From an uncultured Gammaproteobacteria bacterium (lineage in GTDB: Bacteria; Patescibacteriota; Microgenomatia; Curtissbacterales; GWA2-41-24): 64,000 bases of DNA. Below the pieces are notes generated by a model. The model made no database searches. It saw only the letters and a program-made list of their open reading frames with translations, and was not told the DNA's origin. Within the stretch, counting starts at the first letter, position 1, and every line of letters begins with the position of its first letter. Location: the NCBI GenBank assembly GCA_964562855.1, contig CAZLVB010000001.1:3614-67613 (forward strand), written 5' to 3'. The position numbers and the translations under genes were made by a program. Positions 1 to 64,000 of the stretch are shown piece by piece.

Positions 1-845
1 TTATGAATAAAATTGCCGAATTTTAGACCCAAGTCCTGATCCTGCAAAATGAATTTTATTGATTTCTCGATGTCCTCAAGCCGGGGTCTGCCGGTTGTAA
101 CTTCAAAACGCTGTAAGATTACTTTTGGGGGTATCAAAACAACGAGTGGCAGGGCAAGTGTGATAGTTATCAACAAAAAACCGGCCAAATATTTTTTAGG
201 GACAGAGAGAATATCTTTTTTCCAAATAAAAAAAGTAGCAATGAATAAAAGCGGCACAAAAATCCTTTCCGCATGATAGGTATACGCCGATAAAGCCAAA
301 AGAATACCGCTTACGATAAGCAATTTTTTATTTTTCAACCCATACAAAAAGGCGGTGATAGAACTTGCAGCAAAGAAGAGTCCCACAGTTGCTTCAAAGC
401 CAACCCGGGAAAACTGGAGATGCCAGGGGGAGATGGCCAACATTAGCATAGCTACTGTCGGAATATCCAATTTCAAATAATTACCAATTTCAAATTTCAA
501 ATTCGAGTTTTCAAATAGTTTTTTAGCTAAAAGATATAGTACGGGGACGGTCAGAAATCCGAAGATTGCAGATGGAAGCCTAGCGGCAAAAGGTGTCAGC
601 CCAAAAACGGCAACTGAGGGGATATTGAAGTACATGTAAAGTGGGGGTTTATAGTCGTCAAAAGATCTGTTGGTTATGGGTAGGAAGTCGCCGTATTCAT
701 CTTTGCCAGTTTTGAGAATTGAGTAGGCATTATAGGCATTACTGTTTTCGTCCCAATCTAAACTCAAAGGAATTTGTCCTAATTTGTAAAACCGGAGAAT
801 AAATGCTAAAAAAAGAATTGCCAAGAATATTGTTTTTCTACTCAA
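1..845 (-). CDS. GT39/PMT-like GT-C membrane glycosyltransferase paralog; partial, C-terminus lies beyond the window start
   Basis: Hand translation of the minus strand (frame with + coordinates divisible by 3) is open from 845 to 3. N-terminus reads LSRKTIFLAILFLAFILRFYKLGQIPLSLDWDENSNAYNAYSILKTGKDEYG ... LAISPWHLQFSRVGFE, matching the DE-motif N-terminus and ISPWH motif of the other paralogs. Putative TTG start at 843-845 preceded by GAGGAG. Confidence 0.6.
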   Translation of the reverse strand, partial: MSRKTIFLAILFLAFILRFYKLGQIPLSLDWDENSNAYNAYSILKTGKDEYGDFLPITNRSFDDYKPPLYMYFNIPSVAVFGLTPFAARLPSAIFGFLTVPVLYLLAKKLFENSNLKFEIGNYLKLDIPTVAMLMLAISPWHLQFSRVGFEATVGLFFAASSITAFLYGLKNKKLLIVSGILLALSAYTYHAERIFVPLLFIATFFIWKKDILSVPKKYLAGFLLITITLALPLVVLIPPKVILQRFEVTTGRPRLEDIEKSIKFILQDQDLGLKFGNFIH

Positions 846-2556
846 TTTTTTGCTCCTCTAACCTTTTTTTAATCTGGTCAACTTCATACACTTCAAAAAG
901 TCTGTCCCCATTGGGATCATCGACAGTAAAAATTGGCTTGACTTTAAACGATAATTCTTTGGCTTCTGTACCTTCAACCGCCAGCAAGGAGTTGACAGGA
1001 AGGGTTTCGGTACTGGGTGCTGATGGATAAAAGGTAAATTGGCCAATTTTTTCGATTACCTGCCACCCTCCCTGGTCGCGATATCTGACCACTGAGTTTA
1101 GAAAATTTTCGGGATCATATTTTTCGTAAAACAAGTAATGGATATATTGTTTGGCGTCATCCCCTTTTCTCGAAACTGCGATTTCACTATATGCGAACTT
1201 TTTGCTCTCCAAATAATTAAAAAGGTCCTTGTAACCATATCTTTGGTATCTTGCATAAACTTTTGGATAGAAATAAATCATATCTGTCCAAAATCGGGCT
1301 ATGGAGGCTAAAATGACAAGTAGTACGGCAATGCCTAACAACTGTTTTGCCCGTCTATTTTGTATCAGGGCAAAGAGTGTCATTAGACCAAAGGCGGCTA
1401 TAATCTGGGGAATTGGCATCAAGATGTTTAATCTGCCCGGATTACCAACACCCGTTATTGAAGGCCCGATAGGTATAATCAGAATCCAGGCAAGAAGCAG
1501 TAAGGAATTACTATTTTTAAATTTTAAGAGAGAAATTAGCCCGATTATCAAAAGCGGCAGTTCGAAAGTGTAAAAAAAACCTCTTAAGGGTACAGACTGA
1601 TAACCGGTGTAATTACCTTTTATGTAATAAGTTTCAGGCGATAAATTTGAGAAATAATTATTAAGATAAGTGGATAAGAAATAGGTATATTTATTGTATA
1701 TAACTGAGCAGACAAACATTGATAGTCCAGGTTGACATGAACCACGCCGAGAATTAATATCGTCAACTATTCCGCTTCTTTGAACTCCGGCAATAAAACT
1801 TTCCTGGAAAAATCGGGACTGGCCTTTAAAAGTTAATACAGTTGGAATCAGGGGTGTCAGCAGAATAAGAAATAATACTACGTTTCTCGCAAGCGCCGGC
1901 CAGATTGTTCTAAGTTTTCCTCGGTAAAAATAAATCAGCGCGGCAAGAAAAAGAGGCACGAAGAGCCAGCTGGAGCGGTAAATATAAAAACAGAGAGCAA
2001 ATCCAATAAAAGCAAAAGTTAGATATTTGCTATCCTTCAACCCCTTCAAGAAAAAATAGGTAGAGATTACTATAAAGAAAATTAAAATATCGGATTCAAA
2101 TGCATTGCGTGAAGCGACAATGTGCCACGGGGAGATTGCCAACATTAGCGCAGCTAATGTTGGAATTTCCAATTTCCAATTTCCAATTTCCAATAATTTT
2201 TTTAAGTCTTTAAAAAGTTCTTTAGTCAGCAGGTATGTCGCCCAGACAGCCAGAACGCCAAATGCTGCCGACGGGAGTCTTGTAGCGAATTCGTTGACTC
2301 CAAAGAAAAATTGTGAAACTACTGTTAAGTAAAGATATCCGACCAGCTTCCAGTCACCGAAACTTTCGAAAACCGGAAATGGTAAAAATCTCCCCCACTC
2401 GTCTTGGCCGTTTTTAAGAATCGAATAAGCATTGTAACCAAAAGCCGCCTCATCATCGTTAAAGCCGATGGGGATCGTGGTGAGATTTATGAAACGCAAT
2501 AAAACCGCTACCAAAATTATTGCGAGTAAGAAAAAATTGCCCCTGGCCCACTTCAT
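838..2556 (-). CDS. GT39/PMT-like (dolichyl/polyprenyl-phosphate-mannose-protein mannosyltransferase family) polytopic membrane glycosyltransferase
   Basis: 572 aa ORF with N-terminal TM segment followed by a DDEAAFGYNAYSILKNGQDEWG loop-1 DE motif and an ISPWH motif. Paralogous to 4037, 6217, 7809 and 9415. Confidence 0.75.
   Translation of the reverse strand: MKWARGNFFLLAIILVAVLLRFINLTTIPIGFNDDEAAFGYNAYSILKNGQDEWGRFLPFPVFESFGDWKLVGYLYLTVVSQFFFGVNEFATRLPSAAFGVLAVWATYLLTKELFKDLKKLLEIGNWKLEIPTLAALMLAISPWHIVASRNAFESDILIFFIVISTYFFLKGLKDSKYLTFAFIGFALCFYIYRSSWLFVPLFLAALIYFYRGKLRTIWPALARNVVLFLILLTPLIPTVLTFKGQSRFFQESFIAGVQRSGIVDDINSRRGSCQPGLSMFVCSVIYNKYTYFLSTYLNNYFSNLSPETYYIKGNYTGYQSVPLRGFFYTFELPLLIIGLISLLKFKNSNSLLLLAWILIIPIGPSITGVGNPGRLNILMPIPQIIAAFGLMTLFALIQNRRAKQLLGIAVLLVILASIARFWTDMIYFYPKVYARYQRYGYKDLFNYLESKKFAYSEIAVSRKGDDAKQYIHYLFYEKYDPENFLNSVVRYRDQGGWQVIEKIGQFTFYPSAPSTETLPVNSLLAVEGTEAKELSFKVKPIFTVDDPNGDRLFEVYEVDQIKKRLEEQKIE
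2139..2195. repeat. perfect 11-bp inverted repeat (CCAACATTAGC-GCA-GCTAATGTTGG, 2139-2163) followed by 4 perfect copies of heptanucleotide TTCCAAT (2168-2195), inside the CDS of GT39 paralog 838..2556
   Basis: Read directly from the sequence. The same palindrome is present at 10668-10692 in paralog 9415..11109; a degenerate copy is at 436-460. The repeat region translates in frame to LEIGNWKLEIPTLAALMLA. Confidence 0.8.
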
Positions 2557-4040
2557 GGTATTACCTGGTACAATCTCATGTAGCTATTCCCTACTCCTTT
2601 TTGGAATTTAACAACAAATTTTAAATTTCGATTTGTAATCTCTTTTTGATTCTCGTTAAAAACAAAGTACGTTTTATTAATTTGCGCCTGCTCTAGTGCC
2701 TGTTGAGAAAGTTTATTTGTATCTACCGGCCAAAAGCCGGTGATTTGTACGTTGTGATTACCGAAAAAATAAATCAGAAGGGCATACGGCAGTAGCCCAA
2801 AAGTACCTTCGGTTCCAACGTAAATCTGTTTATCTTTTGATTCGTTACGAATGATTTCAACGACCTCGTTAACTCCGTATCCCGCCGGCCAATCATTTAG
2901 ATACTGGCCCTTATCACTGTCGGCAATTCTTGCCTTTGTAGGGCTAGTCAGGAGAAAGTATGACGAAGAAAGAGGTAATATCAAAAACAAAGCAAAAATG
3001 GCTACGAATGATTTTTTAAATTGAGGAATTCGATCTAAAAAACTAATTACTCCGTGCGACAAAATAATTATTAAAAACGGAAAATAAAAAAGAAGAAACC
3101 TTGGGTAAATTACTTTATTGAAAACGGCCATCGCCAAAAACGGTATCAAAAATAAAAAAGATAAATAAATTATTCTTTTGTTCATTTTGTAGATTCCCCA
3201 AATAGCAGAAATTATAAAGATTAAGAACAGGGGCCATGTAATATAAGACGCAATCCATGTAGAAAGAGTAAAAAGGTTTGATTTAAAGAAAATGAGAGGA
3301 TCTTTTGCCACTTCTGAAAAAGGCCTGATAAATTCCAAGTTTTTGCGACCAATAATGTAAAACAGCGGGGAAAGTCTTAAACTGTTGTACATAAGTTGGG
3401 TTAAAACCACAGAAATGGCAGAAAGCCCAAGCCATTTTAAAAATTTGACATTCCGATTTTTTGCCGTGAAATCAAAAAGCAATAAAGAGAGCGGCAGAAA
3501 ATACAGAAAAAATACCCCAGACGATTTAGTAATCATTGCTAAGCCAATGGCAAAACCTGAAAATATAGATGTATCAAGACGTGGATTTTTGATGAGTTTA
3601 ACTGCAAACAAAATACTCAATATTCCAAACATTGTCAGCAACGAATCAAAAAGGGCCATACGATCGTAGAGTAAAGTGAATGGTAAGATTACATATAGAA
3701 GCGCCGAAAGTTTAGCAACTTTATCTGAAAACAGTTCTCTCGTTAGAAAATAAATTGCGACGACTGAGCCAAAACCGGCCATGACTGAGACTGCTCTTGT
3801 GGCAATTAAAGGATCATTTATAAAATTTTGAAAAATAGCGGCAAGCCAAATAAATAACGGTTGTTTGCCGTCTTCTAGAGAAATAAACCGGTGGGCTGGA
3901 TCGTGAAGAGCGACTTGGGCCCAATAGCTGTAAATTGCCTCGTCGGTGAATATCGGAATAATCTTTAGGTTGATGATTCTTGTCAGAAAATAGACTAAAA
4001 CTAAAAGAGGCCAGAAGAAAAATTCGAATTTGTTTTTCAT
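2553..4040 (-). CDS. ArnT/PMT_2-like GT-C membrane glycosyltransferase
   Basis: 495 aa polytopic ORF with an FTDEAIYSYWAQV motif resembling the ArnT DE(A/T)xY(A/S) loop motif. Overlaps both neighbours by 4 nt. Confidence 0.6.
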   Translation of the reverse strand: MKNKFEFFFWPLLVLVYFLTRIINLKIIPIFTDEAIYSYWAQVALHDPAHRFISLEDGKQPLFIWLAAIFQNFINDPLIATRAVSVMAGFGSVVAIYFLTRELFSDKVAKLSALLYVILPFTLLYDRMALFDSLLTMFGILSILFAVKLIKNPRLDTSIFSGFAIGLAMITKSSGVFFLYFLPLSLLLFDFTAKNRNVKFLKWLGLSAISVVLTQLMYNSLRLSPLFYIIGRKNLEFIRPFSEVAKDPLIFFKSNLFTLSTWIASYITWPLFLIFIISAIWGIYKMNKRIIYLSFLFLIPFLAMAVFNKVIYPRFLLFYFPFLIIILSHGVISFLDRIPQFKKSFVAIFALFLILPLSSSYFLLTSPTKARIADSDKGQYLNDWPAGYGVNEVVEIIRNESKDKQIYVGTEGTFGLLPYALLIYFFGNHNVQITGFWPVDTNKLSQQALEQAQINKTYFVFNENQKEITNRNLKFVVKFQKGVGNSYMRLYQVIP

Positions 4041-5650
4041 CGTGAAGAGATTCCTATATCGAAAACCCGTTGGCCTTCTAAATTGCTGACGGAATCGACT
4101 TTTTGAGCATCGGGAGGCAGTTGTTCCGGACTTGCAATAAAAAGCGCCTTGCCGGTAAGGGTAATATTGCCAAGACTATCACTGAATCTGTATTTATCAA
4201 AAGCCTCTACATCCAAAAAGTAAAATTTGTCTCTTTCGGTCTGGGACGTTTGCCAATAAAGTTTTGGTTCGTACTTAGTATAAAAAAGGAAATAAATATA
4301 TGGCCTTCCTTGGGCTTTTGTGACTACTATTTGATCGACTTGATCGTAATATTTTTGGGAAGCTTCAACAACCTGTTTGTAGCCGTATTGCCAGGAGCCT
4401 GAATAATTTAGAGGCCAGTGAATGTAATACATATGCAAGTAATAGAAAAAGTTGAGAGCCAATAATAAAAACGTTGCAATAAAAAAGATTTTTTTGAATT
4501 TGATTAGTTGATAAAGATAATATGCTCCAAAGGCGGCGATTAGTTGAAACGTTGGCAGAATATGGACCATTCTCAGTGCGTGCGGAGTTTCTCGAGCAGT
4601 GGCAGGACCAAGAGGTGAAACTAGCATCCAGCCAATGATTAACCACCGATACTGATGTTTTTTGGAAAATAAGAAATAAATGCCCGCCAATATTAATGGC
4701 AGATCGACAAGATAAAGTTCGCCAACTTCCTGGATTGAAAGTCTTGGATTAACATCTCCGCGAAAAAATAGGAAACTTGGGTTAAAAGCATCTAAATAAT
4801 GTTTTAAGTATTCTTGTGCATAAAATAAGCGCCGGTTGTGAATTAAATTGGACCACAAGGAATAGTTATCACGTACTTGATATCTTCTTGATTCGTCTAT
4901 GGGTTTTAAATCCCTAAAAATCGTGACTTCATTAAACCTAAGTTTGCCTTCGATAGTAATGGTTGCGAATTTAAATAGTGGCCAAAAAAGAAAAAGTGCT
5001 ACGATTGCGGTCGCAGTAACTAACTTGAGATTCGCCATAATTTGTTTTCTAAATTGCAGAAATAATATAGCCAAAATAAACGGCACAAAGAGCCTCTGGC
5101 CGGTGAACGTGTAGATTGCAGCTAAGAAGGAGAGTGCAGAAAAAAATAAGTAATATGATTTACCGGTCGCGAATTTTAAAAATAGATAGATCCCCAGTGT
5201 TGAAAAAAACAGGCCTAAATTTGCTTCAAAAGCCCCTCTTGAGAACTGTAAGTGCCAAGGGGAAATTGTTAAAAATAAAGCTGCAAGAAGCGAGATAACT
5301 TCTCTCTTAAAAAGTATTTTGGAAATTAAATAAACTAAAATAACAGTCAAAACTCCAAAAAAAGCAGAAGGGAATCTAATTGAGAATTCGTTTAGACCAA
5401 ATAAGGCCACTGACGGTACAGTTGTATAAATATAGCCTGGAGGCTTGTAATCACCAAAAGCTGCAAAATTAGTCAGTGGCATAAATTTACCGTGTTCATC
5501 ATGGCCAGTTTTAAGTATTGAATAAGCGTTGTAACCCAAAGAGGCCTCATCCCAATAAAGCGAGGGCGGGACAGATGAGAGTTTATAAAGTCTTAAAAAT
5601 AAGGCTAGCAGAACAATAGATATTAAGAGAACATTATTTAAATTTTTCAT
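4037..5650 (-). CDS. GT39/PMT-like membrane glycosyltransferase paralog
   Basis: 537 aa; YWDEASLGYNAYSILKTGHDEHGKFMPL and ISPWHLQFSRGAFE motifs. Confidence 0.75.
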   Translation of the reverse strand: MKNLNNVLLISIVLLALFLRLYKLSSVPPSLYWDEASLGYNAYSILKTGHDEHGKFMPLTNFAAFGDYKPPGYIYTTVPSVALFGLNEFSIRFPSAFFGVLTVILVYLISKILFKREVISLLAALFLTISPWHLQFSRGAFEANLGLFFSTLGIYLFLKFATGKSYYLFFSALSFLAAIYTFTGQRLFVPFILAILFLQFRKQIMANLKLVTATAIVALFLFWPLFKFATITIEGKLRFNEVTIFRDLKPIDESRRYQVRDNYSLWSNLIHNRRLFYAQEYLKHYLDAFNPSFLFFRGDVNPRLSIQEVGELYLVDLPLILAGIYFLFSKKHQYRWLIIGWMLVSPLGPATARETPHALRMVHILPTFQLIAAFGAYYLYQLIKFKKIFFIATFLLLALNFFYYLHMYYIHWPLNYSGSWQYGYKQVVEASQKYYDQVDQIVVTKAQGRPYIYFLFYTKYEPKLYWQTSQTERDKFYFLDVEAFDKYRFSDSLGNITLTGKALFIASPEQLPPDAQKVDSVSNLEGQRVFDIGISSR

Positions 5651-5654
5651 CTCG

Positions 5655-6230
5655 CTAATTAAAAAAGATATTATTACATACCGACTTTAATTGCCAATTG
5701 AAGATGAAGTACCAGATAGTTAAGTAGCTTAGGGCAACTAAAATAAATATTGACTGGGCCGATTTGGCAAGTCGCCCGATCCCCCATAGAGAAAACGTGT
5801 ATCTTGACAAGGCTAACAAATAAAACTCCAGTTTGGATGAAGAAGCAATAATTGCGTATAACGGTACAGCTAGGAATGTCAAAAAATGGACTAGAGACCA
5901 AAAACGTTTTTTTCTGGTAATTTCAACTATTCCTAAGATCAGTAGTACAACACCAACTGGCCCGACGGTTTCGAATAACAACTTAGGGGTAAAAGTGGAT
6001 AAATACGATTTGCCAAATTCGTAGAGGCCGGCACTTGCTTTATTATGAAAAAAACGGGCGACGGTTCTTTCTATATCTGTATCTGTAGCCGTTTGTGATT
6101 CGACATTAATTTTTACTGAAAGCGGGATAAAGCTATAATCGATAAATTGCTTACAACCGGTGGTTTGCCACATTCTAAAAGCATAAACTGAAACTATTAG
6201 TAAAATTAAAACTAATTTAATTTTTGCCAT
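5655..6230 (-). CDS. hypothetical membrane protein
   Basis: 191 aa ORF with an N-terminal hydrophobic segment and about four predicted TM helices. It sits between two GT39 paralogs. No recognisable family. Confidence 0.4.
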   Translation of the reverse strand: MAKIKLVLILLIVSVYAFRMWQTTGCKQFIDYSFIPLSVKINVESQTATDTDIERTVARFFHNKASAGLYEFGKSYLSTFTPKLLFETVGPVGVVLLILGIVEITRKKRFWSLVHFLTFLAVPLYAIIASSSKLEFYLLALSRYTFSLWGIGRLAKSAQSIFILVALSYLTIWYFIFNWQLKSVCNNIFFN

Positions 6231-7818
6231 TTATTTTCCAGAGAGAATATATATGACGCCCATTAGTATCATTGGCTGCAGTAAGCCAATCACCGTCGAC
6301 CTTCTTCCATGACGGTGCAACGTATAAAATTCTTCCTTTATTGTACAAATCAAAATCGTCAGAAGTGAAAATGTATTTTGAGAATCCATCCTTGTTGCCT
6401 TCAGTTGCGAACTTTTGTGGATCGTATTTTTTATAAAACAGAACATATATATATGGAACTTGGGTAATGTTGGAGATATAAATTTTGTCAAAAGTATTTT
6501 CGAATTGCACCAACTTTTCTACCATTTGCTTGTTGCCATCTTGCCAGTCCGCGGAAAATTTTCGCGGATAATGAATAAAAAGTAGGTGCACATAGGTTAA
6601 AAATGAATAGACAATGACAATCGAAATCATCAGCTTGATAATGTACGGTTTGTAATTTGAGAAGAGATGGTATAACCCTAACCCTGATAAAAAAGCCATT
6701 GGCACTGCCATTTGAAGAGTCCTGTATGCGTGAGGCGCTGGATTGACGATACTGGCTGGAATGGGAGCAACAAAAAGCATTGCAAGTAATAACTTAACCG
6801 ACTTTTTATCCTGGCCTCTAAGTGCAAAAAGGGCAACAATAATTAAAATTAGCTCAAAAGAAAATATTTGGCCCATGTCGACTTGAGAATGCCTGCCGGT
6901 TTGATCCCCGTTTATGAAAAGGAAGGTAGGCGAGAAATGTTCAATATAGTTGTTTAAAGCGATCGAGGAATAATAAAAAGGCTTGGACCAGTATCCGGAT
7001 AAAAGTCTCAACGGTCTTTTGGAACTTTGATCAAACCCGACTCTAGCCATTTCGAAATCACCAGGATCGAATCCCGACTGGGAAATCGCCCTAGCTCTAC
7101 CATTTGGCGAAAAAGTGAAAGTAAAAAGCGGCAGAAAAATAATTACTCCGACGATCACCGGAATTATTAAAATCTTGATCATTTTTCTGAGTTGGTTGAA
7201 ATAAATTAAAAAAATCGCAAAGATCATCAGGGGGGTAAAGATTCTATAGGCATGATAGCTGTACATTGAAAGATCAAAGAGGATAAAAGCGGCTGTGAAA
7301 TAAGCCCATTTCTTCTTTTCAAACGAATTTAAAAAAATAAATAAGCCACTCATAAAGAAAAAGAGACCGGCCGTTGATTCAAAACCAGCTCTGGAAAACT
7401 GTATATGCCAAGGTGAAATAGCTAAGAATAATGTCGAGAATAAGGATAATTTTTCATTTTTGGTTAATTTGTAAACGATTAAAAAGAAAACTAATACGGT
7501 GATGGATCCTAAAAAAGCGCTTGGAAGACGAACTGCAAATTCATTCAGGCCGAATACTGCAATCGATGGTACAAGCAAATAATGATAAACGGGTAGTTTC
7601 CAGTCACCGAAGCTTTCAAAGAACAATGGCAGAGTAACTCCGTGGTGATCCTTACCCGTTTTAAGCAGGGAGTAAGCATCGTAACCAAAAACCGCTTCAT
7701 CCCAATAAAGCCCAGGCGGATTGAGCCCCAATTTATAGAAGCGTAGAATGCCAGCTAGGATCAAAATCACCAAGAGGATTACAAGCTTATGATTTGAGAT
7801 TTTAATTTTCATTGCCAT
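6217..7818 (-). CDS. GT39/PMT-like membrane glycosyltransferase paralog
   Basis: 533 aa; LYWDEAVFGYDAYSLLKTGKDHHG and ISPWHIQFSRAGFE motifs. Confidence 0.75.
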   Translation of the reverse strand: MAMKIKISNHKLVILLVILILAGILRFYKLGLNPPGLYWDEAVFGYDAYSLLKTGKDHHGVTLPLFFESFGDWKLPVYHYLLVPSIAVFGLNEFAVRLPSAFLGSITVLVFFLIVYKLTKNEKLSLFSTLFLAISPWHIQFSRAGFESTAGLFFFMSGLFIFLNSFEKKKWAYFTAAFILFDLSMYSYHAYRIFTPLMIFAIFLIYFNQLRKMIKILIIPVIVGVIIFLPLFTFTFSPNGRARAISQSGFDPGDFEMARVGFDQSSKRPLRLLSGYWSKPFYYSSIALNNYIEHFSPTFLFINGDQTGRHSQVDMGQIFSFELILIIVALFALRGQDKKSVKLLLAMLFVAPIPASIVNPAPHAYRTLQMAVPMAFLSGLGLYHLFSNYKPYIIKLMISIVIVYSFLTYVHLLFIHYPRKFSADWQDGNKQMVEKLVQFENTFDKIYISNITQVPYIYVLFYKKYDPQKFATEGNKDGFSKYIFTSDDFDLYNKGRILYVAPSWKKVDGDWLTAANDTNGRHIYSLWKINGKN

Positions 7819-9452
7819 TCACCTATAAGGAATATTTCTTTTTTTTGCGAGTAGTCAGAAACTGTATACAGTTTTATAAATCGTTTCTCTCTGCCGATTG
7901 CCTGCAGTTCCTGAGGCGAAATTGCTAGCAATGTCTTTGTTCCGCTAATAGAGTCAATTGCGGCCTCGTCCAAATCCTTGCCGCCGCTATCCCAGTATGT
8001 GGTGCCGAATTTGTATTTACCAATGCGCTCTTGATTAAAGCCGAAATAGTTTTGAGGCTCAATTTTATTGTAAAAAAGATAGAAGATATAAGGTTTCCAG
8101 TAGCGTCCGGTCACAATAACCGAGTCGTAACTATTTTCAATTTCTGCAATTTGGGAAAACATCTGCTTATAGCCGTAAGCCCAGCTCGCACTGTCTTTAA
8201 GAGGGTAGACAAAATAATAGCTGTAAATATAATTTGTAAAAAATAGAATAATTGCAATGACAGCTAATATTTTATAAATCTGTCTCTTAACAAGAACTGC
8301 TTGTAATCCTAATGCGGACAGCATAATTAAAGATGGCAGCATCAATAAAGAGCGCAGTGCGTGTGGTGATTGTTGGGAAAATGCTGCAGGAAGCGGAGAA
8401 AAAACTAACCAGGCCGCAATAAATATTTTTGATTTTAACTCAACTTTTTTCATTAAAATCCAAAACCCTATAAAAATTAATGGTAATTCGAAAAGATAGA
8501 AGTTGCCGTGATACGCAGAATGATGACGCGGATTAGAATCACCCCCGAAAAACAAAAACGGGAATGAAAAGTGCGAAAAATAGTTATTTGCCGCCGTAAA
8601 AATGTAAGGTATTCTTCTGTTTAGGAAAAAATTCGCAAAAACGCTTGGATTTTTTGCCTTGGCATCCACATAATCTACTGTCAGTGATTTGTCCGAAAAA
8701 ATGCTAATTTCGGAAATATGTTTTACTCCCACGGGTCGAAAGGTTTGAATTATTAAGGGGGTAAGAAAAAGTATAGATATCGCTAAGCCCGATAGATAGT
8801 ATCTGACATTTTTGAATATCAATTTATTAAAAACGATAAAGAATACAAGTACTATAAGAGGTACAAACAATTTTGGTGAATGATAGAAAAAGATCGAAGT
8901 CGCAAGCACAGGAATTGAAAATAAAGCTACTAGGCGATTTCCTGTGCCATAAAACAGCATATTGGATCCTAACACCACAAGTGTTAGTGCTACGTTTGCT
9001 TCAAATGCAGCTCTTGAAAATTGCAGGTGCCAAGGGGAAATTGCCAGAAGGGCCGAGGCACTTAGCGCCACCTGTTCGCTAAGTTTGTAATTTGCAAAGA
9101 GATTTTTGGATAAAAAATAGATGCCGATGACTGCAAAAACACCGAAGAGCGCGGAAGGAAATCTTACTGAAAATTCAGAAAGGCCTAAGAATTTTATAAA
9201 AGGTGCGTCAAGATATATATACCCCGGAAGCTTATAATCGTTAAAAGATTTAAATAATATAGGCAGCTTTGTTCCGTACTCATCTGTTTGATTTTTAGCT
9301 ATAGAAAAAGCATTATACCCATTGGCTACTTCATCCCAATATAAAGAAACAGGAAAAGACTCAAGCTTATAAAATCTAAGAATTGCCGCAATAACTGTGA
9401 TTACAATAAGAAGTTTATATTTCATCTGAAACAATGTGGATAGCTGGTTCAC
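7809..9452 (-). CDS. GT39/PMT-like membrane glycosyltransferase paralog
   Basis: 547 aa; LYWDEVANGYNAFSIAKNQTDEYG and ISPWHLQFSRAAFE motifs. Confidence 0.75.
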   Translation of the reverse strand: MNQLSTLFQMKYKLLIVITVIAAILRFYKLESFPVSLYWDEVANGYNAFSIAKNQTDEYGTKLPILFKSFNDYKLPGYIYLDAPFIKFLGLSEFSVRFPSALFGVFAVIGIYFLSKNLFANYKLSEQVALSASALLAISPWHLQFSRAAFEANVALTLVVLGSNMLFYGTGNRLVALFSIPVLATSIFFYHSPKLFVPLIVLVFFIVFNKLIFKNVRYYLSGLAISILFLTPLIIQTFRPVGVKHISEISIFSDKSLTVDYVDAKAKNPSVFANFFLNRRIPYIFTAANNYFSHFSFPFLFFGGDSNPRHHSAYHGNFYLFELPLIFIGFWILMKKVELKSKIFIAAWLVFSPLPAAFSQQSPHALRSLLMLPSLIMLSALGLQAVLVKRQIYKILAVIAIILFFTNYIYSYYFVYPLKDSASWAYGYKQMFSQIAEIENSYDSVIVTGRYWKPYIFYLFYNKIEPQNYFGFNQERIGKYKFGTTYWDSGGKDLDEAAIDSISGTKTLLAISPQELQAIGREKRFIKLYTVSDYSQKKEIFLIGEWQ

Positions 9453-11109
9453 CGTTTATATAATTGATAACTTTCAAGGTTTTGCCTTTGCCGGATAATT
9501 CTTGTGGTGTCCCCACAAAAAGAGTTTTTGCTTCTTGTCGTTGTTGTTCATAATCAATCGGTCTAAAAAGGTATCTATCAAATTTATTTCTATCTTCCAG
9601 AAAACCGCCAGAAACAGTACCCCCCTCCTCTAAATATTTTTTGGGGTCGTACTTTAGGTAGTAGAGCCAAAATTCGTGAGGTTGTTCTAATTTGGTGGAA
9701 ACAATGACACGATCATATCTATCTTTAATCTCTTCAGAGTATAGTGCCGCTTCTCGTCTTCCATATATCCAGGCTTTCGAATATTCGTAGGGCATATGAA
9801 TATAGTATTGATGAAGGTAAAATGAAAAATTCGCAAATAATAGTAAAGCTACGAAAATTGTAAACAATCGTTTATGTTTGAAGGAAGAATAAATAGTGAA
9901 AGCACCAATTGCAGTAAATATCTGATAAGTAGGCAAATATATCTCACTTCTTAGGGAATGAGGAACTCCCCAAGTTACAGATGAGGCAATCGGCGCTATC
10001 AAAAACCACCAAAATATAATAACTTTCGACTTAACCTCAAATTTTTTGGCAATTAAAAAATAAATTCCGGCGAGGATAAACGGAATGTCCCAAAGATATA
10101 AAAGTCCGATTTGTGGAGCATGATGTCTGTCCATATCGGCATTCAAAAAGAGAAAATCAGGTCTAAAATGTGAAAGATAATTTTCAATTAAAATCGGAAT
10201 ATAGACAAGACGACGATTATGGAAAATTCGGCCCAACGTCAGCTGCCCTTGATTTTCGTCCTGTGCAATTAATTCGGCAGCCTTATATTGAGGAGAGACG
10301 TCGGCAAAAATAGTTGTACCTTTAAACCTCATTTGTCCTGCTGTAGAAAAAATAACTGGCAATAAAACTAGTGCAAAAATTAGGGAAATTGCCGCGGGTA
10401 GGATTAGCGATTTGATTGATTTTAAAAGGTTATCTTTAAATAGATAAATTAAAACTATGGAATAAATGGGCACAAAAACTCGGGCATTATGGTACATAAA
10501 AAGATTTACACCGAAAGCAATGGCAGATATGGATAACCAAAGGGTTCTCTTTCGGTCTTTGCTTGTGATTGCCTTCAAAAAAGCCCATGTGGCCGATACA
10601 GACAAAAAAATAGCACTGTTTGTTTCGAAAGCAACCCTCGAAAATTGTAAGTGCCAAGGGGAGATGGCCAACATTAGCGCAGCTAATGTTGGAATGTCCA
10701 ATTGAAACGTTTTCCTTTGGAAAAGCAAATTTCTAATTTCTAATGAATTGACTAATTGGGATGGGGGTCTTGGGAATAATTCTTTGACCATCAAATAGGT
10801 GAATAAAACTGCTAAGACTCCAAGAATTGCCGAAGGTAATCTAACAGCGAAGTCATTGAGTCCGAAAATAGCAATTGAGGGTACTACCAGATAGGTGTAA
10901 ACTGGCGGCTTGTAATCGTCAAATGATCTAAAAGATAAAGGAAATTTATAGCCATATTCGTCCCGGCCAGTCTTAAGAATTGAAAGGGCATTATAACCGT
11001 GGGCAGTTTCGTCCCAGTCAAGACTAGGAGGGTTCTGGCCGAGCTGATAAAACCTCAAGATTGCAGCAAGCAGAATTATTAGAATCAAGTAAAAATTATT
11101 TTTTAACAT
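9415..11109 (-). CDS. GT39/PMT-like membrane glycosyltransferase paralog
   Basis: 564 aa; LDWDETAHGYNALSILKTGRDEYG motif and IPTLAALMLAISPWHLQFSRVAFE, sharing the identical palindromic block with gene 838..2556. Confidence 0.75.
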   Translation of the reverse strand: MLKNNFYLILIILLAAILRFYQLGQNPPSLDWDETAHGYNALSILKTGRDEYGYKFPLSFRSFDDYKPPVYTYLVVPSIAIFGLNDFAVRLPSAILGVLAVLFTYLMVKELFPRPPSQLVNSLEIRNLLFQRKTFQLDIPTLAALMLAISPWHLQFSRVAFETNSAIFLSVSATWAFLKAITSKDRKRTLWLSISAIAFGVNLFMYHNARVFVPIYSIVLIYLFKDNLLKSIKSLILPAAISLIFALVLLPVIFSTAGQMRFKGTTIFADVSPQYKAAELIAQDENQGQLTLGRIFHNRRLVYIPILIENYLSHFRPDFLFLNADMDRHHAPQIGLLYLWDIPFILAGIYFLIAKKFEVKSKVIIFWWFLIAPIASSVTWGVPHSLRSEIYLPTYQIFTAIGAFTIYSSFKHKRLFTIFVALLLFANFSFYLHQYYIHMPYEYSKAWIYGRREAALYSEEIKDRYDRVIVSTKLEQPHEFWLYYLKYDPKKYLEEGGTVSGGFLEDRNKFDRYLFRPIDYEQQRQEAKTLFVGTPQELSGKGKTLKVINYINGEPAIHIVSDEI

Positions 11110-12814
11110 TTCTTAAAACTAGACCGGCTGCCAGCAGGAAAGACCCGAGACTGAGATAATTTGCAAACAACCTTGTTGGAGTTTCTCCAAATTTTACATC
11201 TACTTCGTGGCCACCTTTGGTTAATTTAATGCTCATGAGCCCGGATGCGTCCTGTTCACTGTCAAGATCGAGACTTGTAGTGTTGGTAATTTCAAATTCT
11301 TGATGCAGACTAAGTTTTTGGCCATCAACAAATATTGTGACACCTGGAAAGTAAAACTTATTTATTCTTATCTGGGCGCTTTCGGAATTGACGTCTACCT
11401 CAAAAGACAGTCTATTTGATTTGGCACGTACATTAGACAAACTTGATTCGCCGGATAAATTTTCGACATTTATGCTGGGGTCAAAACCTATTGGTACTTT
11501 GGTGGATTGCCTCCATATCGGAGTAAATTCATTATACTGAGTAGCTGTACCCGAGTAATCGGAAAAATGATCGTCGGGCCACATTAGACTTTGATTAATT
11601 CTTAAGTGATTGCGATTAGCTATCAACACCGCTAAAACCAGAAAGATAAATATCAAACCTGGTTTTAATGCCTTAGCAGCAAAAGCGGCCAGATAGGCCA
11701 ACGATACAGATACAATTCCTAAAAGCCTCCAAGGAAGATCGATAAAATGCAGAAACTTGATTTTTTGCCAAATTATGGTGTTAGGTTTAATCTGCAACAT
11801 TAAAAATATTGCAAGCAAGGCAATTGCAAAGAAAAAAAAGATTAGCCAATTTTCGGCTTTTGAGAAAGACAGTTTCTTTTTAAAAAAAGCATATACCAAA
11901 AGAAAAAACACTAGGAGTAAAATCAATATATGCGCTAAGCCAATTTGGAAAGATATTTGGTCATTAACTGTTCCCGGTAGGTCAAATCCGTATCCCCATG
12001 GAGATCGGATAAGCTGCTTTAAGGTGACAAAATGATTTTCATAGGCAGTTCTTATGATTTCGTCGAATCTTGTGAATCTGCGTTCAAAAACTGACGGCAG
12101 GTAAGTCACGGCTGAAAGCAAAAATCCCCAAATTGCGACAATTGCCGAGTTCCTGAGCATTCGAGCAAAATTTTTGTTGAGCGCCAACACAATTGCGTAT
12201 CCTGCAATTAAAGGGGCTGCCAAGATTGCTACTAAATTCTGAGAAAGTAACAAAGCAGAAAATGAGAGCACACTAATAGCTAGCCATTTCCAAGTATTCT
12301 CTTTCCATAGTTTAGTAATTGAAAATAACAATAAAGGAAGAAAAGTATATGCTAAAAGCTCGGAGATTGAGCCGCGAACGTATATCAAGGAAAATCTGTA
12401 GGGAGCCCACATATAAAACAGTGCGCCCAAAAAGGCCGCTTTTTCAGACTTGAAAACTGCTTTAAGCCAAAGATAGCTAAAAATTCCCGAAAAAATAAAG
12501 CCGACAGCCATCAGAATTTTAAAACTATCTGCGAAAGAAAAACCCAAGAAATGAATTACTGAACCAAAAGCATAGGGTAACGGATATATGTAAACGAATA
12601 TCGGGCTTCCTAGGCCGTTGTAGAAGTTGCCAGCAAAACGTGGCGGAAATTGGCCATCGCTAAGGGCTTGATAATAAGCTGCAATGCGCGCCGCATGGGT
12701 TTCGCCGTCGTGACTCGTGTAAAAACCCGGAAGAGTCAAACTTTTAAGCGCAGGTGCTGAAAGGATAATCAGAGCAGCTATAGCCAGAAAATTCGGATTA
12801 TACCAAAACCTCAC
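11096..12814 (-). CDS. large polytopic membrane protein, putative GT-C-type glycosyltransferase (unnamed family B)
   Basis: 572 aa; N-terminal motif FYTSHDGETHAARIAAYYQALSDGQFPPRF...NGLGSPIFVYIYPLPY shared with 26484..28226 and 34100..35710. Many TM helices, then a C-terminal soluble domain. Confidence 0.5.
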   Translation of the reverse strand: MRFWYNPNFLAIAALIILSAPALKSLTLPGFYTSHDGETHAARIAAYYQALSDGQFPPRFAGNFYNGLGSPIFVYIYPLPYAFGSVIHFLGFSFADSFKILMAVGFIFSGIFSYLWLKAVFKSEKAAFLGALFYMWAPYRFSLIYVRGSISELLAYTFLPLLLFSITKLWKENTWKWLAISVLSFSALLLSQNLVAILAAPLIAGYAIVLALNKNFARMLRNSAIVAIWGFLLSAVTYLPSVFERRFTRFDEIIRTAYENHFVTLKQLIRSPWGYGFDLPGTVNDQISFQIGLAHILILLLVFFLLVYAFFKKKLSFSKAENWLIFFFFAIALLAIFLMLQIKPNTIIWQKIKFLHFIDLPWRLLGIVSVSLAYLAAFAAKALKPGLIFIFLVLAVLIANRNHLRINQSLMWPDDHFSDYSGTATQYNEFTPIWRQSTKVPIGFDPSINVENLSGESSLSNVRAKSNRLSFEVDVNSESAQIRINKFYFPGVTIFVDGQKLSLHQEFEITNTTSLDLDSEQDASGLMSIKLTKGGHEVDVKFGETPTRLFANYLSLGSFLLAAGLVLRNVKK

Positions 12815-12839
12815 ACTACAAATTCTAGCACAAAGAATT

Positions 12840-13907
12840 TTACGGTTGAGGGTAAATTACTTTTCCTTGTGGGTTACCGGCAAATCGGCCATTTTCAAAA
12901 ACAATTTGGCCACGAATTACAACTTTTTTGACCTTCCCCCTACCCTCCATGCCAACAAATGGCGTCCAGCCGCATTTGGTAAATAAACCTTTATTGGAGA
13001 TCTTGTATTTTTTAGCAGTGTCGATCTCCACATAGGTTTCCTGTTGGTTTGGAAGACTGAAAATTATTCGGGGATTAGTGCAAGCCAATTCTATCAACCG
13101 TTCAAGACTAATTCTCTCTTGAGTGACAGCATTTAACATTAAAGGCAAAGTCGTTTCTAATCCGGGAACTCCATATTTAGGCGAGGAGTGATCGTATTTT
13201 TCTGCAAGCGTATGGGGGGCATGATCTGTTGAAATCATATCTATTTTGTCAAGATTTAACCACAGTTTTTCTTGATCTTTTTTGGATAAAAGTGGCGGTT
13301 TCATCACTCCTTGCGGACCGAGTCTTTTAAGGTCACTCTTGTTCAGAAAGAGGTGGTGGGGGCAAACTTCGCTGCTAATATCAAGACCATCGCTTTTGGC
13401 CTTATTGACTGCCCTAATCTGGTCAAATGCGATATGACAAATGTGAAGTTTTTTCCTGTATTTCCTGGCTAATCTGATGGCTGCCTCAACGGTTTTCCCT
13501 TCAGCGTGAACCATTATCGGCAAAGGACTATTCCACAATTTAAAAATTACTTCTCTGTCTGCCGCTTTATCAATCAGAAGCGGGCCTGTCGTTTGGTTCA
13601 TGTAGACTTTTAGGCCAAAAACTTTTCGCCGTACTTGTTTAAAATATTTCGTAGATAAGGAAGTGCCCCCAAAATTAAAACCGACATCGCACCAAATTTT
13701 GTCTTGAGCAAGATTTATTTTGTCCTCTAAGTCGTTGGGGGTAGCAGTCGGCGGAGAGTTATTTGGCATATCCAAAATCTGGGTATAGCCGCCGGCAACA
13801 GCCGCTTGGGTACCAGTATAGAAATCTTCTTTGTACGTCGCCCCAGGTTCTCTCAGATGAACATGGACGTCGACAAGTCCGGGGAGCTTTATTAAATTAC
13901 TTTTCAA
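12840..13907 (-). CDS. pyrC: dihydroorotase
   Basis: 355 aa; metal-binding motif LPGLVDVHVHLREPG and ISTDHAPH typical of the dihydroorotase/amidohydrolase family. Confidence 0.75.
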   Translation of the reverse strand: MKSNLIKLPGLVDVHVHLREPGATYKEDFYTGTQAAVAGGYTQILDMPNNSPPTATPNDLEDKINLAQDKIWCDVGFNFGGTSLSTKYFKQVRRKVFGLKVYMNQTTGPLLIDKAADREVIFKLWNSPLPIMVHAEGKTVEAAIRLARKYRKKLHICHIAFDQIRAVNKAKSDGLDISSEVCPHHLFLNKSDLKRLGPQGVMKPPLLSKKDQEKLWLNLDKIDMISTDHAPHTLAEKYDHSSPKYGVPGLETTLPLMLNAVTQERISLERLIELACTNPRIIFSLPNQQETYVEIDTAKKYKISNKGLFTKCGWTPFVGMEGRGKVKKVVIRGQIVFENGRFAGNPQGKVIYPQP

Positions 13908-13979
13908 ATTAGATCTGATTTTAGCATATGGATCATTTTTGCTTGTATAATGAAAATTACTCAGAGGGCAAATTCAATT

Positions 13980-15209
13980 ATGAAGATTAGTATTTCGAAT
14001 GTAATTATCCTTTTAATCTTCTCTTTTGCTGTTTTTTCCGGATTTATTACTTATCGGGCCAGTTGGTTCAATATCGACAAACACTTTTCACTTCTTGCAC
14101 AGAGTTTCCTTAAAAATGACTTGTTTCTTGATCCTAACAATCTTCCAAATGGGGATTACGTAGATTATCAAGGAAAGCAATATCTGTTTTTTGGACCGAT
14201 GCCTTCAATCTTACTTATGCCTCTCGTTGCATTTTTCGGAAAGAATTTTCCCCAAATGACACTATCTATTTCTTCACTGATCATAATATTTCTGGGCATT
14301 TTCTTTTTATCCAAAAAAATAAAATTTTCGACTGCAGACTCATTTTGGCTTGCCAACTTTTTTGTCTTCGGGACAGTTCTATATTTTGTCGGCTTAGTAA
14401 ATATATCAGCATATCTTGTCCAAGCCGTTGCGACCGCCTTTGTAGTACTGGCGCTTTTGGAATATTTTACAAAGAGACGGTGGTTTGTAATTGGAGTACT
14501 TGTCGCGGCAGCAGGGGCTACAAGAATTACGCTATTCGGCATGATGCTATTTTTCCTTTTAGAAATATTTCGAATGAGAGACAAAATAGACGTTAAAAGA
14601 AATCTAACTTTATTACTTATCCCGGTAATCTTTTCCTTATCAGTGCTTGGGCTATATAATTTTCGGCGATTTCATTCGCCTTTTGACACCGGCTATACCC
14701 GTAACGTCTCGGTTTTGGATAAAAATTACTACAATTATAAAGAAGGCTGGTTTAGCGTTAAGCACATACCGGCAAATCTGTATGCTCTATTTATAGCAAC
14801 TCCCAAGCCGGTATTAAAGGAAGGAATAGAATTTGTTTTGAAGTTTCCATATCTAAAGGTAGATCATTTGGGAATGGCTATATGGATCACTTCCCCGCTT
14901 TTTATCTACCTATTAAAAATTAAGAGGGAAGGTTATACAATTTCGGCATTTTTGACGATTCTTGCAATGTCAATCCCTTCACTTGTCTATTTTGGTATTG
15001 GAATCTCGCAATTCGGCTACCGCTACAGTTTGGATTTTTTACCTCTACTATTTTTAATTCTTTTATCCGCATTTGCCCAAAAAAAATTGCCACCTTTTTC
15101 TAAATTGTTAATTCTAACAGGTATAATTTTTGATACTTTTTACATGGCCAGTATTTGGAATGATTATCCTCTCTTGCATTTTTGGGATTACCTTGGGATT
15201 AATTTCTGA
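13980..15209 (+). CDS. polytopic membrane protein (possible GT-C-like glycosyltransferase); the only plus-strand gene
   Basis: ORF 13950..15209 (419 aa) with about 11 TM helices. The second in-frame ATG at 13980 has a GAGGG about 10 nt upstream, and a TATAAT-like box overlaps the first ATG, so 13980 is the preferred start. Confidence 0.5.
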   Translation: MKISISNVIILLIFSFAVFSGFITYRASWFNIDKHFSLLAQSFLKNDLFLDPNNLPNGDYVDYQGKQYLFFGPMPSILLMPLVAFFGKNFPQMTLSISSLIIIFLGIFFLSKKIKFSTADSFWLANFFVFGTVLYFVGLVNISAYLVQAVATAFVVLALLEYFTKRRWFVIGVLVAAAGATRITLFGMMLFFLLEIFRMRDKIDVKRNLTLLLIPVIFSLSVLGLYNFRRFHSPFDTGYTRNVSVLDKNYYNYKEGWFSVKHIPANLYALFIATPKPVLKEGIEFVLKFPYLKVDHLGMAIWITSPLFIYLLKIKREGYTISAFLTILAMSIPSLVYFGIGISQFGYRYSLDFLPLLFLILLSAFAQKKLPPFSKLLILTGIIFDTFYMASIWNDYPLLHFWDYLGINF

Positions 15210-16020
15210 ATATTCCTACTTTAACTAAACCCGTCTGAGATATTAAATATGTAAAAACTGTCCATAAAGTCATCAGGCCATATTTTGCAGATCTTCTGAA
15301 ATTAATGGAGGACGCCTCGGGAAAATATTTACAAGGAACAGGAATCTCTGAGATATTAAATTTCTTTGCTAAGGCGTAAATAAGAATCTCTTGATCGAAG
15401 ACAAAATCATCCGAGAATTTCTGATACGGAATTGTTTTTAAAACCTTGGCGGAAAATGCCCGGAAGCCCGTATGATACTCCGATAAATTCAGGCCCATTG
15501 ATAAATTTTCAATTAATGTTAAAAACCTATTCGCAAGATATTTCCATAAAGGCATTCCGCTTGACAATACCTGATATCGAGTTTGAATTCTGGAACCTAA
15601 CATTATCTCGGCTCTGCCATTAACAACCGGTTCGCAAAGGACTCCTACAAGTTTTGCGTCATACTGATAATCTGGGTGAACCATAACTACAATATCCGGA
15701 TTCCTTTTGAGCGCCTGATCATAGCAGGTTTTTTGGTTACCACCGTAACCCTTATTTTTTCTATGTAGATAAACAGTAATCCCTAAATTTTCAGCCTTTT
15801 TGACTGTCCGGTCTTGCGATGCATCATCGACAAGAATAATCTCTTTGATTAGATCTTTGGGTAGATCGTCAAACGTTTTCTTGACAGTTTTCTCTGCATT
15901 GTAGGCAGGCATGACCACAATTATTTTGGGCTTTAATTTTGAATCCCAAAGGACGTTATGATTTTTCAAATTTAACCAAGACCTCCCGATCAGAAAGTGG
16001 TGAGTGATATACAGTGCCAT
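15199..16020 (-). CDS. GT2 family glycosyltransferase (polyprenyl-phosphate sugar synthase-like)
   Basis: KIIVVMPAYNAEKTV...ILVDDASQDRT GT2 signature. The annotated N-terminal about 25 aa overlaps the upstream gene and the GC-rich insert, so the true start is probably internal, near 15969. Confidence 0.65.
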   Translation of the reverse strand: MALYITHHFLIGRSWLNLKNHNVLWDSKLKPKIIVVMPAYNAEKTVKKTFDDLPKDLIKEIILVDDASQDRTVKKAENLGITVYLHRKNKGYGGNQKTCYDQALKRNPDIVVMVHPDYQYDAKLVGVLCEPVVNGRAEIMLGSRIQTRYQVLSSGMPLWKYLANRFLTLIENLSMGLNLSEYHTGFRAFSAKVLKTIPYQKFSDDFVFDQEILIYALAKKFNISEIPVPCKYFPEASSINFRRSAKYGLMTLWTVFTYLISQTGLVKVGIFRN

Positions 16021-16915
16021 GCGGTCCTCGCTTGCGCTGCGGGCCTAGAGTGGTGAGTGACGAGTCGAAAATAAGATAAGGCAATTTTGTCAGGGCCCAA
16101 ACGAAACCGGTAAAGAAAGCTAAATCGAGAGACGCTAGAGCTTTGAGAAAATGGTAAGGGAGCCATAGGAGATGTTGAATAATCCAAAAAGGATCGGCAA
16201 TATTTTTCCAAACAAAAAGGAATTGATTTCTATAAGAAACGGCCTTTACTAAAAACAAAGATTTTGAGGTTTTAATGGCGCCCTCCTGGTGAAAATGGTC
16301 GACTTTGGATTTTAGTTCGAAAAAACATTTATATCCTGATCGCCAAGCTCGCAAAGATAGATCTATATCTTCCCAATAAAACGGCGCAAATACTTCGTCG
16401 AAGCCATTAAGCTCTAAAAATTTTTTTTTATCAAAAATTCCAGAACCTCCCGAAACCCAAAGGGTTTCTCCGCTGTTTGACGGTAATTTAAAGTGACTCA
16501 CGAATCCTTTCGTAAAAGATGCGCCACCTTTACCGCGAATTACCACCTTACCATCCTCAGGACTCATATCAGCAAAACCCACGGCAAACATTTTCTGATC
16601 TTTAAAATATTTTAGTGAATCTTTAAGAAAATTTTCTTTCGGTAAAACATCGGAGTTGAGAAGAACAACCAGGCTTCCAGAGGCTGTTTTAACTCCTTCG
16701 TTAACTGCCGCAGCGAACCCGCGGTTTTGCGAAAATTGTATTATTTTTATTTTCCTAAAATTTTTTTTGAGATATTGTACCGACTGATCAGTTGATGCGT
16801 CATCAACTACAATAATCTCGCAGTTTTTGCAGTTCTTTATAACAGCCGGAAGGTTTTTGGCAAGCAGGTGCCTGCCATTGTAATTAGGAATGATTACTGA
16901 TATTTTTTCTTCCAT
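15956..16915 (-). CDS. GT2 family glycosyltransferase
   Basis: ISVIIPNYNGRHLL...IVVDDASTDQS...DxD-like motifs; 319 aa. The C-terminal 27 aa are encoded by the GC-rich insert. Confidence 0.7.
   Translation of the reverse strand: MEEKISVIIPNYNGRHLLAKNLPAVIKNCKNCEIIVVDDASTDQSVQYLKKNFRKIKIIQFSQNRGFAAAVNEGVKTASGSLVVLLNSDVLPKENFLKDSLKYFKDQKMFAVGFADMSPEDGKVVIRGKGGASFTKGFVSHFKLPSNSGETLWVSGGSGIFDKKKFLELNGFDEVFAPFYWEDIDLSLRAWRSGYKCFFELKSKVDHFHQEGAIKTSKSLFLVKAVSYRNQFLFVWKNIADPFWIIQHLLWLPYHFLKALASLDLAFFTGFVWALTKLPYLIFDSSLTTLGPQRKRGPHGTVYHSPLSDREVLVKFEKS
15996..16060. repeat. 12-bp direct repeat AGTGGTGAGTGA (15996-16007 and 16049-16060) flanking a 41-bp GC-rich segment (about 63% GC); insertion-like element at the junction of two GT2 genes
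   Basis: Exact 12-mer found twice, 53 nt apart. The intervening sequence tatacagtgccatgcggtcctcgcttgcgctgcgggcctag is compositionally anomalous for this roughly 35% GC window. Confidence 0.5.
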
Positions 16916-19221
16916 CCAATTAAAAATAAAGCCAGTAATATTACCGAGGCTGCCGAAATATATAAACCATTATAAAATGAGCGGGGTCTGAATCTAAATT
17001 CAACAATGTGCTCACCTTCCGGGATAAGCACTGACTGAAACATGTAATTGACCTTTTTTATTTCCGTCATTTCGTCGTCAATAAATGCTTGCCATCCCGG
17101 GTAATAAGGATTGGAGACGACAAGTGGGGCTTTTTTGTCTGAGCTTACCTTCAGTCTAAAAAATTGATCTTCATATTTGATAAAATCAACATTGCTTTGA
17201 AATTCTTGTCTTGGAAACGAAAACGATGTCGAAACAGAACTTTCTGACAAGTCAAAATTTTTGTCAATCATCTTTTCTAGCTCTTCTTCTGGGCTTCTAA
17301 CCTGTATCACTTCTTTAACAAAAAAGGCTCTCGGTAAGGAATTTTTGTCTTTAAAAATTTTAGTTTCACCTTCTTGAAATATTTTTTCCAATCCCTCTTT
17401 ATTTAAATCGTCGAATGTGACTATGTACCTGGTGTTTAAAAAATTTGATATTTTGCTATCAAATTTTTGGGGTGTAACAAAACGATTAAATGAGCCTGGT
17501 TCACTAACTTTCCCAGACTCCCAAACAGTAACTAATTGAGCATAATTTTTGAGAAATAGCGGGTCATAGCCTGCGACATTTTCTAATTTATAAACAGCAG
17601 AAGTGTTTGCGTTTAGAATTCTTCGATCGGTTGTAAGCAATCTGAAAGGTTTTGGCTGGCTTGAGAGAAAATCGGTTGTATTTGTATTTGGAAAAATCCA
17701 GGATAATTTTGAAAATGACGTAAATTTATAAGCGAAACGAAAAAGTTCCGCCAAAGTTAATACTAAGATAGCTGATATGATTAGTGGTCTTAGATTCTTC
17801 AGGACTGACGAGAGTAAAAGTAATAAGGTGAAAGAAGCCGCTACAGTGACCGGAAGAATTAAATTTCGAAATGCAACTCGATAGGGGTCAAAGCCGTAAA
17901 TCTGAGAAAAATTATTTCTATTTAATAAAGTGTAAGCGAATAAAAATGTTAATCCAGCTAACACAGACAAGGCTACAAGAAATATTTGTTTAGATTTAGA
18001 TTTTTTTTGTAATTGTTCAAATCCGAAACTGGCAAGTGTGACTAGAGAAAAAGCTAATACAAAAATGATTCTTGAGGGTTGCATTGAGGAGAGAAACGGA
18101 AAATTATATTTGTAAGGAATTATTGATATCGGGTTTCTTAAAGCAAGCAATGCCGAAACAATTGCAATAGATACAAAAAAAATGTGCACTTTACTTCTTT
18201 TCCCAAACAAAATTGATAGTGCAAAAATAAAAGGGATTATCCCAACATAAGGAACAAACTCAGCATAATTCCACACGCCCCAATAATTGTATGTAGTTGG
18301 ATTACCAAAATAGTCGGGGGCTACAATCTGCGCAAGCTGCTTAAAGGGTATAAACCAGTCCTCTCTTTGTGGAAAATAGCCCTGATCAATACTTCTTGCA
18401 GAATAATTAATAAATTCTAAAGACGGTAAAATTTGTATTGCTGTTGCACCTAAACCTAAAATAACAGTTGCTAAAGTCGGGATAACTAAATCTTTTCTTG
18501 GAGACTGAAAGAACTTAAAAAGCAAGTAAATCAAAATTAAAGATATTGAATAAAAAGCGGTCTGCCAGTGACCAGCGAAAACTATCTGGGAGATAGTAAA
18601 TGCTAAAAGCAAAAGCCAAAATTTAAGACGACTTTTAAAAAATTTATTGATTGAGTAAAGACTTAATGGAAGCCAAACCGCAGCTGCAGTTACGGTTCCC
18701 CACATAAGCCATACCATAAAAAAACTAGTAAACGGTAAGACTATTGCTCCAAAAAGAGAAGCCAGATTGGAAAGATCAAGGCTTTTTAAAAAAAGATACA
18801 TAAAAAATGCGGTTAAAATCGGGATCAAAATTATTTCTGTTGACCAAGCAGCATTAAAAGGTAGAATGAAAAATAAGACGTTAAAAATCTGAAATGGTGC
18901 GGATTGAATGTTGGCTAGCAAAGGCTGTCCAGAGAAACTGTATGGATTCCAGAGAGGAAGTTCAAGCTTTTTAAAATTTTCAATCGTCAGATATCTCCAG
19001 GGATAGGTTTGCAAAACAGGATCGGTAGTTAAGGGATTTTTGACTGGAAACTTGCCAGGAAGAAAGCCGTCGAAAGACTGGTCGCGCCATGGATGATAAA
19101 GGCCAAGTAGACTATCTGTGGGGATAGGTACTTTACCGGTGAGTAGTTTTGGCAAAAAAAAGGAGAAAACGATTATACAGGCAAGGATGGCGAAAATCGA
19201 CTTAAAAAAGTATTTTTTCAT
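16894..19221 (-). CDS. YfhO-like large GT-C membrane glycosyltransferase
   Basis: 775 aa; about 13 N-terminal TM helices followed by a large C-terminal extracytoplasmic domain. Paralogous to 35780..38194. Architecture resembles the YfhO/GtlB lipoteichoic-acid and cell-wall glycosylating GT-C enzymes. Confidence 0.5.
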   Translation of the reverse strand: MKKYFFKSIFAILACIIVFSFFLPKLLTGKVPIPTDSLLGLYHPWRDQSFDGFLPGKFPVKNPLTTDPVLQTYPWRYLTIENFKKLELPLWNPYSFSGQPLLANIQSAPFQIFNVLFFILPFNAAWSTEIILIPILTAFFMYLFLKSLDLSNLASLFGAIVLPFTSFFMVWLMWGTVTAAAVWLPLSLYSINKFFKSRLKFWLLLLAFTISQIVFAGHWQTAFYSISLILIYLLFKFFQSPRKDLVIPTLATVILGLGATAIQILPSLEFINYSARSIDQGYFPQREDWFIPFKQLAQIVAPDYFGNPTTYNYWGVWNYAEFVPYVGIIPFIFALSILFGKRSKVHIFFVSIAIVSALLALRNPISIIPYKYNFPFLSSMQPSRIIFVLAFSLVTLASFGFEQLQKKSKSKQIFLVALSVLAGLTFLFAYTLLNRNNFSQIYGFDPYRVAFRNLILPVTVAASFTLLLLLSSVLKNLRPLIISAILVLTLAELFRFAYKFTSFSKLSWIFPNTNTTDFLSSQPKPFRLLTTDRRILNANTSAVYKLENVAGYDPLFLKNYAQLVTVWESGKVSEPGSFNRFVTPQKFDSKISNFLNTRYIVTFDDLNKEGLEKIFQEGETKIFKDKNSLPRAFFVKEVIQVRSPEEELEKMIDKNFDLSESSVSTSFSFPRQEFQSNVDFIKYEDQFFRLKVSSDKKAPLVVSNPYYPGWQAFIDDEMTEIKKVNYMFQSVLIPEGEHIVEFRFRPRSFYNGLYISAASVILLALFLIGWKKKYQ

Positions 19222-20251
19222 ATTCCCCTATAAACTTTTTTGCACTGAACCGTCGACTACTCAGAATTGCATTTTGCGAGAGTTTCGCAAGTTTTTCTTT
19301 ATCGTTTATTAGATTTAAAGTGAACTCATAAAGCTGGGTTTTCGTTGACCAGAGCAATCCGTTCTTCTCATGTGTAACTATTTCCTTCTGTCCGCCTTTA
19401 CCAATCACAATCGGCACAGCTCCTGCTGCTTGAGCTTCTACCGTGGCTATACCAAAGTGCTCCATTTTTTGAGGATTGCTTTCTTCGTCTTCACCAAAAC
19501 CCGTAGCATGCCAGTAAATTGAGGCTTTAGAATAATATTTTCTTAATTTTTCAAAAGATAGATTCTCTACTATTCTGATTGCATGACCCAGGGTACTTTT
19601 TTTTAATCTTCTCAAATACTTATAGTCTTCTTTTTTTGCTTGACCAATTAACACGAGTTTCCATCCAGGAATTTTTTTGTAAAGTTCCTTAAATACTTCT
19701 ATTAAAACTTCTTGTTTTTTGGGGTGAAGCTGATTCTGGCTGAATCTTCCGACAGACAATATTAGTTTGTCTTTTTCCCCTTTTTTTATCGAGTCTATTT
19801 CTACTGGAGGGTAGACAACTTGCGAGTTGACACCGTAACTTTTATCGATATACCCTTTAGTGAACTTAGAATTCGTAACCACCCATTTGAACCTTTTTAA
19901 ATTTATCTTAGTTTTAAGACTAATTTTTGAAAATTTGAATGGAACTTGAAAATGGAGAATATTTTTTGATGCTAAACTAAAAGGCACGCTACCATCGGAT
20001 AAAATAAAAATGCAATTATAGCCAAGGGTTGCAAATGATTTTTCCAATAAATTTTTTTTAAATATGTTTTCTACAAATCTTGTCCTAGAAAGGTCTATCT
20101 TTAAAAATTTCGCAAGAGGTGCCTTAATTTGCGAATCATCCCAGAAAATATCTACAATATGTTCTCGGGAAAGATGCGCGGCCAATGTCAACATGTATCT
20201 TTCCCCGCCTCCAAATGTATCTAGATAGGGACTAAAAAAACCAAACCTCAT
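19202..20251 (-). CDS. GT4 (group 1) glycosyltransferase
   Basis: 349 aa; C-terminal EHFGIATVEAQAAGAVPIV matches the GT4 E-x7-E nucleotide-sugar binding motif. Confidence 0.7.
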   Translation of the reverse strand: MRFGFFSPYLDTFGGGERYMLTLAAHLSREHIVDIFWDDSQIKAPLAKFLKIDLSRTRFVENIFKKNLLEKSFATLGYNCIFILSDGSVPFSLASKNILHFQVPFKFSKISLKTKINLKRFKWVVTNSKFTKGYIDKSYGVNSQVVYPPVEIDSIKKGEKDKLILSVGRFSQNQLHPKKQEVLIEVFKELYKKIPGWKLVLIGQAKKEDYKYLRRLKKSTLGHAIRIVENLSFEKLRKYYSKASIYWHATGFGEDEESNPQKMEHFGIATVEAQAAGAVPIVIGKGGQKEIVTHEKNGLLWSTKTQLYEFTLNLINDKEKLAKLSQNAILSSRRFSAKKFIGEYEKILF

Positions 20252-20958
20252 ACTTTTTGAATTACAACGTATGCTCGATTAACCAAATCCGAGTAATCCT
20301 TATATGTCAAAAAATGGTACAGCGCAGGATTAGTAAGAAGATTAAAAACCAACTTCGTAAAATAAATAAACTTTCTGACATATTTAATCTGAGGATCAAA
20401 TATAAAAATCCGAAAGAGAATATTATTAATGTTTAGATTCCCTGAGTAGAAAACTTTAGCTTTGAAATCGCCGCGATAATTTTCGATCTCATCATTAGTT
20501 GGCAAACCGTATTTAATATGTTCTTTTAAGTATTGAACATTTATACCCTTTGCCTCCAAAAATTTTTGGATCCTGCTTTCATAGAGTAGATGTTTTTCCG
20601 TACCGATTGGGAAAGAGACAATTAATTTTTTTTTGGTAATAACAAGTAACTTTTGCATAAAGTATTTCCGTTCATTTTTGGGGATGTGTTCCAAAACATC
20701 AATCGATGTAACCACATCAAATGAATTTTTTTTAAAAGGAATTTTATTTTTTTTGATAATTACGTCACCACCTGTTAAATTTGCAACAACCAACTTTGAT
20801 GGTTTACAAAAAAGAGATAGATGATTTAATTCTCCCCCAATATCGACTACGGTTTCGCCTTTTCTGATTATGCCGCCCACAACTCTATGTCTTTCATAAA
20901 CGTCGTAGGGCAAAAAGAGTTTTTTAAACTGCAAGCTGTCTATATTTCTGTTTAACAT
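20248..20958 (-). CDS. class I SAM-dependent methyltransferase
   Basis: 236 aa; VVDIGGE...SFDVVTSIDVLEHIP match methyltransferase motifs I and post-II. Confidence 0.6.
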   Translation of the reverse strand: MLNRNIDSLQFKKLFLPYDVYERHRVVGGIIRKGETVVDIGGELNHLSLFCKPSKLVVANLTGGDVIIKKNKIPFKKNSFDVVTSIDVLEHIPKNERKYFMQKLLVITKKKLIVSFPIGTEKHLLYESRIQKFLEAKGINVQYLKEHIKYGLPTNDEIENYRGDFKAKVFYSGNLNINNILFRIFIFDPQIKYVRKFIYFTKLVFNLLTNPALYHFLTYKDYSDLVNRAYVVIQKV

Positions 20959-21694
20959 CGTTTTGAATTTCCCATAAATAAGTCAAAACAATCGCCTGAT
21001 GGGTTGCTTGATATAACGACTCTATTAAACCAGCAATACCATCTAGAAATCCTCTTTTTGCAAAATATCTTCTTAAGAATTCAAAAGTCATGGCTTTTAT
21101 AATTGTCAAAATAGTCACTCGGGTATTTAGTTTAGTATAAAGATCTGCTTCTGTTTTCCCCCAAGTTGTGCTTTTTTTGAGCATTTTTTCCAAACTCCTT
21201 GCCGTATAATGTAGTATCGGATATTTAAGTCGCCCGAATTCACCTTCAATAATCGGACTTTCATGAACCTTGCCCTGCCATTCTTTAAAAGTAGACCTCT
21301 TAAATAATCTCGGAACATAATCGGGCCACCAACCTCCATGTCTAAGCCACTTTCCCAGAATAATGTTTTTTCGGGAGATATAGAAAGCGGAGTACTTTCC
21401 GGCGATGACCGCCTTTTTAATTTCATCGATCAACTTTTCATCAAGTCTTTCGTCAGCATCGACGTATAACAACCAGTCGCCTTTTGCTTCCTTTGCTAAA
21501 AGATTGCGATTCTTGGAGAAATCCTCAAAGTTGGACCTGAGAATATTTTTTGTATATTTTTGAGCAATTTCTCGTGTTTTGTCGGTTGAGTTTTGATCAC
21601 AAACGATAATTTCATTTAAAAAGTGAAGTTGGCGAAGACAATCCTCGATCATTTCCTCCTCGTTTTTGGTCAAAATTAACGCGGAAATACTCAC
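20924..21694 (-). CDS. GT2 family glycosyltransferase
   Basis: ISALILTKNEEEMIEDCL...IIVCDQNSTDKT...YVDADE motifs. Confidence 0.7.
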   Translation of the reverse strand: MSISALILTKNEEEMIEDCLRQLHFLNEIIVCDQNSTDKTREIAQKYTKNILRSNFEDFSKNRNLLAKEAKGDWLLYVDADERLDEKLIDEIKKAVIAGKYSAFYISRKNIILGKWLRHGGWWPDYVPRLFKRSTFKEWQGKVHESPIIEGEFGRLKYPILHYTARSLEKMLKKSTTWGKTEADLYTKLNTRVTILTIIKAMTFEFLRRYFAKRGFLDGIAGLIESLYQATHQAIVLTYLWEIQNDVKQKYRQLAV

Positions 21695-22587
21695 TGATTA
21701 AAACTCCCTTTGCCTAAATTAAGCGTAACAAAGTCCAGGAATGCTTTTCTTTTGATTGGATCACCAAAGTTCTTTAAAATTTGTTTTGCGACTGCCAATT
21801 TAGTTTTTAATTTGGCGTACTTGATAGCAAAAAGCAATCTGTTTCTAGTGATGTAGTAATCCTGAAGTAAAGAACCGGATCCCCCTGCTGAACCTGCATT
21901 TTTATGCCAAATAATAGCTTGCGGCGCAAACATTATTGAAAGATTTGCTTTTTTTGCTCTGACACAAAAATCCATATCCTCAAGATATAAAAAATATTTC
22001 TCGTCAAAATAGCCGATTTTTTCCCAAACTTTTCTTTTGACAAACATGCACGCACCGGTAGCGTAGTTTATTTCCTTACTCGTGGCAAATTGACCACGAT
22101 CTACCTCATCCACGCCCACATGGATACCGATAATATTTTGCCAATCAATCTTGCCACCGGCATACCAGATAATTTTTCCAAGATCAGTTGTTTTATAACG
22201 GTTCTTATGAAACTCGAAGCCCTTTGCAAAGTAAATTTTAGGAGAAATAATATCTGCTTTTTTTGCTCCACTTAATAATTCAGTCAAAAGGTTTGAGTCA
22301 ACAAGGGTATCGTTGTTTAGAATAAGTAAGTAGTCGGCACCTCTTTTTATCGCCTCTTTAATGCCGGCATTGTTGCCTCCACTATAGCCTAAATTTCTTT
22401 CGAGTGATATCAGATGAATGTCTTGTAACCTTGACAAAGCTTCAGCCGATCCATCGCCAGAACCATTATCCACGACGATAGTCTCGATCTTGAAATTGCC
22501 GCTTTTGACTCTTCGCAAAGAATCTAAACAGGATAAGGTATTTTCAAGGCCTTGGTAATTTAAAATAATAATTGCTATTTTAGGCAT
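21691..22587 (-). CDS. GT2 family glycosyltransferase
   Basis: IAIIILNYQGLENTLSCLDSL...IVVDNGSGDGS, LLILNNDT and YLEDMD motifs. Confidence 0.7.
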   Translation of the reverse strand: MPKIAIIILNYQGLENTLSCLDSLRRVKSGNFKIETIVVDNGSGDGSAEALSRLQDIHLISLERNLGYSGGNNAGIKEAIKRGADYLLILNNDTLVDSNLLTELLSGAKKADIISPKIYFAKGFEFHKNRYKTTDLGKIIWYAGGKIDWQNIIGIHVGVDEVDRGQFATSKEINYATGACMFVKRKVWEKIGYFDEKYFLYLEDMDFCVRAKKANLSIMFAPQAIIWHKNAGSAGGSGSLLQDYYITRNRLLFAIKYAKLKTKLAVAKQILKNFGDPIKRKAFLDFVTLNLGKGSFNQ

Positions 22588-24083
22588 CAGGATTCCTTAT
22601 CTGCTTTCGACAGTCTGTAAAGATGAATTCCGTTTTGTATAGACCACGTTTTTTCTATTTTAATAGGTTTAAAAACAGCCACTTCCCAAACGGTATAATT
22701 TTCAATCATTTGAGGTGTGTCTCTAGAAATTAAGTAAAGTATGTCAGATTCTGGATATTGCTCTACATCTAGAGGTTTTTTATTGTTTATATCCACTAAG
22801 TATCTATAAGGACGAGCTCTCGTATCTCCGTCTAGGGTTGCAGCAATATTAAATTTTTTGAAATCGTTTACATCATCAACAATAATCTTTGATGCTTTTT
22901 TAATACCAACCAAATTCCACCCTTTTGGCATTGTATAACCTTCAAGTCGATTGAGGTTCAAATTTAAAAGATTCTGCATGAGCATTTGAAATACCAATAA
23001 CAAAATAAAGGCTTTAATGAGAAAATGGCCAAACAGACTATATATAGTTACTAGTGATATAGAAAAGATAAGAATTAGCGCTACATAAGAGGGTGAAAGA
23101 TAATGCAAATTTACCCCCTGAGAATAAAATCCCAGTAAAAACAAATTTATAATTATTGTTATCACTAAAAATAAAACTACGTCTGTTTTCTCCCTATTTT
23201 TCAATAGATATACAATAACTCCTACAAGCATAATAAGAACTATTGGTAAAACATAATAACCGTTGATATGGAGAATTATATAAAATAAATTTTCTATTGA
23301 ATCTTTAAGGTTTTGGAAAAAATTGTTGGTAGTTAAAAAATTTTGATTATTATTTAATTGTTTTAGAAATTCGTTGGTTATAAAAAAACCATGGCGTATT
23401 TCAAACAAAATTTGGGGAGAAATCGCAACAAGGAAACCTAGAACTATTTTAAATAAATTAACAAACCTGTTCCGAAAGATTGTAAAGACTATTATTGCGA
23501 TTATTTGCGAAACTGCGATGTAATGGAGCTGAAAAAGAATCCCGGCGGAAAATCCGATTAAAAATATCGCCAAAAAACTCTTGGAAATTTTTTTTATTAA
23601 TAAGAAATAAAAAAATATACCAAGAGCCGAGAAGAAGGGAATCATGTGGGGGTTAGATGGAGCTCTAGATTGATCTATCAATAAGGGGTTAGATGCAAAA
23701 AGAAGACTGGCAATAATGGCTACAGGCTTAGCATAAAATTTGGTAGCTACTAAGTAAATTAACAGCAGAGTAAAAATCGAAAGGATAACTGTTAAAATTG
23801 CAGGTCCTATCGGATCATAGTTGGTAAAAAATAATGAGGGAGCAATAATGTAATAATATGCCGGCCCAAGAAAAAGTTGGCCAATATTATTGTAAGGACC
23901 AATTTTCGGACCAAGTAAGGTGAATTTCTGATCAACAATCATTCTTTTTACAATTAAAAAATCGTAACCTTGGTCACCCCCAAAGGTAGTTAGTGTTTCA
24001 AGTCGCCAAAACCTTATAAAAGCTGCGGCAATTATTATTAAAATAATCAGCCAGTGTGAAAAAACAAATTTCTTCAAATTCAC
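22587..24083 (-). CDS. polytopic membrane protein, putative GT-C-type glycosyltransferase (unnamed family C)
   Basis: 498 aa. Starts with GTG. Motif TFGGDQGYDFLIVKRMIVDQKFTLLGPKIGP..LFLGPAYYY is shared with 40887..42311 and 44044..45663. Confidence 0.5.
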   Translation of the reverse strand: MNLKKFVFSHWLIILIIIAAAFIRFWRLETLTTFGGDQGYDFLIVKRMIVDQKFTLLGPKIGPYNNIGQLFLGPAYYYIIAPSLFFTNYDPIGPAILTVILSIFTLLLIYLVATKFYAKPVAIIASLLFASNPLLIDQSRAPSNPHMIPFFSALGIFFYFLLIKKISKSFLAIFLIGFSAGILFQLHYIAVSQIIAIIVFTIFRNRFVNLFKIVLGFLVAISPQILFEIRHGFFITNEFLKQLNNNQNFLTTNNFFQNLKDSIENLFYIILHINGYYVLPIVLIMLVGVIVYLLKNREKTDVVLFLVITIIINLFLLGFYSQGVNLHYLSPSYVALILIFSISLVTIYSLFGHFLIKAFILLLVFQMLMQNLLNLNLNRLEGYTMPKGWNLVGIKKASKIIVDDVNDFKKFNIAATLDGDTRARPYRYLVDINNKKPLDVEQYPESDILYLISRDTPQMIENYTVWEVAVFKPIKIEKTWSIQNGIHLYRLSKADKES

Positions 24084-24110
24084 TTGTAAAATTATATATC
24101 AGCAGTATCT
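24084..24110 (-). promoter_or_regulatory. extended -10 promoter (CTGCTGATATATAAT) 7 nt upstream of the GTG start of gene 22587..24083; leaderless or very short leader
   Basis: Minus-strand sequence reads ...tagatACTGCTGATATATAATtttacaaGTG. The TGnTATAAT-like core recurs at three other gene starts in the window. Confidence 0.45.
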
Positions 24111-24133
24111 AACGAAGCGAGGTGAAGCTGAGC

Positions 24134-25036
24134 TTAGAGTCTCCTTCTTAATTTATAATAAACTTTCTTGGCAGGATTTTCCTCAATCAAAGTCTGATAA
24201 ATCCAGAATCTTATATCTTTCGCAGCACGAGAAAATTCTTTTAGTGTATGTTTAAGAAAATTATCCGGTGTTAGATCCTTAAAATTTTCTTTTCTTTCCC
24301 AAACTTTAGCAAAAAAAACCAACATATAAAAAGACTGAAAAAGTGAAAGGACCAACCCGTGGAGACCGTCTTTATACCCCTTCTGGAAGAAAAAAGTCTT
24401 AACAAAATCGTTTATCGGCCAGCGAATTGCATCGTACCAGGCGATATTTTTTTCCTCTCTTAAAAAATTTTCTGTTTCTGATTCTGTATAAGTTTTATCA
24501 AGTTTTTGGATAAACTGGGAAACTGTTTCGTAATTGTGATGGATCATGGGACTCTCAAGCTGGCCGACATTTCCAGAAACTTCAAGTTTTTCGTGAACAT
24601 GCTTTAGCGGAAACTTTCCTTTGCCTTTTTTGAACAGGCGCAAGTTTAGATCGGGCCACCAGATAGAGTTTTTAATCCATTTGCCAAAGATAATGTTCTT
24701 GCGAGGAATTTCGTATCCCGAGAAATGTCTATCGTTGATTTTAGATCTAATTTCGCCAGTTAATTTGGGTGTTAATCTCTCGTCCGCATCTAATGATAGA
24801 ATCCAGTCACCAGCAGCTTTTTCAAAACCGAAGTTTTTATTTTTGTTGAGCATCACAGGGTCATTTTCTCTTACAAAAATCTTTGACGTGTACTTTCTTG
24901 CAATCTCTACGGTTTTATCGATTGAGGAATTGTCGATAAATATTATTTCGTCTGCAAGGTCCTTTACGCTTTTAAGACAATCTTCAATTTTTTTTCCCTC
25001 GTTAAATGCAGAAATAACCACACTAATTTTGCTCAT
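24134..25036 (-). CDS. GT2 family glycosyltransferase
   Basis: ISVVISAFNEGKKIEDCL...IIFIDNSSIDKT...SLDADE motifs. Confidence 0.7.
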   Translation of the reverse strand: MSKISVVISAFNEGKKIEDCLKSVKDLADEIIFIDNSSIDKTVEIARKYTSKIFVRENDPVMLNKNKNFGFEKAAGDWILSLDADERLTPKLTGEIRSKINDRHFSGYEIPRKNIIFGKWIKNSIWWPDLNLRLFKKGKGKFPLKHVHEKLEVSGNVGQLESPMIHHNYETVSQFIQKLDKTYTESETENFLREEKNIAWYDAIRWPINDFVKTFFFQKGYKDGLHGLVLSLFQSFYMLVFFAKVWERKENFKDLTPDNFLKHTLKEFSRAAKDIRFWIYQTLIEENPAKKVYYKLRRRL

Positions 25037-26508
25037 CTATTCTTAAAAACAATTGAGTCAATAATAATTTTAGCATCTTCCAGTAGATGTCTTTTAAAAA
25101 TAGCCAACGAAAGTGCTAAATAAATTATTATCCCAAGAAGTATTACGAAAACCAAACTTATAATGTTTTGCGCCAGATTTTGCTGAACGGTGTGTACAAT
25201 TAAAAACATAGCGACCGACGTTAGAAGAGGCCCAAAAATACTCCTTCCTACAGATATGGGGATTTCCTTTTTAACAAGATAGATTGTAACAAGTGAGGTT
25301 GATGCAACAACTGCGGAAGCAATACCTACCCCAATAAAGCCGAATCTTAAAACCAAAGGTATTGTCAGAATCCATGTCGAGGTCGTCCAAAACATCATTA
25401 GCTTTAAAACTATTTTAGGCCGGCCGGTGGCAAAAAGGACATTGGTAAAAGTCGTGGAGATTGCTGAAAAAATACTATTGACTGCAAATAGGTAAAGCAG
25501 GGGCAAGGCAGGTTCCCATTTTTGATATCTGGGAATTACTTCGATCAACTTTGGAGCAATTGCAATCACCCCAAAGACAGAGGGATAGACAAGATACGTA
25601 ACAAAAAATAATGATTTCTCGATTGCCTTACCCAAAGCTTGCTTATGCTCCTGTAGTCTTGAATAAGCAGGAAAGGTAACCCTGTTGACACTGTCCATAA
25701 AAAACCTCAGCGGTAAAAAGGCGAATTTCTGCGACCAACCGATGTAACCAATCTGGCTAAAAGTAAGGATCTTTCCCAAAATTACAATCAAAAGGTCATC
25801 TTTTAAGAGGGCAAGAATACTATTGAGTTGAAATGGGATCCCAAAGGAAGTAAGTTTTTTTGCTATATTTTTTTCGAAACTTAAAGCCGGTTTCCAGGGA
25901 GCAAGAATGTAAATTACGGTTAAACCAGCAACGCCTCTTATTAGAACAGCCCAGGTAAAACTTGATATACCAAATCCAGAAATAGCCAAGAAAACTGCTG
26001 TTGTATAAAAAACAATGTTTTCGGCAATCTGGGGGATAACAAGTTTCGTAAAGTTTAATTTTCTTTCGAGGATAATGGAGGGGATAGTTTTTAAAGAAGA
26101 TAGCAAAAGAGAAAAAATCAGGATCCTTATAAGCCATAATCCTTGATTATCAAGATTGTAAAAATCGGCTATTGTTTTTGAAAAAATAAAACCCAAGAAA
26201 ACGAGAGTGAGAACAATAGTTTGCTGAATAGTAAAGGTGGTTGATAAATCTTTTTGATTTAAATCTTCTTTTTTTTGGATAAGAGCGGCGGCTAGTCCTA
26301 CGTCCGAAAAATATACGAATATATTAATTAGGGCTGAAACAAAAACGTAAATTCCGTAAGTTGGTTCATCCAAAATAATTGTAAGAATGAAAACCGCCGC
26401 ATAGGTAAAGATTTGAATAAAAAGGGTTCTTAGTGTAAAGGTAATTACGCCAGAGATTGCCTTTTTCTTAATAAGCTGAATGTCTAATTGGTCTTGAGTG
26501 TCTGCCAT
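25033..26508 (-). CDS. Wzx-like oligosaccharide/polysaccharide flippase (MOP superfamily)
   Basis: 491 aa; about 14 TM helices; DVGLAAALIQKKEDL motif typical of polysaccharide biosynthesis and Wzx proteins. Confidence 0.6.
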   Translation of the reverse strand: MADTQDQLDIQLIKKKAISGVITFTLRTLFIQIFTYAAVFILTIILDEPTYGIYVFVSALINIFVYFSDVGLAAALIQKKEDLNQKDLSTTFTIQQTIVLTLVFLGFIFSKTIADFYNLDNQGLWLIRILIFSLLLSSLKTIPSIILERKLNFTKLVIPQIAENIVFYTTAVFLAISGFGISSFTWAVLIRGVAGLTVIYILAPWKPALSFEKNIAKKLTSFGIPFQLNSILALLKDDLLIVILGKILTFSQIGYIGWSQKFAFLPLRFFMDSVNRVTFPAYSRLQEHKQALGKAIEKSLFFVTYLVYPSVFGVIAIAPKLIEVIPRYQKWEPALPLLYLFAVNSIFSAISTTFTNVLFATGRPKIVLKLMMFWTTSTWILTIPLVLRFGFIGVGIASAVVASTSLVTIYLVKKEIPISVGRSIFGPLLTSVAMFLIVHTVQQNLAQNIISLVFVILLGIIIYLALSLAIFKRHLLEDAKIIIDSIVFKNR

Positions 26509-28226
26509 TTTTTAAAAACAAATATTGATAGTACTGATATCGACAACAAAGAAATCAAATTACCAAGTGTCCTTATAAGCGTGTTATTAAATTCTAACGA
26601 AATTACGTGAATTCCTTTGGGAACTTCAAAAGTTATTAATTTCAATCGATTGTTATCGTCTATTTTTATTCTCTTCCCATCAACCGCTGCCCCCCAGCCG
26701 GGAAAATTGAATATGTTCGCTTTGACTTGAGCATCGGTTTCGGCTATGGCTGTAAATTCAACACTTGAGGGTGTCTCCTTCAGGTTCTCTACTGTAGCTT
26801 TTCCGTTTATAACTTCTATTTTTTCCTCTGGAGTATCGTCTTTTGTAATTTTAACTATATTAGTCCCTAATTCACTTTTTGTAAGTTCTGCTCCTTTGGG
26901 CAGGTACTCAAAAGAAGATGATGAAACATACCAATTGATTGTTTCAGGAGAAGTTGCAGATTCATCAGTCAGATCTAATCTATACGACTGGGGCTTAAAA
27001 AGTTTTAAATTTACTATTAACAAAATCAAAACTAATATCAGGAATCCGTAAAATCGCAATATGGGTAATCTTAGAAATTCTAAAAAGGTTCCGGCTAAGA
27101 ATGAGCTAAAAAGCGCTGTAAATATCAAGAATCTCCAGGGAAACTGTAAGTACTGAAGAGGTGATATTAAATCCCAAATTGCTTTCGAATAGAAAGTTGT
27201 CATGAAAGCAGAGAAGAGAAAAAGCAGAAAGAAGACGGTTGGCAGTTTAGAGTTGACGGTTGGCAGTTTAGAGATGCCTTTATTTTTTAAAAAAATGACA
27301 AGAGATAAAAGCACTGCAGCAACTGATACTAATACATGGAGTTTCCCAATCTTGAAAGAGATTCCATCTGCAAGACCTGCGGCTGACCCTCCAAAGCCCC
27401 ACATCCAATTCCATAATTGCTGTGGATAGACGAAATGAATTTTGTAATTAGCTAGATTAACCAAAAGCAGGTCATCAACGATTGTAAATTTTTTCTCGAA
27501 AAGTGCCGGTAGCCAAAAAAACGCAGAGAGGCCGAATGAGTAAACAATTGACAATAAACAATTGACAGCTAACGGTTTTTTCTCTGGAGATCTCCAAATC
27601 AGAAACAAAAGATAAAAGGGCAAAATGAACATGAAGGGAAGAAAAATAAGATTGTGGGTAATCATCAAAAACGCCAGAAAGAGTGAAGATAAAACCAGAT
27701 AGATACTTTTGTTGGTTGCCGCCAGTTTGTAGAATGACCAAAGAATCAAAGGCAGCCAGACAAAAGAAAAACTTTCAGCAAGAGCCCCTCTTACATAAAT
27801 ATCTAGAGCCCGATATGGAACTGCCATATAAAATACAGCGCTTGAAAGTGATGGCAGTCTGCCAAAAAATTCTTTGGAGAATATGTACATCGCTATGCCT
27901 GAAGCAAAAATAGATAAGAAAAATACAATTTTTACACTGTTGATAAGCCCGAACCCAACGTTGTGAAAAATATCACCCAAGGCATAAACCAAAGGCGGAT
28001 AGAAAACGAATAGTGGATACCCAAACCCAAAACCCAATCCGTCTACCCATCTTACCGGAAACTGGCCGGATTTTAATGCTTTGTCAAAAACAAACAATCG
28101 GGCTATCTGTTGATCGTCGTGAATAACAAAAAGACCCGGTTTAAAAAGAGGTAGGGACAAAATTATGGACACTAGAAAAATCAAAATCAGAATTACTAAA
28201 TTATTTCTCATTTGGGACAAAAACAT
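26484..28226 (-). CDS. polytopic membrane protein, putative GT-C-type glycosyltransferase (family B paralog)
   Basis: 580 aa; N-terminal HDDQQIARLFVFDKALKSGQFPVRWVDGLGFGFGYPLFVFYPPLVY, the same motif as 11096..12814 and 34100..35710. Confidence 0.5.
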   Translation of the reverse strand: MFLSQMRNNLVILILIFLVSIILSLPLFKPGLFVIHDDQQIARLFVFDKALKSGQFPVRWVDGLGFGFGYPLFVFYPPLVYALGDIFHNVGFGLINSVKIVFFLSIFASGIAMYIFSKEFFGRLPSLSSAVFYMAVPYRALDIYVRGALAESFSFVWLPLILWSFYKLAATNKSIYLVLSSLFLAFLMITHNLIFLPFMFILPFYLLFLIWRSPEKKPLAVNCLLSIVYSFGLSAFFWLPALFEKKFTIVDDLLLVNLANYKIHFVYPQQLWNWMWGFGGSAAGLADGISFKIGKLHVLVSVAAVLLSLVIFLKNKGISKLPTVNSKLPTVFFLLFLFSAFMTTFYSKAIWDLISPLQYLQFPWRFLIFTALFSSFLAGTFLEFLRLPILRFYGFLILVLILLIVNLKLFKPQSYRLDLTDESATSPETINWYVSSSSFEYLPKGAELTKSELGTNIVKITKDDTPEEKIEVINGKATVENLKETPSSVEFTAIAETDAQVKANIFNFPGWGAAVDGKRIKIDDNNRLKLITFEVPKGIHVISLEFNNTLIRTLGNLISLLSISVLSIFVFKKWQTLKTN

Positions 28227-29634
28227 AAACCGGGAGATTAAACCCTTTCTGAAAATCTCTAATCAATTCATACTTATTATAGTAGATAAAAAGAGTAGAA
28301 TCATCGTAAATAGCTCTTGCGAAATCATGGCCGGAAAGAGCCTGTTTTTCCCAGTGACTATTAAGAGAGTATAAAATTGTCGAATTCGACCTTGGTTTTG
28401 AGAAGCTCTTTTTTAGATTAGCGTTCGCATCGAATGCAGTCTTTTGTGCACCAATCATCCATGAATTCGATCTGTAAAACGAAACTGTTGTATGGGAGGT
28501 AATTACCCAGATTAATAAAATAGGCACAAATAGAATCGTCACCCGACTAGTAATAACGAGATAGGCTATTAAAAAATAAACACCTACGGACGCTAGCGTT
28601 AAGTACATTGTGAAAGTATGGTTGGGTAAAACGAGTACTGGCAAAATGCCGACAAAAAACCAGAAGATAGAAAATATCAATATGCGAATATTAAGAAGCA
28701 ATCTCTGCTTAAAAATAAAGACTAGGGGAACGACTACTCCTAAGGCTAAAATCCAGAGAGTGCCTATAAAACTCTTGGCTGTGAGCCACCAATAATCAAG
28801 TAAAAATTTGTTATTAAAAAAGATCAAGTTATCAATTATCTGCTTTTTAAACTCTTCAGGAATATTGAATGACCAGAGTATATACCAGAAAAATGCTTTT
28901 GCCGACTCGAAATTTAACACAACTTTATATTCCAAAATATTTGGTACTTTAATTAGAAGTAATCTTAAAAGCAGGTAAGTAATCGTGATTAAAATGAATG
29001 GTAGAAATTTTACTAATGATCTTATAAGAGTATGTTTTTTTACGAAGAAGTAGTAAAAACCAATGATTACCGGCCAGGTTACTGAGAATTCGTAAGAACC
29101 GATAGTTATTAGAAAACTGCCAATAGTTAGTAAATAATATCTTTTTGCTCCGGTTTCCTCGTGTTTCAAAAAAAGTAAGGCAGTTGAAAGCCAAAAGAAT
29201 GTTCCAATAATATTGTATGCTGCTGCAATCCATGTGATCGACATGAAGTGAATCGAGGAGGTGAGCCAAAGTGAACCTGCAAAAAGACCAATTCGATCAT
29301 CCGAAGTAACTTTGTTTACCACTTTTACAATTAAAAAAAATGTCAAAAAGAACAATAGAAAAGTAATTAATCTATATCCAACGGGGTTTAATCCGAATAT
29401 TGAGTATGAGATAAAAAAATAATTTTGGAGACTAACTGGCCTGTATGCAATTATATCGCTTCTGAATTTAAAAAAACTTAAATATTCTGAAAGATTGCTT
29501 GCCTTAGAGATATTAATCTCAAAAAAATCATCCTGAAAGAAATAATAATCAAGACTTTGTCGGTAAAGTAAAAAAGCAATTGCGAAAAAAATGAGTATTA
29601 TAGAAAAAAATTTAAGCCTAGTTGAAGATATCAT
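28201..29634 (-). CDS. polytopic membrane protein (unnamed family D)
   Basis: 477 aa; YYFFQDDFFE motif. Tandem paralog of 29635..31137. Confidence 0.45.
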   Translation of the reverse strand: MISSTRLKFFSIILIFFAIAFLLYRQSLDYYFFQDDFFEINISKASNLSEYLSFFKFRSDIIAYRPVSLQNYFFISYSIFGLNPVGYRLITFLLFFLTFFLIVKVVNKVTSDDRIGLFAGSLWLTSSIHFMSITWIAAAYNIIGTFFWLSTALLFLKHEETGAKRYYLLTIGSFLITIGSYEFSVTWPVIIGFYYFFVKKHTLIRSLVKFLPFILITITYLLLRLLLIKVPNILEYKVVLNFESAKAFFWYILWSFNIPEEFKKQIIDNLIFFNNKFLLDYWWLTAKSFIGTLWILALGVVVPLVFIFKQRLLLNIRILIFSIFWFFVGILPVLVLPNHTFTMYLTLASVGVYFLIAYLVITSRVTILFVPILLIWVITSHTTVSFYRSNSWMIGAQKTAFDANANLKKSFSKPRSNSTILYSLNSHWEKQALSGHDFARAIYDDSTLFIYYNKYELIRDFQKGFNLPVYVFVPNEK

Positions 29635-31137
29635 CTAATATTTTAACGTTGGGGAAATCTCATAAAATTGGGACTGCTTTGGCAAGTCTACTCTTTCAAG
29701 AAAATTTGCGTAAAAACTTTTTAGACTAGAATCATTATAAATTACTTGCATTGCATCATTGTAATTTAACGTCTGCCTAACTGTGCTTATATCCTTCAGT
29801 GAAAATTTATGCCGGACATTGAAATCAAGATCGCCAGGCCTGAAAAGGAAGACTGCTCCGCCTTGGGGATTTGTTACGGTCTTTTTAGTAAAGTCAACGT
29901 AGGCTTTTGAAATCGCCTGCTCGTTCCTCACCCAATGAGTAGCCCGTGTAAATCTAAAATTGTAAAAGGCTACCCATATCCATAAAACCAAAAGAGCAAA
30001 CAGATAAAGATGTGGCGCCTTTTTTATCGATTGTAAAATTATTAATATTAATCCGATGCCCGCAAAACCAAGATATATCGGGTAAGAATGATTTACTAAA
30101 GGCAAAACAGGAGCAAGACCTAATACCAAGAAAACACAACACCATGAATAGAATTTGATATTGCCATTTAAGGTTTTGAGAAATAGTTTTAATAAAACGA
30201 GAAAAAGAAGAGAAACCCCAAGTGAAATTTGCCAGAATTGGGTTATGACTTTAATCGACTGGGCAAGCTGGCTGGGAAAAATTAAAGATTTAAAGCTTTC
30301 GGGGAAACCTAACGCCCAAAAAATGTACCAAAAGAGATTATTCACTATTTGAAAATTTATACTCAAAGCATAATCCCCTTTTGCCGGTATAGGGAACATC
30401 AAAAATCTCAAAATTAGGTAAAAAATATCGATCAATAAAAATGGTAAAAGATACTTAAAAAACTTCATTTTCCCGTTAATTGCAAGATACACAAACATTA
30501 TCAGGGGCAAAACTAGGGTTAATTCCGAAGAAGCCATTGCAAGAGCAAAAAAAATAAGACTTACCCAAAAATTAGAAATTTTTTTATATTTCAGTAGTCT
30601 CAGAAGAAAAATCAGAGATAATACCTGAAAAAGAGGCCCGATAATATAAGAGGTTGTCGACAGCCAACTTAAGCTAACGAAATGAACGGGCCAGGTTGCA
30701 TAAAGAAAAGCACCTATAATTGCTAGCCTGCGGTTTAGAGTAAGCAATGAAAATAGATGGTAGACTGCAACAATGAGAAGTAGAAATATTAAAAAAGAAG
30801 TAAGATGGAATCCTTGCGGGTTGAGCCCAAACAACAAATAGTTAAATTTAAAAAAAATGGGCATGGAAAGCGGCCGCCAGTAAATAATGTCTGTTCTAAA
30901 CTCAAAAAAAGAAGCAAGACTCCCCGTCCTTATCCAATTTAGAACAAACCAGTCGTCCTGAAAAAAATAGTAATTGAGACTTTGATAAAAGAAGAAAAAG
31001 CTAATGGAACAAATGGATAACAAAAAAATCTGTACTTTTAGATTCCTTAGAAATTTAATTGCTCTTTGGGAACCCATGCAGTTTTTTGTTGAGGCCCCAA
31101 AAATACCACTTAAGATATTTTGGCAACCATTTTGCAA
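29635..31137 (-). CDS. polytopic membrane protein (family D paralog)
   Basis: 500 aa; YYFFQDDWFVLN motif. Start probably at an internal Met near 31077. Confidence 0.45.
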   Translation of the reverse strand: MQNGCQNILSGIFGASTKNCMGSQRAIKFLRNLKVQIFLLSICSISFFFFYQSLNYYFFQDDWFVLNWIRTGSLASFFEFRTDIIYWRPLSMPIFFKFNYLLFGLNPQGFHLTSFLIFLLLIVAVYHLFSLLTLNRRLAIIGAFLYATWPVHFVSLSWLSTTSYIIGPLFQVLSLIFLLRLLKYKKISNFWVSLIFFALAMASSELTLVLPLIMFVYLAINGKMKFFKYLLPFLLIDIFYLILRFLMFPIPAKGDYALSINFQIVNNLFWYIFWALGFPESFKSLIFPSQLAQSIKVITQFWQISLGVSLLFLVLLKLFLKTLNGNIKFYSWCCVFLVLGLAPVLPLVNHSYPIYLGFAGIGLILIILQSIKKAPHLYLFALLVLWIWVAFYNFRFTRATHWVRNEQAISKAYVDFTKKTVTNPQGGAVFLFRPGDLDFNVRHKFSLKDISTVRQTLNYNDAMQVIYNDSSLKSFYANFLERVDLPKQSQFYEISPTLKY

Positions 31138-31852
31138 GATAAAAACGGGATTCTTTAGTCAAATATGTCCAGGTAGTCGGTACTTCAGTTACTCTAAATC
31201 CCGAAAAATGCGCTTTTACTGTTAATTCGATTGCTAGTTCAAATCCACCGTCTGACTCTATCTTTATTTTTTGTAAAAATCTTTTGGAATAAAGTCGAAA
31301 AGAATTTGTGGCATCGTGAGTCGGTAGCCCCACTAAATAATGGAGGCTGATGCCAGCAATTCTGGAGAGAATTTGTTTGACAACCGGCCCCCCAATTTGA
31401 TGTCCTCCTTCCATGTAACGCGATGCCGCGATTACATCGAAGCCTTGATTAAACTTTTCCATCATTGTGTTTAGAACTTTTGGATCATCGGTTAAATCTG
31501 CCATCATTACACAAACAGCATTTCCTTTGGCTTTCGCAAGTCCTGTCTTCAGAGCATTTAGCGCTCCCCTGCCATATGTGTTTTTAACAAGCTTTACGTT
31601 CGGAAATCTTTTTTGAAATTTTTTTACTGGAGAAATGGTAGTATCCTCATTCATATCATAGATTATTAGCAATTCATGGGGAATTTCGACTGATGTTTCA
31701 ACTCTTTTTATGGTCTGCCTTATCACTTTGCCTTCATTGTAAACGGGCATGACGATTGATAATCTCACGATTCTCATTTTAAACAGCGTTTTGAATGGAG
31801 TCAAAGAAAGAGTTTGGTTATATATCGCGCCATTTGGCCTCGAAGATTTCAC
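31055..31852 (-). CDS. GT2 polyprenyl/dolichyl-phosphate mannose (or glucose) synthase-like
   Basis: LSIVMPVYNEGKVI motif and DPM1-like soluble GT2 body. Likely start at an internal Met (MRIVRLSIVMPVYNE), about 31777. Confidence 0.65.
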   Translation of the reverse strand: MKSSRPNGAIYNQTLSLTPFKTLFKMRIVRLSIVMPVYNEGKVIRQTIKRVETSVEIPHELLIIYDMNEDTTISPVKKFQKRFPNVKLVKNTYGRGALNALKTGLAKAKGNAVCVMMADLTDDPKVLNTMMEKFNQGFDVIAASRYMEGGHQIGGPVVKQILSRIAGISLHYLVGLPTHDATNSFRLYSKRFLQKIKIESDGGFELAIELTVKAHFSGFRVTEVPTTWTYLTKESRFYLAKWLPKYLKWYFWGLNKKLHGFPKSN

Positions 31853-33146
31853 CCAAGCCCTCTACCGGTCGTTTAGCGAGATGATTTTCGAGAGATTTGA
31901 TAGTAAAGATGATTTTATTGGTTCTGAAAACGTTCCAAACGTCGCAAACTACACAGGTTTTGGAAACAAGCTTTCTGACTTTGGTTATATCCATCTTTTT
32001 ATAGAAGTCGTGATTGGTGGCAAGAAAAATCAAGTCGGCACCTTTTAGGGTTTCTGAGAGGTCTTTTTGGTAGCCGGCAACATAAGGGTCATGCAAGAAA
32101 ACTCTGGCCCTCTCACGCTCCAGGGCTTTTTTGACTTTGAAGGCCAGCGATTCGCGAATATCGTCTATTTCTGCTTTAAAAGCCAAACCTAAAATTACTG
32201 CCTTTTTACCCTGAAGCCTAGTACGTTCTCTAACTTTCTTGATCAAGAACAAAGGAATTGATTCGTTTATTTTCCAACTGGTAGCAATTAAATCTGCAAA
32301 GGGCACGTCGCCTATCAGAAAGAATCCGTCTTTAAAAAGACAAGGGCCGCCTGTTAAACCTGGCAGGGCCAGTCCCCCTCTTTTGTAGTTTCTATTCACC
32401 AAATCTACTATTTTGTAAATGTCTCTGTGATTGTTTCCGGCCAAAATCATAAACTCGTTGGCTATTGCAAAGTTGATATAACGATACATGTTAGTAAAAA
32501 GTTTTGCTAACTCCGCTGAAACCGAATCTGAAGTATTTACTTCAATTCCCAGATTTTTGAAGAAATCTGCGGCCTTTTGAGCAGAATTTCTCTCGGCTCC
32601 TCCGATTATTTGAGGAATTTCGGCAAGTTCGGCCAATGAGCGTCCCTCCGCAATCCTCTCCGGACAAAATGCCAGATAAAAATTTTGGCCAACTTTAAAG
32701 CCCTCCTCTTCAAGATACGCCTTGACATAATCAGTTGTACCAGGCGAGACTGTTGATCTAAGTATTAAAAGCTGCCCTTTTTTAAGGTATGGGCGTGCTA
32801 CTGCCAGGGCTTTGTCAATTTGCACGAGCGAGGGATTCATGTTTTCGTCAACCGGGGTTCCGAGGGTGAGAATTATGACACGGACTTTGGCAATGTTTGA
32901 AAAATCCGTGGTGACTTTAAATGACTTGCCTATATATTTCTCCAAAAGCTGTTGAGACCCCTCTTCTATAAAAGGCATTCGCATGCGGGAGAGCAGATTA
33001 ATCTTTTGGGAGTCTACATCTATGCCATATACGCTATGACCCTTGTCTGCCAAAAATAGGGCCAGCGGTAAACCGACTCTACCGACACCGACAACAGCTA
33101 CCGGCGGTTTTAAATTTTTCCTTGCTCTTTTTGGGTTTTTAGCCAA
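31818..33146 (-). CDS. nucleotide-sugar dehydrogenase (UDP-glucose/GDP-mannose dehydrogenase family; WecC/WbpA-like)
   Basis: 442 aa; N-terminal Rossmann VAVVGVGRVGLPLALFLADKGHSV; catalytic Cys region GGPCLFKD. Confidence 0.65.
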   Translation of the reverse strand: MAKNPKRARKNLKPPVAVVGVGRVGLPLALFLADKGHSVYGIDVDSQKINLLSRMRMPFIEEGSQQLLEKYIGKSFKVTTDFSNIAKVRVIILTLGTPVDENMNPSLVQIDKALAVARPYLKKGQLLILRSTVSPGTTDYVKAYLEEEGFKVGQNFYLAFCPERIAEGRSLAELAEIPQIIGGAERNSAQKAADFFKNLGIEVNTSDSVSAELAKLFTNMYRYINFAIANEFMILAGNNHRDIYKIVDLVNRNYKRGGLALPGLTGGPCLFKDGFFLIGDVPFADLIATSWKINESIPLFLIKKVRERTRLQGKKAVILGLAFKAEIDDIRESLAFKVKKALERERARVFLHDPYVAGYQKDLSETLKGADLIFLATNHDFYKKMDITKVRKLVSKTCVVCDVWNVFRTNKIIFTIKSLENHLAKRPVEGLGEIFEAKWRDI

Positions 33147-34081
33147 TGAACTACCTCCTTTAGTCCAGTTTCAAATTTTACTTCCGGTTGCCAGTTTATC
33201 ATCTTTTTTATTTTAGTAATATCCGGTACTCGTCTTTTGATATCGAACTGGAATCCTCTTACATATTTAACTCTAAGTGATTTTTTAATACCCATAATTC
33301 TCCACAGCAGTTTTGCCAGATAGATCATTTTTATTTCCTCATCACTACCTATGTTGAAGGTTTGATTTTCCCCTTTGTCGCTAAGAGCAACCTGGATAAC
33401 GCCATTTGCGATATCTGAAACATGAGTAAAGCATCTAGTCTGCTGGCCATCTCCCAGGAGTTCCAATGGGTACTGTCCGTTAAGAATTTTGCGCACTAAA
33501 TCCGGTATGACATGAGCATAGCCGACCTCTCTTTCCGGAAATTCGTTTATGCCATACGCATTAAATGGTCTGCATATCGAATAAGGCAATTTGTATTGAT
33601 CCCAAAAGGCATGGCAATACCATTCGCCTATCAACTTCGAAAAACCATATGACGTTACTGGCGGTGGAATTCTTTTGATATCATCCTCTTTCGAGGGAAA
33701 AGATTTGGTCGACTCGAAAACCATGGACGACGAAATATAAACTATTCTTTTGACTTTACTTTTGGCCGCTGCCTCGAAAGTGGAACTGTAAATTTTGTTG
33801 TTTTCAGAAAGAATAGTTGCCGGATATTTATGAAAATAACCGATTCCGCCTATTTTGGCGGCTGCGTTTATAACTATATCTATACCTTTAAAGATCTCAG
33901 AAGTGTTATTAGTATTTGTCAGGTCGACTTTTTTAAAATCCGCCCGCTTGTCAACAGAAGCGTCTTTCTTGGAAAGATCATCAGCAATTCTGACATAGAA
34001 ATTGCGCTCTAGAAGTTGTTTGACTATCTCGCTTCCGATAAAGCCGGCGCCTCCTGTAACCATAAATTTAATTTTGTTCAT
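33110..34081 (-). CDS. NAD-dependent sugar epimerase/dehydratase (SDR family)
   Basis: 323 aa; MVTGGAGFIGSEIV Rossmann motif; YxxxK present in YGFSKLIGE. Confidence 0.65.
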   Translation of the reverse strand: MNKIKFMVTGGAGFIGSEIVKQLLERNFYVRIADDLSKKDASVDKRADFKKVDLTNTNNTSEIFKGIDIVINAAAKIGGIGYFHKYPATILSENNKIYSSTFEAAAKSKVKRIVYISSSMVFESTKSFPSKEDDIKRIPPPVTSYGFSKLIGEWYCHAFWDQYKLPYSICRPFNAYGINEFPEREVGYAHVIPDLVRKILNGQYPLELLGDGQQTRCFTHVSDIANGVIQVALSDKGENQTFNIGSDEEIKMIYLAKLLWRIMGIKKSLRVKYVRGFQFDIKRRVPDITKIKKMINWQPEVKFETGLKEVVHWLKTQKEQGKI

Positions 34082-34099
34082 TTGTCAGATGAATTTAGG

Positions 34100-35710
34100 C
34101 TATCTATTTTGATCCCTTCTTAACCATAAACGATACCCGCTAAGTGCTACAATCAATATCGCAATGAGGGAAATATACTCGCTAAATCTGTGCATTGGTG
34201 AACGAGTGTAATTGATTATAACTTCATGAACCCCAGGTGACAACTTAAAAGTGATAAGTCCCGAATTGTTTACATAATCAATTGGGATTTTTTGACCTTC
34301 TGATTTAACCTGCCAACCGGGAAAATAGATTGTATTTACCTTGACTTGCGACTCACCTGAACTTTCTATTCTTACCCGATATCGACTATGTTTGATAGTC
34401 GACTCTAGAATCTTTGCGTTCCCTTGCACTATTTCAATTTTGTCCGTCGCACGCTTTTGAGGTTTTTCTTTCACCCATAATGGGAGATATTCATCTTGAA
34501 CTGTTGTTGAGTCTTCGTTGGTTGTATAAAAACCGTCTCCCCTATTTACAAACGCAGAAGGTTTTGTATAGAAAATAGTTGAAATGATTGCTGCTGCAAC
34601 AATCAATAAGACGGCAACTCGCGGTTTCTTGATATTCTGAATAATAAATGCAGAAAAAAAGGCAGAGGCAAAAACTGTTACCGACAAAAGCCTCCACGGA
34701 AATTGAATAACATCTACATAGGGGATTTTCTGCCAGATTATTAATGACGGTTTGGTCATTAAGAAGATGCTGATGGCAACAACTATCAGCATAAAATCCA
34801 CAACATGATTTCTATTTTTTTTGGCAAACCTCAGAAAGATCGCTGAAACAATCACTGCCTGTGATACAAGGCCGAGTTGAGGTGAAAATCCGCCTATACC
34901 GGGTCTTGGCCCGTAACCCCAGGTCGGAATAATCAGGTGTTTAATATTAACGAGATGGTCCGATATATTAGCAACTTTTATTTGAGAGGCGCGTACATAT
35001 TGAAGATCGTAAAGCGCAGGTAACCAGAAAAAGGCCGAGACTAAAGCTCCTCCAAGAAACGCAGCCGAAATATGCAATCTTTTTTTGGGTAATGACAAAA
35101 GTGAAATTATCCATAAAAGCGATACAAATATAACAGCAATCACATTATGTGAAAGAATTAAAAGAGCAATAACGATCGTCAAGATTGGTAAAAAAAAATT
35201 TTTACCCTCTTTTATTTTGAAAAGACTGCCAAGAATAAGCGGAATAAACAAAAAAGCAAGATTCTCCCCAATTGAGCCCCTAACATAAAGGTCAACGAAG
35301 CGATACGGAACAAAAAGGTATAAGACAGCGCCGGTAAAGGCAGCATATTTAGTAAAAACTTGAGAAAGTGCCCAGTACATGGCAATGGAGGAAGCAATTG
35401 TAGAAACAGCAAAAATTATTTTGACACTATCGACAAAACTTACGCCTAAAAGTTTCGGCACTTCGGACAAGTAAAACGGCAACGGATAGAGAAAATTCAA
35501 AACCGGATAGCCGAAATTGCCGTTAAGTCTATCAACAAATCGTACGGGAAACTGACCGTCGACAAGCGTTTGATGAAAAGCAGTAAATCGAATTACCATC
35601 CATTCGCCGTCATGACTTTCGAAATAGCCCTTTTTAAAAAACGGCCAGACGGCAATAAGTGACAGCAAAATTACTAAAATCAGGTAAGAATACTTCTTTG
35701 TAATAATCAT
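34100..35710 (-). CDS. polytopic membrane protein, putative GT-C-type glycosyltransferase (family B paralog)
   Basis: 536 aa; HDGEWMVIRFTAFHQTLVDGQFPVRFVDRLNGNFGYPVLNFLYPLPFY. Confidence 0.5.
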   Translation of the reverse strand: MIITKKYSYLILVILLSLIAVWPFFKKGYFESHDGEWMVIRFTAFHQTLVDGQFPVRFVDRLNGNFGYPVLNFLYPLPFYLSEVPKLLGVSFVDSVKIIFAVSTIASSIAMYWALSQVFTKYAAFTGAVLYLFVPYRFVDLYVRGSIGENLAFLFIPLILGSLFKIKEGKNFFLPILTIVIALLILSHNVIAVIFVSLLWIISLLSLPKKRLHISAAFLGGALVSAFFWLPALYDLQYVRASQIKVANISDHLVNIKHLIIPTWGYGPRPGIGGFSPQLGLVSQAVIVSAIFLRFAKKNRNHVVDFMLIVVAISIFLMTKPSLIIWQKIPYVDVIQFPWRLLSVTVFASAFFSAFIIQNIKKPRVAVLLIVAAAIISTIFYTKPSAFVNRGDGFYTTNEDSTTVQDEYLPLWVKEKPQKRATDKIEIVQGNAKILESTIKHSRYRVRIESSGESQVKVNTIYFPGWQVKSEGQKIPIDYVNNSGLITFKLSPGVHEVIINYTRSPMHRFSEYISLIAILIVALSGYRLWLRRDQNR

Positions 35711-35779
35711 TTCTATGTTTTGTCAGCTTTCCACTTCGGTTATTTAAATAATTAAAGTGAGTTTAAAAGCCTACGTTAT

Positions 35780-38194
35780 TTAAAACTCTTTCTTTCGCCA
35801 AAAGATGAGACTGCCGATTAACAGCCCACCGATCGAGGCTAAAGATACTGCTGACCCCATTTTGAAAGACTTCGGTTCATAATTGAAACGGACCGAATGG
35901 AAGCCGCTAGGCACAGCCACTCCTCTTAAGGCATAATGGGCTCTCAAAAGAGGAGTTTTCCGGCCGTCAATTGTTACCTGCCAATCCGGGTCATAGGTAT
36001 CAGAGATAAAAAGAAGACTATTATAATCGGATTCAAAATCGATAACAATTTTATTCGGCTCGTAATTTAAAACTTTAGGGACTGTGATTTCAGAAGCCAA
36101 ATCGGTAATCTGAATGGGTGGTTCCTGCTCAAGAATTAAAGTCTCCAAATTAAAATTAGAATCATAAATTTTATTGATGATTTCTTGATCGTTTTTAGCA
36201 ACATGATACTTGGTGGTCATAAATATTCTGGGCAATGCTGTTTCCCTTAGGTAAACCTGAAACTTATCGTATTGCCAAAACCCGCTGACTTTGTCATTTG
36301 GAAATCTTTCGTAATGCCAATCTAAACCTGTTTTGGGATTATCCTCCTTATCCAATAAATATTTGACGCCTAATAGATCAAACAATCTTCTACGGTAGCC
36401 GTTTTCCTCATTGGGAACGACGGCATCGGACCTCAAATATGTTTCTGGGACTTGACCTGAGAAACTTGAAGCTAAAAGTTCTGCGTATCTTGAGTATCTT
36501 AAAGTATCGTAACCCTCAACAGCATAGACTTGATAATGAGTTGGAAAATTGAAATCTATATGAGCAGTTCCTCCACCGTAAAAACGGTCTATTCCCGCAT
36601 TATTTTTTAGCCAGTAAAATAGTGGGTGATCCGGAAAAATAAATTTCTTTGGGGCGACAGGTAAGAATTTGTTTGTATAATAAATGCCACCCATAAGAAC
36701 CATGGTAAAAATTCCCAAGATATAAATATATTTGAATATTTCTTTTTTTAGTTTCATTAATTTTTGTGCTCTTTGCAAAATTAAAATGCCTAAAGGTATT
36801 GCTAAAAACATTCCGGTTGGCAGAATTAAATTTCTCCGTGTCACTGCAAGATTGATAAGCCATGTTTCTTTGGGTTGTAAAAAATACTGACCGGATATTG
36901 CAAAGATCCAAAGCAGCAAATATACCCCTGCAATAGGAATCAAAAATTTCAAAAATCGCCTAAGGTATCCCTTATTTTGAAAATTTTTAATCAGATCTTC
37001 AAAACCAAACGCAGCCAGGATAATTAAGAAAAATATCGAAATCGAAATAAATCTGGAAGGTGTTGTTGAGTCTATAAGTGGAAGCCTAAAAACCTTTATT
37101 ACGTAAGTTATCGGTCCATTAACGGCAGACAATATGAAAAATAAAGAAGTGATTGTTGCAAATATTACGAATTTATATTTTCTTAATTTATATATTGCCC
37201 ATAAAGCAAAAACCAATGGAATTACACCAAAATAAGGGGTAAAATCCCCATACGATTGACTCCAGAAATTATTGTTTGCCGGATGTCCGAAAAAATCACT
37301 GGCAAAAAAAGTTATTAGGTTTTTAAAAGGCATGATCCCTAAGTCGAAGGCGTAAGTAGAAAATGGAAGGGATATCGGGGAAAGTTTATAAAAGTGATAA
37401 GTTGGTACTAGCTGAACAGCGACCAGCAAAAAGGAGCTTATGGTTATCAATGCTAGCCTAAGTAATCCTCCCTGACTAAATTTGAATTTATACAACCAAT
37501 AAATCAAGGCAGAGATGTAGAGATATATCGTTGTTTGAGGATGTCCCGCAAGAATTGCCATTGATAGTGAAATAGTCATCAATAAGGCAAATCGTGTTTT
37601 TGATTTTTCATGGTATTTGTTTATTGAATAAATTATTAGTGGTAGCCAAATGTAGCTGTGGGTAACATTACCGTTTTCCATCCATGTAATAAGATAACTG
37701 GAAAGCATAAAAGCGACTGCTCCAAACAAAGACGGGATTTTTGAAATGCTGAAACTTCTTATGGCTAAATACATAAAAATACCTCCAAGAAACGGCTGCA
37801 GCACAATGAGTAAAATCCAGGCGTTTTTGGGGTCTGTTAGAAAATAAAAACCAGTCAGCGGGTAAAACACGCTCGACTGAAAATTAGCCAAAAGGGGCTG
37901 GCCGGAAAATGTGTAAGGATTCCAAAGTGGAAATTCTCCTTTTTTAATTTGATTTAGCGCAAATTCTTTCCAGGGGTAAATCTGACGGACGCTATCTGCA
38001 CCTATCAGTTCCTTGTGTGTAGTCCATGGATTGTAACCTTCCCACCCGCCTGAATACCAAGGGAAGTAAAAGGAAACTAACAAATCGCCAGGTATTGGAT
38101 AAAGATCTTTCAAAAATATTTTGAAAAAAATAAGACAGGTAATCGCGAAAATGGCGAGTATAGGCATAATTTTTAGAAAAAAATTTTTTTTCAT
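35780..38194 (-). CDS. YfhO-like large GT-C membrane glycosyltransferase
   Basis: 804 aa. Paralog of 16894..19221, with shared motifs ELPLWNPYSFSGQPLLAN vs EFPLWNPYTFSGQPLLAN. Confidence 0.5.
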   Translation of the reverse strand: MKKNFFLKIMPILAIFAITCLIFFKIFLKDLYPIPGDLLVSFYFPWYSGGWEGYNPWTTHKELIGADSVRQIYPWKEFALNQIKKGEFPLWNPYTFSGQPLLANFQSSVFYPLTGFYFLTDPKNAWILLIVLQPFLGGIFMYLAIRSFSISKIPSLFGAVAFMLSSYLITWMENGNVTHSYIWLPLIIYSINKYHEKSKTRFALLMTISLSMAILAGHPQTTIYLYISALIYWLYKFKFSQGGLLRLALITISSFLLVAVQLVPTYHFYKLSPISLPFSTYAFDLGIMPFKNLITFFASDFFGHPANNNFWSQSYGDFTPYFGVIPLVFALWAIYKLRKYKFVIFATITSLFFILSAVNGPITYVIKVFRLPLIDSTTPSRFISISIFFLIILAAFGFEDLIKNFQNKGYLRRFLKFLIPIAGVYLLLWIFAISGQYFLQPKETWLINLAVTRRNLILPTGMFLAIPLGILILQRAQKLMKLKKEIFKYIYILGIFTMVLMGGIYYTNKFLPVAPKKFIFPDHPLFYWLKNNAGIDRFYGGGTAHIDFNFPTHYQVYAVEGYDTLRYSRYAELLASSFSGQVPETYLRSDAVVPNEENGYRRRLFDLLGVKYLLDKEDNPKTGLDWHYERFPNDKVSGFWQYDKFQVYLRETALPRIFMTTKYHVAKNDQEIINKIYDSNFNLETLILEQEPPIQITDLASEITVPKVLNYEPNKIVIDFESDYNSLLFISDTYDPDWQVTIDGRKTPLLRAHYALRGVAVPSGFHSVRFNYEPKSFKMGSAVSLASIGGLLIGSLIFWRKKEF

Positions 38195-39381
38195 TTAAGT
38201 TTTCTGACATGACTCTTTATGACTATCAAAAAAACTGTGATAAAAGCTGGAATAAAAAGAACTGTTTGAATAAAGCCGAGCGTTTGCGGCTGTGACCAGT
38301 CGCCGTAAAAAAGAAAAGGAAGGTAGCGCAAGCTTGCTCCTATAGAAAAGGCCAGAGCAATCGTTATCAATTTTATATTAGGCAAAAGAGCAACTATTGG
38401 GAGGGTCCAAAAAAGATACCACGGCTGGAACTGGACCTGCGTGGCTCCCGACGACACAAAAGGGACACTGATTCTAAATGTGGAGAATACAAAAGTGAAG
38501 ATGGTCATTGTTATCAAGCTTAGCATAACAACCCGTTTGGCTGATCGGCGGAAGAAAATTAACCAGGGTAGATTAAGTATCGATATATATTTAACAAAGA
38601 CCCCTATTAAGAGGGCAACATACGACCCTACAGTCTTTTTAAGAGTCAAAAGATAAATTGGCATTATTATAAAAGTTGCTAGGACGACATCATTGTGAGC
38701 ATTGGCGACGCCTTCGATCAGCAGTAAAGGGTTTAGGGCATAGAACGCTGTACCCAAAAGGACTTTTCCTGGATTTAATTTTTGGAGGATTTTATAAATT
38801 AGATAAGAGTTTACTAGGTGAAAAATACTTATAAAAACCTTGAAGGCAAAAAAATTGAGTAAAAATTTACCAAAACCTAATACTGCCGGGATAAGTGACA
38901 TGCCAAGCCACATTGGGCCATACGGTGAATATCGATGGACCCAGCGCATGAAACGTAACCATTCGTCCTGAGGAAAATCCAAAGGTCGATGAGTATAGGG
39001 ACTGGCATGATAATTGAGAATAATCTTGGCATCAAAAAGATAATTGAAAAGATCGGAAGATAAAAAGGGGTAGGCAAAAATCAAAACAGCAGTATTTGTA
39101 GCTATAGCTAATTTTAAATACTCCTTTGTTGTTTTTTTTCTGTTCAATAACCATAAATTGAATATGAAAAATAAAAAAGCAATTATTATAAACACCAGAT
39201 AGAGAGATGTCGCTAGCGGTCTATTAAAATATCCAAGTTTTTGCATTTGGCTTATAAATGCTAGGACGAGGTGGTTTTGGGATAAAGTAAGATTAAGATC
39301 TACGTAGGCATAAGAAAAAACTGTTACGAGACCGTAAAGTAGTAAGTTTACAAAAAGTAAAAATTTCTCAAAATTTGACAC
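38191..39381 (-). CDS. polytopic membrane protein, possible GT87/DUF2029-like mannosyltransferase
   Basis: 396 aa, about 10 TM helices, HRYSPYGPMW loop motif. The family assignment is tentative. Confidence 0.4.
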   Translation of the reverse strand: MSNFEKFLLFVNLLLYGLVTVFSYAYVDLNLTLSQNHLVLAFISQMQKLGYFNRPLATSLYLVFIIIAFLFFIFNLWLLNRKKTTKEYLKLAIATNTAVLIFAYPFLSSDLFNYLFDAKIILNYHASPYTHRPLDFPQDEWLRFMRWVHRYSPYGPMWLGMSLIPAVLGFGKFLLNFFAFKVFISIFHLVNSYLIYKILQKLNPGKVLLGTAFYALNPLLLIEGVANAHNDVVLATFIIMPIYLLTLKKTVGSYVALLIGVFVKYISILNLPWLIFFRRSAKRVVMLSLITMTIFTFVFSTFRISVPFVSSGATQVQFQPWYLFWTLPIVALLPNIKLITIALAFSIGASLRYLPFLFYGDWSQPQTLGFIQTVLFIPAFITVFLIVIKSHVRKLK

Positions 39382-39402
39382 AAAACAAGCTTTCTTATTT
39401 TA

Positions 39403-40887
39403 CTATTTTAGAACCTTGATCAACACGTAGTCTTGATGCTCGGCTATAAGTTCATACCTATTTTTCTCAATATTATCCAAGTTGAGTCTCCAGCCTTCAG
39501 TTAATAATAAAAAAGGTTTTTTCCCAAAAGATATAATACCCTTAAGACTGTTTCTTGGAAACGGCTCACCTTGTACATGATAAACTTTTTTCTGTGAATA
39601 AAAGACAGCACCCGGCAGGAAAAATTCATTGTCAAGATATAAGGTTTCTGGCCGCATCCTTGCTGCCGTTGCGGTATACGCTAAACCACTTGTTGATTTA
39701 TCAAAAAGTTTAATCTCGTCTCTAAATTCGTAAATTTGCTTAAGTGATAAAGCCAAAATTAAGCAAATAGTAACTGCAGAAGCGATCGCTGTTTTATTTT
39801 TACGGATAAAAATAACGAATTTTTTAGGCAAAAAGTTTTTATTTAGAGTAACAACTTTTAGGGAGTAAAAAAGTATTTGATAAAGTGAGAATGCAATAAA
39901 AATCCCAAGTATAGGATAAAGGGGGATTAGATGCCAAATTTCTGTTTTTGAATTTGTTAAAAAACCGAATATAAGGATTAAAAACCAAATGTATAGCACA
40001 AAAAGTATCGGGGTTTTAAATAGAAATGCTACTGATCCGACAAGAGCAATTAGGGCGGGATAAAACCATTCTAGAATTCCATAATGCAGATAGACAAAGG
40101 TCAAAGAAGAACCAATCTCTTCAAAATTTGGTTTCACCTTAAACTCTGGTCTTAATCCAACATTTATCAAGTGATTTAAAAAATTCAAGCCGTAAACTTT
40201 GATATTTATAACTAGCCATGGGGCTAAAATTAATGAAAATAAAAAAACCCCTATTAAGGTTCTTTTAATTGGGGCTGATTTATTTTTAATAAACGTAAAG
40301 ATTAATATAATAAGAATCGGAGGTAAAATAGTCAGCCCAATGACTGACTTAGTTAGCAACGAAAAGGCAAAAGATATCGCAAACGGATAGACCCAGTTTA
40401 AGTTGTTTCTTATCTTAACGGCACAATAAAAGGTAAATAAATAAAAAAAGATAAAAACAGTATCTAAATTACCAGATCTTGCCCTTAAGATAAACCAGAC
40501 GGAGGAAAGTAACATTAAAGCCGCACCCATTCCAATGATCCGGTTAAAGAGGTTTTTACCAATAAGATACAAAGTTATAACCGAACCAAATCCCGCCAAT
40601 GCTGAGGGAAAGCGGGCAGCAAAATCTGTCACCCCAAATACTAAAAATGAGATTGCCATTAGCAAAAATGCCAAAGGCGGATGATCTATATATGGTGATT
40701 CGTTAAAATAAAGAATCAGGGGCTGGTAACTTGTTAAAATATTCCTTGCTATCTCTGCGTACCAGGCTTCATCGAAATCAACCAGGCTTGTCGCACCAAG
40801 ATTGTAAAAAAATAAAGGCGAAAAAACCAGAATGGTTATAATGGCGAAAATATCACTTTTGTATTTTTTAAGAAAATTTCTAACCAT
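39403..40887 (-). CDS. ArnT-like (GT83/PMT_2) polyprenyl-phosphate-dependent glycosyltransferase
   Basis: 494 aa; LVDFDEAWYAEIARN is a near-canonical ArnT DExRYAEI motif. Confidence 0.65.
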   Translation of the reverse strand: MVRNFLKKYKSDIFAIITILVFSPLFFYNLGATSLVDFDEAWYAEIARNILTSYQPLILYFNESPYIDHPPLAFLLMAISFLVFGVTDFAARFPSALAGFGSVITLYLIGKNLFNRIIGMGAALMLLSSVWFILRARSGNLDTVFIFFYLFTFYCAVKIRNNLNWVYPFAISFAFSLLTKSVIGLTILPPILIILIFTFIKNKSAPIKRTLIGVFLFSLILAPWLVINIKVYGLNFLNHLINVGLRPEFKVKPNFEEIGSSLTFVYLHYGILEWFYPALIALVGSVAFLFKTPILFVLYIWFLILIFGFLTNSKTEIWHLIPLYPILGIFIAFSLYQILFYSLKVVTLNKNFLPKKFVIFIRKNKTAIASAVTICLILALSLKQIYEFRDEIKLFDKSTSGLAYTATAARMRPETLYLDNEFFLPGAVFYSQKKVYHVQGEPFPRNSLKGIISFGKKPFLLLTEGWRLNLDNIEKNRYELIAEHQDYVLIKVLK

Positions 40888-42311
40888 TAATTAACTTGGT
40901 GAATTTTGACAATTTTAATAAAATGGTCGAATCCAATAGAAACTGTTTTTGCGGGGAAACTTCTTTCGTACTTTATTTTTAAATAATAAGATGGTTCATC
41001 AAATCCAAAAACGTATAAGTTTCCACCCCCCTCTTGTGGCCCCTTCCCCAAGGCTTTGAACAAAAAGGGGTAACCGTTATTAATTGCAAGTGGCAAGCTG
41101 TAATGTACATTAAATGTGTCTTGGGCGGAATCACGGATAACATAGGTGACCGCTTCTTTTTTAATTCTGTAGTTGATTACACTTTTATAATTTATATTAC
41201 TTTTAATATTCATGAATAAAAAAAATGTAATAAATATTAAAAAGATAAGAAAATTTTTTCTGATTACAAAAGAAATAATAATGATAAATGGTAATAAGGA
41301 TTGTAGGAGGTAATAATCTGGAATATGTCCCTTGTAAAACAAGAATCCAAAAACTGGCAAGAATAACCATACAGGAAAAATAAAAAATAGGTTGTTTTTT
41401 TTCTTGAGTAGAAAATAGGTTCCTAATACAACAAGGCACAGAATGAATATCAGGAAAATAGTATTTGCAGATTGAAAAAGATAATTGGCAAAAAACGGCA
41501 GATTTATATTTCTAACAAGATAAATTGATTTATTGAAATAATTTTGAGAACCTGCGTTCTGGCTTATGAATTTTAGAAAATTTTCCCAAAGAATATTATC
41601 GTGCCTAAAATTAAAAATAATTAACGGAAGAAAGTTTAGTAAAAAAGCAGCAACTGCAAGTACAAAATAGAAATAATTTTTCCTTTCTCTTAAGAAAGCC
41701 GTTAAAATAAATGCGACGGCAGAAAAAATGAAAACCGGGTTAAAATTTACGGTAGCAATCCCCGCTATGAAAGCCCCTATTATCAAAAAAATACTTTTCC
41801 TCCTGAAATATTGATAAATCGAGTACATAAGTCCAATTGACGAAAGAAATAAGAAATAATTACTGTTGACTCCCCACTCATACGAAATTTGAGCAAAGGA
41901 TACTGAATAAATAATGGTAGAAATAAGAGCAGTCTTTGCGTCGAAAATGCTTCTTATCACAATATATAGAATTGGAATAGTGATAGTTCCTAAAATGGCG
42001 TAAAAATAAGGAACGCAATCCGGCAGAAGACTGCAAAACTTGTAGGGGATGAATTGAATCCAATTATGCAAAGGTCCAAGGTAAAATCCTTTGAAAGAAA
42101 GCTCTTGCCCTATAAGAGTTACCTTGTGATTTACAAAAAAGTCATATGCGGAATTTGCGGCATACTCCTGATCAAAATCGAAAGGGAATCCCTCACGAAT
42201 TTTGTAAAATCGCAAGAGTGCACCAGCTAAAATAACAAGTAAAAGCGGAATTGCGCCAACGTATCTATTTATAGATGCCCCGAAGGTCATTAAGGCGAAC
42301 TTTGACAACAT
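40887..42311 (-). CDS. polytopic membrane protein, putative GT-C-type (family C paralog)
   Basis: 474 aa; FDFDQEYAANSAYDF...TLIGQELSFKGFYLGPLHNW motif as in 22587..24083 and 44044..45663. Confidence 0.45.
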   Translation of the reverse strand: MLSKFALMTFGASINRYVGAIPLLLVILAGALLRFYKIREGFPFDFDQEYAANSAYDFFVNHKVTLIGQELSFKGFYLGPLHNWIQFIPYKFCSLLPDCVPYFYAILGTITIPILYIVIRSIFDAKTALISTIIYSVSFAQISYEWGVNSNYFLFLSSIGLMYSIYQYFRRKSIFLIIGAFIAGIATVNFNPVFIFSAVAFILTAFLRERKNYFYFVLAVAAFLLNFLPLIIFNFRHDNILWENFLKFISQNAGSQNYFNKSIYLVRNINLPFFANYLFQSANTIFLIFILCLVVLGTYFLLKKKNNLFFIFPVWLFLPVFGFLFYKGHIPDYYLLQSLLPFIIIISFVIRKNFLIFLIFITFFLFMNIKSNINYKSVINYRIKKEAVTYVIRDSAQDTFNVHYSLPLAINNGYPFLFKALGKGPQEGGGNLYVFGFDEPSYYLKIKYERSFPAKTVSIGFDHFIKIVKIHQVN

Positions 42312-43020
42312 CTCTCAGCATTCTTAAAGAGTCTTTTATTGGGCTAACCCTGGTGGTGGCAACATGATGCCAGATAATTGGTACTTCTTTGATTTTATAC
42401 CCGTGTTTTTTAGCAATGAATAATAATTCGACATCGAATGCCGTGACGAGTGCCCCCTTAATTCTCTTCCCCTTGCCATAAACCTTAAGTTTTCCAAATA
42501 ATTCCTTCGCAACATTACTCTTGAAACATTTGAATCCTGCCTGAGTATCCCAAATTCCCCTGACTGCAATAAATTGCACTACAAGATTAAAGACAAGCCC
42601 CATTAAGTGCCTATAAAACGGCTCCTTCTCCCTCTTTGCGCCAGGCAGTTGCCTTGAACCTATGACGATATCGTATTCGGGAAAATGAGGCAAGAGTTTT
42701 TCAATCTCTGAAATCGGTGTGGCTTGGTCAAAGTCGGTAAAAAGAACAAATTCTCCTTTTGCAGCGAGTACTCCAGTTTTGACAGTTTCGGCCTTACCTT
42801 GGTGAGGATTTTTAATTAAACGAAAGTTTTTGTATTTTTTGACAAATTTTTCTGCCAATTGCGAAGTTTTATCCTCAGAACCATCATCAATTATTATTGC
42901 TTCATAAGAATAATTCTGTTGATCAAGATACTGCGGAACTTGCGCCAGAAGCCCTTTTTCAAAATTTGGCTCTTCGTTATAGGCGGGAATAACAACAGAA
43001 AGGAAGATTTTGTCTGGCAT
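42265..43020 (-). CDS. GT2 polyprenyl-phosphate sugar synthase-like glycosyltransferase
   Basis: LSVVIPAYNEEPNF...IIIDDGSEDKT...FTDFDQ motifs; 251 aa. Confidence 0.7.
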   Translation of the reverse strand: MPDKIFLSVVIPAYNEEPNFEKGLLAQVPQYLDQQNYSYEAIIIDDGSEDKTSQLAEKFVKKYKNFRLIKNPHQGKAETVKTGVLAAKGEFVLFTDFDQATPISEIEKLLPHFPEYDIVIGSRQLPGAKREKEPFYRHLMGLVFNLVVQFIAVRGIWDTQAGFKCFKSNVAKELFGKLKVYGKGKRIKGALVTAFDVELLFIAKKHGYKIKEVPIIWHHVATTRVSPIKDSLRMLRDVVKVRLNDLRGIYK

Positions 43021-43045
43021 TTAATTATTATATCAGCAGATCGCT
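43021..43045 (-). promoter_or_regulatory. extended -10 promoter (CTGCTGATATAAT) 6 nt upstream of the ATG of GT2 gene 42265..43020
   Basis: Minus strand: ...gatCTGCTGATATAATaattaaATGccagac. TG-a-TATAAT matches the extended -10 consensus. No Shine-Dalgarno sequence, implying a leaderless mRNA. Confidence 0.5.
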
Positions 43046-43075
43046 TTGGCACACTTCGTCGTGCCAAGAGCGCTC
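43039..43075 (-). terminator. imperfect 13-bp stem-loop 3' of pyrB, candidate intrinsic terminator or RNA structure
   Basis: GATCGCT-TTGGCAC-[acttcgtc]-GTGCCAA-G-AGCGCTC. On the minus-strand RNA it is followed by AU-rich cugcugauauaauaauu. The U-tract is imperfect, so confidence is low. Confidence 0.3.
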
Positions 43076-43117
43076 CTCTGATATACTTTTAGCTTACACT
43101 AAAATCTGAGGTTTTGC

Positions 43118-44026
43118 CTATGCGTTGTCAAAAAGCATTTTTAGAAGTGCCATTCTGACGAAGACTCCGTTATGAGCTTGTTCGAAATAAAGGGCTCTGG
43201 GATCCGAATCTACTTCTTGGCTTATTTCATCAACGCGCGGTAGAGGGTGAAGTATTAACGCGGTTTTTTTAATATATTTTAGAGCTTTTTTGTCTAAAAT
43301 ATATTTACCTGAATATTTTTTGTAATCTTCGCCTAAGTATTCTTTAGGGATTCTAGTTTGATAAATTACGTCTGCTTTCTTAATTGCTTCTAAGTAATCT
43401 TCGGTTTCGGAAAATCGAACTTTTTTGGCGCTAAAATATTTTCTGAAATCGGTTGGGATACGTAAAGATTTCGGTGAAACGAAAATAATATTGACACTCG
43501 GATAATTTGCCAATAAATAGGAAAGAGAATGCACAGACCTGTAAACGGACAGTGCTCCTGCCATAGCTATGGTAAACCTGGGATTTTTGACTTTGGAAAA
43601 GATAGTGTATAGATCCAGCAACGCTTGAGTCGGATGCTCTCCGCCTCCGTCGCCCGCATTAATGACTGGCACGGTAGAATAGCTAGCCGCCAAGCGGGCC
43701 GAACCGATTTTTGGATGCCTAATTACTATAACATCGCAATAATCATCTACGATCCTTATGGTATCCTCGAGAGTTTCTCCTTTAATCGCTGATGAGAATT
43801 CCTTAGCGTTTTCTGTTGATATAGTTGACCCGCCTAATTTGATCATTGCCGATTCGAAAGAAAATCTAGTCCTGGTTGATGGTTCGTAAAAAAGCGTGGC
43901 CATTATTTTTTTGTTTAGAAAATTCTGATTGTATTTCCCATTCTGGATTTCGTCTGCAATTTTAAAAAGCTTAGTCACCGTATCTTTATCAAATTGCTGT
44001 GCCGAAATTATGTGTTTAATTCTCAT
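43118..44026 (-). CDS. pyrB: aspartate carbamoyltransferase catalytic subunit
   Basis: 302 aa; STRTRFSFESAM carbamoyl-phosphate binding motif and HPLPRVDEI aspartate-domain motif. Confidence 0.85.
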   Translation of the reverse strand: MRIKHIISAQQFDKDTVTKLFKIADEIQNGKYNQNFLNKKIMATLFYEPSTRTRFSFESAMIKLGGSTISTENAKEFSSAIKGETLEDTIRIVDDYCDVIVIRHPKIGSARLAASYSTVPVINAGDGGGEHPTQALLDLYTIFSKVKNPRFTIAMAGALSVYRSVHSLSYLLANYPSVNIIFVSPKSLRIPTDFRKYFSAKKVRFSETEDYLEAIKKADVIYQTRIPKEYLGEDYKKYSGKYILDKKALKYIKKTALILHPLPRVDEISQEVDSDPRALYFEQAHNGVFVRMALLKMLFDNA

Positions 44027-44043
44027 AGTCTGATTATACTGCT

Positions 44044-45663
44044 TTATCCACCTTTAACTGCCGGTTTCCCAGCGGGATTGGGTGCCCCTGGCCAGTGAGT
44101 AAGCTTAAAAACCTTAATGCCGATTTCGGGTAAGTCCCATTCACCGACTATTTGCGCTCTTCCGAACCCGGCAATTTCCCAAATGGGATGTCCAAGTGGC
44201 GCACATGTTCTAGTTTCACAAACTACCAAAAGTTGCTCCGTTACTAATGTTTCAAGCTCGGTTGGACGAAATCCTTTTATTTCTAGAAAATACCTATATG
44301 CATGATCGCTATTGTGATCGGCAATCAGCGCAAAATTAAAAGGCTTATCTTCGCTTATTTTTGTCACAAAACCGGAAACGGTTGATGTTTGTTCAATTAA
44401 TCTATTTGGAGGGTATCTAAAAAGACCATTTGAAACAAAATATGCAACTGTTATGGCAGTTAAAATAAATGTAAAACTTCTAAAAAAAATGTTCTTCCAG
44501 AAAACACTAATAACTAAACCAAATAACAGAAAGGGTGCGGGGAACATAAATCCGAAGTAGTAATCAAAAAGCTGGCCAGCATAAAGCCTCGCACCCAGTA
44601 AGCCCCCCAAAAACCAGATGATACCTATGGAAAAAATTAGTTTTTTCTCACTAAATTTCCAATTTTTGGCCAGTCCATATATTCCTCCAACTGCCAAAAA
44701 CCAGTAAAATATCTTCGTGATAATTGTTTTATTGAGCTCTGATATGAATTCCAATAAGATATTACCGGTATTTGAGGCTTGCCAAACCAAATTTATCCTT
44801 TTGTAGCCAACAGTTGATCCCCGAGTTATAAATTCCCAGATTGTTTTAAAGTTAGGAAAATTATTTTTAATTTCGAACAATAAAAATGGCAAAACGGTGA
44901 CAATTGCTCCCGCTAACCCAGCAGCAAGATAAATGGGCCATTTTTTAAAACTAACATTAAAAAACAACACTAAGGTTGAAAGTAAAAATAAAACTGTTGC
45001 TAAATAGTGAAGCTGGATAGCGATGCCAAAGCACGCACCGGCAAGAAGAAAATAGATGACTTTTTTCTTTTGGATGCCTTTATAGAGAAAATAGAATAAG
45101 AGAAGCGCAAAAAATGGTAATGGGTTGGGATTCCAGGAAGATCTTGAATACCTAACAATAAGCGGGGCTGTTGCGTATAAAAAGCCGGCAAGAATTGCCG
45201 GCCAATAGCCCGCAGTTTCTGCAAGAAACTTAAAAAGTAAGAGCACGGTTAAGGCGCCAAATGCCGCCACCATGTATGAGGGTCCTACCGGGTCATATCG
45301 CCATAAATATAAGAATGGTGCGCCCATCCAATAATAAATTGGGCCAAGGTAGAAACCGCCTACAGAGGCAGTTGGACCTAAAAACGTTGGCCTTTTTTCC
45401 ATTATCATCTTTCTCATAACTAGCATATCTCTCCCCTCGTCTCCCAAAAAAACAACATAATCTCTAACCTTCCAAAATCGGAAGAACATGGCAGTTAAAA
45501 TTAAAATCAAAAAAATAATGAATTTTATTTTCGAATCCGCGAAACCACTGCTTCCCGCTCGGGGATGAAGTGGATGAGAAAACATCCTCCAAAGTCGACT
45601 GGTAAGTGAAGATGTCATATTTTTAAATTTTCCAAACTTCATGGGATGCTCCCTGGATTGCAA
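44044..45663 (-). CDS. polytopic membrane protein, putative GT-C-type (family C paralog)
   Basis: 539 aa; FLGDEGRDMLVMRKMIMEKRPTFLGPTASVGGFYLGPIYYW. Confidence 0.45.
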   Translation of the reverse strand: MQSREHPMKFGKFKNMTSSLTSRLWRMFSHPLHPRAGSSGFADSKIKFIIFLILILTAMFFRFWKVRDYVVFLGDEGRDMLVMRKMIMEKRPTFLGPTASVGGFYLGPIYYWMGAPFLYLWRYDPVGPSYMVAAFGALTVLLLFKFLAETAGYWPAILAGFLYATAPLIVRYSRSSWNPNPLPFFALLLFYFLYKGIQKKKVIYFLLAGACFGIAIQLHYLATVLFLLSTLVLFFNVSFKKWPIYLAAGLAGAIVTVLPFLLFEIKNNFPNFKTIWEFITRGSTVGYKRINLVWQASNTGNILLEFISELNKTIITKIFYWFLAVGGIYGLAKNWKFSEKKLIFSIGIIWFLGGLLGARLYAGQLFDYYFGFMFPAPFLLFGLVISVFWKNIFFRSFTFILTAITVAYFVSNGLFRYPPNRLIEQTSTVSGFVTKISEDKPFNFALIADHNSDHAYRYFLEIKGFRPTELETLVTEQLLVVCETRTCAPLGHPIWEIAGFGRAQIVGEWDLPEIGIKVFKLTHWPGAPNPAGKPAVKGG

Positions 45664-46851
45664 TTAAGATTCTTTCCAGATCAGCAGCGTATTTAAAAGA
45701 TAGTTTGCGAATAATCCGATAATTACTCCTACTGCCAAGCCGATTTGCTCATGAAGAGAAAGAACTCTGGCAAAAAATAAGATAGAAGTGAGCTGAATTA
45801 GTGGGCTGGCAAAGGATGTCGCATTAAATTTAAGAAACCTTAAAAAAATGGAGCCGTCGCGCGAACGATGTTTAAATGTCCAATTATCGTGAAACAGAAA
45901 GTTCAAAATTATAGATAGCTCGATAGAAACTATTGACGAAACTAAAAGCCTATCAAGAGTAACTGAAAATACTTTAGGTGCATGCTCGAAGCTGGGAATA
46001 AAGCTGAATAGAGGTTTTGCCAGTATTGGCAAGAAATAAATCTCTCCCCTGTTGAAAATTCCCAGCGTTATAGCATTTGTTAAATAACTTGCCACACCGA
46101 CTGTCAAAAATTTAAAGAAGGTTCTTGAACGTTCAATTCTAACCCTAATGCCAAATTTCAAAACATCCAAGGTGTAGGCAATAATTTTGGCTTTTGAATA
46201 GCCCCTTTTGCGGTCTTCGAAAGTTATAGGTATTTCTTTAATCTTTGCGCCAGCTTTGATAGCAGCATATAAAAAAGCCGGTTGAATTATGTAAGTTTTA
46301 GCCCTCCATGGAACTTTTGAAAAATCGATTTTTTCGAATAATGTTTTAGTAAAAACTCTGTAGGAATTTGTATATTCAGATAAATTAAACGTACCCCAAC
46401 TAAATTTACAATAGAGAGCAGAACCCCTTGTAAAGAGTCTCCTGTGCCATCCCAGTCGATTCTTACCACCTTTTGTGAGCCTTGAACCGTTTACTAAATC
46501 GAAACCTTTTTTTATGTATTCAACCATTTTAGGTAGCGATGCTGGGTCATGTGACAGGTCTCCATCCATTTGAGCAAGTACATCGGCTTTGAGTCTGTCA
46601 ATTGAATAACGATGTCCCTTGACGATGCCTACACCCAACCCTTTTTGTTTCACATCCAGGTAGTGCACTTTTGGATTTATTTTGGAGATTCTTTTTACAG
46701 TTTCTGCAGTACCGTCAAGAGAGTGACTGTCAGAAACTAAAACGTGCAGATCGAAATCCGGCAGTAATTTGGAAGCTTGGAGAATTTTTTTTATTACTTC
46801 TTCTATATTCTCTCCCTCGTTATAGGTAGGGACATTGACCACAAGTCTCAT
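45664..46851 (-). CDS. GT2 polyprenyl-phosphate glycosyltransferase fused to a C-terminal GtrA-like membrane domain
   Basis: 395 aa; the N-terminal 230 aa form a GT2 body ([13 protein letters not shown]...DGDLSHD); the C-terminal about 130 aa contain four TM helices of GtrA type ([20 protein letters not shown]). Confidence 0.65.
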
Positions 46852-47825
46852 CTGGAATTTTTCTTGAGGAGGTCTATATCTGCCTCGACCATTATCTTGA
46901 CAAGATCTTTAAAGGTAACTTGAGGCTGCCAACCCAAAATTTTGCGCGCTTTTGTGGAATCACCGATAAGAAAATCGACTTCGGCTGGTCTGAATAATTC
47001 CCGGGAAACTTTTACATATTTTTTCCAATTTTTTACGCCAATTACCTCAAAAGCCTCTTGGCAGAATTGGGCAACGGAGTGATTTTCCCCAGTTGCTATA
47101 ACAAAATCATCTGGAAGCTTTTGCTGGAGCATCATCCACATAGCCTTCACGTAATCTCCGGCAAAACCCCAGTCACGTTTGGCATCCAAATTCCCGAGTA
47201 CAATATGATCGGAAAGCCCTAGAAATATTCTGGCAACACCGTGGGATATCTTTCTGGTAACAAATTCTAAACCCCTCCTTGGCGATTCATGATTGAAAAG
47301 AATGCCGCTTACCGTAAACAAATCATATGATTCTCTGTAATTAATGGTGATCCAATGCGCATATACTTTTGCCACACCATAGGGGCTTCTTGGATGAAAT
47401 GGCGTCTTTTCATTCTGTGGTGATTCTTTAACCATCCCGAACATTTCAGATGAAGAGGCCTGGTAAAATCTGGCATCAGGCTTTACTTGCCGTAGGGCTT
47501 CGAGCATTCTGGTTGCACCCAAAGCGGTAAATTCCCCCGTAAGAACTGGTTGTGACCATGAAGTTGCGACAAAGCTTTGAGCTGCCAGATTATAGACCTC
47601 ATCGGGCATTGATTCAGACAGAGCCGAAGTTAACGACTGCTGATCTAAAAGATCACCCGGGATGAGAGTTATTCTATCCTCGATATGTTTAATTCTTTCG
47701 TAATTTGGCGTTGAGGTTCGTCTTGTCAGACCGAATACTTTATAATTTTTTGACAGCAAGAACTCTGCCAGATAAGATCCGTCCTGGCCTGTTATTCCCG
47801 TGATTAATGCTTTTTTTTGTGCCAT
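46848..47825 (-). CDS. gmd: GDP-mannose 4,6-dehydratase
   Basis: 325 aa; [33 protein letters not shown] and [12 protein letters not shown] canonical Gmd motifs. Confidence 0.85.
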
Positions 47826-47828
47826 TTT

Positions 47829-48824
47829 TTAATTTCTTGCGCTTTTTCGTTCAAACTCAATTGTATCAGATAAGGTTTTTTCTATTGGAATTTCTGGTAT
47901 CCATCCTGTTTGCTTTCTAAATTTTTCGAAATTGCAATACACTTTTTTTATTTCAATCGGCCTGAATAAATTTTTATTAACTCTTATTTTAATTTTTACT
48001 TTCGAAAATAATATCAGTTTTTTAAGAATATCAGCAATTTTGTAAGCTTTTTGCGAACCCAGATTATAAACTTCGCCGGGTTTACCAATTTCAGCGGCTA
48101 AGAAGTAGGCTCTGACCATGTCTCGCACATCGGTGAAGTCTCGCCAAACATCCAGATTGCCAACCTCTATTGTCCCGCCGTTATTTTTTTCAAGTGCCGC
48201 AATTTGTTCAGCAAACGCTGGTACAACAAAGTGGGGTGCTTGTCTGGGTCCGATGTGATTAAAAGGCCTAACTCTTACAATCTTTAGTTTACTTTGTAAG
48301 AAATACTGGAGGCCTAACATGTCCTGGGCTACTTTTGATACGGCATAGGGGGAAACTGGCGCAATGGGAGCATTTTCATCCACAGGTAAATGCTTGGCAT
48401 CTATATTCCCATATTCTTCCGAAGAACCAATAACCAAAATCTTTGCTTTGGGATTGGTTTCTTTTACGGCATTAAGTAAATATATCTGCGGAAAAATATT
48501 ATTGGCAAGAGTTTTTTTGGGAGTTTTAAAGCTTTCGGCTGCCGAAGAAACCGCAGCCAAATGAAAAACGTAATCCGGCTTAATATCTAAAACGTGATCT
48601 CTTACCTCTTTTTTTTTAAGTATGTTGCATGGTGACAAGTTAAGTTTGTGCTCAATGTGGGCAAGATTTTTAATTGAGTGATCGGGATGAAAGAATCCAA
48701 AAATTGTAAATTTTTTGGCAAGAAGGTATTCGGCAAGATGACTGCCGGCAAAACCAGCAATACCTGTGATAAGAACCTTCTTCGAAGAACCTTGATTCCT
48801 GACGGAATTTAAAGCTTTTTTCAT
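47829..48824 (-). CDS. rmd: GDP-4-dehydro-6-deoxy-D-mannose reductase (GDP-D-rhamnose synthase, Rmd-like)
   Basis: 331 aa SDR enzyme; VLITGIAGFAGSHLAEYLL, VRVRPFNHIGPRQ, DVWRDFTDVRDM and YNLGSQ align with characterised Rmd motifs. Lies immediately downstream of gmd. Confidence 0.7.
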   Translation of the reverse strand: MKKALNSVRNQGSSKKVLITGIAGFAGSHLAEYLLAKKFTIFGFFHPDHSIKNLAHIEHKLNLSPCNILKKKEVRDHVLDIKPDYVFHLAAVSSAAESFKTPKKTLANNIFPQIYLLNAVKETNPKAKILVIGSSEEYGNIDAKHLPVDENAPIAPVSPYAVSKVAQDMLGLQYFLQSKLKIVRVRPFNHIGPRQAPHFVVPAFAEQIAALEKNNGGTIEVGNLDVWRDFTDVRDMVRAYFLAAEIGKPGEVYNLGSQKAYKIADILKKLILFSKVKIKIRVNKNLFRPIEIKKVYCNFEKFRKQTGWIPEIPIEKTLSDTIEFERKSARN

Positions 48825-50125
48825 CGGCCGATTCCCACATATTTAAATCCTAATTGTTTTACCTTATCTATAACGAAAAAATTGCGGCCATCTATAATAA
48901 TCGGTGTTTTTAGGAGCCTTTTAACAAGTCTTAGATCCAGTTCTTTAAATTCAGACCATTCTGTAATCAAAACCAGTGCGTCACAGCCCGAAAGGGCACT
49001 GTAGGCGTCTTTTGCGAATTTGATATTTGGCAAAATCCTTCTGGTGTTTTCCATGGCTTGTGGATCATAGGCGGTTATTTTCGCCTTTAGATCCAAAAGG
49101 TGTTTGATAATTTTGATTGCCGGTGCTTCCCTGATATCATCTGTGTTTGCTTTAAAAGCCAGTCCCAAAACAGCCAATCTTTTGCCTTCCAGATTTTTTC
49201 TTTTGCCTTCAGGCGCATCAAGGGCGTTTCTAATCTTGGTGATAAATTTAAGAATTTGATTCTCGTTAATGGCATCTACCGCCCTTAGAAGTGCCAAGTC
49301 GTAGCCGAAAAACTGACCGATTGAAATAAAAGCCAAGACGTCTTTAGGCAGACAAGAGCCACCATAACCTACACCGGGATATAAGAAAGAGCGCCCGATG
49401 CGCTTGTCTTGCCCTACTCCTTCCAGCACTTTTTCGACATCCGCGCCGACCTTTTCGCAGAGATTTGCAATATCGTTTGCAAAGGAAACTTTCGTGGCCA
49501 GGAGTGCGTTTGATGCGTATTTAATTAATTGAGCGCTGCGCATGTCACAGATAATACGATTTCCGGAAATCGGCGCGTGCAATTCCAAAAGCATCCTTTG
49601 AGCCTTCTTGCTTGCAGAGCCGATAACAATCCTGTCTGGATTGAGCGTGTCTTCAATAGCTGTTCCTTCTCTTAAAAACTCAGGCGACGAGGCAAATTCA
49701 AATTTACTTTTGGCATATTTTTTGGCAGTTTGTTCAAGATCATCCTCGAAACCGATTGGAATGGTACTTTTTATGGTAATCAGAGTATATCCGGCAAGAT
49801 TTTTAGCCGTTTCTTCGACCGCTGAAAAGAGATATGAAAGATCCGCCTCTCCGTTATTTTTCGGAGGTGTTCCGACACAAATAAAAACTATTTTGGATTT
49901 CGGGACGGATTGGCTATAACTTGTAGTGAAAAGGAGTCTTTTTGCGTTTATATTTCTTTTGACATAATCTGCAAGTTGCGGTTCAAAAAAAGGTATTTTG
50001 GCTTTTTTTAGATTTTCAACTCTCTTTTTATCAATGTCGACACAATAAACCTTATTTCCTAAATCCGAAAAAATAGCTGCGGTGACTAATCCAACATAAC
50101 CAGCGCCGACTACTGTCAGAGTCAT
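48821..50125 (-). CDS. ugd: UDP-glucose 6-dehydrogenase
   Basis: 434 aa; MTLTVVGAGYVGLVTAAIF Rossmann motif; catalytic GGSCLPKD. Confidence 0.8.
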   Translation of the reverse strand: MTLTVVGAGYVGLVTAAIFSDLGNKVYCVDIDKKRVENLKKAKIPFFEPQLADYVKRNINAKRLLFTTSYSQSVPKSKIVFICVGTPPKNNGEADLSYLFSAVEETAKNLAGYTLITIKSTIPIGFEDDLEQTAKKYAKSKFEFASSPEFLREGTAIEDTLNPDRIVIGSASKKAQRMLLELHAPISGNRIICDMRSAQLIKYASNALLATKVSFANDIANLCEKVGADVEKVLEGVGQDKRIGRSFLYPGVGYGGSCLPKDVLAFISIGQFFGYDLALLRAVDAINENQILKFITKIRNALDAPEGKRKNLEGKRLAVLGLAFKANTDDIREAPAIKIIKHLLDLKAKITAYDPQAMENTRRILPNIKFAKDAYSALSGCDALVLITEWSEFKELDLRLVKRLLKTPIIIDGRNFFVIDKVKQLGFKYVGIGR

Positions 50126-50172
50126 ATTAAAAGGGTATCACGGGTACCAAAAGTACCACAAGTTCTTGGTTA

Positions 50173-51069
50173 CTATAGTAATTTTCCGCTTGACTGTTCA
50201 TATATGGTCTTTATTCCCTGCTCCCAATCGGTGGGTGTAAAGCCTAACTTTTTGATTCTCCCTGTTTTTAAGCCGCCATTAATTGGCCGTGGGGCCGGAA
50301 GTTTCGTTGTCAATATGGAGCCTTTCTTAACGGTTTGCGAATCACCGCCGAATTTATCTATTAGAGATTTTGCGAAATCGTATGGAGTTGTTATTCCGGG
50401 ACTTGCTATGTGGAAAATTCCTGATTCATTTTGGTCTAATATTAATTTGGTTGCAGGAGCAAGATCATCGATGAACGTGGGTGTGAAAAACTGGTCAGAA
50501 AACATCGGGAACAAACTTTTTTGGCGATATTTTCTTAAAATTGCCTTCGCAAAATCATCCTTATTTTGGAATCTTCCTCTATAAGGATAGGCGATCCTGA
50601 TAATAATAAAGTCCAGAAGCATCCTTTCAGTCTGCTTCTCCCCCTCCATTTTTGTGATACCGTACCAAGAAATTTTACTAATGTTTTTGGCTGGTGGGTC
50701 TTTCTCATTGTATGGTCCGCTTGTGCCGTCGAATACAAAATCTGTGGATATAGATATTAATTGTCTTTTAAATTTCCGTGCAGATTCCGCAACATTTTTT
50801 ACTCCTGCTACATTGATTTTCCAACAAAGGGCACTCTTGTCACCTCGCTGCTTTTCCGCTTCGTCGACATCGGTGAAGGCGGAAAATAAAATTAGAGCTT
50901 GAAAATTGTTACTCGAAAAAAAATTATTTACTGATTTTTGATCTGTTATATCTACGGGCCATTGACTATGCAGATCTGCCTCTATTATCTCGAAATTTTG
51001 GCGAGACAGCTGGCAAAATCTCGACCCAACCATCGATGAAGAACCAATAACCGCCAGGGTCGTTTTCAT
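50173..51069 (-). CDS. rfbD: dTDP-4-dehydrorhamnose reductase
   Basis: SISTDFVFDG motif. The ORF track extends to 51132, but an ATGA start/stop overlap with rfbB at 51066-51069 and the MKTTLAVIGSSSMVG Rossmann N-terminus favour a start at 51069. Confidence 0.7.
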   Translation of the reverse strand: MKTTLAVIGSSSMVGSRFCQLSRQNFEIIEADLHSQWPVDITDQKSVNNFFSSNNFQALILFSAFTDVDEAEKQRGDKSALCWKINVAGVKNVAESARKFKRQLISISTDFVFDGTSGPYNEKDPPAKNISKISWYGITKMEGEKQTERMLLDFIIIRIAYPYRGRFQNKDDFAKAILRKYRQKSLFPMFSDQFFTPTFIDDLAPATKLILDQNESGIFHIASPGITTPYDFAKSLIDKFGGDSQTVKKGSILTTKLPAPRPINGGLKTGRIKKLGFTPTDWEQGIKTIYEQSSGKLL

Positions 51070-52076
51070 CTTGTAACATATTGTTTTTGATAATAGTCCT
51101 GAAATGATCTGTCCTTGAGCTTTTTCCACCAATTCTCATTATTTTTATACCATTCAACGGTTAATCTTAGTGCTTTATCGAAATCATATTTTTGTGACCA
51201 TCCAAGTTCTTTCTTTATTTTTGAAGCGTCTATAGCATATCGTCTATCGTGACCCGGACGGTCTTTAACGTATTCAATCATCTTCTTATCTTGACCTAAA
51301 ACTTCTAAGATTTTTTTTACGACCTCTAAGTTGGCAATATCACTATCAGTTCCGATAAGATAAGTTTCTCCAACTTTACCTTTTTGTAAAACTGTCTCGA
51401 TGGCGCGTGCGTGATCTTCGACATAAAGCCAGTCGCGCACGTACAAGCCATCCCCATAAACAGGAACTTTTTTGCCTTCCAAAATATTGGTGATTGCCAG
51501 CGATATTAGTTTTTCCGGATATTGATACGGACCAAAGTTGTCCGCACAGTTTGTGATTGTAATCGGCAAACCAAAAGTAACATAGTAGGCCCTGACTAAA
51601 TGATCTGCTGCGGCCTTAGAAGCAGAATAGGGGCTTCTTGGGTTGTAAGGAGTATCTTCTGTAAATCTTTGAGCTGATTCCAGCTCTAAAGCACCAAAAA
51701 CTTCATCGGTGGAAATGTGATGAAAGCGTTCAACTTTTTCTTTATATGCAGCTTCAAGCAAAACTTGTGTGCCCAAAACATTGGTTTTGACAAATATTGA
51801 AGGGTCCATAATTGATCTGTCTACATGACTTTCGGCGGCAAAATGGACAACTATATTAACATTCTTCATCGCTTCTTTGACTATCTGGGCATTGCAGATA
51901 TCGCCTTTTATAAAAGTGTAATTTGGACTTTTTTCGACATCGGCGAGATTCTCTAAATTACCGGCGTATGTCAAGACATCTAAATTAACGATTTCATCAT
52001 CAGGATGATTTTCCAGCCAGTAGTGGATGAAGTTGGAGCCGATGAAGCCGGCCCCCCCAGTAACAAGTAACTTCAT
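51066..52076 (-). CDS. rfbB: dTDP-glucose 4,6-dehydratase
   Basis: 336 aa; MKLLVTGGAGFIGSNFIHYWL and YSASKAA motifs. Confidence 0.85.
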   Translation of the reverse strand: MKLLVTGGAGFIGSNFIHYWLENHPDDEIVNLDVLTYAGNLENLADVEKSPNYTFIKGDICNAQIVKEAMKNVNIVVHFAAESHVDRSIMDPSIFVKTNVLGTQVLLEAAYKEKVERFHHISTDEVFGALELESAQRFTEDTPYNPRSPYSASKAAADHLVRAYYVTFGLPITITNCADNFGPYQYPEKLISLAITNILEGKKVPVYGDGLYVRDWLYVEDHARAIETVLQKGKVGETYLIGTDSDIANLEVVKKILEVLGQDKKMIEYVKDRPGHDRRYAIDASKIKKELGWSQKYDFDKALRLTVEWYKNNENWWKKLKDRSFQDYYQKQYVTR

Positions 52077-52804
52077 TTTTCTTTCCTGATCTCTTCGGCT
52101 ACCTGAAGGTTGGCACGCAGTAGCTCATCAAACGAAGTTCCGGCATCAACCCACCAAGTATTGAGCATTTTGCAAATCATTGTTCCTTCAGAAACATAAA
52201 AATTATTAAGATCGGTGACTTCCAACTCTCCTCTGCCAGATGGTTTTTGCTTTTTAATAAAATCAAAAACCCGCCCGTCATACATATAGATTCCTGTCTG
52301 GCCTATGTCGCTTTTAGGCTTTTGCGGCTTCTCTTCAATCGAAACCACTTTGCCACCTTTAACCTCTATTACGCCATATTGCTTACTGGCAGTAGACATG
52401 TGTTTACCGTAAACAACGGCACCTTTTTCTACTTTTTCAAATTCCTCAACATCTTTTTGAAGCGACTGGGTAAAAATGTTGTCACCAAGAATTACCAGTA
52501 GTTTACCTGTATCTGCAAAATCTTGCGCTAAATTTATTGCCTGGGCAATGCCTCCTGCATCTTCCTGAATTTCGTAAGAGAGTTTAAGACCAAAGTCCTT
52601 GCCGGATCTTAATAGATTAATAAAAGCTCCGCTGTGGCTAGGGCCGGTAATTACAAGTACGTCCCTGATGCCCGCTTTAGCCATCGCCTCGAGCGGATAA
52701 AAAATCATCGGCTTGTTATAAATTGGGAGAAGATGCTTATTGGTAACCCAAGTCAAGGGACGAAGACGGGTAGCATTGCCGCCAGCTAAAATAACGCCTT
52801 TCAT
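52073..52804 (-). CDS. rfbA: glucose-1-phosphate thymidylyltransferase (short-form sugar nucleotidyltransferase)
   Basis: 243 aa; MKGVILAGGNATRLRPLT is the G-x-G-T-R-L pyrophosphorylase motif. Sits in an operon with rfbB and rfbD. Confidence 0.7.
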   Translation of the reverse strand: MKGVILAGGNATRLRPLTWVTNKHLLPIYNKPMIFYPLEAMAKAGIRDVLVITGPSHSGAFINLLRSGKDFGLKLSYEIQEDAGGIAQAINLAQDFADTGKLLVILGDNIFTQSLQKDVEEFEKVEKGAVVYGKHMSTASKQYGVIEVKGGKVVSIEEKPQKPKSDIGQTGIYMYDGRVFDFIKKQKPSGRGELEVTDLNNFYVSEGTMICKMLNTWWVDAGTSFDELLRANLQVAEEIRKEK

Positions 52805-52807
52805 TAT

Positions 52808-52846
52808 ATTTATTTGCTAATTATACAAGAGAAAAGACTGTCTCTT
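52808..52846 (-). promoter_or_regulatory. TTGTATAAT -10 box 16 nt upstream of the rfbA ATG, directly preceded by a 6-bp stem hairpin (AAGAGA-aaagactg-TCTCTT, 52827-52846)
   Basis: Minus strand: aagagacagtcttttctcTTGTATAATtagcaaataaatataaATG. Confidence 0.4.
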
Positions 52847-52859
52847 CAAAATTGGACCT

Positions 52860-53549
52860 TTAAACTTCAACAAGCACCGAGATTGGTAGATGATCAGAAG
52901 CTCTTGAGTTTTCAACATCGAAAGAGCTTGTTTTTAGATCTTTTGTCGTAAATATGTAGTCTAACCTCGTATCGACAGACTGAGGATTACATACCATACA
53001 TCCGGCAGGGTAAATACTCCAGGTCGGTTGTGATAAAGGATCTGAATCATTAAGAACTTTTTTAACTTTTTTTATAACTTTACTTTGAGGTGTCGCGTTA
53101 AAATCACCCATCAAGATTGCATTTTTGTTTGGTATATGTTTAAGGAGATTTATTACTTGTTCATCTTGCTCGTCCAAATGTTTTTGATGAGTGTGGATAA
53201 GATGTGTGCTAAATATATGCAGCGCTTTATCCTCAAACTGAATGTCAGCCCTAATAGCTGCCCGAGGATTGTTCTTTGAGAGGATATAGGTTTCGGTTTC
53301 AAAAATTTTGTATTTACTAAAGATTGCTGGCCCATCGTTATATACTTTTCCACGCCAAGTATGCTCAACTGGCGCAAAAATATGATAATAGCTCAATTTC
53401 TCAAGGGAACTGACGATATTTCTTTTAGGATCATCAGGCACTACTTCCTGTAAACCAATTATGTCTGCATTTGATGTTTTTAGAAAATCAACAACTTGAT
53501 CGAATTTTCCATTAATCCAGATATTCCAGGAAAGAATTTTCAGCTGCAT
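52860..53549 (-). CDS. endonuclease/exonuclease/phosphatase (EEP) family protein
   Basis: 229 aa; ILSWNIWINGKF...IGLQEV N-terminal EEP motif; C-terminal SDHLP. Confidence 0.6.
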   Translation of the reverse strand: MQLKILSWNIWINGKFDQVVDFLKTSNADIIGLQEVVPDDPKRNIVSSLEKLSYYHIFAPVEHTWRGKVYNDGPAIFSKYKIFETETYILSKNNPRAAIRADIQFEDKALHIFSTHLIHTHQKHLDEQDEQVINLLKHIPNKNAILMGDFNATPQSKVIKKVKKVLNDSDPLSQPTWSIYPAGCMVCNPQSVDTRLDYIFTTKDLKTSSFDVENSRASDHLPISVLVEV

Positions 53550-53559
53550 AGTTAAGCTT

Positions 53560-54468
53560 TCATTTCCGATAAAAATCGATTGTTCTTTTCAAGCCCTCGG
53601 TAAGATCTACTTTGGCTTTCCAGCCGACAGCTTTTTGGAGTTTTTTACTTGAGGCATAATTGGCGGCAACATCACCGGGCCTTTTTCCAAGATCATCAAT
53701 CGGGACCTTATAGCCGACGATTTCGAAAATCTGATCAACTACATCTTTTACTTTAATACCTTTTTCGGTTCCAATATTAAATATGTTAAATCCCGAAAGA
53801 TTCAAAACGTCTATATGAGCTTGTGCCAAATCTTCGATATAAATGAAATCGCGTATTTGTTCTCCCTGCCAGTAAAGTGGGATCGATTTTTTGGCAAGTG
53901 CCCCTTTGATGAAATTTGGGATGGCATGTGTTTCCGGTACATGCCGTTCTCCTGGACCGTATGGATTGAAATAACGCAAAATTATCGTATCGATCCCGTA
54001 AACTGTGTTAAAAGACTGTAAGAACGACTCGATTGACGCTTTACAGGCACCGTATGGATTGTCCGGTCTGACTGGCGCATCTTCTGTGATTGGCAATTTA
54101 TCGGGAGTTCCATAAACACAGGCGCTTGATGAAAAGATAATCTTTTTGACACCAACGTCTCTCATACTTTCCAAGAGCGAGACAGTGCCTATTACGTTAT
54201 TGTTGCAGTAGCCTATCGGGTCTTCGACCGATTCGGGAACGATGATGAGTCCCGCCATATGAATGACAGCATCTATACCCTTAAGCGCCTGTTTTGTCTT
54301 TTTTCCATCCCCTATGTCAGCAATTTGCAGTTTTGCACGTTTATCCACAAGATCTTTGTACCCCCTTTTAAGGTTATCCAAGACGACAACGTCGTGGCCT
54401 TTATCAAGAAGCAATCTTGTTACATAAGAGCCGATAAAGCCAGCACCACCGGTAACTAGAACTCGCAT
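53560..54468 (-). CDS. galE: UDP-glucose 4-epimerase
   Basis: 302 aa; MRVLVTGGAGFIGSYV, SSACVYG and YGACK motifs. Confidence 0.75.
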   Translation of the reverse strand: MRVLVTGGAGFIGSYVTRLLLDKGHDVVVLDNLKRGYKDLVDKRAKLQIADIGDGKKTKQALKGIDAVIHMAGLIIVPESVEDPIGYCNNNVIGTVSLLESMRDVGVKKIIFSSSACVYGTPDKLPITEDAPVRPDNPYGACKASIESFLQSFNTVYGIDTIILRYFNPYGPGERHVPETHAIPNFIKGALAKKSIPLYWQGEQIRDFIYIEDLAQAHIDVLNLSGFNIFNIGTEKGIKVKDVVDQIFEIVGYKVPIDDLGKRPGDVAANYASSKKLQKAVGWKAKVDLTEGLKRTIDFYRK

Positions 54469-54788
54469 TAGTCAAATTTACTTTTTTCGTATTTGGGCAA
54501 AACTATTTTACCCTTTTTCCCATTAAGCGGTATGTTAAGAGCATAGGCTAAAGCATTTGCGACAGAAACCCCGACTCTTGTTCCCGTAAACGAACCAGGG
54601 CCAGGATTAACCTCGATAGCTTTTAAATCGGCAAGCGATATTTTTTTCTTTTTTAAAATTTTGACTATCAAAGGCAGCAAAACTTGCGACCCCGGTTTCT
54701 GTTTCTCTACCAGCTGTATGCTGCCGCTTTTGTCGACTAGTTCGACTTTTACTTCTTGTGATTTGGTGGTATCAATTTTAAGAATCAT
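54468..54788 (-). CDS. tsaB: tRNA threonylcarbamoyladenosine biosynthesis protein TsaB (short, N-terminal-domain-only form)
   Basis: 106 aa; VNPGPGSFTGTRVGVSVANALAYAL matches the TsaB/YeaZ signature. Only about half the usual length. Confidence 0.65.
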   Translation of the reverse strand: MILKIDTTKSQEVKVELVDKSGSIQLVEKQKPGSQVLLPLIVKILKKKKISLADLKAIEVNPGPGSFTGTRVGVSVANALAYALNIPLNGKKGKIVLPKYEKSKFD

Positions 54789-54811
54789 CCTTCGGCCTCA
54801 CTCTTGTCATT

Positions 54812-54906
54812 CTCGACCTGATCGAGAATCCAGTTTCTGGATTCCTGCGAGTTTACCCTGAATAGATTCCCGCTTTTCCGCCAGAGGCGGACCCGCCTTT
54901 GGCGGG
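54812..54906. repeat. GC-rich cluster of four consecutive perfect stem-loops between tsaC and tsaB, overlapping the tsaC 3' end
   Basis: Hairpins: CTCGA-cctga-TCGAG (54812-54826); GAATCCAG-ttt-CTGGATTC (54826-54844, 8-bp stem); CCGCC-aga-GGCGG (54878-54890); CCCGCC-ttt-GGCGGG (54892-54906). Local GC content is far above background. Confidence 0.7.
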
Positions 54907-55551
54907 CGCGGGAATGACGGGGTTTCGCGACATAATCTTAACTGCTCCCTGCCTTAAAATTTTTGGTGGACTGACTGTTGCATCCACAACAGTCGATTCG
55001 ATTCCTTTTTGGCATTCACCAGAAATAGTCATGTCAGCGAGCTCAATAAGTTTAGGGTCAAGATCTTTAAACCTTGTGAGAGGCTTTTGACCATGAAAGT
55101 TGGCGGAAGTACCAATGATCGGGATGCCAATTCGATCTATCATTGATTTTACCAAATTCGAATCAGGCATTCGAAAGCCCATTTTGTCTTTTGTGATTTG
55201 ACTTTCAAGAATTACGGTTAACGCTCCGGGCCAATATTTTTTAATTAGCTTTTTGGCAGTCTCACTAATAATTGCCAGTTTTTCTACTTGGGTAATATTT
55301 GAGACTAAAATCGGGAAGGGCTGATCCCCGGGCGTACCTTTAATTTGATAAATACGATCAACTGCTGTCTGATTATCAAATCGGCAGCCGATTCCATAAA
55401 CGGTATCAGTAGGGAAAATGACAACTCCCCCATTCTTCAAGATGGTGGCGGCTTTCTCAAGATCCCTCCCTCTCGCTCCGCTCGAGGTCAGGATGACAGA
55501 AGAGTTTTTTGAAATTTTAAACCCTCCTGTCAATTTTGAAGAGTCTCTCAT
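54853..55551 (-). CDS. tsaC: L-threonylcarbamoyladenylate synthase (TsaC/YrdC)
   Basis: 232 aa; GGVVIFPTDTVYGIGC YrdC motif. The C-terminal about 25 aa (PAPAKGGSASGGKAGIYSG) are encoded by a GC-rich hairpin region and may not be native. Confidence 0.75.
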   Translation of the reverse strand: MRDSSKLTGGFKISKNSSVILTSSGARGRDLEKAATILKNGGVVIFPTDTVYGIGCRFDNQTAVDRIYQIKGTPGDQPFPILVSNITQVEKLAIISETAKKLIKKYWPGALTVILESQITKDKMGFRMPDSNLVKSMIDRIGIPIIGTSANFHGQKPLTRFKDLDPKLIELADMTISGECQKGIESTVVDATVSPPKILRQGAVKIMSRNPVIPAPAKGGSASGGKAGIYSG

Positions 55552-55960
55552 TTTCTGAAAGTGATTTTATAGAAATATCGATTCTTTTTTTGGGCAAAAA
55601 CTTTTTAATTTTCTCTGCCCATTCAACAGCTACAATAGTGTCAGAGTTGAACAGTTCTTCCAGTCCAAGATTTGTAAAATCATCTGCTTCTGATCTGTAT
55701 AAATCCAAATGGTGAAAAGTTAATTTTTTGGCTTGTATCATTATAGGATAGGACCTTAAAATTACAAAAGTCGGAGAAAGAACTCTAGTTTTTACACCCA
55801 GGCTCTTTGCTAATGCCTGAACAAAGATAGTTTTGCCTGCACCTAAATCTCCATACAGGGCGATAGTTTCACCGCCTTTGAGAGTATTTGCAATTTTTTT
55901 GGCTATCTGGTGTGTTTGATATGCTGATCGAGTTTTAACTTCCATATGATATATGCACAA
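55517..55960 (-). CDS. tsaE: tRNA threonylcarbamoyladenosine biosynthesis ATPase TsaE
   Basis: 147 aa; GDLGAGKT P-loop, SPTF and HLDLYR motifs. The real start may be the internal Met at about 55945. Confidence 0.75.
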   Translation of the reverse strand: MCIYHMEVKTRSAYQTHQIAKKIANTLKGGETIALYGDLGAGKTIFVQALAKSLGVKTRVLSPTFVILRSYPIMIQAKKLTFHHLDLYRSEADDFTNLGLEELFNSDTIVAVEWAEKIKKFLPKKRIDISIKSLSENERLFKIDRRV

Positions 55961-56298
55961 ATATTAGCACCGGTTATGTCAAAACCCAAATCATATAGAG
56001 CCATGTTTCTGCCCGGGACTAGGCTTTGATGATACTCATCTGAAACAGCATAAGCTAAAGTCAGAACGAACGAGACAATATAATTTTTTTGAGTCGCCCT
56101 AAACAATAGAAAGAACAGGATCGCGTATTCTGTTACATGAGCGATTTTCTTTGCGACAAAGTCCCATAAAAAGAATTGGCTCACGGAAATTTGTGGAATC
56201 GATGAAAATATAAAAATTACTACCGCCCATAAAATAACAGGCAGCCATCTTGAGGCTGCCGATTTGGCGTTTATGAGATTTGCAAGTTGTTTTCTCAA
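55903..56298 (-). CDS. VanZ-like membrane protein
   Basis: 131 aa, four predicted TM helices, conserved SDEYHQSLVPGR-type motif of the VanZ family. Confidence 0.5.
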   Translation of the reverse strand: MRKQLANLINAKSAASRWLPVILWAVVIFIFSSIPQISVSQFFLWDFVAKKIAHVTEYAILFFLLFRATQKNYIVSFVLTLAYAVSDEYHQSLVPGRNMALYDLGFDITGANICAYIIWKLKLDQHIKHTR

Positions 56299-57191
56299 TT
56301 TATATCTTTGCCCTCTTCTTTGTTATGTTCCTTATTTAAAGTCTTATTGTAAAGGACAAAGAAGCCAATTGACAAACCAATAAGAGTAACACCGGAGCCG
56401 GTTAACATAGCGGCAATTTTTGTTTTAGAAGATCCTTTTTGCTCCTCACTTGAGGTTGACTGTATCGGAGAGGCTTCCGGCGTAGAAGCCAGTAACAATT
56501 GCTCCTCTGTTTTATTCCCTAATACTTGGCTTGGAGTACTAATCGGTGTAGATTTTGCAACTGCTGCCGACGGTTTTGGTGTCGGCGTCGGGGATTTTGT
56601 TGAAGATGTTTGATTCGTGGAAGTTGGAGCAGGAGTTGGTGATGGTGACGGAGTGGGCATAGGTACTTGCTCAAAGGTAAAATTATCAAAATAAGCAATT
56701 GTTTGGGTAGTCGAAGAGAAAGCAGCAACTCCCTTAACTCTTGCTGAGTTGGCAGCATCCGGCGCGATTATAGCTTCGGTTGAGAGTAACTGATAAGAAG
56801 AGTTATTTTCTGTCAGCGTTATTGTTGAATCGTTATGGCTCAATTCTGAACCGCTGCCATTTGATGAAGAGTACCAAGCCACCCGTAATAAGATAGATGC
56901 AATATTATTATCATTTTTTAAGACGTAGCCAGAAAACGCATATGCTAGCCCTCCCGTTACTGGAATAATTTGATAAATCCATTTTGTACTTTGAGTCGAA
57001 CTTATAAATTTGGCTGCACTACTGCCGTTGTTAACCGGACTTGATGTAACTTGTAGATCACCACCATATTTTGACCAATTATTAATACCATCCTCAAAAT
57101 CCGCATTCGATAAAAGATTAGCAGCAAAAACTGTCTGGTGAAAAAATAGAAAAAGTACAAGAGCAAAAAGATAGGCAACTCTTTTGGGCAT
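56295..57191 (-). CDS. secreted, membrane-anchored surface protein with a CBM-like beta-sandwich domain and a Pro/Thr/Ser-rich linker
   Basis: 298 aa; signal peptide MPKRVAYLFALVLFLFFHQTVFA; NADFEDGINNWSKYGG...FDNFTF CBM4/9-like motifs; PMPTPSPSPTPAPTSTNQTSSTKSPTPTPKPS linker; C-terminal TM helix and basic tail. Confidence 0.55.
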   Translation of the reverse strand: MPKRVAYLFALVLFLFFHQTVFAANLLSNADFEDGINNWSKYGGDLQVTSSPVNNGSSAAKFISSTQSTKWIYQIIPVTGGLAYAFSGYVLKNDNNIASILLRVAWYSSSNGSGSELSHNDSTITLTENNSSYQLLSTEAIIAPDAANSARVKGVAAFSSTTQTIAYFDNFTFEQVPMPTPSPSPTPAPTSTNQTSSTKSPTPTPKPSAAVAKSTPISTPSQVLGNKTEEQLLLASTPEASPIQSTSSEEQKGSSKTKIAAMLTGSGVTLIGLSIGFFVLYNKTLNKEHNKEEGKDIN

Positions 57192-57194
57192 TAG

Positions 57195-57230
57195 CCCAAA
57201 AAATATAGTTTTTGGTAAGCTTTGTCAATG
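57195..57230 (-). promoter_or_regulatory. sigma70-like promoter for surface-protein gene 56295..57191 (TTGACA, 15-17 nt spacer, TATATT/TATTTT)
   Basis: Minus strand: cattgacaaagcttaccaaaaactatattttttgggctaATG. The -35 is a perfect TTGACA at + coordinates 57223-57228. Confidence 0.35.
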
Positions 57231-57301
57231 ATCAAGTACTGCAAACAAAAATTCCATTTTTTCGCTATGGCGAGTTTTTGGAATATTTTTTCGCCTTAGA
57301 G

Positions 57302-58450
57302 TTACGGAATGTGCCAGTAGAGGGTGACAACATCATTACCATGATCAACTATCACCCCTTTTCCAACAGTACCAGTTAGGTCGCAGGATGCGGTGTCTGA
57401 AGCGCGGTATGCTGTTCCCCCTTCAGCAGCATAAATGGGTCGTCCCCAAGTAGGTCCTTCACTAAAAGGATAAGCGAAATCTATGCCGGTGTGTATGCCT
57501 CGAAAATAGGGTTCGGCAAATTTTGTAGTAATTATGCTACCAGGCAAAGGGTGCTGAAATCTCCCACTATTAATATAGTCCATCGGATTCACTTTATTTT
57601 GCATACCGATAACTTTGCCACCTTCCACTTTAGCAGGAGTCATAACTTCAAAATGGAGATGCGGCCCAGTCGAACAACCTGTATTGCCAACGAAAGCTAT
57701 AACATCACTCCGATCGACAGGACCAACTTTTACGCCGACATTTCCAAGGGCTCTAGCAATTGAAGCAGCGTCTGCCTGAAGTTTGCGCAGTTCTTCTTGA
57801 TATTTCTTCTCATCGTTCTGAGTGATTCTTAAAAAGTCGTCCTTTTCCCTTTTTTGGCTGGCTAGAAGTACGTTGGCGGCATCTAACTTTTTCTTAGCTT
57901 CTTCAATTTGCGTCTGTTTGTCTTCTCTGTCTTCTTTCTGATTGCTGTAGTTTGCCTTCGTCGACTGCAGGTCTGCCAAAATCTTCTTGTCATTTTCCTG
58001 TACTTGTTTAACGTACTGAAGCCTAAGTATCAGATCAGAAAAATCGCGGGAAGTTAAAAGGAGTTCGATATTAGAGACAAAACTTTGCTGGTATGTTGCA
58101 ACAATACGCTGTTTTAAAAGAACCTCAAGTCTGTTAACCGAATCGGTAATGTAGCCGATTCTAAAACCTAAGACTCCTATTTCTTTTTCCAGCTGATCAA
58201 TTTTGGCCTGGGCTTCTTCGATCCTCAGCTCCGTAAGCTTGATTTGGCTGTTGATAAACGTTATTTGCTCAGCCAAGTCGCGTTCTGTCTTTTGAAGTTC
58301 TGAAATCTTCGCAGAGACTTCGGCTATCTTCTTCTGAATTTCCTGGTATTTATCGACTTCTGATTGAGCGAAAACAGCGACCGCGAAAAAAGAACTTATG
58401 AGTATAATTAAAAGCAGCAGGAAAATCTTGGGCAGAAACTTTTTGACCAT
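57302..58450 (-). CDS. M23 family metallopeptidase with N-terminal coiled coil (EnvC/PcsB/RipC-like FtsEX-associated hydrolase)
   Basis: 382 aa; signal anchor, about 200 aa of heptad-rich coiled coil, then a C-terminal M23 domain with an HxxxD motif (HTGIDF) and GNTGCSTGPHLHFEV. Confidence 0.7.
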   Translation of the reverse strand: MVKKFLPKIFLLLLIILISSFFAVAVFAQSEVDKYQEIQKKIAEVSAKISELQKTERDLAEQITFINSQIKLTELRIEEAQAKIDQLEKEIGVLGFRIGYITDSVNRLEVLLKQRIVATYQQSFVSNIELLLTSRDFSDLILRLQYVKQVQENDKKILADLQSTKANYSNQKEDREDKQTQIEEAKKKLDAANVLLASQKREKDDFLRITQNDEKKYQEELRKLQADAASIARALGNVGVKVGPVDRSDVIAFVGNTGCSTGPHLHFEVMTPAKVEGGKVIGMQNKVNPMDYINSGRFQHPLPGSIITTKFAEPYFRGIHTGIDFAYPFSEGPTWGRPIYAAEGGTAYRASDTASCDLTGTVGKGVIVDHGNDVVTLYWHIP

Positions 58451-58460
58451 ATTTTAAATT

Positions 58461-59336
58461 TTACCTAACTTTTAAATATCTGAACAAGGCAATCGTGGCG
58501 CCGGCAATTCCCACAAATGCGGCGACTAATGCCTCTCCTGCCCAAAGATAGACAAAGAAAAGAGGGCTAATTGGGAAAACCTCTATGGGGCTTAGAATCT
58601 TTTGAATATTCGGTGAATAAAATAAAAGAAGCGAATACGTGATAGTTGTAGCTAGTGTTGCACCAATAATTCCATAGATTGCCCCTTCTATAAAAAATGG
58701 CCTTGCAATATACCATTTCGTTGCGCCTACTAAACTCATTATAGAAATTTCGTCACGACGGATAGCAATTCTCATACCTACTACCATTATTATTATAAGG
58801 AAGGAAACAGCGGTTAGGCTCGCAATAAAGACGATACCTCCAATTTTCAAAACATTTAAAGTCCTGCTTAAACCTTCCGCAGCCTGCTCAGAAAGACTAA
58901 CAACCTGATCAACTTCCTCTCTGCTCTCAACCGCCTTTTTAATTTCTATGATGCCTTCTGGTTTTGTAACCGCAATCTGAATTGACCTTGGAAGAAAATC
59001 TGAAGTTACCGATTCGAGCAGTTGAGGATCATTTTTAAATCTTTCTCGGTAAATTGCCAGAGCTTCCTCTTTGGAAATCACTTTTATCTCTTTAGAAAAC
59101 CCGGTATTTCTTACGATTTCAATAGTTTGCGAAATTTGGGAATCATTTGCTTCATCTTTGAAAAATACATTTACTTCTGGCCGCTCCTGAAGATCTTTGA
59201 GAACCAATTGACCACCAAAAATCAAGATTACAAAGATGGAAGAAACAAAGAATGTCAAAGACATAGCAAGGGCCGCCGCCAGTGCTTGATATGGGCTGCG
59301 CCTGAGAAGTTTTATCGTTTTTTTAACCTGATTCAT
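58461..59336 (-). CDS. ftsX: cell division ABC transporter permease FtsX
   Basis: 291 aa; N-terminal TM helix, periplasmic domain, three C-terminal TM helices. Immediately downstream of ftsE with a 14-nt overlap. Confidence 0.7.
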   Translation of the reverse strand: MNQVKKTIKLLRRSPYQALAAALAMSLTFFVSSIFVILIFGGQLVLKDLQERPEVNVFFKDEANDSQISQTIEIVRNTGFSKEIKVISKEEALAIYRERFKNDPQLLESVTSDFLPRSIQIAVTKPEGIIEIKKAVESREEVDQVVSLSEQAAEGLSRTLNVLKIGGIVFIASLTAVSFLIIIMVVGMRIAIRRDEISIMSLVGATKWYIARPFFIEGAIYGIIGATLATTITYSLLLFYSPNIQKILSPIEVFPISPLFFVYLWAGEALVAAFVGIAGATIALFRYLKVR

Positions 59337-60009
59337 ATTTACCTTCTTTTTCGTCTTTTGTTAATTTACCCTCTTCGAGAACCACAACCCTCTTTTTAAA
59401 ATGGTTGACTATCGATGCATTGTGCGTTGCCATTAAAACAGTAGTTTTGTCTTCCTTATTTATTTTATCCAAAAGCGAGACTACGCTCAAAGCGGTTTTG
59501 GGGTCAAGATCGGCTGTTGGCTCATCTGCAAGAAGTATTTGCGGATTTGAAATTATGGCCCTGGCAATCGCCGTTCTTTGAACTTCGCCGCCGGAAAGCT
59601 CTGCCGGGAATCTTTCTGCTTTTTCCAAAAGTCCGACTTTATCAAGCACACCGGATACCTCCTTTTCGATATCAGATTCCTTTTTGGAGAGAACTTCCAA
59701 AGGCAGTGCTACATTTTCAAAAACCGTCCTTGTTAAAAGTAACTTAAAATCTTGAAACACTGTGCCTATCTGTCTTCGCAGGCCGGGAATTTTTGCTTGG
59801 GGAAGTAAAAAGATGTCTTCGTCACCAATTAAAATTCTGCCACTTGTCGGTGAAATTTCCCTAGTTATTAATTTCAAAAGCGTGGATTTTCCAGCACCAC
59901 TTGGTCCAACAATAAAAACGAATTCTCCATCGGTAATTTTTAGGTCAACATCCTCTAAGGCAATTTGATCACCTGCGTATTTTTTTGTAACAGCTTCGAA
60001 TTTAAGCAT
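59323..60009 (-). CDS. ftsE: cell division ABC transporter ATP-binding protein FtsE
   Basis: 228 aa; Walker A GPSGAGKST, ABC signature LSGGEVQR, Walker B ILLADEPT. Confidence 0.85.
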   Translation of the reverse strand: MLKFEAVTKKYAGDQIALEDVDLKITDGEFVFIVGPSGAGKSTLLKLITREISPTSGRILIGDEDIFLLPQAKIPGLRRQIGTVFQDFKLLLTRTVFENVALPLEVLSKKESDIEKEVSGVLDKVGLLEKAERFPAELSGGEVQRTAIARAIISNPQILLADEPTADLDPKTALSVVSLLDKINKEDKTTVLMATHNASIVNHFKKRVVVLEEGKLTKDEKEGKYESG

Positions 60010-60026
60010 GGGGCAGTAGCGTATAG

Positions 60027-60503
60027 TTAATCGACAACTTCAACTTTACCAACATCCATAAGCCAGCCAACCTGGGAAGAGCCAAATGTCTCACCAAAAA
60101 CCTTTACTTTTTTGCCCATGTATTCGTCAAGATCCAGAACGCTTGACGTCAGATAAGCGGTCTGGCTTTCTCCCCCCGGCCTGATCAGGCGATGAGTGCC
60201 CTGAGCATACTTGTCGAGCTTGTCATTTTTTTCCACAACCCCTTCTGTCTCGTCCCTAAAAGTCTGGTTAAAGGATTGTTTCTGCTCGCCTGTTAATGTT
60301 TCCTCTGAAAGTGCGGCTTTTTGAGTTTCTGCAGCTATTTTTTTTCTGGATGATAATACTAATCCCGAAAAAATTCCTGCTGCTATTACTACAAAAATAA
60401 TGAATATAGGTAAAAATTTAGCCGTTAAATTTGCCCTTTGGGGAACTTTTCTGAGAAGTGATGTGACCGGTGAAGTTTTTGCTAGATTTTGATCATCTGT
60501 CAT
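60027..60503 (-). CDS. hypothetical membrane-anchored protein
   Basis: 158 aa; a single TM helix (FLPIFIIFVVIAAGIFSGLVL) followed by a charged extracytoplasmic domain. No family recognised. Confidence 0.4.
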   Translation of the reverse strand: MTDDQNLAKTSPVTSLLRKVPQRANLTAKFLPIFIIFVVIAAGIFSGLVLSSRKKIAAETQKAALSEETLTGEQKQSFNQTFRDETEGVVEKNDKLDKYAQGTHRLIRPGGESQTAYLTSSVLDLDEYMGKKVKVFGETFGSSQVGWLMDVGKVEVVD

Positions 60504-60545
60504 TTTAGATATTTTGGTTCCCAGTAATTATATCAGCACTAAGCT
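60504..60545 (-). promoter_or_regulatory. extended -10 promoter (GTGCTGATATAAT) 22 nt upstream of the ATG of 60027..60503
   Basis: Minus strand: gcttaGTGCTGATATAATtactgggaaccaaaatatctaaATG. The same TGATATAAT core occurs at 24084-24110 and 43021-43045. Confidence 0.45.
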
Positions 60546-60579
60546 TAGAGCGACAACTATTTAGGTGTTAAGCGAAAGC

Positions 60580-61668
60580 TCACTTTTGCCCTAGGGTAAG
60601 CTCCTTCTTTATAAACTCTTCAAGATCACCATCCAATACTTGTTGTGCCTGCGTAGTTTCGTAACCCGTTCTTAAATCCTTAACAAGTTTATATGGATGT
60701 AAAACATAAGACCTGATTTGATTACCCCAGCCTGGCGTGACATGGCTGCCTTTTATCTTTTCTTTTTTCTCTTTTTCTTCTTTCTGCGCCAGGACCCAAA
60801 GCTTGGCTTTCAAGAGTTTTAAGGCGTTTTCCCTGTTTTGCGCCTGATATCTTTGAGTTTGGCAAGTTACGGTGATGCCGGTGGGGATGTGCTTTAGGCG
60901 GACAGCGGTAGATACCTTGTTAACATTTTGGCCTCCATGACCTCCCGATCTAAAGGCCTCAAACTCTAAATCTTCCGGCTTAATATCAATATCCTCAATT
61001 TCTTCGATTTGTGGCATAATTTCCACTAGGGCAAAAGACGTTTGTCTTAAATTAGCAGAATTAAACGGGGATTGTCTGACTAGGCGATGGACACCGGCCT
61101 CTGACTTGAGTAGTCCGTAGGCATAATCCTCATTGATATTAACTGAAACAGTTTTAAAACCGGCCTCTTCACCGGGTACTTCGTCAATTAATTCATAATT
61201 CCAGTCCTTTTGAGTAAAATATTTTTGGTACATACGGGCAAGCATGGCCACCCAATCCATTGCCTCCACTCCTCCCTGCCCGGCATGAATCGATAAGATT
61301 GCAGAATTTGCGTCGTATGGGCCAGAAAGAAACATTTTCTCCTCTAAATCAACAATTTTGTTTTCAAGGCCTTTCATCTCTTTTGTGAGATCGCTTAAAC
61401 CTTGTTCATCGGCAACTTCTATGAGAGTTTTAAGATCGGCAAGCTCCTTGTTTAATGAATCATATTTTTCTATCTCTCCTGTCAGGCTGGCTATTTTTCT
61501 CATCACTTCCTGTGCTTTTTGATGGTTTTTCCAAAACCCAGGCGAAAGTGATTCTGTTTCCAAATTCTTCAATTGATTTTGAGCCTGATCGCGCTTAAAG
61601 CTTTGTTTAATCCGTGTGTAGCGATCTTCCAGTTCTTGTAACTTTTGTATAAAATCCATAGCAGCCAA
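60580..61668 (-). CDS. prfB: peptide chain release factor 2
   Basis: SPF tripeptide ([15 protein letters not shown]) and GGQ motif ([12 protein letters not shown]). A single uninterrupted frame with no programmed +1 frameshift site. The ATG at 61659 is the likely true start because TATAAT overlaps the TTG at 61668. Confidence 0.85.
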
Positions 61669-61695
61669 TTATACAGCAAAAAACTGCTGAAACAT
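61657..61695 (-). promoter_or_regulatory. prfB promoter: TGCTGTATAAT with -10 ending 8 nt before ATG 61659 (leaderless), preceded by small hairpin CAGCagttttttGCTG
   Basis: Minus strand: ttcagcagttttttgctgTATAATtggctgctATGgatttt. TATAAT overlaps the TTG used as start by the ORF track, which supports ATG 61659 as the true start. Confidence 0.45.
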
Positions 61696-61710
61696 GAGCT
61701 TTAGGGAGCT

Positions 61711-62487
61711 TTATATACGGCTAAAAAACAGAAAAAGGATAATGCCTGCCGCTATTCGGTAGAATATAAAGGGGTAAAGTGATTTTGCCGAAAGATATTT
61801 TAAAAAATACTTAATAGTTAAAAACCCGAAAACACCAGACGAGATTATGCCGACTACAAAAAAGTTGAGATCAGCTTGATTAATCCCGGAAAGTATTGCT
61901 TCAAGAAATTTTTTTGCACCGGCTGCGGCAACTATTGGGCCAGAAAGCATAAAGGCAAATTTAGCCGCTTCGTCTCGCCGCAGTCCGATAAAAAGACCTG
62001 CAGATATAGTTGAGCCAGATCTGGAAATACCAGGAATTAAAGCAAGAGCTTGAAACATACCAATTACGAGTGAATGCAAAGGCGAAACCTTTCCATATTT
62101 CTCATACTTTTTTCCGTAATTCTCGGCCAAAAATAAGACAATACTAAATAAAATAAGACTTGCGGCTACAATCCATATTTGACGAAAAGAAGTATTGATC
62201 AAATCTTCTAAGAAAAAGCCGGCAATGGCTGCCGGAATTGTTCCTATTGCCAACTTTAGCATTAAGCCATTTCGGAGTTTAAAAGCCTCTAGGTAATTTT
62301 TCCAAAAAAATAAGAGCACAGCTAAGAGCGTACCTAAATGCAGTGAGGCATCAAAGGCAAGACCAAAATCCTGTTGTGAAATACCGAATATTTTTTCGAA
62401 AATAATTAGGTGGCCGGTTGAAGAAACGGGCAAAAATTCGGTCAAACCCTGGATGGCACCGGCCAGTATTGCTAAAAGGTAGGTCAC
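61711..62487 (-). CDS. uppP: undecaprenyl-diphosphate phosphatase
   Basis: 258 aa; LTEFLPVSSTGHLIIF and PGISRSGSTI BacA/UppP motifs. Confidence 0.85.
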   Translation of the reverse strand: MTYLLAILAGAIQGLTEFLPVSSTGHLIIFEKIFGISQQDFGLAFDASLHLGTLLAVLLFFWKNYLEAFKLRNGLMLKLAIGTIPAAIAGFFLEDLINTSFRQIWIVAASLILFSIVLFLAENYGKKYEKYGKVSPLHSLVIGMFQALALIPGISRSGSTISAGLFIGLRRDEAAKFAFMLSGPIVAAAGAKKFLEAILSGINQADLNFFVVGIISSGVFGFLTIKYFLKYLSAKSLYPFIFYRIAAGIILFLFFSRI

Positions 62488-62534
62488 GCATCCTTTATGA
62501 TGCCAGAGTCTCCAAGCCTAAGTCAAAATGTTAT

Positions 62535-63197
62535 TTACTGGTGGACGACGACTCTGGTGCCAACACTTGCCCAATTAAAAACAACACCGGCTTCTTCCGG
62601 TTTCATATTGATGCAGCCATGGCTCATTGGCTGTCCGAAATTACTATGCCAGTATGCACCGTGAATGCCGTAGCCCCTATAGTAATACATGGTATAGGGC
62701 ACATTGGGCAGATTATAATATGTACCCAGCGCTTTAGAGCCACCTTTCATCCTGGTGTACCTTAGTTTTGTCCAAATTGTCCACTGGCCTGTCGGTGTAG
62801 GAGCCCACTTGCCGGAAGAGATCAGAAAATTGCCCACAGTATTCGTGCCTTCTTTCATGTATAGTTTCTGCTCGGAAAGATCAACTTCTATCCATTTTTC
62901 AGCCGGATTCGTCTGTATACCTAAAACATCTGATCTTAGTGTTGCAACTGTATCTTTGAAAGGTACTTGTTTGTTTAAAAAGACGGCGGCATTTTCGCTA
63001 TTTAATTCTTGCGATTGGCTTTTAATGAAACTTTGATAATCGTTTTGCGAAATGTTATTTAAATTAATGCCCAACTTTAAACCAAGATGCTGATAAGTGG
63101 AGTAGATTTGCCTTTTTACCGGTGAGATAGCTATCAGAAAAAGTGCGAGGACAATAATTAGCCCTGAAATTGCACTAAACCCCTTGGCAGTTGGCAT
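62535..63197 (-). CDS. L,D-transpeptidase (YkuD domain) with N-terminal membrane anchor
   Basis: 220 aa; catalytic GIHGAYWHSNFGQPMSHGCINM motif with the H-x-n-S/T-H-G-C signature. Confidence 0.75.
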   Translation of the reverse strand: MPTAKGFSAISGLIIVLALFLIAISPVKRQIYSTYQHLGLKLGINLNNISQNDYQSFIKSQSQELNSENAAVFLNKQVPFKDTVATLRSDVLGIQTNPAEKWIEVDLSEQKLYMKEGTNTVGNFLISSGKWAPTPTGQWTIWTKLRYTRMKGGSKALGTYYNLPNVPYTMYYYRGYGIHGAYWHSNFGQPMSHGCINMKPEEAGVVFNWASVGTRVVVHQ

Positions 63198-63253
63198 TTA
63201 ACTTAGTATTAGAAAAAATCTCGTCCAAAGTCAAATGTCAGCTGATTTTTAGC

Positions 63254-63937
63254 CTAATCCCAAAACCTGTACTTAAACAAGTAAAAAATTGCGGCAATTC
63301 CGTCGCGCCAGTTGATCTTTTTTTCAGAAACAGATCTCGGTTTATAGCTAATAGGGACTTCGACTATTTTTATTCCTTTTTTGGCAGTTTTTGCCGTAAC
63401 TTCAGGACAAAACTCGAATCCTTTAGATCTAAGATTAAGGGCGAGCAAAAGGTCTTTTCTAAATACTTTATATCCGGTGGGCTCATCAGTTATTTTTGTC
63501 CCATAGAGAAAATTGGTAATCACGGTAACTACTCGGCCTCCAAAATTGAACGTCCAATGAGAAATTGGGTTATTGCCAAGCACTCGAGATCCGTAGACAA
63601 CATCGATATAATTGTTTTTGAAGGGTGCAAGAAGCATAGGTATATCAGAAGGATTGTATTCTAAATCCGCATCCTGAATCAAAACTAGATCGCCCGTTGC
63701 TTTTTTGAGGGCGCGGACTATAGATGCACCTTTACCTAAATTTTGCTTGTTAATAATAATTATCAACTTTTTGTCTTTGGGTAAATTTTTAAGAACTTGC
63801 AATGTTTGATCTGTAGAGCCATCGTCAACAATGATTATCTCTTTTTTATAAGGTATCCTTACCGCCAGAGCAGACTTGACTACTCTAACAAGCGTGCGTG
63901 CTTCGTTATAGCTTGGAATAATAATTGTCAATTTCAC
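63254..63937 (-). CDS. GT2 polyprenyl-phosphate sugar synthase-like glycosyltransferase
   Basis: 227 aa; GTG start; KLTIIIPSYNEARTL...IIIVDDGSTDQT...QDADLE motifs. Confidence 0.7.
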   Translation of the reverse strand: MKLTIIIPSYNEARTLVRVVKSALAVRIPYKKEIIIVDDGSTDQTLQVLKNLPKDKKLIIIINKQNLGKGASIVRALKKATGDLVLIQDADLEYNPSDIPMLLAPFKNNYIDVVYGSRVLGNNPISHWTFNFGGRVVTVITNFLYGTKITDEPTGYKVFRKDLLLALNLRSKGFEFCPEVTAKTAKKGIKIVEVPISYKPRSVSEKKINWRDGIAAIFYLFKYRFWD

Positions 63938-64000
63938 TTTGTTCTTTTTTGAATGATTATGGCTTGATTGATAACCTTTTCCCAGACAATATTGTAATCT
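63936..64000 (-). CDS. C-terminal fragment of an upstream gene running off the window end (unknown product)
   Basis: Minus-strand frame is open from 64000 to a TGA that overlaps the GTG start of the GT2 gene (GTGA junction) and reads ...DYNIVWEKVINQAIIIQKRTK*. Confidence 0.3.

Follow-up and report, generated by a model that had tools for sequence, protein, structure and literature searches.

A glycosylation island dense in GT-C-type membrane glycosyltransferases in a Candidatus Curtissbacteria relative

We analysed a 64-kb stretch of DNA (hereafter the window) from an uncultured, ultra-small Candidatus Curtissbacteria relative (Microgenomates, CPR). Positions 3–46851 hold an island of 36 genes which, at ~47 kb, takes up some 5% of a genome of ~1 Mb. 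All of these genes lie on the minus strand except g10, hence the array is co-directional as proposed in an initial annotation of this DNA, save for this one gene. Neighbouring genes mostly overlap or are separated by <50 bp, which suggests an operon structure, read from gene spacing only as a promoter/terminator scan was uninformative. Polytopic GT-C-type proteins, recognised by Pfam, hhalign and paralogy, make up 20 of the 36 genes and fall into roughly nine subfamilies, in agreement with the ~20 first counted but not with the claim that almost every gene is of this type. Family and fold assignments point to GT-C enzymes and not transporters. The island is syntenic across several independent Curtissbacteria assemblies (53–85% amino-acid identity; loci labelled L003 and so on below), and single GT-C genes have been gained or lost among the relatives' islands, so that it is both conserved and variable; g06 is missing in L003 and L013, and g30 in L011.

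PMT_2/PMT matches that reached the Pfam cut-off (26.1 bits for PMT_2) were found for g01, g02, g03, g05, g06, g07, g23, g30, g31 and g34, with g02, g03, g05 and g30 passing the PMT (PF02366) cut-off. The proteins g18 (24.7 bits) and g22 (25.1 bits) fell slightly under the PMT_2 threshold, each having a paralogue or orthologue above it. Every complete GT-C protein carries an acidic residue within ~20 residues past the first transmembrane helix. The seven genes reported to bear a loop-1 DE motif were recovered as g01, g02, g03, g05, g06, g07 and g30, and g34 has GDE at this position.

Family A consists of GT39/PMT_2-like proteins: g01 (838–2556; loop-1 DDE, PMT_2 39.2 bits), which shares 32–34% identity with the others, g03 (4037–5650; PMT 58 bits, the top PMT match of the window, PMT_2 49.2 bits), g05 (6217–7818; PMT_2 41.4, PMT 38.2 bits), g06 (7809–9452; PMT_2 31.1 bits) and g07 (9415–11109; PMT_2 42 bits). 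A sixth member, g00 (3–845), is cut by the left window edge, its N-terminal 280 aa containing a loop-1 WDE and an SPWHLQFSR motif. The PMT_2/PMT protein g02 (2553–4040; loop-1 TDE, PMT_2 61, PMT 39.3 bits) is distant kin of this family (hhalign 96%). Between g03 and g05, g04 (5655–6230) encodes a 191-aa membrane protein with four transmembrane helices and no Pfam match, which aligned to family-A residues 241–368 (hhalign E 5.5e-6). This alignment makes it a stand-alone homologue of the mid-section of family-A proteins, possibly an accessory subunit, and it is kept in L003 and L013 at 43–44% identity.

The remaining GT-C genes include the three unnamed paralogue families of the initial annotation, here B, D and E, and its two YfhO-like genes. 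Family B, which aligned to YfhO with 99% probability (hhalign), contains g27 (34100–35710; PTPS_related 29.9 bits, above the cut-off) and its 28–32% paralogues g08 (11096–12814; loop-1 HD, 32% identity with g27), a PTPS_related/YfhO-related protein whose L003 orthologue also matched PTPS_related (30.7 bits; PMT_2 E 9e-4), and g21 (26484–28226; 28–29% identity with g08 and g27, also linked by hhalign). Family D, related to family A with 98% probability (hhalign), comprises g18 (22587–24083; L003 orthologue PMT_2 41.3 bits), g31 (40887–42311; PMT_2 28.2 bits) and g34 (44044–45663; PMT_2 42.4 bits). Family E is the pair g22 (28201–29634; loop-1 QDD, 28% identity with g23) and g23 (29635–31137; PMT_2 31.2 bits). 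The YfhO family is represented by g13 (16894–19221; 775 aa, 77.4 bits) and g28 (35780–38194; 804 aa, 88.4 bits), next to which lie an MptA/MptB-family-like protein of 396 aa, g29 (38191–39381), and the PMT_2/PMT protein g30 (39403–40887; loop-1 FDE, PMT_2 70.7, PMT 46.5 bits). Finally, g10 (13950–15209, plus strand) encodes a GT-C-fold protein of 409–419 aa.

Nine GT2 genes are present, as first counted, interleaved with the GT-C genes where they are synthases. However, only five of the nine are of the DPM1/GtrB/ArnC type expected of polyprenyl-phosphate-sugar synthases. A profile built from these five matched Pyrococcus furiosus DPMS (5mlz) over its full length (2.5e-41), GtrB (2.5e-26) and ArnC (1e-22), whereas their NCBIfam matches all lie far under the equivalog cut-offs and sugar specificity is not readable from sequence. 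They are g11 (15199–16020; top NCBIfam matches AglJ, PpgS and Dol-P-hexose transferase), g24 (31055–31852; PgfS, then weaker Dol-P-hexose transferase and PpgS), g32 (42265–43020; NCBIfam and the five-gene profile), g35 (45664–46851) and, at the right window edge, g53 (63254–63937, minus strand; Glycos_transf_2 130.7, AglJ 111, ArnC 71 bits). The PgfS match of g24 (72.9 bits against a 500-bit cut-off) is a resemblance and not an assignment. In g35 the Glycos_transf_2 domain is joined to an integral four-helix GtrA/DPMS transmembrane domain (GtrA_DPMS_TM), both domains aligning to 5mlz (E 4.9e-32). This is the catalytic-plus-transmembrane architecture of the P. furiosus enzyme and bears out the reported GtrA fusion; a separate GtrA, also claimed, was not found in the window. 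The other four GT2 proteins differ. Both g12 (15956–16915; Glyco_tranf_2_3, with MftF, EpsD and rhamnosyltransferase models, PDB top chondroitin synthase and ppGalNAcT) and the rhamnosyltransferase-like g17 (21691–22587; TIGR01556 66 bits, under the cut-off, and PDB matches) are ordinary cytoplasmic Leloir enzymes, while g16 (20924–21694) and g19 (24134–25036), 35% identical, form a subgroup whose profile resembled GmaR (4.3e-25) and ThuS/SunS (1e-12 to 1e-10). GmaR and SunS are protein glycosyltransferases.

The GT4 (GT-B) enzyme, methyltransferase and flippase reported earlier were all recovered, as a cytoplasmic glycosyltransferase g14 (19202–20251; Glycos_transf_1 86.8 bits), a SAM-dependent methyltransferase g15 (20248–20958; Methyltransf_11 23.5 bits) and a Wzx/MOP-family protein g20 (25033–26508; Polysacc_synt_3 178 bits). 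Sugar-nucleotide genes occur inside the island, namely a UDP-ManNAc-dehydrogenase-like 6-dehydrogenase g25 (31818–33146; TIGR03026 322 bits) and an NAD-dependent epimerase/dehydratase g26 (33110–34081; Epimerase 176.8 bits). The island is also flanked by such genes, in a minus-strand supply block g36–g43 (46848–54468) ordered as GMD, a GMD-paralogue reductase/dehydratase, UDP-Glc dehydrogenase, RmlD-like, RmlB, RmlA-like, an EEP-family protein and GalE, and by the undecaprenyl-diphosphatase g51 (UppP/BacA; 61711–62487, minus strand; BacA 249 bits), predicted to recycle the lipid carrier. Donor-sugar genes are therefore present as described, except that RmlC was not found within the 64-kb window, leaving the dTDP-L-rhamnose pathway incomplete there. 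Two other genes are embedded in the island, a dihydroorotase-like amidohydrolase g09 (12840–13907; Amidohydro_1, NCBIfam dihydroorotase models at 1e-79, slightly under cut-offs), whose position is kept in L003, L005 and L013, and a pyrB-like aspartate carbamoyltransferase g33 (43118–44026; OTCace_N 160, OTCace 97 bits), conserved in L011. About 10 kb off, g45 (56295–57191) encodes a surface protein whose linker is rich in Pro, Thr and Ser.

The synthases head co-directional runs of one to ~10 GT-C genes, with open reading frames overlapping or abutting from g35 to g34, from g32 through g31–g27, and from g26/g25 through g24 to g23–g21, g24 being placed immediately downstream of the sugar-nucleotide genes. 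Furthermore, g11 adjoins g10 and lies upstream of g08–g00. In L003 and L011–L014 these synthase/GT-C adjacencies are kept with intact reading frames. Family and fold assignments, gene order and conservation among relatives are direct observations, and with five synthases for 20 transferases and synthase-headed runs, it is most likely that the GT-C enzymes draw on a small set of shared donors, whether one after another or in parallel.

We consider it likely, from these sequence features, that the island is the main cell-surface glycoconjugate locus, in which a few shared lipid-linked donors feed many GT-C enzymes to build a glycan in multiple steps. The donors, order of action, acceptor and flipping route we infer as follows. 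Cytoplasmic enzymes would supply GDP-6-deoxyhexose, dTDP-6-deoxyhexose, UDP-GlcA, UDP-Gal/GalNAc-type and N-acetyl-hexosaminuronic-type sugars; g11, g24, g32, g35 and g53 would load single sugars onto polyprenyl phosphate, for flipping either by g20, the Wzx protein, or through the GtrA/DPMS transmembrane domain that g35 carries. At the membrane's outer face the ~20 GT-C enzymes would pass these sugars to growing acceptors, giving a branched complex glycan, a lipoglycan or a protein-linked glycan. A cytoplasmic sub-module (g14, g12, g16, g17, g19, g15 and g20) is probably responsible for a lipid-linked primer or repeat unit, which would be elaborated once it has been flipped. Oligosaccharyltransferases and ligases draw on polyprenyl-diphosphate-oligosaccharide donors, and some of the GT-C enzymes could use these instead of monophosphate sugars. 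It also counts against this scheme that neither an acceptor nor an initiating phosphoglycosyltransferase, Wzy, LCP-type ligase or separate GtrA was found in the window.

Protein glycosylation by comparable enzymes occurs in Actinobacteria (Ppm1/Pmt) and streptococci (PgfS/PgfM, GtrB/PgtC2). It is possible, though we think it unlikely, that the island serves mainly protein O-glycosylation, with the GT39/PMT-like family A, and the YfhO proteins too perhaps, adding lipid-linked sugars to Ser/Thr-rich regions in proteins that are secreted or displayed at the surface, for example pilins, S-layer or PT-linker proteins like g45. The PMT matches, the PMT-type loop-1 DE of family A and the GmaR/SunS likeness of g16 and g19 are in keeping with this, as are the top NCBIfam matches of g24 and g35 to PgfS, a streptococcal protein-glycosylation GT2, yet at 61–73 against 500 bits. 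A YfhO enzyme also glycosylates membrane proteins in S. pyogenes (PMC12041528). However, PMT_2 and YfhO membership leaves the acceptor unfixed, enzymes of both families also acting on lipid A, LPS core, LTA, WTA and rhamnan (PMC8035078), and MIR and PMT_4TMC domains were not detected among the island genes. Adding single sugars to proteins would need less than 20 transferases of nine subfamilies together with Wzx, GT4 and Leloir GT2 enzymes. This explanation overlaps with a multi-step surface glycan, and may cover part of the island.

The initial annotation instead saw roughly ten GT2/GT-C pairs, each adding one sugar as a single decoration in a possibly combinatorial system. Known systems do come as pairs, such as CsbB/YfhO and Csd in Lactococcus (PMC8035078), GT-C content differs among related genomes, and four synthases directly adjoin a GT-C gene (g35/g34, g32/g31, g24/g23 and g11/g10). 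We find independent pairs improbable, however, since five synthases leave 15 or more of the GT-C enzymes without a partner of their own, and g08–g00 form at least nine successive GT-C genes without a GT2.

Another improbable reading is a locus for a conventional Wzx/Wzy-dependent heteropolysaccharide (capsule- or O-antigen-like), its repeat unit assembled cytoplasmically and most of the polytopic proteins being polymerases or ligases instead of transferases that add sugars. The grouping of Wzx, GT4, methyltransferase and the four non-synthase GT2 genes at 15.9–26.5 kb fits this, as does the lower GC of some stretches of the island, which is typical of polysaccharide loci. The protein g10 has a marginal likeness to EpsG (E 0.7), and PF14897 was hit by a few of its homologues, but its model resembles ALG12, Pmt4 and ArnT-type GT-C proteins and not WaaL or SEDS-type proteins. 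Wzy, Wzz and an initiating phosphoglycosyltransferase are absent from the window, and a pure Wzx/Wzy pathway has no use for five DPMS-type synthases, making it a doubtful account. That the island is redundant, decaying amplification debris with little present function, as tandem paralogy, the fragment-like g04 and paralogues absent from relatives might suggest, is very improbable given intact, full-length reading frames, retained loop-1 acidic residues, the conservation of g04, and tandem paralogues at 28–37% identity against orthologues at 53–70% with length kept, from which the duplications are old and every copy has been maintained.

The sharing of few lipid-linked donors by many GT-C enzymes has its closest precedents in mycobacterial LM/LAM/AG synthesis, in RgtE with RgtA-D and in the ER enzymes ALG3/9/12/6/8/10, so the principle is not undescribed, contrary to what had been proposed. 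By analogy, the island would be nearer to mycobacterial LM/LAM synthesis (PimE/MptA-C/Emb/Aft), or to the luminal ALG steps that finish the N-glycan precursor, than to ten pairs. LM and LAM are made by a GT-C array using Ppm1-derived PPM (PMC3485146; PMC3123699), and multi-component transmembrane glycosylation systems are already known (PMC8035078; PMC11127046). Our literature search found no paper on such an island in CPR bacteria, and its density, in line with the initial annotation, clearly exceeds the range of one to three GT-A/GT-C pairs in a genome that has been reviewed for Gram-positive bacteria (PMC8035078). The original observation is thus partly confirmed and its interpretation partly supported: the chemistry is known, and it is the density of lipid-sugar-dependent membrane transferases that is unusual and so far undescribed.

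The window encodes 53 ORFs of at least 150 aa and one gene truncated at the left edge of its 64 kb (g00-g53, numbered left to right), with all genes except g10 (13950-15209, plus strand) on the minus strand. Adjacent genes mostly overlap or are separated by gaps of less than 50 bp, hence the organisation is operon-like. Pfam scans, run on every ORF in the window, placed 20 polytopic GT-C glycosyltransferase candidates and a small related membrane protein (g04) in the island at 3-46851, together with eight GT2 glycosyltransferases, a GT4 enzyme (g14), a methyltransferase (g15), a Wzx/MOP flippase (g20), two nucleotide-sugar enzymes (g25 and g26) and two pyrimidine-pathway genes (pyrC-like g09 and pyrB-like g33). 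The ninth GT2, g53, lies at 63254-63937. A nucleotide-sugar block occupies 46848-54468, and to the right of this are housekeeping envelope and division genes, including UppP. Here, at 54468-55960, two small minus-strand ORFs of 106 aa and 147 aa adjoin the Sua5/YrdC gene g44, the longer of which carries a GDLGAGKT P-loop and overlaps the g44 start by 35 nt; they resemble, and may be, the t6A partners TsaB and TsaE.

GC content drops to 0.32–0.36 in parts of 20000-32000 and 36000-42000, against 0.39–0.41 in the housekeeping region to the right, as is usual for surface-polysaccharide loci. The window contains no tRNA genes, hence nothing obvious to mark the integration site of a mobile island, and no other mobility signature was found there. 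A promoter/terminator scan of the window gave no difference from shuffled sequence. Phase variation via simple repeats is unsupported, with only four 9-nt A/T runs, one C7 and one (AT)5.

The identity of the large membrane proteins as GT-C enzymes, rather than transporters or unrelated families, was borne out by Pfam matches, links between families and loop-1 acidic residues. Ten proteins (g01, g02, g03, g05, g06, g07, g23, g30, g31 and g34) passed the PMT_2 or PMT gathering score; g18 and g22 fell approximately 1 bit under the PMT_2 score, each having a paralogue or orthologue above it. The YfhO profile (PF09586, cut-off 28.5 bits) matched g13 (77.4 bits) and g28 (88.4 bits), proteins of ~800 aa, and PTPS_related was passed by g27 and by the orthologue of g08 in a related Curtissbacteria contig (L003), with g08 and g21 being their paralogues. 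BLASTP grouped the proteins into family A (g00, g01, g03, g05, g06, g07; 32–37% pairwise identity among complete members, the truncated g00 being placed by motifs), family B (g08, g21, g27; 28–32%), the YfhO family (g13, g28; 31%), family D (g18, g31, g34; 24–27%), family E (g22, g23; 28%) and the singletons g02, g10, g29 and g30. Profile–profile comparison connected most of these groups (B–YfhO 99%, A–D 98%, A–g30 97%, A–g02 96%, B–D 91%, D–E 83%, A–g10 82%).

Every complete GT-C protein possesses an acidic residue soon after TM1, as expected of a GT-C-fold transferase. The loop-1 motif is DE in family A (including the partial g00, the column being invariant across the family alignment), g02 and g30, GDE in g34, HD in family B, DD in family E and D in the YfhO proteins. 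Structure models were made for g29 and g10, the two proteins without a Pfam match. The g29 model has a GT-C fold with PimE and AftB among its matches, the g10 model is a GT-C resembling ALG12, PMT and ArnT enzymes, and the top structural matches of both were ALG3, ALG6, ALG12 and GPI-MT1. Although g29 itself had no match in the Pfam copy used, precomputed annotations place PF26314 (MptA_B_family) on 120 of 120 homologues among the matches listed (57–100% identical), and UniRef names these homologues ‘RgtA/B/C/D-like’. Sequence searches of the PDB with the family-A and family-B profiles returned no match, hence GT-C membership rests on Pfam, hhalign and fold comparison; the assignments of family B and g04 draw on sequence and profile comparison.

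The initial annotation had treated all nine GT2 genes as polyprenyl-phosphate-sugar synthases, which proved too broad. A profile of five of them (g11, g24, g32, g35 and g53) matched the Pyrococcus dolichol-phosphate-mannose synthase (DPMS) 5mlz over its full length (2.5e-41), followed by GtrB (5ekp) and ArnC, with invariant PxYNE, DDxSxDxT and DxD-type columns. Their best NCBIfam matches were AglJ, PpgS, Dol-P-hexose transferase and PgfS, all far under the equivalog cut-offs. The annotated GT2–GtrA fusion was confirmed as g35, whose alignment with DPMS takes in the catalytic domain as well as the four-helix TM domain, hence the ‘GtrA fusion’ is the known DPMS architecture. A GtrA_DPMS_TM domain (56 bits, aligned to the DPMS TM domain) occurs in g35 only, and no free-standing GtrA was found among window ORFs of at least 50 aa; the window also has one Wzx, g20 (Polysacc_synt_3, 178 bits), as a candidate flippase. 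The remaining GT2 genes are of other kinds: g12 and g17 are ordinary Leloir enzymes, while g16 (20924-21694) and g19 (24134-25036) are paralogues sharing 35% identity, whose nearest solved relatives are protein and peptide glycosyltransferases: the flagellin O-GlcNAc transferase GmaR of Listeria (4e-25) and then the S-glycosyltransferases ThuS and SunS. This hints at possible cytoplasmic protein glycosylation beside the lipid-linked route.

Sugar-nucleotide supply is encoded mainly in the 46848-54468 block, which contains GMD above its equivalog cut-off followed by a GMD paralogue (g37), UDP-glucose dehydrogenase, RmlB (496 against a cut-off of 365), RmlA-like (234 against 360) and RmlD-like (173 against 224) proteins, and GalE above its cut-off. 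The paralogue g37 matched no equivalog model and could be an RMD-type reductase. The dTDP-rhamnose donor genes of the initial annotation were thus recovered in part, with RmlB secure, the RmlA-like and RmlD-like genes present below their cut-offs, and no RmlC ORF in the window, where the RmlABCD set is therefore incomplete. As RmlC is missing and RmlB alone exceeds its equivalog cut-off, either the pathway may end in a dTDP-6-deoxyhexose that is not L-rhamnose, or an RmlC gene may lie outside the window. The dihydroorotase-like g09 (12840-13907) and the aspartate carbamoyltransferase g33 (43118-44026) both lie inside the island, positions kept across four related contigs (L003, L005, L011 and L013), which is odd for a CPR genome; one possibility is that they are tied to UMP/UDP-sugar supply.

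Roughly ten GT2/GT-C pairs had been proposed for the locus, whereas the layout is one of five donors for 20 transferases with a synthase heading each run. In the direction of transcription, g35 precedes g34, g32 precedes g31, g30, g29, g28 and g27, and the sugar-nucleotide genes g26 and g25 precede g24, itself followed by g23, g22 and g21. The fourth synthase gene of the island, g11, adjoins the divergent g10, with g08 through g00 downstream. The central block g20-g12, with its Wzx flippase, non-synthase GT2s, GT4 and methyltransferase, resembles a cytoplasmic module for making a primer or repeat unit. The reading with most support is that of a surface-glycoconjugate locus, in which sugars would be carried by lipid phosphate and transferred by GT-C enzymes outside the membrane; the donors, acceptor, order of action and route of flipping are putative. 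Such a mechanism would follow the logic by which multi-component transmembrane glycosylation systems work (PMC8035078; PMC11127046). The 1:4 donor to transferase ratio, like the length of the GT-C runs, suggests that the glycan is assembled and branched step by step, by analogy with mycobacterial lipomannan and lipoarabinomannan (LM/LAM), RgtE with RgtA-D, and the ALG series of the ER.

Among the family-A genes lies g04 (5655-6230, minus strand), whose 191-aa product has four TM helices and matched nothing in Pfam. It is homologous to family-A residues ~241–368, comprising a periplasmic loop and the helices that follow (hhalign E 5.5e-6), and is kept at the same place between family-A genes in two relatives (L003:21460-22035 and L013:4374-4958, 43–44% identity). 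Judged from these alignments, g04 may be a split-off accessory subunit. A GtrA-like flippase was ruled out, as g04 matches the middle of family A, and the 192-aa ORFs beside GT39-like genes in more distant MAGs (L007-L009) are pentapeptide-repeat proteins with no homology to it.

The closest genome match was Candidatus Curtissbacteria RIFCSPLOWO2_02_41_11 (Patescibacteria group, Microgenomates group, Candidatus Curtissiibacteriota). Whether the island is conserved or variable had been a question of the initial annotation, and comparison with five Curtissbacteria relatives (L003 and L011-L014) revealed a conserved gene order and a variable GT-C complement. L003 is collinear with g21 to g04 at 55–84% amino acid identity for most genes, with lower values for g04 (43%) and the g18 counterpart (38%), and collinearity with the Rifle groundwater contigs L011-L014 takes in g37-g23 and g01-g18 (53–85%). 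Differences between genomes are single GT-C genes: g06 is absent from L003, g06, g07 and g08 are absent from L013, and L011 is without g30, having instead two additional family-D-like proteins along with a methyltransferase and a GIY-YIG gene. The length of g18 also differs, with 498 aa in the window (22587-24083) compared with 1011 aa in L003 (3603-6638) and more than 837 aa in L013 (18708-21221), the window copy having no C-terminal extension of ~500 aa.

Orthologues share 53–70% identity and are far less diverged than paralogues (28–37%), which indicates that the array is old and each copy maintained, and not the result of recent amplification or decay. A smaller module of GT4, YfhO, g12-like GT2 and family-A-like genes occurs in the more distant MAGs L006-L009. 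Its YfhO protein is ~880 aa (32% identity to g13), the GT2 is 45–46% identical to g12 and the family-A-like GT-C proteins 33–35%, with two of these genes each in L007-L009 and an incomplete copy where the L006 contig ends; in L007-L009 the module is followed by a pentapeptide-repeat protein. These records are titled ‘uncultured Gammaproteobacteria’ or ‘bacterium MDV bin63’, TPA taxon labels that seem untrustworthy; one of the contigs is 1.57 Mb long. CPR genomes are typically ~1 Mb and contigs of the relatives reach 0.98 Mb, hence the island would make up roughly 5% of the genome.

The closest parallels in part types are the three-component systems GtrA/GtrB/GtrC, CsbB/GtcA/YfhO, GacI-L and Lactococcus CsdAB/CD/EF with CflA (PMC8035078; PMC11127046), in which a GT2 loads undecaprenyl phosphate, a GtrA or Wzx flippase is present and a PMT_2 or YfhO GT-C transfers the sugar outside. 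All of these part types are predicted in the island, the flippase as a candidate. However, the island differs in placing five synthases and 20 GT-Cs in one co-directional locus, at 1:4 rather than 1:1, and in lacking a free-standing GtrA. LM/LAM and arabinogalactan of mycobacteria and corynebacteria offer a second parallel: as outlined in PMC3485146 and PMC3123699, an array of GT-C enzymes builds LM/LAM from Ppm1-derived PPM, the donors PPM and DPA being used by PimE, MptA, MptB, MptC/D, EmbA-C and AftA-D. Many GT-Cs acting stepwise outside the membrane on few polyprenyl-phosphate donors to give a branched glycan is the proposed likeness on the island side, and g29 falls in the MptA_B family. 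However, phylum and envelope are not the same, most island enzymes belong to PMT_2, YfhO and PTPS_related and not to Emb, Aft or GT87, and clustering of the genes is far tighter; genes of a PI-anchor or DPA pathway were not seen in the window.

In ArnC/ArnT and in RgtE with RgtA-D, one GT2-made polyprenyl-phosphate sugar serves as donor for a single PMT_2-type GT-C (ArnT) or for four (RgtA-D). The synthase profile has ArnC among its best PDB matches, and g26-g25-g24-g23-g22 (epimerase, dehydrogenase, GT2 and two GT-C genes) resembles the logic of ArnC and Rhizobium RgtE. The acceptors must differ from the lipid A and core of ArnT and Rgt, LPS not being expected in a monoderm-like CPR bacterium. 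ER-luminal N-glycan and GPI assembly (ALG3, 9, 12, 6, 8, 10; PIG-M/V/B/Z; Dpm1/Alg5) similarly feeds two lipid-phosphate donors to a series of GT-Cs forming one linkage each, but this likeness is structural and logical only (8–14% sequence identity), and the window yielded no OST/STT3 homologue.

Protein O-glycosylation is a credible alternative for part of the island, and one that could coexist with the main reading. The locus shares PMT/PMT_2 domains with a loop-1 DE motif, a YfhO member and DPMS/PgfS-like synthases with Ppm1/Dpm1 plus PMT (GT39), PgfS/PgfM1/2 and GtrB/PgtC2 (PMC12041528). PMT itself (PF02366, cut-off 22.7 bits) matched g02 (39.3 bits), g03 (58), g05 (38.2) and g30 (46.5), with g01 below cut-off (19.5) and g06, g07 and others matching PMT_2 only. 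Furthermore, S. pyogenes has a YfhO enzyme that glycosylates membrane proteins, and in S. mutans adhesins are substrates of PgfS/PgfM1 (PMC12041528), and the GmaR/SunS-like g16 and g19 fit the same alternative, as does a surface protein with a PT-rich linker, g45 (56295-57191, minus strand), near the island. This protein has no Pfam match and comprises a signal peptide, an N-terminal domain of ~150 aa, a Pro/Thr/Ser-rich linker (residues 179–208, PTPSPSPTPAPTSTNQTSSTKSPTPTPKPS) and a C-terminal TM anchor; such linkers are of the kind O-glycosylated by PMT-type enzymes, making g45 a candidate acceptor. Against this, the eukaryotic and actinobacterial PMT architecture is not found in the island, no protein having a Pfam match at E <= 0.01 to MIR (loop 5) or the C-terminal PMT_4TMC, and family A is six tandem paralogues rather than a single enzyme. 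A Wzx/Wzy-dependent pathway is represented by its Wzx component (g20), but Wzy_C, O-ag_pol, Wzz, Bac_transf and Glycos_transf_4 matched no window ORF, and an initiating phosphoglycosyltransferase, Wzy, Wzz and ligase are absent from the window, although such genes could lie elsewhere in the genome.

The surface-glycoconjugate reading involves known chemistry and no new mechanism. Gram-positive genomes covered by a review carry one to three GT-A/GT-C pairs each (PMC8035078), compared with which the island is a variation on known chemistry with a quantitatively striking number of GT-C genes, and it is relevant to episymbiont surfaces. Its genes have been in public MAGs since 2015-16 under generic annotation, and our literature search on GT-C arrays in CPR, Patescibacteria or Curtissbacteria found no paper describing them. 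Multiple ‘dolichol-phosphate mannosyltransferase’ copies are remarked on in passing for Peregrinibacteria and one Saccharibacterium, a 2024 preprint on Saccharibacteria pili calls glycosylation ‘unexplored’ (PMC11623550), and a 2024 PNAS perspective on CPR/Patescibacteria does not mention glycans. A bolder scenario, which we regard as tentative and rather less than probable, is that the main surface glycoconjugate of Curtissbacteria, and perhaps of many Microgenomates, is made almost wholly outside the membrane, on an assembly line of ~20 GT-Cs using five lipid-phosphate sugars. Such a line would be the bacterial equivalent of ER-luminal assembly and of LAM synthesis, on a scale unmatched elsewhere, in which the species-variable GT-C set would provide a glycan ‘identity’ for host attachment or phage evasion and g04-type fragments would serve as accessory subunits.

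Almost nothing is known of the cell-surface chemistry of CPR/Patescibacteria. The island provides concrete targets for heterologous assays and for metaproteomics and glycomics of groundwater enrichments, and its approximately nine GT-C subfamilies with candidate donors form a compact natural library for work on GT-C specificity and glycoengineering. That a lineage with genomes on the ~1-Mb scale keeps ~47 kb of lipid-linked-sugar transferases, conserved between species though with a variable GT-C set, probably reflects heavy investment in a surface glycan, which would be the interface of an episymbiont with its hosts and phages.

Follow-up and report, generated by a model that had tools for sequence, protein, structure and literature searches.

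We analyzed a stretch of 64,000 nucleotides from an uncultured, ultra-small bacterium of the Candidatus Curtissbacteria (Microgenomates, CPR), here referred to as the window, and found that positions 1–11109 carry, on the minus strand, six head-to-tail paralogs of a single glycosyltransferase family, here named family A. The array enzymes were placed in the GT-C superfamily (Pfam PMT_2, clan CL0111) and within it in the GT-C_A structural class, where family A is one family without a characterized member. Judged from the related genomes, the array is ancient, colinear and common to the Curtissbacteria, and multi-copy clusters are the rule in Microgenomates. We lean towards the view that the paralogs are undecaprenyl-phosphate-sugar-dependent transferases with an outside-facing active site, which build or decorate a surface glycopolymer and are maintained as non-redundant members of an ancient operon.

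Organization of the array

All ORFs reported by the sequence-only reading were found at the same coordinates, all of them on the minus strand, a detail that this reading had left out. The genes of the region are given below from the upstream end, together with the loci (L numbers) in which orthologs were located.

11096..12814, minus strand: PTPS_related-like polytopic membrane protein (GT-C clan), 572 aa; conserved gene adjoining the upstream end of the array, with orthologs standing before the array in L003, L005, L006, L008 and L010
9415..11109, minus strand: orthogroup a, family-A GT-C glycosyltransferase, first copy of the array, 564 aa; PMT_2 42 bits, family HMM 663.6 bits; carries both DWDE...GYNA and ISPWHLQFSR..FE; orthologs at the corresponding place of the array in L001, L003, L005, L008 and L010
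7809..9452, minus strand: orthogroup b, family-A GT-C glycosyltransferase, 547 aa, GTG start; PMT_2 31.1 bits, family HMM 579.6 bits; orthologs only in L003 and L010, hence a variable member
6217..7818, minus strand: orthogroup c, family-A GT-C glycosyltransferase, 533 aa; PMT_2 41.4 bits, PMT 38.2 bits, family HMM 620.6 bits; orthologs in L003, L005, L007 and L010
5655..6230, minus strand: "s", small polytopic membrane protein inside the array, 191 aa
4037..5650, minus strand: orthogroup e, family-A GT-C glycosyltransferase, core member, 537 aa; PMT 58.0 bits, PMT_2 49 bits; codons of Asp34/Glu35 at 5546–5551 and of Glu142 at 5225–5227
2553..4040, minus strand: orthogroup f, distant ArnT-like PMT_2 GT-C glycosyltransferase, 495 aa; PMT_2 61 bits, PMT 39.3 bits
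838..2556, minus strand: orthogroup g, family-A GT-C glycosyltransferase, 572 aa; PMT_2 39.2 bits, family HMM 587.6 bits; loop 1 reads NDDE; orthologs in L001 (two copies), L003, L006, L007, L008 and L010
1..845, minus strand: orthogroup h, family-A GT-C glycosyltransferase, last copy of the array, core member; PMT_2 36.3 bits, family HMM 285.4 bits

Orthogroup h is represented in the window by its N-terminal 281 aa only, the remainder lying past the window edge; full-length orthologs of 522–555 aa close the array in L001 and L003–L006. Neighboring array genes either overlapped by 4–38 nt or stood 4 nt apart, and the array is probably a co-transcribed operon. Since a promoter and terminator scan of the region gave the same signal as shuffled sequence, this operon structure was read from the gene overlaps alone.

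The sequence-only reading had described a head-to-tail run of six to seven paralogs with one shared architecture. The head-to-tail order was confirmed, but the run is interrupted by the conserved 191-aa membrane ORF. Six copies belong to family A, and the two sequence motifs quoted for the array are real and in register in all six. The seventh gene (orthogroup f), however, is only a distant relative, scoring 29.8 bits on the family-A HMM. It shares TM1 and the loop-1 Asp-Glu pair (TDE) with family A but lacks GYNAYSILK and ISPWH..FSR..FE. Although located outside family A, it is a core member of the array and invariably follows copy e directly in Curtissbacteria loci. Orthogroup e itself was present in every Curtissbacteria locus examined, and its orthologs, mostly from Curtissbacteria, were 58–73% identical.

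In the loci of Curtissbacteria, the 191-aa ORF is again found immediately upstream of d and of e. It was 43–45% identical to the ORFs at the same position in L005 (9429–10004) and L003 (7581–8078), which argues for a maintained gene. Pfam and NCBIfam scans of this ORF gave no match, and its likeness to residues ~210–350 of family A was weak (hhalign E 9e-4, probability 23%; blastp 3e-4). A decayed family-A fragment was considered as its origin and rejected, as the identity is kept across genomes and the homology to family A is marginal.

The gene upstream of the array (11096–12814) is a paralog of 34100–35710 (32% identity, E 1e-77), which matched Pfam PTPS_related above cut-off. PTPS_related is a member of the Pfam GT-C clan CL0111 (PMC7801869). 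When 11096–12814 was compared with family A by hhalign, a probability of 75% was obtained across the TM3-EL2 region.

Family membership, fold and conserved residues

Pfam PMT_2 (PF13231) scored above its gathering threshold of 26.1 bits in all seven array genes (31.1–61 bits). The six family-A copies reached 285–902 bits on the family HMM and were 32–49% identical to each other in blastp (E 1e-49 to 1e-111), instead of the about 35–45% estimated earlier. Pfam PMT (PF02366, cut-off 22.7 bits) was exceeded by 4037–5650, 2553–4040 and 6217–7818 (58.0, 39.3 and 38.2 bits), whereas 838–2556 remained below the cut-off (19.5 bits) and no match was present in 1–845, 7809–9452 and 9415–11109. Neither PMT_4TMC nor MIR domains were detected in any array copy (Pfam scan, E≤0.01).

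None of the array genes reached a curated NCBIfam cut-off. The best score was obtained with Agl23 (TIGR03663, 50 versus 126 bits) and apparently reflects generic N-terminal GT-C similarity. The ArnT equivalog PRK13279 matched 4037–5650 at 20.4 bits (cut-off 567) and none of the other array copies. No array copy matched the bacterial Pmt equivalog NF058602 at E≤0.01; the sole match to this model within the window was the unrelated gene 39403–40887, with 32 bits against a cut-off of 800.

The AlphaFold2 model of 4037–5650 (pLDDT 91.2, pTM 0.90) showed the GT-C_A fold: the TM domain is polytopic, and the first extracytoplasmic loop is structured. A small alpha/beta domain is made up of the last ~115 aa at the C-terminus. 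The fold was equally close to STT3, ArnT, Pmt4 and ALG12, and both ALG12 and ALG9 were among the top structural matches. In a single-sequence phmmer search of 4037–5650 against PDB sequences nothing was found at E≤1; the family profile alone reached ArnT and STT3, weakly.

The original assignment of the array to GT39/PMT could not be upheld in view of the missing PMT_4TMC and MIR domains, the missing NCBIfam protein O-mannosyltransferase match and the equal structural distance to four GT-C enzymes. The same three findings bear on an alternative function, according to which the paralogs would be PMT-like protein O-glycosyltransferases, each with its own secreted or surface targets (pilins, S-layer or adhesin-like proteins) in the manner of fungal PMT1-7. 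They speak against this function, which we consider unlikely. The database label [quoted passage not shown] on the array genes should therefore not be taken as protein O-mannosylation.

Among 291 family members, Asp34, Glu35, Arg20, Arg92 and Arg360 were invariant (100%); Arg138 occurred in 99% of the members and Glu142 in 94%. Lys69 was found in 82% of the members and in 63% outside the two core orthogroups. A loss of the catalytic Asp/Glu in most copies was looked for, but the loop-1 pair was kept in all seven window copies, so the pseudo-enzyme reading fails. The counterparts of Asp34/Glu35 are D55/E56 in ArnT and D77/E78 in Pmt1 (PMC7801869). In the profile alignment to ArnT, Lys69 corresponds to Lys85, a lipid-phosphate contact, and Glu142 to Asp158; the roles of these two ArnT residues, and of the loop-1 Asp-Glu in ArnT and Pmt1, have been described (PMC7801869). 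Loop 1 of family A contains GYNA (Tyr40 in 90% and Ala42 in 93% of members) and DYKPP with the above-mentioned Lys69, whereas the loop-1 motifs of ArnT are RYA and YFEKP (PMC5377068); the spacing is similar and the motifs are analogous but non-identical. Since every copy retains the loop-1 Asp-Glu as well as the remaining positions that align with the active site of ArnT/PMT, the array copies look like active enzymes.

Conservation and divergence of the copies

The Curtissbacteria loci followed the strict colinear order DHO-P-a-b-c-s-d-s-e-f-g-h with 3–8 copies, and eight orthogroups were distinguished in an NJ tree. Three genes (e-f-h) form the core, while copies a, b, c, d and g were each missing from some related genomes. 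All 56 full-length Microgenomates loci examined held 2–7 copies, and ~5,962 clusters (50% identity) matched the family at E≤1e-30. A local expansion within one genome, as initially proposed, is contradicted by this colinear array and the multi-copy clusters; the variation in copy number between sister genomes that the sequence-only reading had suggested looking for was indeed observed. No report of GT-C, GT39 or GT83 expansions in CPR was found in the open-access literature searched.

At the DNA level, similarity between the copies was confined to motif-coding stretches of 65–84 nt with 60–81% identity. The two quoted motifs were the sole DNA-level repeats, with 61–75% identity over an 80-nt stretch and 60–74% over a 65-nt stretch. 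Recent duplication or assembly collapse is ruled out by this low, motif-limited identity. Every copy had orthologs in other genomes at 52–73% identity, nearer than the paralogs are to one another. For pairs of window genes and orthologs (NG86) dN ranged from 0.21 to 0.49, and dS was undefined with synonymous sites saturated in every pair; judged qualitatively from this comparison, selection on the array copies appears to be purifying.

It had to be considered that the copies are redundant or decaying duplicates, or an artefact of a collapsed or chimeric contig. The copy number differs between genomes, and copy 1–845 is incomplete, though merely through the window edge. However, all ORFs are intact, the catalytic residues are conserved, the DNA identity between copies is low and restricted as described, and a positional ortholog of every copy was found in independent ENA, NCBI and Logan assemblies. 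Moreover, dN is far under the saturated dS. We regard decay or artefact as extremely improbable, in agreement with the earlier claim that the copies are functional.

The orthogroups differed most in the loop at residues 233–312. Only six positions clearly separated orthogroup e from orthogroup a, the two largest orthogroups, and specificity-determining positions thus weakly suggest functional divergence. That acceptor or donor have diversified among the copies is a reasonable inference.

Genomic context and proposed function

The window contains 19 GT-C genes, which occupy ~48% of the 64 kb. Besides the array enzymes they include one MptA-like, two YfhO and three PTPS_related genes. Five GT2 genes (at 15199, 31055, 42265, 45664 and 63254) resembled AglJ, PpgS, Dol-P-hexose transferase and ArnC models with 40–111 bits, all under cut-off, and the one at 45664–46851 is fused to a GtrA_DPMS_TM domain (56 versus 26.1 bits). 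A BacA/UppP gene at 61711–62487 (249 versus 33.4 bits) shows that undecaprenyl-phosphate carrier metabolism is represented, and a Wzx-like flippase, nucleotide-sugar enzymes (31818–34081 and 46848–54468) and rhamnose genes were present as well. In the syntenic locus L005 the array is followed by an ArnE/F-like SMR protein (48 bits, below the cut-off of 99), a PpgS-like GT2 (159 bits, below the cut-off of 370) and a DUF2304 protein; these genes lie outside the window and are known by synteny. A PIG-V-like Mannosyl_trans2 gene was also found after the array in syntenic loci. Past the left edge of the window, GT2, GT4, PIG-V-like, SMR, PpgS-like and DUF2304 genes are accordingly expected.

According to the function we favor, each enzyme is predicted to reside in the cytoplasmic membrane, where a polyprenyl (undecaprenyl) phosphate-sugar on the outer face would be the donor and an extracytoplasmic molecule would receive the sugar. 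Catalysis and substrate binding would depend on the Asp-Glu pair of loop 1 and on a Glu predicted to lie in loop 2. Donor synthesis would be the task of putative GT2 polyprenyl-phosphate sugar synthases, and GtrA- or SMR-type flippases encoded nearby would carry the donors to the other side of the membrane. Each paralog would then create a different linkage or use a different acceptor position. Beyond the observed family membership, fold, conserved residues, orthology, colinearity and gene context, we infer the lipid-linked donor, the outside-facing active site and the glycopolymer acceptor. Since each orthogroup is conserved, fixed in its array position and most divergent in the variable loop, the paralogs are probably non-redundant. 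The most probable acceptor, in preference to proteins, is a glycopolymer on the cell surface (secondary wall polysaccharide or lipoglycan). The PMT_2-type GT-C enzymes characterized in monoderms use LTA, WTA, rhamnan and secondary wall polysaccharide as acceptors and not proteins (PMC8035078). This, together with the polysaccharide-type character of the surrounding 50 kb (Wzx-like flippase, YfhO genes, MptA-like gene and rhamnose genes), is a further argument against protein O-glycosylation.

The paralogs might alternatively act in succession on the outer membrane face and assemble one complex lipid- or wall-anchored heteroglycan, instead of decorating a pre-made polymer. Models for this are the mycobacterial Emb/Aft/Mpt/PimE set and the ER-lumenal ALG3/9/12/6/8/10 series. 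The fixed order of the eight orthogroups with its three-gene core, the other GT-C types in the same window, the PIG-V-like gene after the array and the structural matches to ALG12 and ALG9 are in line with such a succession. However, the absence of a, b, c, d and g from one locus or another is more easily reconciled with optional decoration than with a fixed series of obligatory steps, and we consider successive assembly rather doubtful. Equally speculative is its extension to the a–h array and the other GT-C genes of the 55-kb locus. These would form an extracytoplasmic assembly line with a gene order mirroring the reaction order. Its product would be a surface lipoglycan or wall glycan peculiar to the lineage, dominating the Microgenomates envelope and mediating host or phage attachment or recognition, and variation in which of a, b, c, d and g are present would create "serotype"-like diversity. 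Such an assembly line would give bacteria with genomes of ~1 Mb their own equivalent of the ER ALG pathway or of mycobacterial LAM synthesis.

Returning to the favored role of the array in building or decorating a surface glycopolymer, we compared it with known systems. ArnT (GT83; PDB 5EZM/5F15), the undecaprenyl-phosphate-L-Ara4N:lipid A transferase, was only 12% identical to family A. Its gene is usually single-copy and part of an arn operon, in contrast to the multi-paralog array, and no arn-type genes (ArnA, ArnB, ArnD) were detected in Pfam scans of the window. The acceptor lipid A is unlikely in a CPR host, given that a Gram-positive-like envelope is assumed for CPR (PMC6744442). Protein O-mannosyltransferases of GT39 (fungal Pmt1-7, actinobacterial Pmt) move mannose from polyprenyl-phosphate-mannose onto Ser/Thr of proteins and were 15–16% identical to the array copies. 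They have a C-terminal PMT_4TMC domain and, in the eukaryotic members, MIR domains, whereas the array copies carry neither and stand in a polysaccharide-like genomic context. In fungi the PMT paralogs are scattered over the genome, as opposed to the operon arrangement found here. EmbA/B/C, AftA-D, MptA/B and PimE of mycobacteria and corynebacteria as well as the ER ALG series belong to several GT families and are mostly encoded by dispersed genes, while here one family is diversified in tandem and in a fixed order.

The closest functional model is provided by the multi-component transmembrane glycosylation systems of monoderms (GtlB, GttB, GtcC, CsdD/CsdF, GacL, GtsC, YkcB). PMT_2, a Gram-positive-like envelope and GtrA/SMR flippases are common to these systems and the array, and the GT2 polyprenyl-phosphate sugar synthases of the former have putative counterparts near the latter. 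In monoderms each GT2 partner is paired with a single GT-C, and a genome holds up to ~3 such systems (PMC8035078), whereas here a single operon carries one family in six to eight paralogous copies, next to further GT-C genes.

The largest related contigs were 0.98–1.14 Mb in size, which suggests a host genome near 1 Mb. For such a genome the share of the window devoted to lipid-carrier-dependent membrane glycosyltransferases would be a large investment. CPR/Patescibacteria account for a large part of bacterial diversity, yet next to nothing has been described of their cell-surface chemistry, and glycans are nowhere mentioned in a 2024 perspective on what is unexplored in patescibacterial biology. 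The conserved gene order across Curtissbacteria and the multi-copy clusters of Microgenomates suggest that an elaborate glycoconjugate of the surface has been under selection for a long time; such a molecule could plausibly determine episymbiotic attachment, host range or phage recognition. Orthogroups a–h, with invariant Asp34, Glu35, Arg92 and Arg360 and the near-invariant Glu142, represent a defined gene set for biochemistry.

Composition and arrangement of the array

The genes within bases 1-12814 of the window were placed by ORF listing and translation. The gene coordinates of the sequence-only reading were matched exactly, and a 191-aa membrane ORF missing from its list was added. All array genes were located on the minus strand, here in transcription order:

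11096-12814, minus strand, PTPS_related-like membrane protein
9415-11109, minus strand, family-A copy a
7809-9452, minus strand, family-A copy b
6217-7818, minus strand, family-A copy c
5655-6230, minus strand, 191-aa membrane ORF (s)
4037-5650, minus strand, family-A copy e
2553-4040, minus strand, ArnT-like copy f
838-2556, minus strand, family-A copy g
1-845, minus strand, family-A copy h (N-terminal 281 aa only, cut by the window edge)

Adjacent genes overlapped by 4-38 nt or were spaced by 4 nt, which suggests translational coupling. A promoter and terminator scan was indistinguishable from shuffled sequence. Repeats at the DNA level were restricted to motif-coding stretches of 65-84 nt with 60-81% identity, in register in six copies. 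Therefore, a collapsed or chimeric assembly as well as a recent duplication were excluded.

Copies h, g and a shared an extra insertion of 13-22 residues after TM3 (389-472, 2091-2174 and 10620-10703), which ended in (K/Q)L(D/E)IPT(L/V)A(A/M)LMLAISPWH. Its DNA was the most alike inter-copy stretch (71-81% identity over 84 nt), suggesting a closer kinship of these orthogroups or local gene conversion.

The polytopic ORF s matched no Pfam or NCBIfam family. Counterparts with 43-45% identity were present at the same array position in two loci of other genomes, L005 (9429-10004) and L003 (7581-8078); L003 carried a second s copy at 9591-10004. The ORF was invariably located immediately upstream of copy e and/or copy d, the latter absent from the window. 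It resembled family A marginally over residues ~210-350 (FHNK..Y...TF.P.LLFE vs. HNRR..Y...AFNPSFLF) and is possibly either an accessory subunit or a paralog fragment that was domesticated.

Family membership and active-site residues

All seven array glycosyltransferase genes scored over the gathering threshold of Pfam PMT_2. Judged by sequence, six of them group tightly in a single family, here named family A, with 32-49% mutual identity (blastp E 1e-49 to 1e-111) and 285-902 bits against the family-A HMM. The gene 2553-4040 reached only 29.8 bits and is a distant relative. The architecture previously ascribed to all copies was found in the six family-A members; 2553-4040 retained TM1 and the TDE motif of loop 1 but lacked GYNAYSILK and ISPWH..FSR..FE.

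The family-A fold is GT-C_A with ArnT-like proportions (a polytopic TM domain and a C-terminal alpha/beta domain of ~115 aa), and its members belong to the PMT_2 / GT-C_A superfamily. The proposed GT39/PMT assignment was not supported: Pfam search found no MIR or PMT_4TMC domain in family A and the bacterial Pmt model of NCBIfam had no match among the array copies, so that the tested defining features of a GT39 PMT are absent. None of the curated NCBIfam cut-offs was attained by the array copies (Agl23, 50 bits vs. 126; ArnT, 20 bits vs. 567), family A falling far short of the ArnT equivalog model. The top database matches of 4037-5650 (58-73% identity), the named ones almost all from Candidatus Curtissbacteria (Microgenomates, CPR/Patescibacteria), were labelled 'glycosyltransferase family 39 protein', 'phospholipid carrier-dependent glycosyltransferase' or 'ArnT-like'.

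Asp34-Glu35 in loop 1 (numbering of copy 4037-5650) is the counterpart of the known active-site pairs D55/E56 of ArnT and D77/E78 of Pmt1 (PMC7801869). In the ArnT profile alignment Lys69 aligned with ArnT Lys85 and Glu142 with ArnT Asp158. GYNA and DYKPP, both in loop 1 of family A, are similar to RYA and YFEKP, two motifs that are functional in ArnT (PMC5377068). Among 291 family-A proteins of 84 loci, Asp34, Glu35, Arg20, Arg92 and Arg360 were kept in 100%, Arg138 and Pro131 in 99%, Trp132 in 98%, Asp51 in 97%, Glu142 in 94% and Lys69 in 82%. The acidic pair of loop 1 was present in every window copy, in line with the retained catalytic motifs reported before, and no loss of catalytic residues was seen. 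Decay or artefact as an explanation of the array was excluded. Residues 233-312, probably the long extracytoplasmic loop after TM7, showed the highest conservation inside orthogroups and the highest divergence between them (0.64 vs. 0.42).

Orthogroups and distribution of family A

Ortholog loci in five independent assemblies contained the same kind of array with the same flanking genes. These were a dihydroorotase and a PTPS_related-like protein upstream, and a GT2, a GT4, a PIG-V-like Mannosyl_trans2 gene and a small SMR-like protein downstream. An NJ tree separated eight orthogroups (a to h) with one member per genome each, except for locus L001 with two g copies. From twelve loci of Curtissbacteria and Chisholmbacteria, five of which never served as references, we sorted the ORFs into these orthogroups. 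With DHO for dihydroorotase and P for the PTPS_related-like gene, all Curtissbacteria loci followed the single colinear order DHO-P-a-b-c-s-d-s-e-f-g-h, whereas the order differed in both Chisholmbacteria loci (L013, L014). As the proposed comparison with sister genomes revealed, copy number varies, from an e-f-h core (L004, L011, L012) to eight copies (L003, L010). The window array (a-b-c-s-e-f-g-h) lacks d alone.

Orthologs were 52-73% identical, compared to 32-49% for paralogs, which places the duplications before the Curtissbacteria radiation. A dN of 0.21-0.49 with saturated dS, from which no numerical dN/dS was obtainable, indicates purifying selection on the copies. In L001, on a 976-kb contig of a Curtissbacteria genome, orthogroup g is tandemly duplicated (13108-16469); thus the array can still gain as well as lose copies.

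A scan in which each species was represented by a single genome gave at least 580 relatives. The best 80 of these belonged to Curtiss-, Chisholm-, Levy-, Gottesman-, Roizman- and Woesebacteria or to generically labelled MAGs. Each of the 56 loci for which 10 kb of flank was complete on both sides carried 2-7 family-A copies, mostly 3-5; as these loci were chosen via a family-A match, clustering is the rule where family A occurs. Orthogroups e and a reach across the sampled Microgenomates loci, and family A comprises ~5,962 clusters at 50% identity (E<=1e-30).

Microgenomates-type family-A arrays were also present in many MAG records of species representatives titled 'uncultured Gammaproteobacteria' (L015, L019, L020, L022, L024, L026-L029 and many more); a single record bore the title 'Pseudomonadales' and another 'Limnocylindrales'. 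Such titles seem to be placeholders or wrong assignments, unfit for judging the taxonomic range of family A.

The surrounding glycan locus and the proposed role

The array occupies the left end of a ~55-kb glycan locus, nearly all on one strand, whose genes were typed by Pfam, NCBIfam and paralogy. The window contained 19 GT-C-type genes from six or more sequence families, which add up to ~30.6 kb (about 48% of its 64 kb):

Family A, six genes, starts 1, 838, 4037, 6217, 7809, 9415
ArnT-like PMT_2, two genes, starts 2553, 39403
Other PMT_2-like, five genes, starts 22587, 28201, 29635, 40887, 44044
PTPS_related-like, three genes, starts 11096, 26484, 34100
YfhO, two genes, starts 16894, 35780
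MptA-like (sub-threshold), one gene, start 38191

Eight of the 19 lie at 1-12814; the array is just one part of a GT-C supercluster, which extends through 11096-45663 (minus strand). Interspersed were nine GT2 genes, one GT4, a methyltransferase and a Wzx-like flippase (25033-26508). Five GT2 genes were akin to polyprenyl-phosphate sugar synthases, every score being under the cut-off. One of them (45664-46851, minus strand) has a C-terminal GtrA/DPMS transmembrane domain, so that a lipid-phosphate-sugar synthase may here be fused to its flippase. Among the nucleotide-sugar enzymes were UDP-glucose dehydrogenases and enzymes of the GDP-mannose dehydratase type, along with genes of the rhamnose pathway.

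Downstream of the array, L005 carried an ArnE/F-like SMR protein (below the curated cut-off), a PpgS-like GT2 (below the cut-off) and a DUF2304 protein, which together with the GT-C genes make up a candidate complete three-component set. For the window, which ends inside copy h, we infer this downstream part by synteny.

In their mode of action, the array enzymes are predicted to resemble ArnT, PMT and Gtr-type GT-C enzymes. GT2 enzymes would charge undecaprenyl phosphate with sugars, flippases would bring the lipid-linked sugars to the outer face, and every GT-C paralog would move a sugar onto an acceptor position of its own. We infer that the paralogs are non-redundant, because every orthogroup is conserved at a fixed array position and residues 233-312 diverge between orthogroups. 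A strictly sequential assembly line is possible; however, copies a, b, c, d and g are optional across genomes, which points to decoration instead.

Protein O-glycosylation by the array enzymes is possible too. A glycopolymer acceptor is favoured, since characterised PMT_2-type GT-C enzymes of monoderms use LTA, WTA, rhamnan or secondary wall polysaccharide as acceptors (PMC8035078), the CPR envelope is considered Gram-positive-like (PMC6744442) and the neighbouring genes are of polysaccharide type.

The single genes are already in public databases under generic names and the chemistry is probably that of a conventional GT-C mechanism. Our search of open-access literature found no report of expanded or arrayed GT-C, GT39 or GT83 genes in CPR. 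The novelty is the organisation: as many as eight paralogs from a distinct large GT-C_A family with uncharacterised members stand in conserved colinear arrays, in organisms with very small genomes.

Two pyrimidine biosynthesis genes lie inside the glycan locus: a dihydroorotase-type amidohydrolase (12840-13907, minus strand), the conserved upstream limit of the array region in Curtissbacteria loci with long enough flank, and an aspartate carbamoyltransferase (43118-44026, minus strand). The sole convincing plus-strand gene of the window (13950-15209) encodes a 419-aa polytopic membrane protein that matched no family (EpsG-like at E 0.7 only) and may represent either a polymerase of the Wzy/EpsG type or a further GT-C-like protein. 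Towards its right end (54468-63197, minus strand) the window is outside the glycan locus and holds genes for housekeeping and envelope functions: a TsaD-family fragment (possibly TsaB), Sua5/TsaC, TsaE, VanZ, a PcsB-like M23 peptidase, FtsX, FtsE, RF2, BacA/UppP (61711-62487, minus strand) and a YkuD L,D-transpeptidase.

What the first reader, a model, noticed from the sequence alone, without database searches (positions are those of the whole stretch)
2125..2200. Identical palindrome-containing coding block shared by otherwise diverged GT39 paralogs: gene conversion or an in-frame palindromic mini-element
Paralogs 838..2556 and 9415..11109 are only about 40% identical as proteins. Yet they share a nearly identical 45-nt stretch, GGGGAGAT(T/G)GCCAACATTAGCGCAGCTAATGTTGGAAT, at 2129-2167 and 10658-10696. 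It contains a perfect 11-bp inverted repeat with a 3-nt loop and encodes IPTLAALMLAISPW. A degenerate copy lies at 428-466 in the partial paralog.

The three paralogs with this block also carry an extra 17-27 codon insertion between the conserved KELF and ISPWH positions, relative to paralogs 4037, 6217 and 7809. The insertion contains short heptanucleotide tandem repeats: TTCCAATx4 at 2168-2195, TTCAAAT-like at 471-500, and ATTTCTAx2 at 10727-10740. Palindromic repeats that insert in-frame into coding sequences are known from Rickettsia (RPE elements). This looks like a comparable element, or a hotspot of inter-paralog gene conversion.
Basis: seen in the sequence. Interest (0 to 1): 0.6.

Follow-up and report, generated by a model that had tools for sequence, protein, structure and literature searches.

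The report
Converted heptamer-repeat-plus-hairpin insert in paralogs
Three neighbouring glycosyltransferase genes share a small in-frame insert, a 7-base tandem repeat followed by an 11-bp hairpin, that was copied between the gene copies by short-tract gene conversion; the event is ordinary, but the hairpin is kept by compensatory changes and its purpose is unknown.

Summary
CCAACATTAGCGCAGCTAATGTTGG occurs exactly twice (2139-2163 and 10668-10692). These are the only perfect inverted repeats of 11 bp or more with a loop in the 64 kb window. A decayed third copy lies at 437-461.

The hairpin is not itself an inserted element. It encodes the first residues of the helix before ISPWH. The true insertion is the heptanucleotide repeat next to it (GGAAATT x4.4 in B, TGAAATT in A, AGAAATT in H).

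About 120 orthologs of H and the closest orthologs of B lack the module. A syntenic Curtissbacteria cluster has it only in the A ortholog. Over roughly 60-105 nt, B and H match each other and A at 83-93%, but match their own orthologs at 38-56%. Outside that tract they follow their orthologs. This is short-tract gene conversion between tandem paralogs.

Across 15 GT39 genes with the repeat, the hairpin is kept by compensatory changes at three base pairs. GT39 genes without the repeat have no hairpin.

(GGAAATT)n arrays also occur in frame in many Patescibacteria (CPR) housekeeping genes and in 23S rRNA. They are enriched next to hairpins.

The role of the hairpin is inferred, not shown. The RPE analogy fails for the palindrome.

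The parts
838..2556 (-). Paralog B, a GT39/PMT_2 (GT-C fold) membrane glycosyltransferase of 572 aa
   Evidence: ORF list. Pfam PMT_2 1.1e-09. AF2 model with pLDDT 94, with Foldseek matches to STT3, ArnT and PMT.
2139..2163 (-). Hairpin copy 1: 11-bp perfect stem with a 3-nt loop. It encodes PTLAALML(A), the start of the helix before ISPWH.
2164..2194 (-). Heptanucleotide array, coding strand ATT(GGAAATT)x4, giving peptide LEIGNWKLEI. This is the actual in-frame insertion in B.
   Evidence: TRF. Codon alignment. Absent from the closest B orthologs P0001 and P0002 and from L137 and L138.
2122..2211 (-). Approximate gene-conversion tract in B, from after KELF to TGGCAC of ISPWH
   Evidence: In the sliding comparison B~A is 0.81-0.87 and B~H is 0.93 here, against 0.38-0.49 to B's own orthologs. 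Outside the tract B matches its own ortholog at 0.7-0.98.
9415..11109 (-). Paralog H, GT39/PMT_2, 564 aa
   Evidence: About 120 orthologs at 61-73% identity lack the module.
10668..10692 (-). Hairpin copy 2, identical to copy 1
10693..10744 (-). Decayed array in H: AATTGGACATT, then a nested second small hairpin (10710-10724, TTTTCC-AAA-GGAAAA on the coding strand), then AGAAATT x2.4 (10728-10744)
10651..10744 (-). Minimal gene-conversion tract in H. It may extend to about 10773.
   Evidence: Here H~A is 0.83-0.90 and H~B is 0.93, against 0.48-0.56 to the H ortholog. Elsewhere H matches its ortholog at 0.6-0.87.
1..836 (-). Paralog A, a partial GT39 gene that runs off the window start
   Evidence: Its closest relatives carry the module.
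437..461 (-). Hairpin copy 3, decayed: 9 Watson-Crick pairs, 1 G-U pair and 1 mismatch out of 11
   Evidence: The A ortholog in L137 has CCAACAGTAGC-TAT-GCTAATGTTGG.
462..503 (-). Decayed array in A (TGAAATT type, perfect x2.6 at 486-503). It is 21 nt longer than in the A ortholog of L137.

Best explanation
The shared block is part of a small in-frame module found in some GT39 genes of Microgenomates. The module is a heptanucleotide simple-sequence repeat (unit NGAAATT, typically ATT(GGAAATT)x4, peptide LEIGNWKLEI). It sits in the loop before the ISPWH helix and directly abuts an 11-bp hairpin built from the first codons of that helix.

In this genome the module was copied between tandem paralogs by short-tract non-allelic gene conversion of about 60-105 nt. 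The tract is bounded by the conserved KELF and ISPWH coding segments. That is why B and H, at 33% protein identity, share 29 identical bases. This step is shown.

The array changes length by slippage, and only frame-preserving 21-nt steps are seen. This is shown.

The hairpin is retained over long divergence through compensatory substitutions. This is shown.

Why it is retained is inferred. My preferred reading is a DNA-level link. A hairpin in single-stranded template stalls the polymerase just after it has copied the array. That promotes 7-nt slippage, which keeps the array long and homogeneous. The palindrome is kept paired by selection or by quasi-palindrome template-switch correction. I see no evidence that the module serves the glycosyltransferase. 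It most likely behaves as a tolerated, self-perpetuating indel in what I infer to be a cytoplasmic loop.
For: 1. About 120 H orthologs (61-73% identity) have KNRKIALLAAFFLAISPWH and no module. The closest B orthologs (74%) also lack it.

2. The syntenic cluster in related Curtissbacteria (L136, L137; also L138) has the same gene order. The module is present only in the A ortholog of L137.

3. Sliding nucleotide identity shows phylogenetic incongruence confined to the module.

4. An NJ tree of 224 GT39 proteins needs at least 9 gains or losses of the module. Arrays occur in the A, B, D and H lineages in different genomes.

5. Hairpin covariation in 15 array-bearing GT39 genes:
- 89% of cells are paired, against 78.5% in shuffles (0 of 500 reach the observed value) and 19-45% in slid controls.
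- Three pairs show GC/AU/CG, AU/CG/UA and GC/AU/UA.
- RNAalifold finds the same helix independently.

6. GT39 genes with arrays fold the 36 nt before ISPWH at -10 to -17 kcal/mol. Those without arrays mostly give 0 to -6. Other GT39 classes have unrelated hairpins starting right after GGAAATT.

7. 21-nt length differences occur between close relatives.

8. In 124 genomic (GGAAATT)>=3 arrays, a perfect stem of 6 bp or more starts within 4 nt on one side in 17%. The figure is 5% on the other side and 2% in controls. This polarity is tied to the array strand.
Against: The donor and direction of conversion are not fixed. The A hairpin differs from the B/H hairpin at 4 positions, and the three arrays are quite diverged. 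Either the arrays evolve much faster than the hairpin, or more than one event occurred.

With 4 differences in the 53-nt block, zero differences in the 29-nt run is only mildly unexpected (Fisher p about 0.04, my own arithmetic).

The stalling and slippage role of the hairpin is untested. Array quality and hairpin quality do not correlate cleanly: H has a perfect hairpin and a decayed array, while L128 has a perfect array and a decayed hairpin.

The mean folding energy of the 44 nt beside genomic arrays does not differ from controls. Only a minority of arrays outside GT39 have a hairpin.

G-T versus A-C mismatch counts (6 versus 4) do not tell RNA from DNA, or one strand from the other. GC skew gives no replication direction.
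Confidence: 0.7

Rival explanations
1. The hairpin is a functional cis-acting structure under purifying selection. Examples would be an mRNA element for stability, processing or translational pausing, or a DNA site. Conversion would merely be how it spread. This reading is not exclusive of the best explanation.
For: Compensatory changes occur at three pairs across deep divergence. Hairpins of unrelated sequence sit at the same place in other GT39 classes. In this genome the hairpin sequence is perfectly conserved while the arrays next to it decay.
Against: There is no Rfam match at E<=1. The region is not terminator-like. The z-scores of the surrounding 111-141 nt are modest, -0.7 to -2.4. There is no strand signal from wobble pairs. 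Most orthologs work without it. Quasi-palindrome template switching can produce apparent covariation without selection (established mutational mechanism, my knowledge).
Confidence: 0.25
2. The module is an autonomous very small mobile element, like an RPE, MITE or small dispersed repeat. It would insert in frame by transposition, not by homologous copying.
For: (GGAAATT)n arrays with a modal size near 4 units occur in frame in many unrelated genes, in 23S rRNA and in intergenic DNA of many CPR and other MAGs. Several genomes have more than one copy. Some non-CPR copies are inverted pairs that look like MITEs.
Against: In this window arrays occur only in the three GT39 paralogs. The palindrome occurs only at the GT39 site in 1.0 Mb of fetched DNA. 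The transferred tract includes flanking host codons up to ISPWH, as expected for homologous copying. No terminal inverted repeats, target duplications or transposase were seen. In viral contigs GGAAATT arrays (11 loci) are no more common than control heptamers (5, 7 and 15 loci).
Confidence: 0.12
3. The module is ancestral to the A, B and H lineages and was lost many times elsewhere. The identity would reflect purifying selection, not conversion.
For: The module is old in some GT39 clades, for example P0098-P0103, where all members carry it, and in the A lineage.
Against: H would need losses throughout a clade of about 120 orthologs. Within the tract, B and H are 93% identical to each other but 38-56% identical to their own orthologs. 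Module-free orthologs share lineage-specific helix-start codons.
Confidence: 0.06
4. The array is a phase-variation (contingency) switch. Gain or loss of one 7-nt unit would turn the glycosyltransferase off or on.
For: A 7-nt unit inside an ORF of a surface-glycosylation gene family fits this class. Copy number does change between relatives.
Against: Only 21-nt (3-unit) differences were seen. Of 124 genomic arrays, 85 are in frame inside long ORFs and none of the rest is a clear split gene. Tracts are short (about 4 units) and are the same length, LEIGNWKLEI, in distant genes. The A and H units contain stop codons if extended.
Confidence: 0.06

Closest known systems
Short-tract non-allelic (ectopic) gene conversion between tandem paralogs
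   Same: The tract is more similar between paralogs than to their orthologs. The flanks revert to orthology. The genes are tandem and in the same orientation. The tract is bounded by the most conserved coding segments.
   Different: The tract carries an indel module (repeat plus hairpin). It is the only converted segment detected in these genes. The same loop has received the module in several paralog lineages in different genomes.
Long heptanucleotide simple-sequence repeats of bacteria. Mrazek et al. 2007, as summarised in PMC4679880 and PMC4692102. Examples are STRR of Calothrix, TAACTGA of Beggiatoaceae, GGGGATT of Nostoc and GGGAATC of Xanthomonas.
   Same: Perfect tandem 7-nt units. Period 7 strongly over-represented relative to periods 5, 6, 8 and 9. 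Length changes in unit steps. Some copies are arranged as inverted pairs (PMC4692102).
   Different: Those repeats are described as mainly intergenic. Here most copies are in frame inside ORFs, including housekeeping genes, in CPR bacteria. They have a modal size of about 4 units and an adjacent hairpin on one defined side. I found no paper containing this repeat or its peptides.
Rickettsia palindromic elements (RPE), in-frame palindromic insertions (from my knowledge)
   Same: Extra residues are inserted in frame in functional proteins. Palindromic DNA is involved. Distribution among homologs is patchy.
   Different: RPEs are about 100-150 bp dispersed elements. Here the palindrome is 25 nt, is host-coded helix sequence, and is not dispersed. 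The dispersed part is a simple repeat.
Small dispersed repeats (21-27 nt) of Nostoc (Elhai et al. 2008). Recalled from memory; the paper could not be opened.
   Same: Very small repeated sequences associated with heptamer repeats and hairpins, some inside genes.
   Different: Different sequences and phylum. The comparison is a lead only and was not tested.
Quasi-palindrome template-switch mutagenesis (from my knowledge)
   Same: It would keep both arms of an imperfect inverted repeat complementary, which mimics compensatory evolution.
   Different: Not demonstrated here. It does not explain why the palindrome sits next to the array.

Membership tests
Ectopic gene-conversion tract | Within the tract, paralogs are closer to each other than to their own orthologs | tested here: met
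   H~B 0.93 and H~A 0.83-0.90, against H~H-ortholog 0.48-0.56. B~A 0.81-0.87, against B~B-ortholog 0.38-0.49.
Ectopic gene-conversion tract | Outside the tract each gene follows its ortholog | tested here: met
   H~H_L137 is 0.6-0.87 and B~B_L138 is 0.7-0.98 over the rest of the first 285 codons.
Ectopic gene-conversion tract | Orthologs in a syntenic relative lack the converted sequence | tested here: met
   L137 and L138 have the same gene order. Their H and B orthologs have no array and no hairpin.
Heptanucleotide long SSR | Perfect head-to-tail 7-nt units, at least 3 copies | tested here: met
   TRF finds 2164-2194 at x4.4 with 100% matches. The A and H arrays are x2.6 and x2.4.
Heptanucleotide long SSR | Copy-number differences in unit steps between relatives | tested here: met
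   L125 versus L126, and window A versus L137 A, each differ by exactly 21 nt.
Rickettsia-type palindromic element (RPE) | Palindromic element of about 100-150 bp | tested here: not met
   The palindrome is 25 nt. The whole module is about 56-95 nt and most of it is a tandem repeat.
Rickettsia-type palindromic element (RPE) | Many copies dispersed in unrelated genes of the same genome | tested here: not met
   There are 2 exact copies plus 1 decayed copy, all at the homologous GT39 site. No other copy occurs in 64 kb or in 1.0 Mb of fetched loci. The rest of the genome was not available.
Rickettsia-type palindromic element (RPE) | Inserted in frame in coding sequence | tested here: met
   The ORFs are intact and have 11-23 extra codons relative to paralogs and orthologs.
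Phase-variable contingency locus | Alleles differing by non-triplet numbers of units (on/off) | tested here: not met
   No frameshifted alleles among 124 arrays, and only 3-unit differences were seen. Read-level variation was not testable.
Structured cis-regulatory RNA | Covariation supporting a helix | tested here: met
   Three covarying pairs, with 0 of 500 shuffles reaching the observed score. RNAalifold predicts the same helix.
Structured cis-regulatory RNA | Match to a described family, or evidence that the transcript strand is the one that folds | tested here: inconclusive
   No Rfam hit. G-T 6 versus A-C 4. The hairpin side follows the array strand, not the gene strand.
Intrinsic terminator | G+C-rich stem followed by a T run | tested here: not met
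   Not called on either strand by the scan. The tail is AATTTCC repeats.
MITE / REP-type element | Terminal inverted repeats, target-site duplication, multi-copy in the genome | tested here: inconclusive
   None of these features is seen at the GT39 sites. Some non-CPR loci show inverted array pairs (L036, L114, L098). These were not analysed further.

The most novel reading that the evidence does not exclude
The heptamer array plus abutting hairpin is a previously undescribed kind of very small, self-perpetuating in-frame element of CPR and other bacteria. A (GGAAATT)~4 array would establish and persist specifically on one side of DNA hairpins, and would be found inside housekeeping genes, GT39 genes and 23S rRNA. 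The hairpin would be an obligatory cis partner, kept by compensatory change. If so, this is a hairpin-dependent repeat-generating or repeat-targeting mechanism, not ordinary slippage.
Probability: 0.2. Interest if true: 0.8.

Novelty: new variant of a known kind. Interest (0 to 1): 0.55.

Why it matters
The case shows how a tiny indel can move among tandem paralogs of a surface-glycosylation gene family in an uncultured CPR bacterium. It can create islands of nucleotide identity that could be mistaken for mobile elements or functional motifs.

The work also points to a wider pattern, which I found in no paper I could search. The same 7-nt repeat sits in frame in many CPR housekeeping proteins and in 23S rRNA, and it preferentially lies beside a hairpin on one defined side. 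In GT39 genes that hairpin is kept by compensatory substitutions inside coding sequence.

If the link between repeat and hairpin is mechanistic, it offers a way to address why heptanucleotide repeats are the commonest long simple repeats in bacteria, a question the cited papers (PMC4679880, PMC4692102) leave without an established mechanism. It would also matter for annotating CPR proteins, whose low-complexity loops may largely have this origin.

Tried and rejected
- Rfam scan of 1-12000 at E<=1 found nothing.
- The promoter and terminator scan did not flag the hairpin.
- GC skew to infer replication direction was uninformative.
- G-T versus A-C mismatch counts to decide RNA versus DNA, or which strand folds, were inconclusive.
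- Programmed frameshifting: I read the frame and found no X XXY YYZ slippery heptamer in frame before the hairpin. Rejected from the sequence.
- Phase variation: I looked for split ORFs around 39 arrays not inside long ORFs and found none convincing.
- 'GGAAATT is a uniquely special unit': weakened. Control heptamers are equally frequent in viral contigs. Viral GGAAATT arrays are short and lack hairpins. Being stop-free in six frames is shared by 39 of 265 AT-rich heptamer classes.
- In-phase decay of the array into its flanks showed no polarity. Only a modest excess of lag-7 periodicity was seen upstream.
- Assembly artefact: rejected. The identical run is 29 nt, both copies are in frame with distinct flanks, and related modules recur in independent assemblies.
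- The Elhai 2008 paper could not be retrieved.
- The exact-protein look-up of H on contigs failed. Only the cluster record was found, an NCBI contig of 75,262 nt.
Full report
**What is there.** The first 11 kb of the window holds a tandem, same-strand (minus) set of GT39/PMT_2 membrane glycosyltransferase genes:
- A, partial, 1-836
- B, 838-2556
- D, 4037-5650
- F, 6217-7818
- G, 7809-9452
- H, 9415-11109

They are 29-46% identical as proteins. B versus H is 33% at the protein level and 47% at the nucleotide level. Homolog names place the organism in Candidatus Curtissbacteria (Microgenomates, CPR).

The 25-mer CCAACATTAGCGCAGCTAATGTTGG occurs exactly at 2139-2163 and 10668-10692, with none expected by chance. 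These two sites are the only perfect inverted repeats of 11 bp or more with a loop in the whole 64 kb. On the coding strand, B and H share a 29-nt exact run in which all nine third-codon positions are identical. The synonymous sites immediately outside the run differ. Other paralog pairs reach at most 21 nt. A decayed copy lies at 437-461 in A.

**Anatomy.** The codon alignment shows that the palindrome encodes IPTLAALMLA. This aligns with the start of the helix before ISPWH in paralogs and orthologs without any insert (ISLLAALFLT, IALIAALLLA and similar). The palindrome is therefore not extra sequence.

The extra codons are the heptanucleotide repeat immediately 5' of it on the coding strand:
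- B: ATT(GGAAATT)x4, peptide LEIGNWKLEI
- A: TGAAATT x2.6 plus decayed units
- H: AGAAATT x2.4 plus a nested small hairpin (10710-10724) plus AATTGGACATT

The A and H units would create TGA or TAG codons if extended, whereas GGAAATT is stop-free in all six frames.

An AF2 model of B (pLDDT 94) puts the insert in a short, lower-confidence loop (residues about 115-130) between a long helix (89-114) and the kinked ISPWH helix. The fold is GT-C, with matches to STT3, ArnT and PMT. From the GT-C architecture and the K/R-rich flanks I infer that this is the first cytoplasmic loop. That was not measured.

**Origin of the identity: gene conversion.** About 120 orthologs of H (61-73% identity) have KNRKIALLAAFFLAISPWH with no array or palindrome. 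A few carry other, unrelated inserts at the same loop. The closest orthologs of B (73-74%) also lack the module. The closest relatives of A do carry it.

A syntenic cluster in a related Curtissbacteria genome (L136, L137) has the same gene order (DHOase, PTPS-related, H, G, F, E, D, C, B, A). There the H and B orthologs are module-free. The A ortholog has a short form, ENSKLKFDIPTVAMLMLA, with hairpin CCAACAGTAGC-TAT-GCTAATGTTGG. In L138, both the B ortholog and the neighbouring A-like gene are module-free.

A sliding comparison shows that H follows its ortholog (0.6-0.87) and B follows its ortholog (0.7-0.98) everywhere except alignment columns of about 135-160. There H~B is 0.93, H~A is 0.83-0.90 and B~A is 0.81-0.87, while identity to the gene's own ortholog drops to 0.38-0.56. 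This is the signature of a short ectopic conversion tract of about 60-105 nt, bounded by the conserved KELF and ISPWH codons.

On an NJ tree of 224 GT39 proteins the module needs at least 9 gains or losses. Arrays are found in the A, B, D and H lineages in different genomes. Two fragments, P0241 and P0255, share an essentially identical N-terminal sequence up to the module but carry different module types, which suggests cassette-like replacement. The donor and the number of events in this genome are not resolved.

**The hairpin is maintained.** DNA of other array-bearing GT39 genes shows the same 25-nt position kept as a helix through double changes:
- CCAACAATAGC-AGC-GCTATTGTTGG (L002)
- CCAGAAATAGC-TAT-GCTATTTCTGG (L129)
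- CCAGAAGTAG-caagc-CTACTTCTGG (L126)
- CCACAAATAGC..GCTACTTGTGG (L130)
- CCAGTAAT..ATTACTGG (L003)

On 15 sequences, 89% of cells pair, against 78.5% in shuffles (0 of 500 reach the observed value) and 19-45% when partners are slid. Three pairs show three Watson-Crick types each. RNAalifold predicts the same helix.

GT39 classes with a different spacing have unrelated hairpins that also start right after GGAAATT: CTGCCGC/GCGGCAG, CTAGCAGC/GCTGCTGG and CTCGCCGC/GCGGTGAG. GT39 genes without arrays have no comparable structure.

Whether the folded molecule is RNA or DNA is unresolved. Template-switch correction of quasi-palindromes could mimic selection.

**Array dynamics.** Close relatives differ by exactly 21 nt (three units): L125 versus L126, and window A versus L137 A. 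No frameshifted alleles were seen. Slippage filtered by reading frame fits this better than an on/off switch does.

**Wider context.** These were mostly Patescibacteria of many classes, but also other phyla.

Array length has modes at 27 and 30-31 nt. Of 124 arrays, 85 lie in frame inside long ORFs. In 66 of these the array is antisense to the gene (peptide ISNFQFPISNF) and in 19 it is sense. By my reading of the flanking peptides these include LeuRS, MnmA, LepA, Fmt and PolA. Others lie inside 23S rRNA genes.

A perfect stem of 6 bp or more begins within 4 nt of the 3' end of the GGAAATT strand in 17% of arrays. The figure is 5% on the other side and 2% at random positions. For arrays antisense to the gene, allowing one mismatch, it is 21% against 2%.

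Period-7 repeats dominate the simple repeats in these loci: 181, against 0, 3, 10 and 1 for periods 5, 6, 8 and 9. This agrees with the published excess of heptanucleotide repeats in bacteria, for which polymerase slippage was proposed (PMC4679880, PMC4692102).

Two caveats apply. In viral contigs GGAAATT arrays (11 loci) are no more frequent than control heptamers (5, 7 and 15 loci), and they are short and lack hairpins. I also could not run controls on the genome collection, so I do not claim that the unit itself is special. I found no paper containing this repeat or its peptides.

**Mechanism.** Three things are shown: conversion between paralogs, frame-preserving length change of the array, and compensatory maintenance of the hairpin.

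The following is inferred. A hairpin in single-stranded template stalls the polymerase just after it has copied the array. This favours 7-nt slippage that keeps the array long and homogeneous. It would explain the fixed side of the hairpin relative to the array. If most genes are co-oriented with replication, it would also explain the 66:19 strand bias.

Alternatives are a functional RNA or DNA hairpin, or a genuinely mobile mini-element.

**Verdict.** The gene-conversion reading is supported. The RPE-like reading fails for the palindrome but captures the fact that a dispersed, in-frame simple repeat is involved. The local event is ordinary. The repeat-hairpin association and its covariation inside coding sequence are unusual and unexplained.

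Noticed in passing
L113:5076-5109 (also L093:~5038-5069 on its minus strand): A (GGAAATT)x4 array lies inside a 23S rRNA gene. Rfam places LSU rRNA at 3639-7496, which is 3858 nt against a 2925-nt model. The array sits directly 5' of a native helix (CCAGCGC-gta-GCGCTGG). L093 shows the same arrangement at what looks like the same rRNA position.
   Followed up: partly
L005-L124 (e.g. L020, L057, L106, L112; L074, L087, L105; L047; L005, L067): GGAAATT arrays sit in frame inside conserved housekeeping genes of CPR bacteria. By my reading of the flanking peptides these include LeuRS at two different sites, LepA, MnmA, Fmt and PolA. There is a 66:19 bias for the array being antisense to the gene. 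In LeuRS and LepA the adjacent hairpin is built from conserved host codons (YLAYIMR, KLQPIRLKF).
   Followed up: partly
window 10710-10724: A second small palindrome (TTTTCC-AAA-GGAAAA on the coding strand) is nested inside the decayed array of paralog H. Other GT39 homologs (P0101 ACPPDWRR, P0028 ARPAKPWRSG, P0071) also have extra sequence nested in the middle of the array. Only the proteins were seen; back-translation suggests G+C-rich hairpins.
   Followed up: no
proteins P0043, P0094 (B lineage) and P0124, P0149, P0165, P0178 (H lineage): A different insert with the motif GG(R/K)ET(T/I)DRTR occupies the same loop in orthologs of both B and H from other genomes. The loop appears to be a general hotspot for indels shared across paralog lineages.
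   Followed up: no
L036:1809-1900, L114:366-450, L098, L102, L092, L045: In non-CPR MAGs (Gemmatimonadota, Saprospiraceae, Bacteroidota and others) the arrays occur as inverted pairs, (GGAAATT)n - spacer - (AATTTCC)n. These form long hairpins that look like MITEs or REPINs in otherwise G+C-richer DNA.
   Followed up: no
proteins P0241 and P0255; P0266; L139 (P0276): P0241 and P0255 are essentially identical (one difference seen) over the N-terminal ~115 residues up to the module but carry different module types (LKLEIGNWKLEIPEIAMLFLA versus KLKFDIPTVAMLMLA). P0266 has a repeat-derived peptide of the opposite orientation (NFQFSIFNFQ) at the same GT39 loop. P0276 is a D-lineage ortholog with a perfect array, whereas D in this window has none.
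   Followed up: partly
window 1-64000; L136/L137: Nearly all ORFs of 120 aa or more are on the minus strand. The left part of the window is a large glycosylation cluster with at least 7 GT-C type genes in tandem, with overlapping stops and starts. The gene order is conserved in a related Curtissbacteria genome.
   Followed up: partly
window 27234-27273 and 27541-27567: There are perfect tandem duplications of 21 nt (x1.9) and 14 nt (x1.9) inside ORFs further along the window (TRF). They were not examined.
   Followed up: no
L143, L147, L149 (viral contigs): Three IMG/VR contigs share the identical context gggagtaggggaagaagatgaaatt(GGAAATT)x3 gaagaaaagatgaaacc. This may be one phage gene start carrying the repeat. 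Viral arrays are only 3 units long and lack adjacent hairpins.
   Followed up: no
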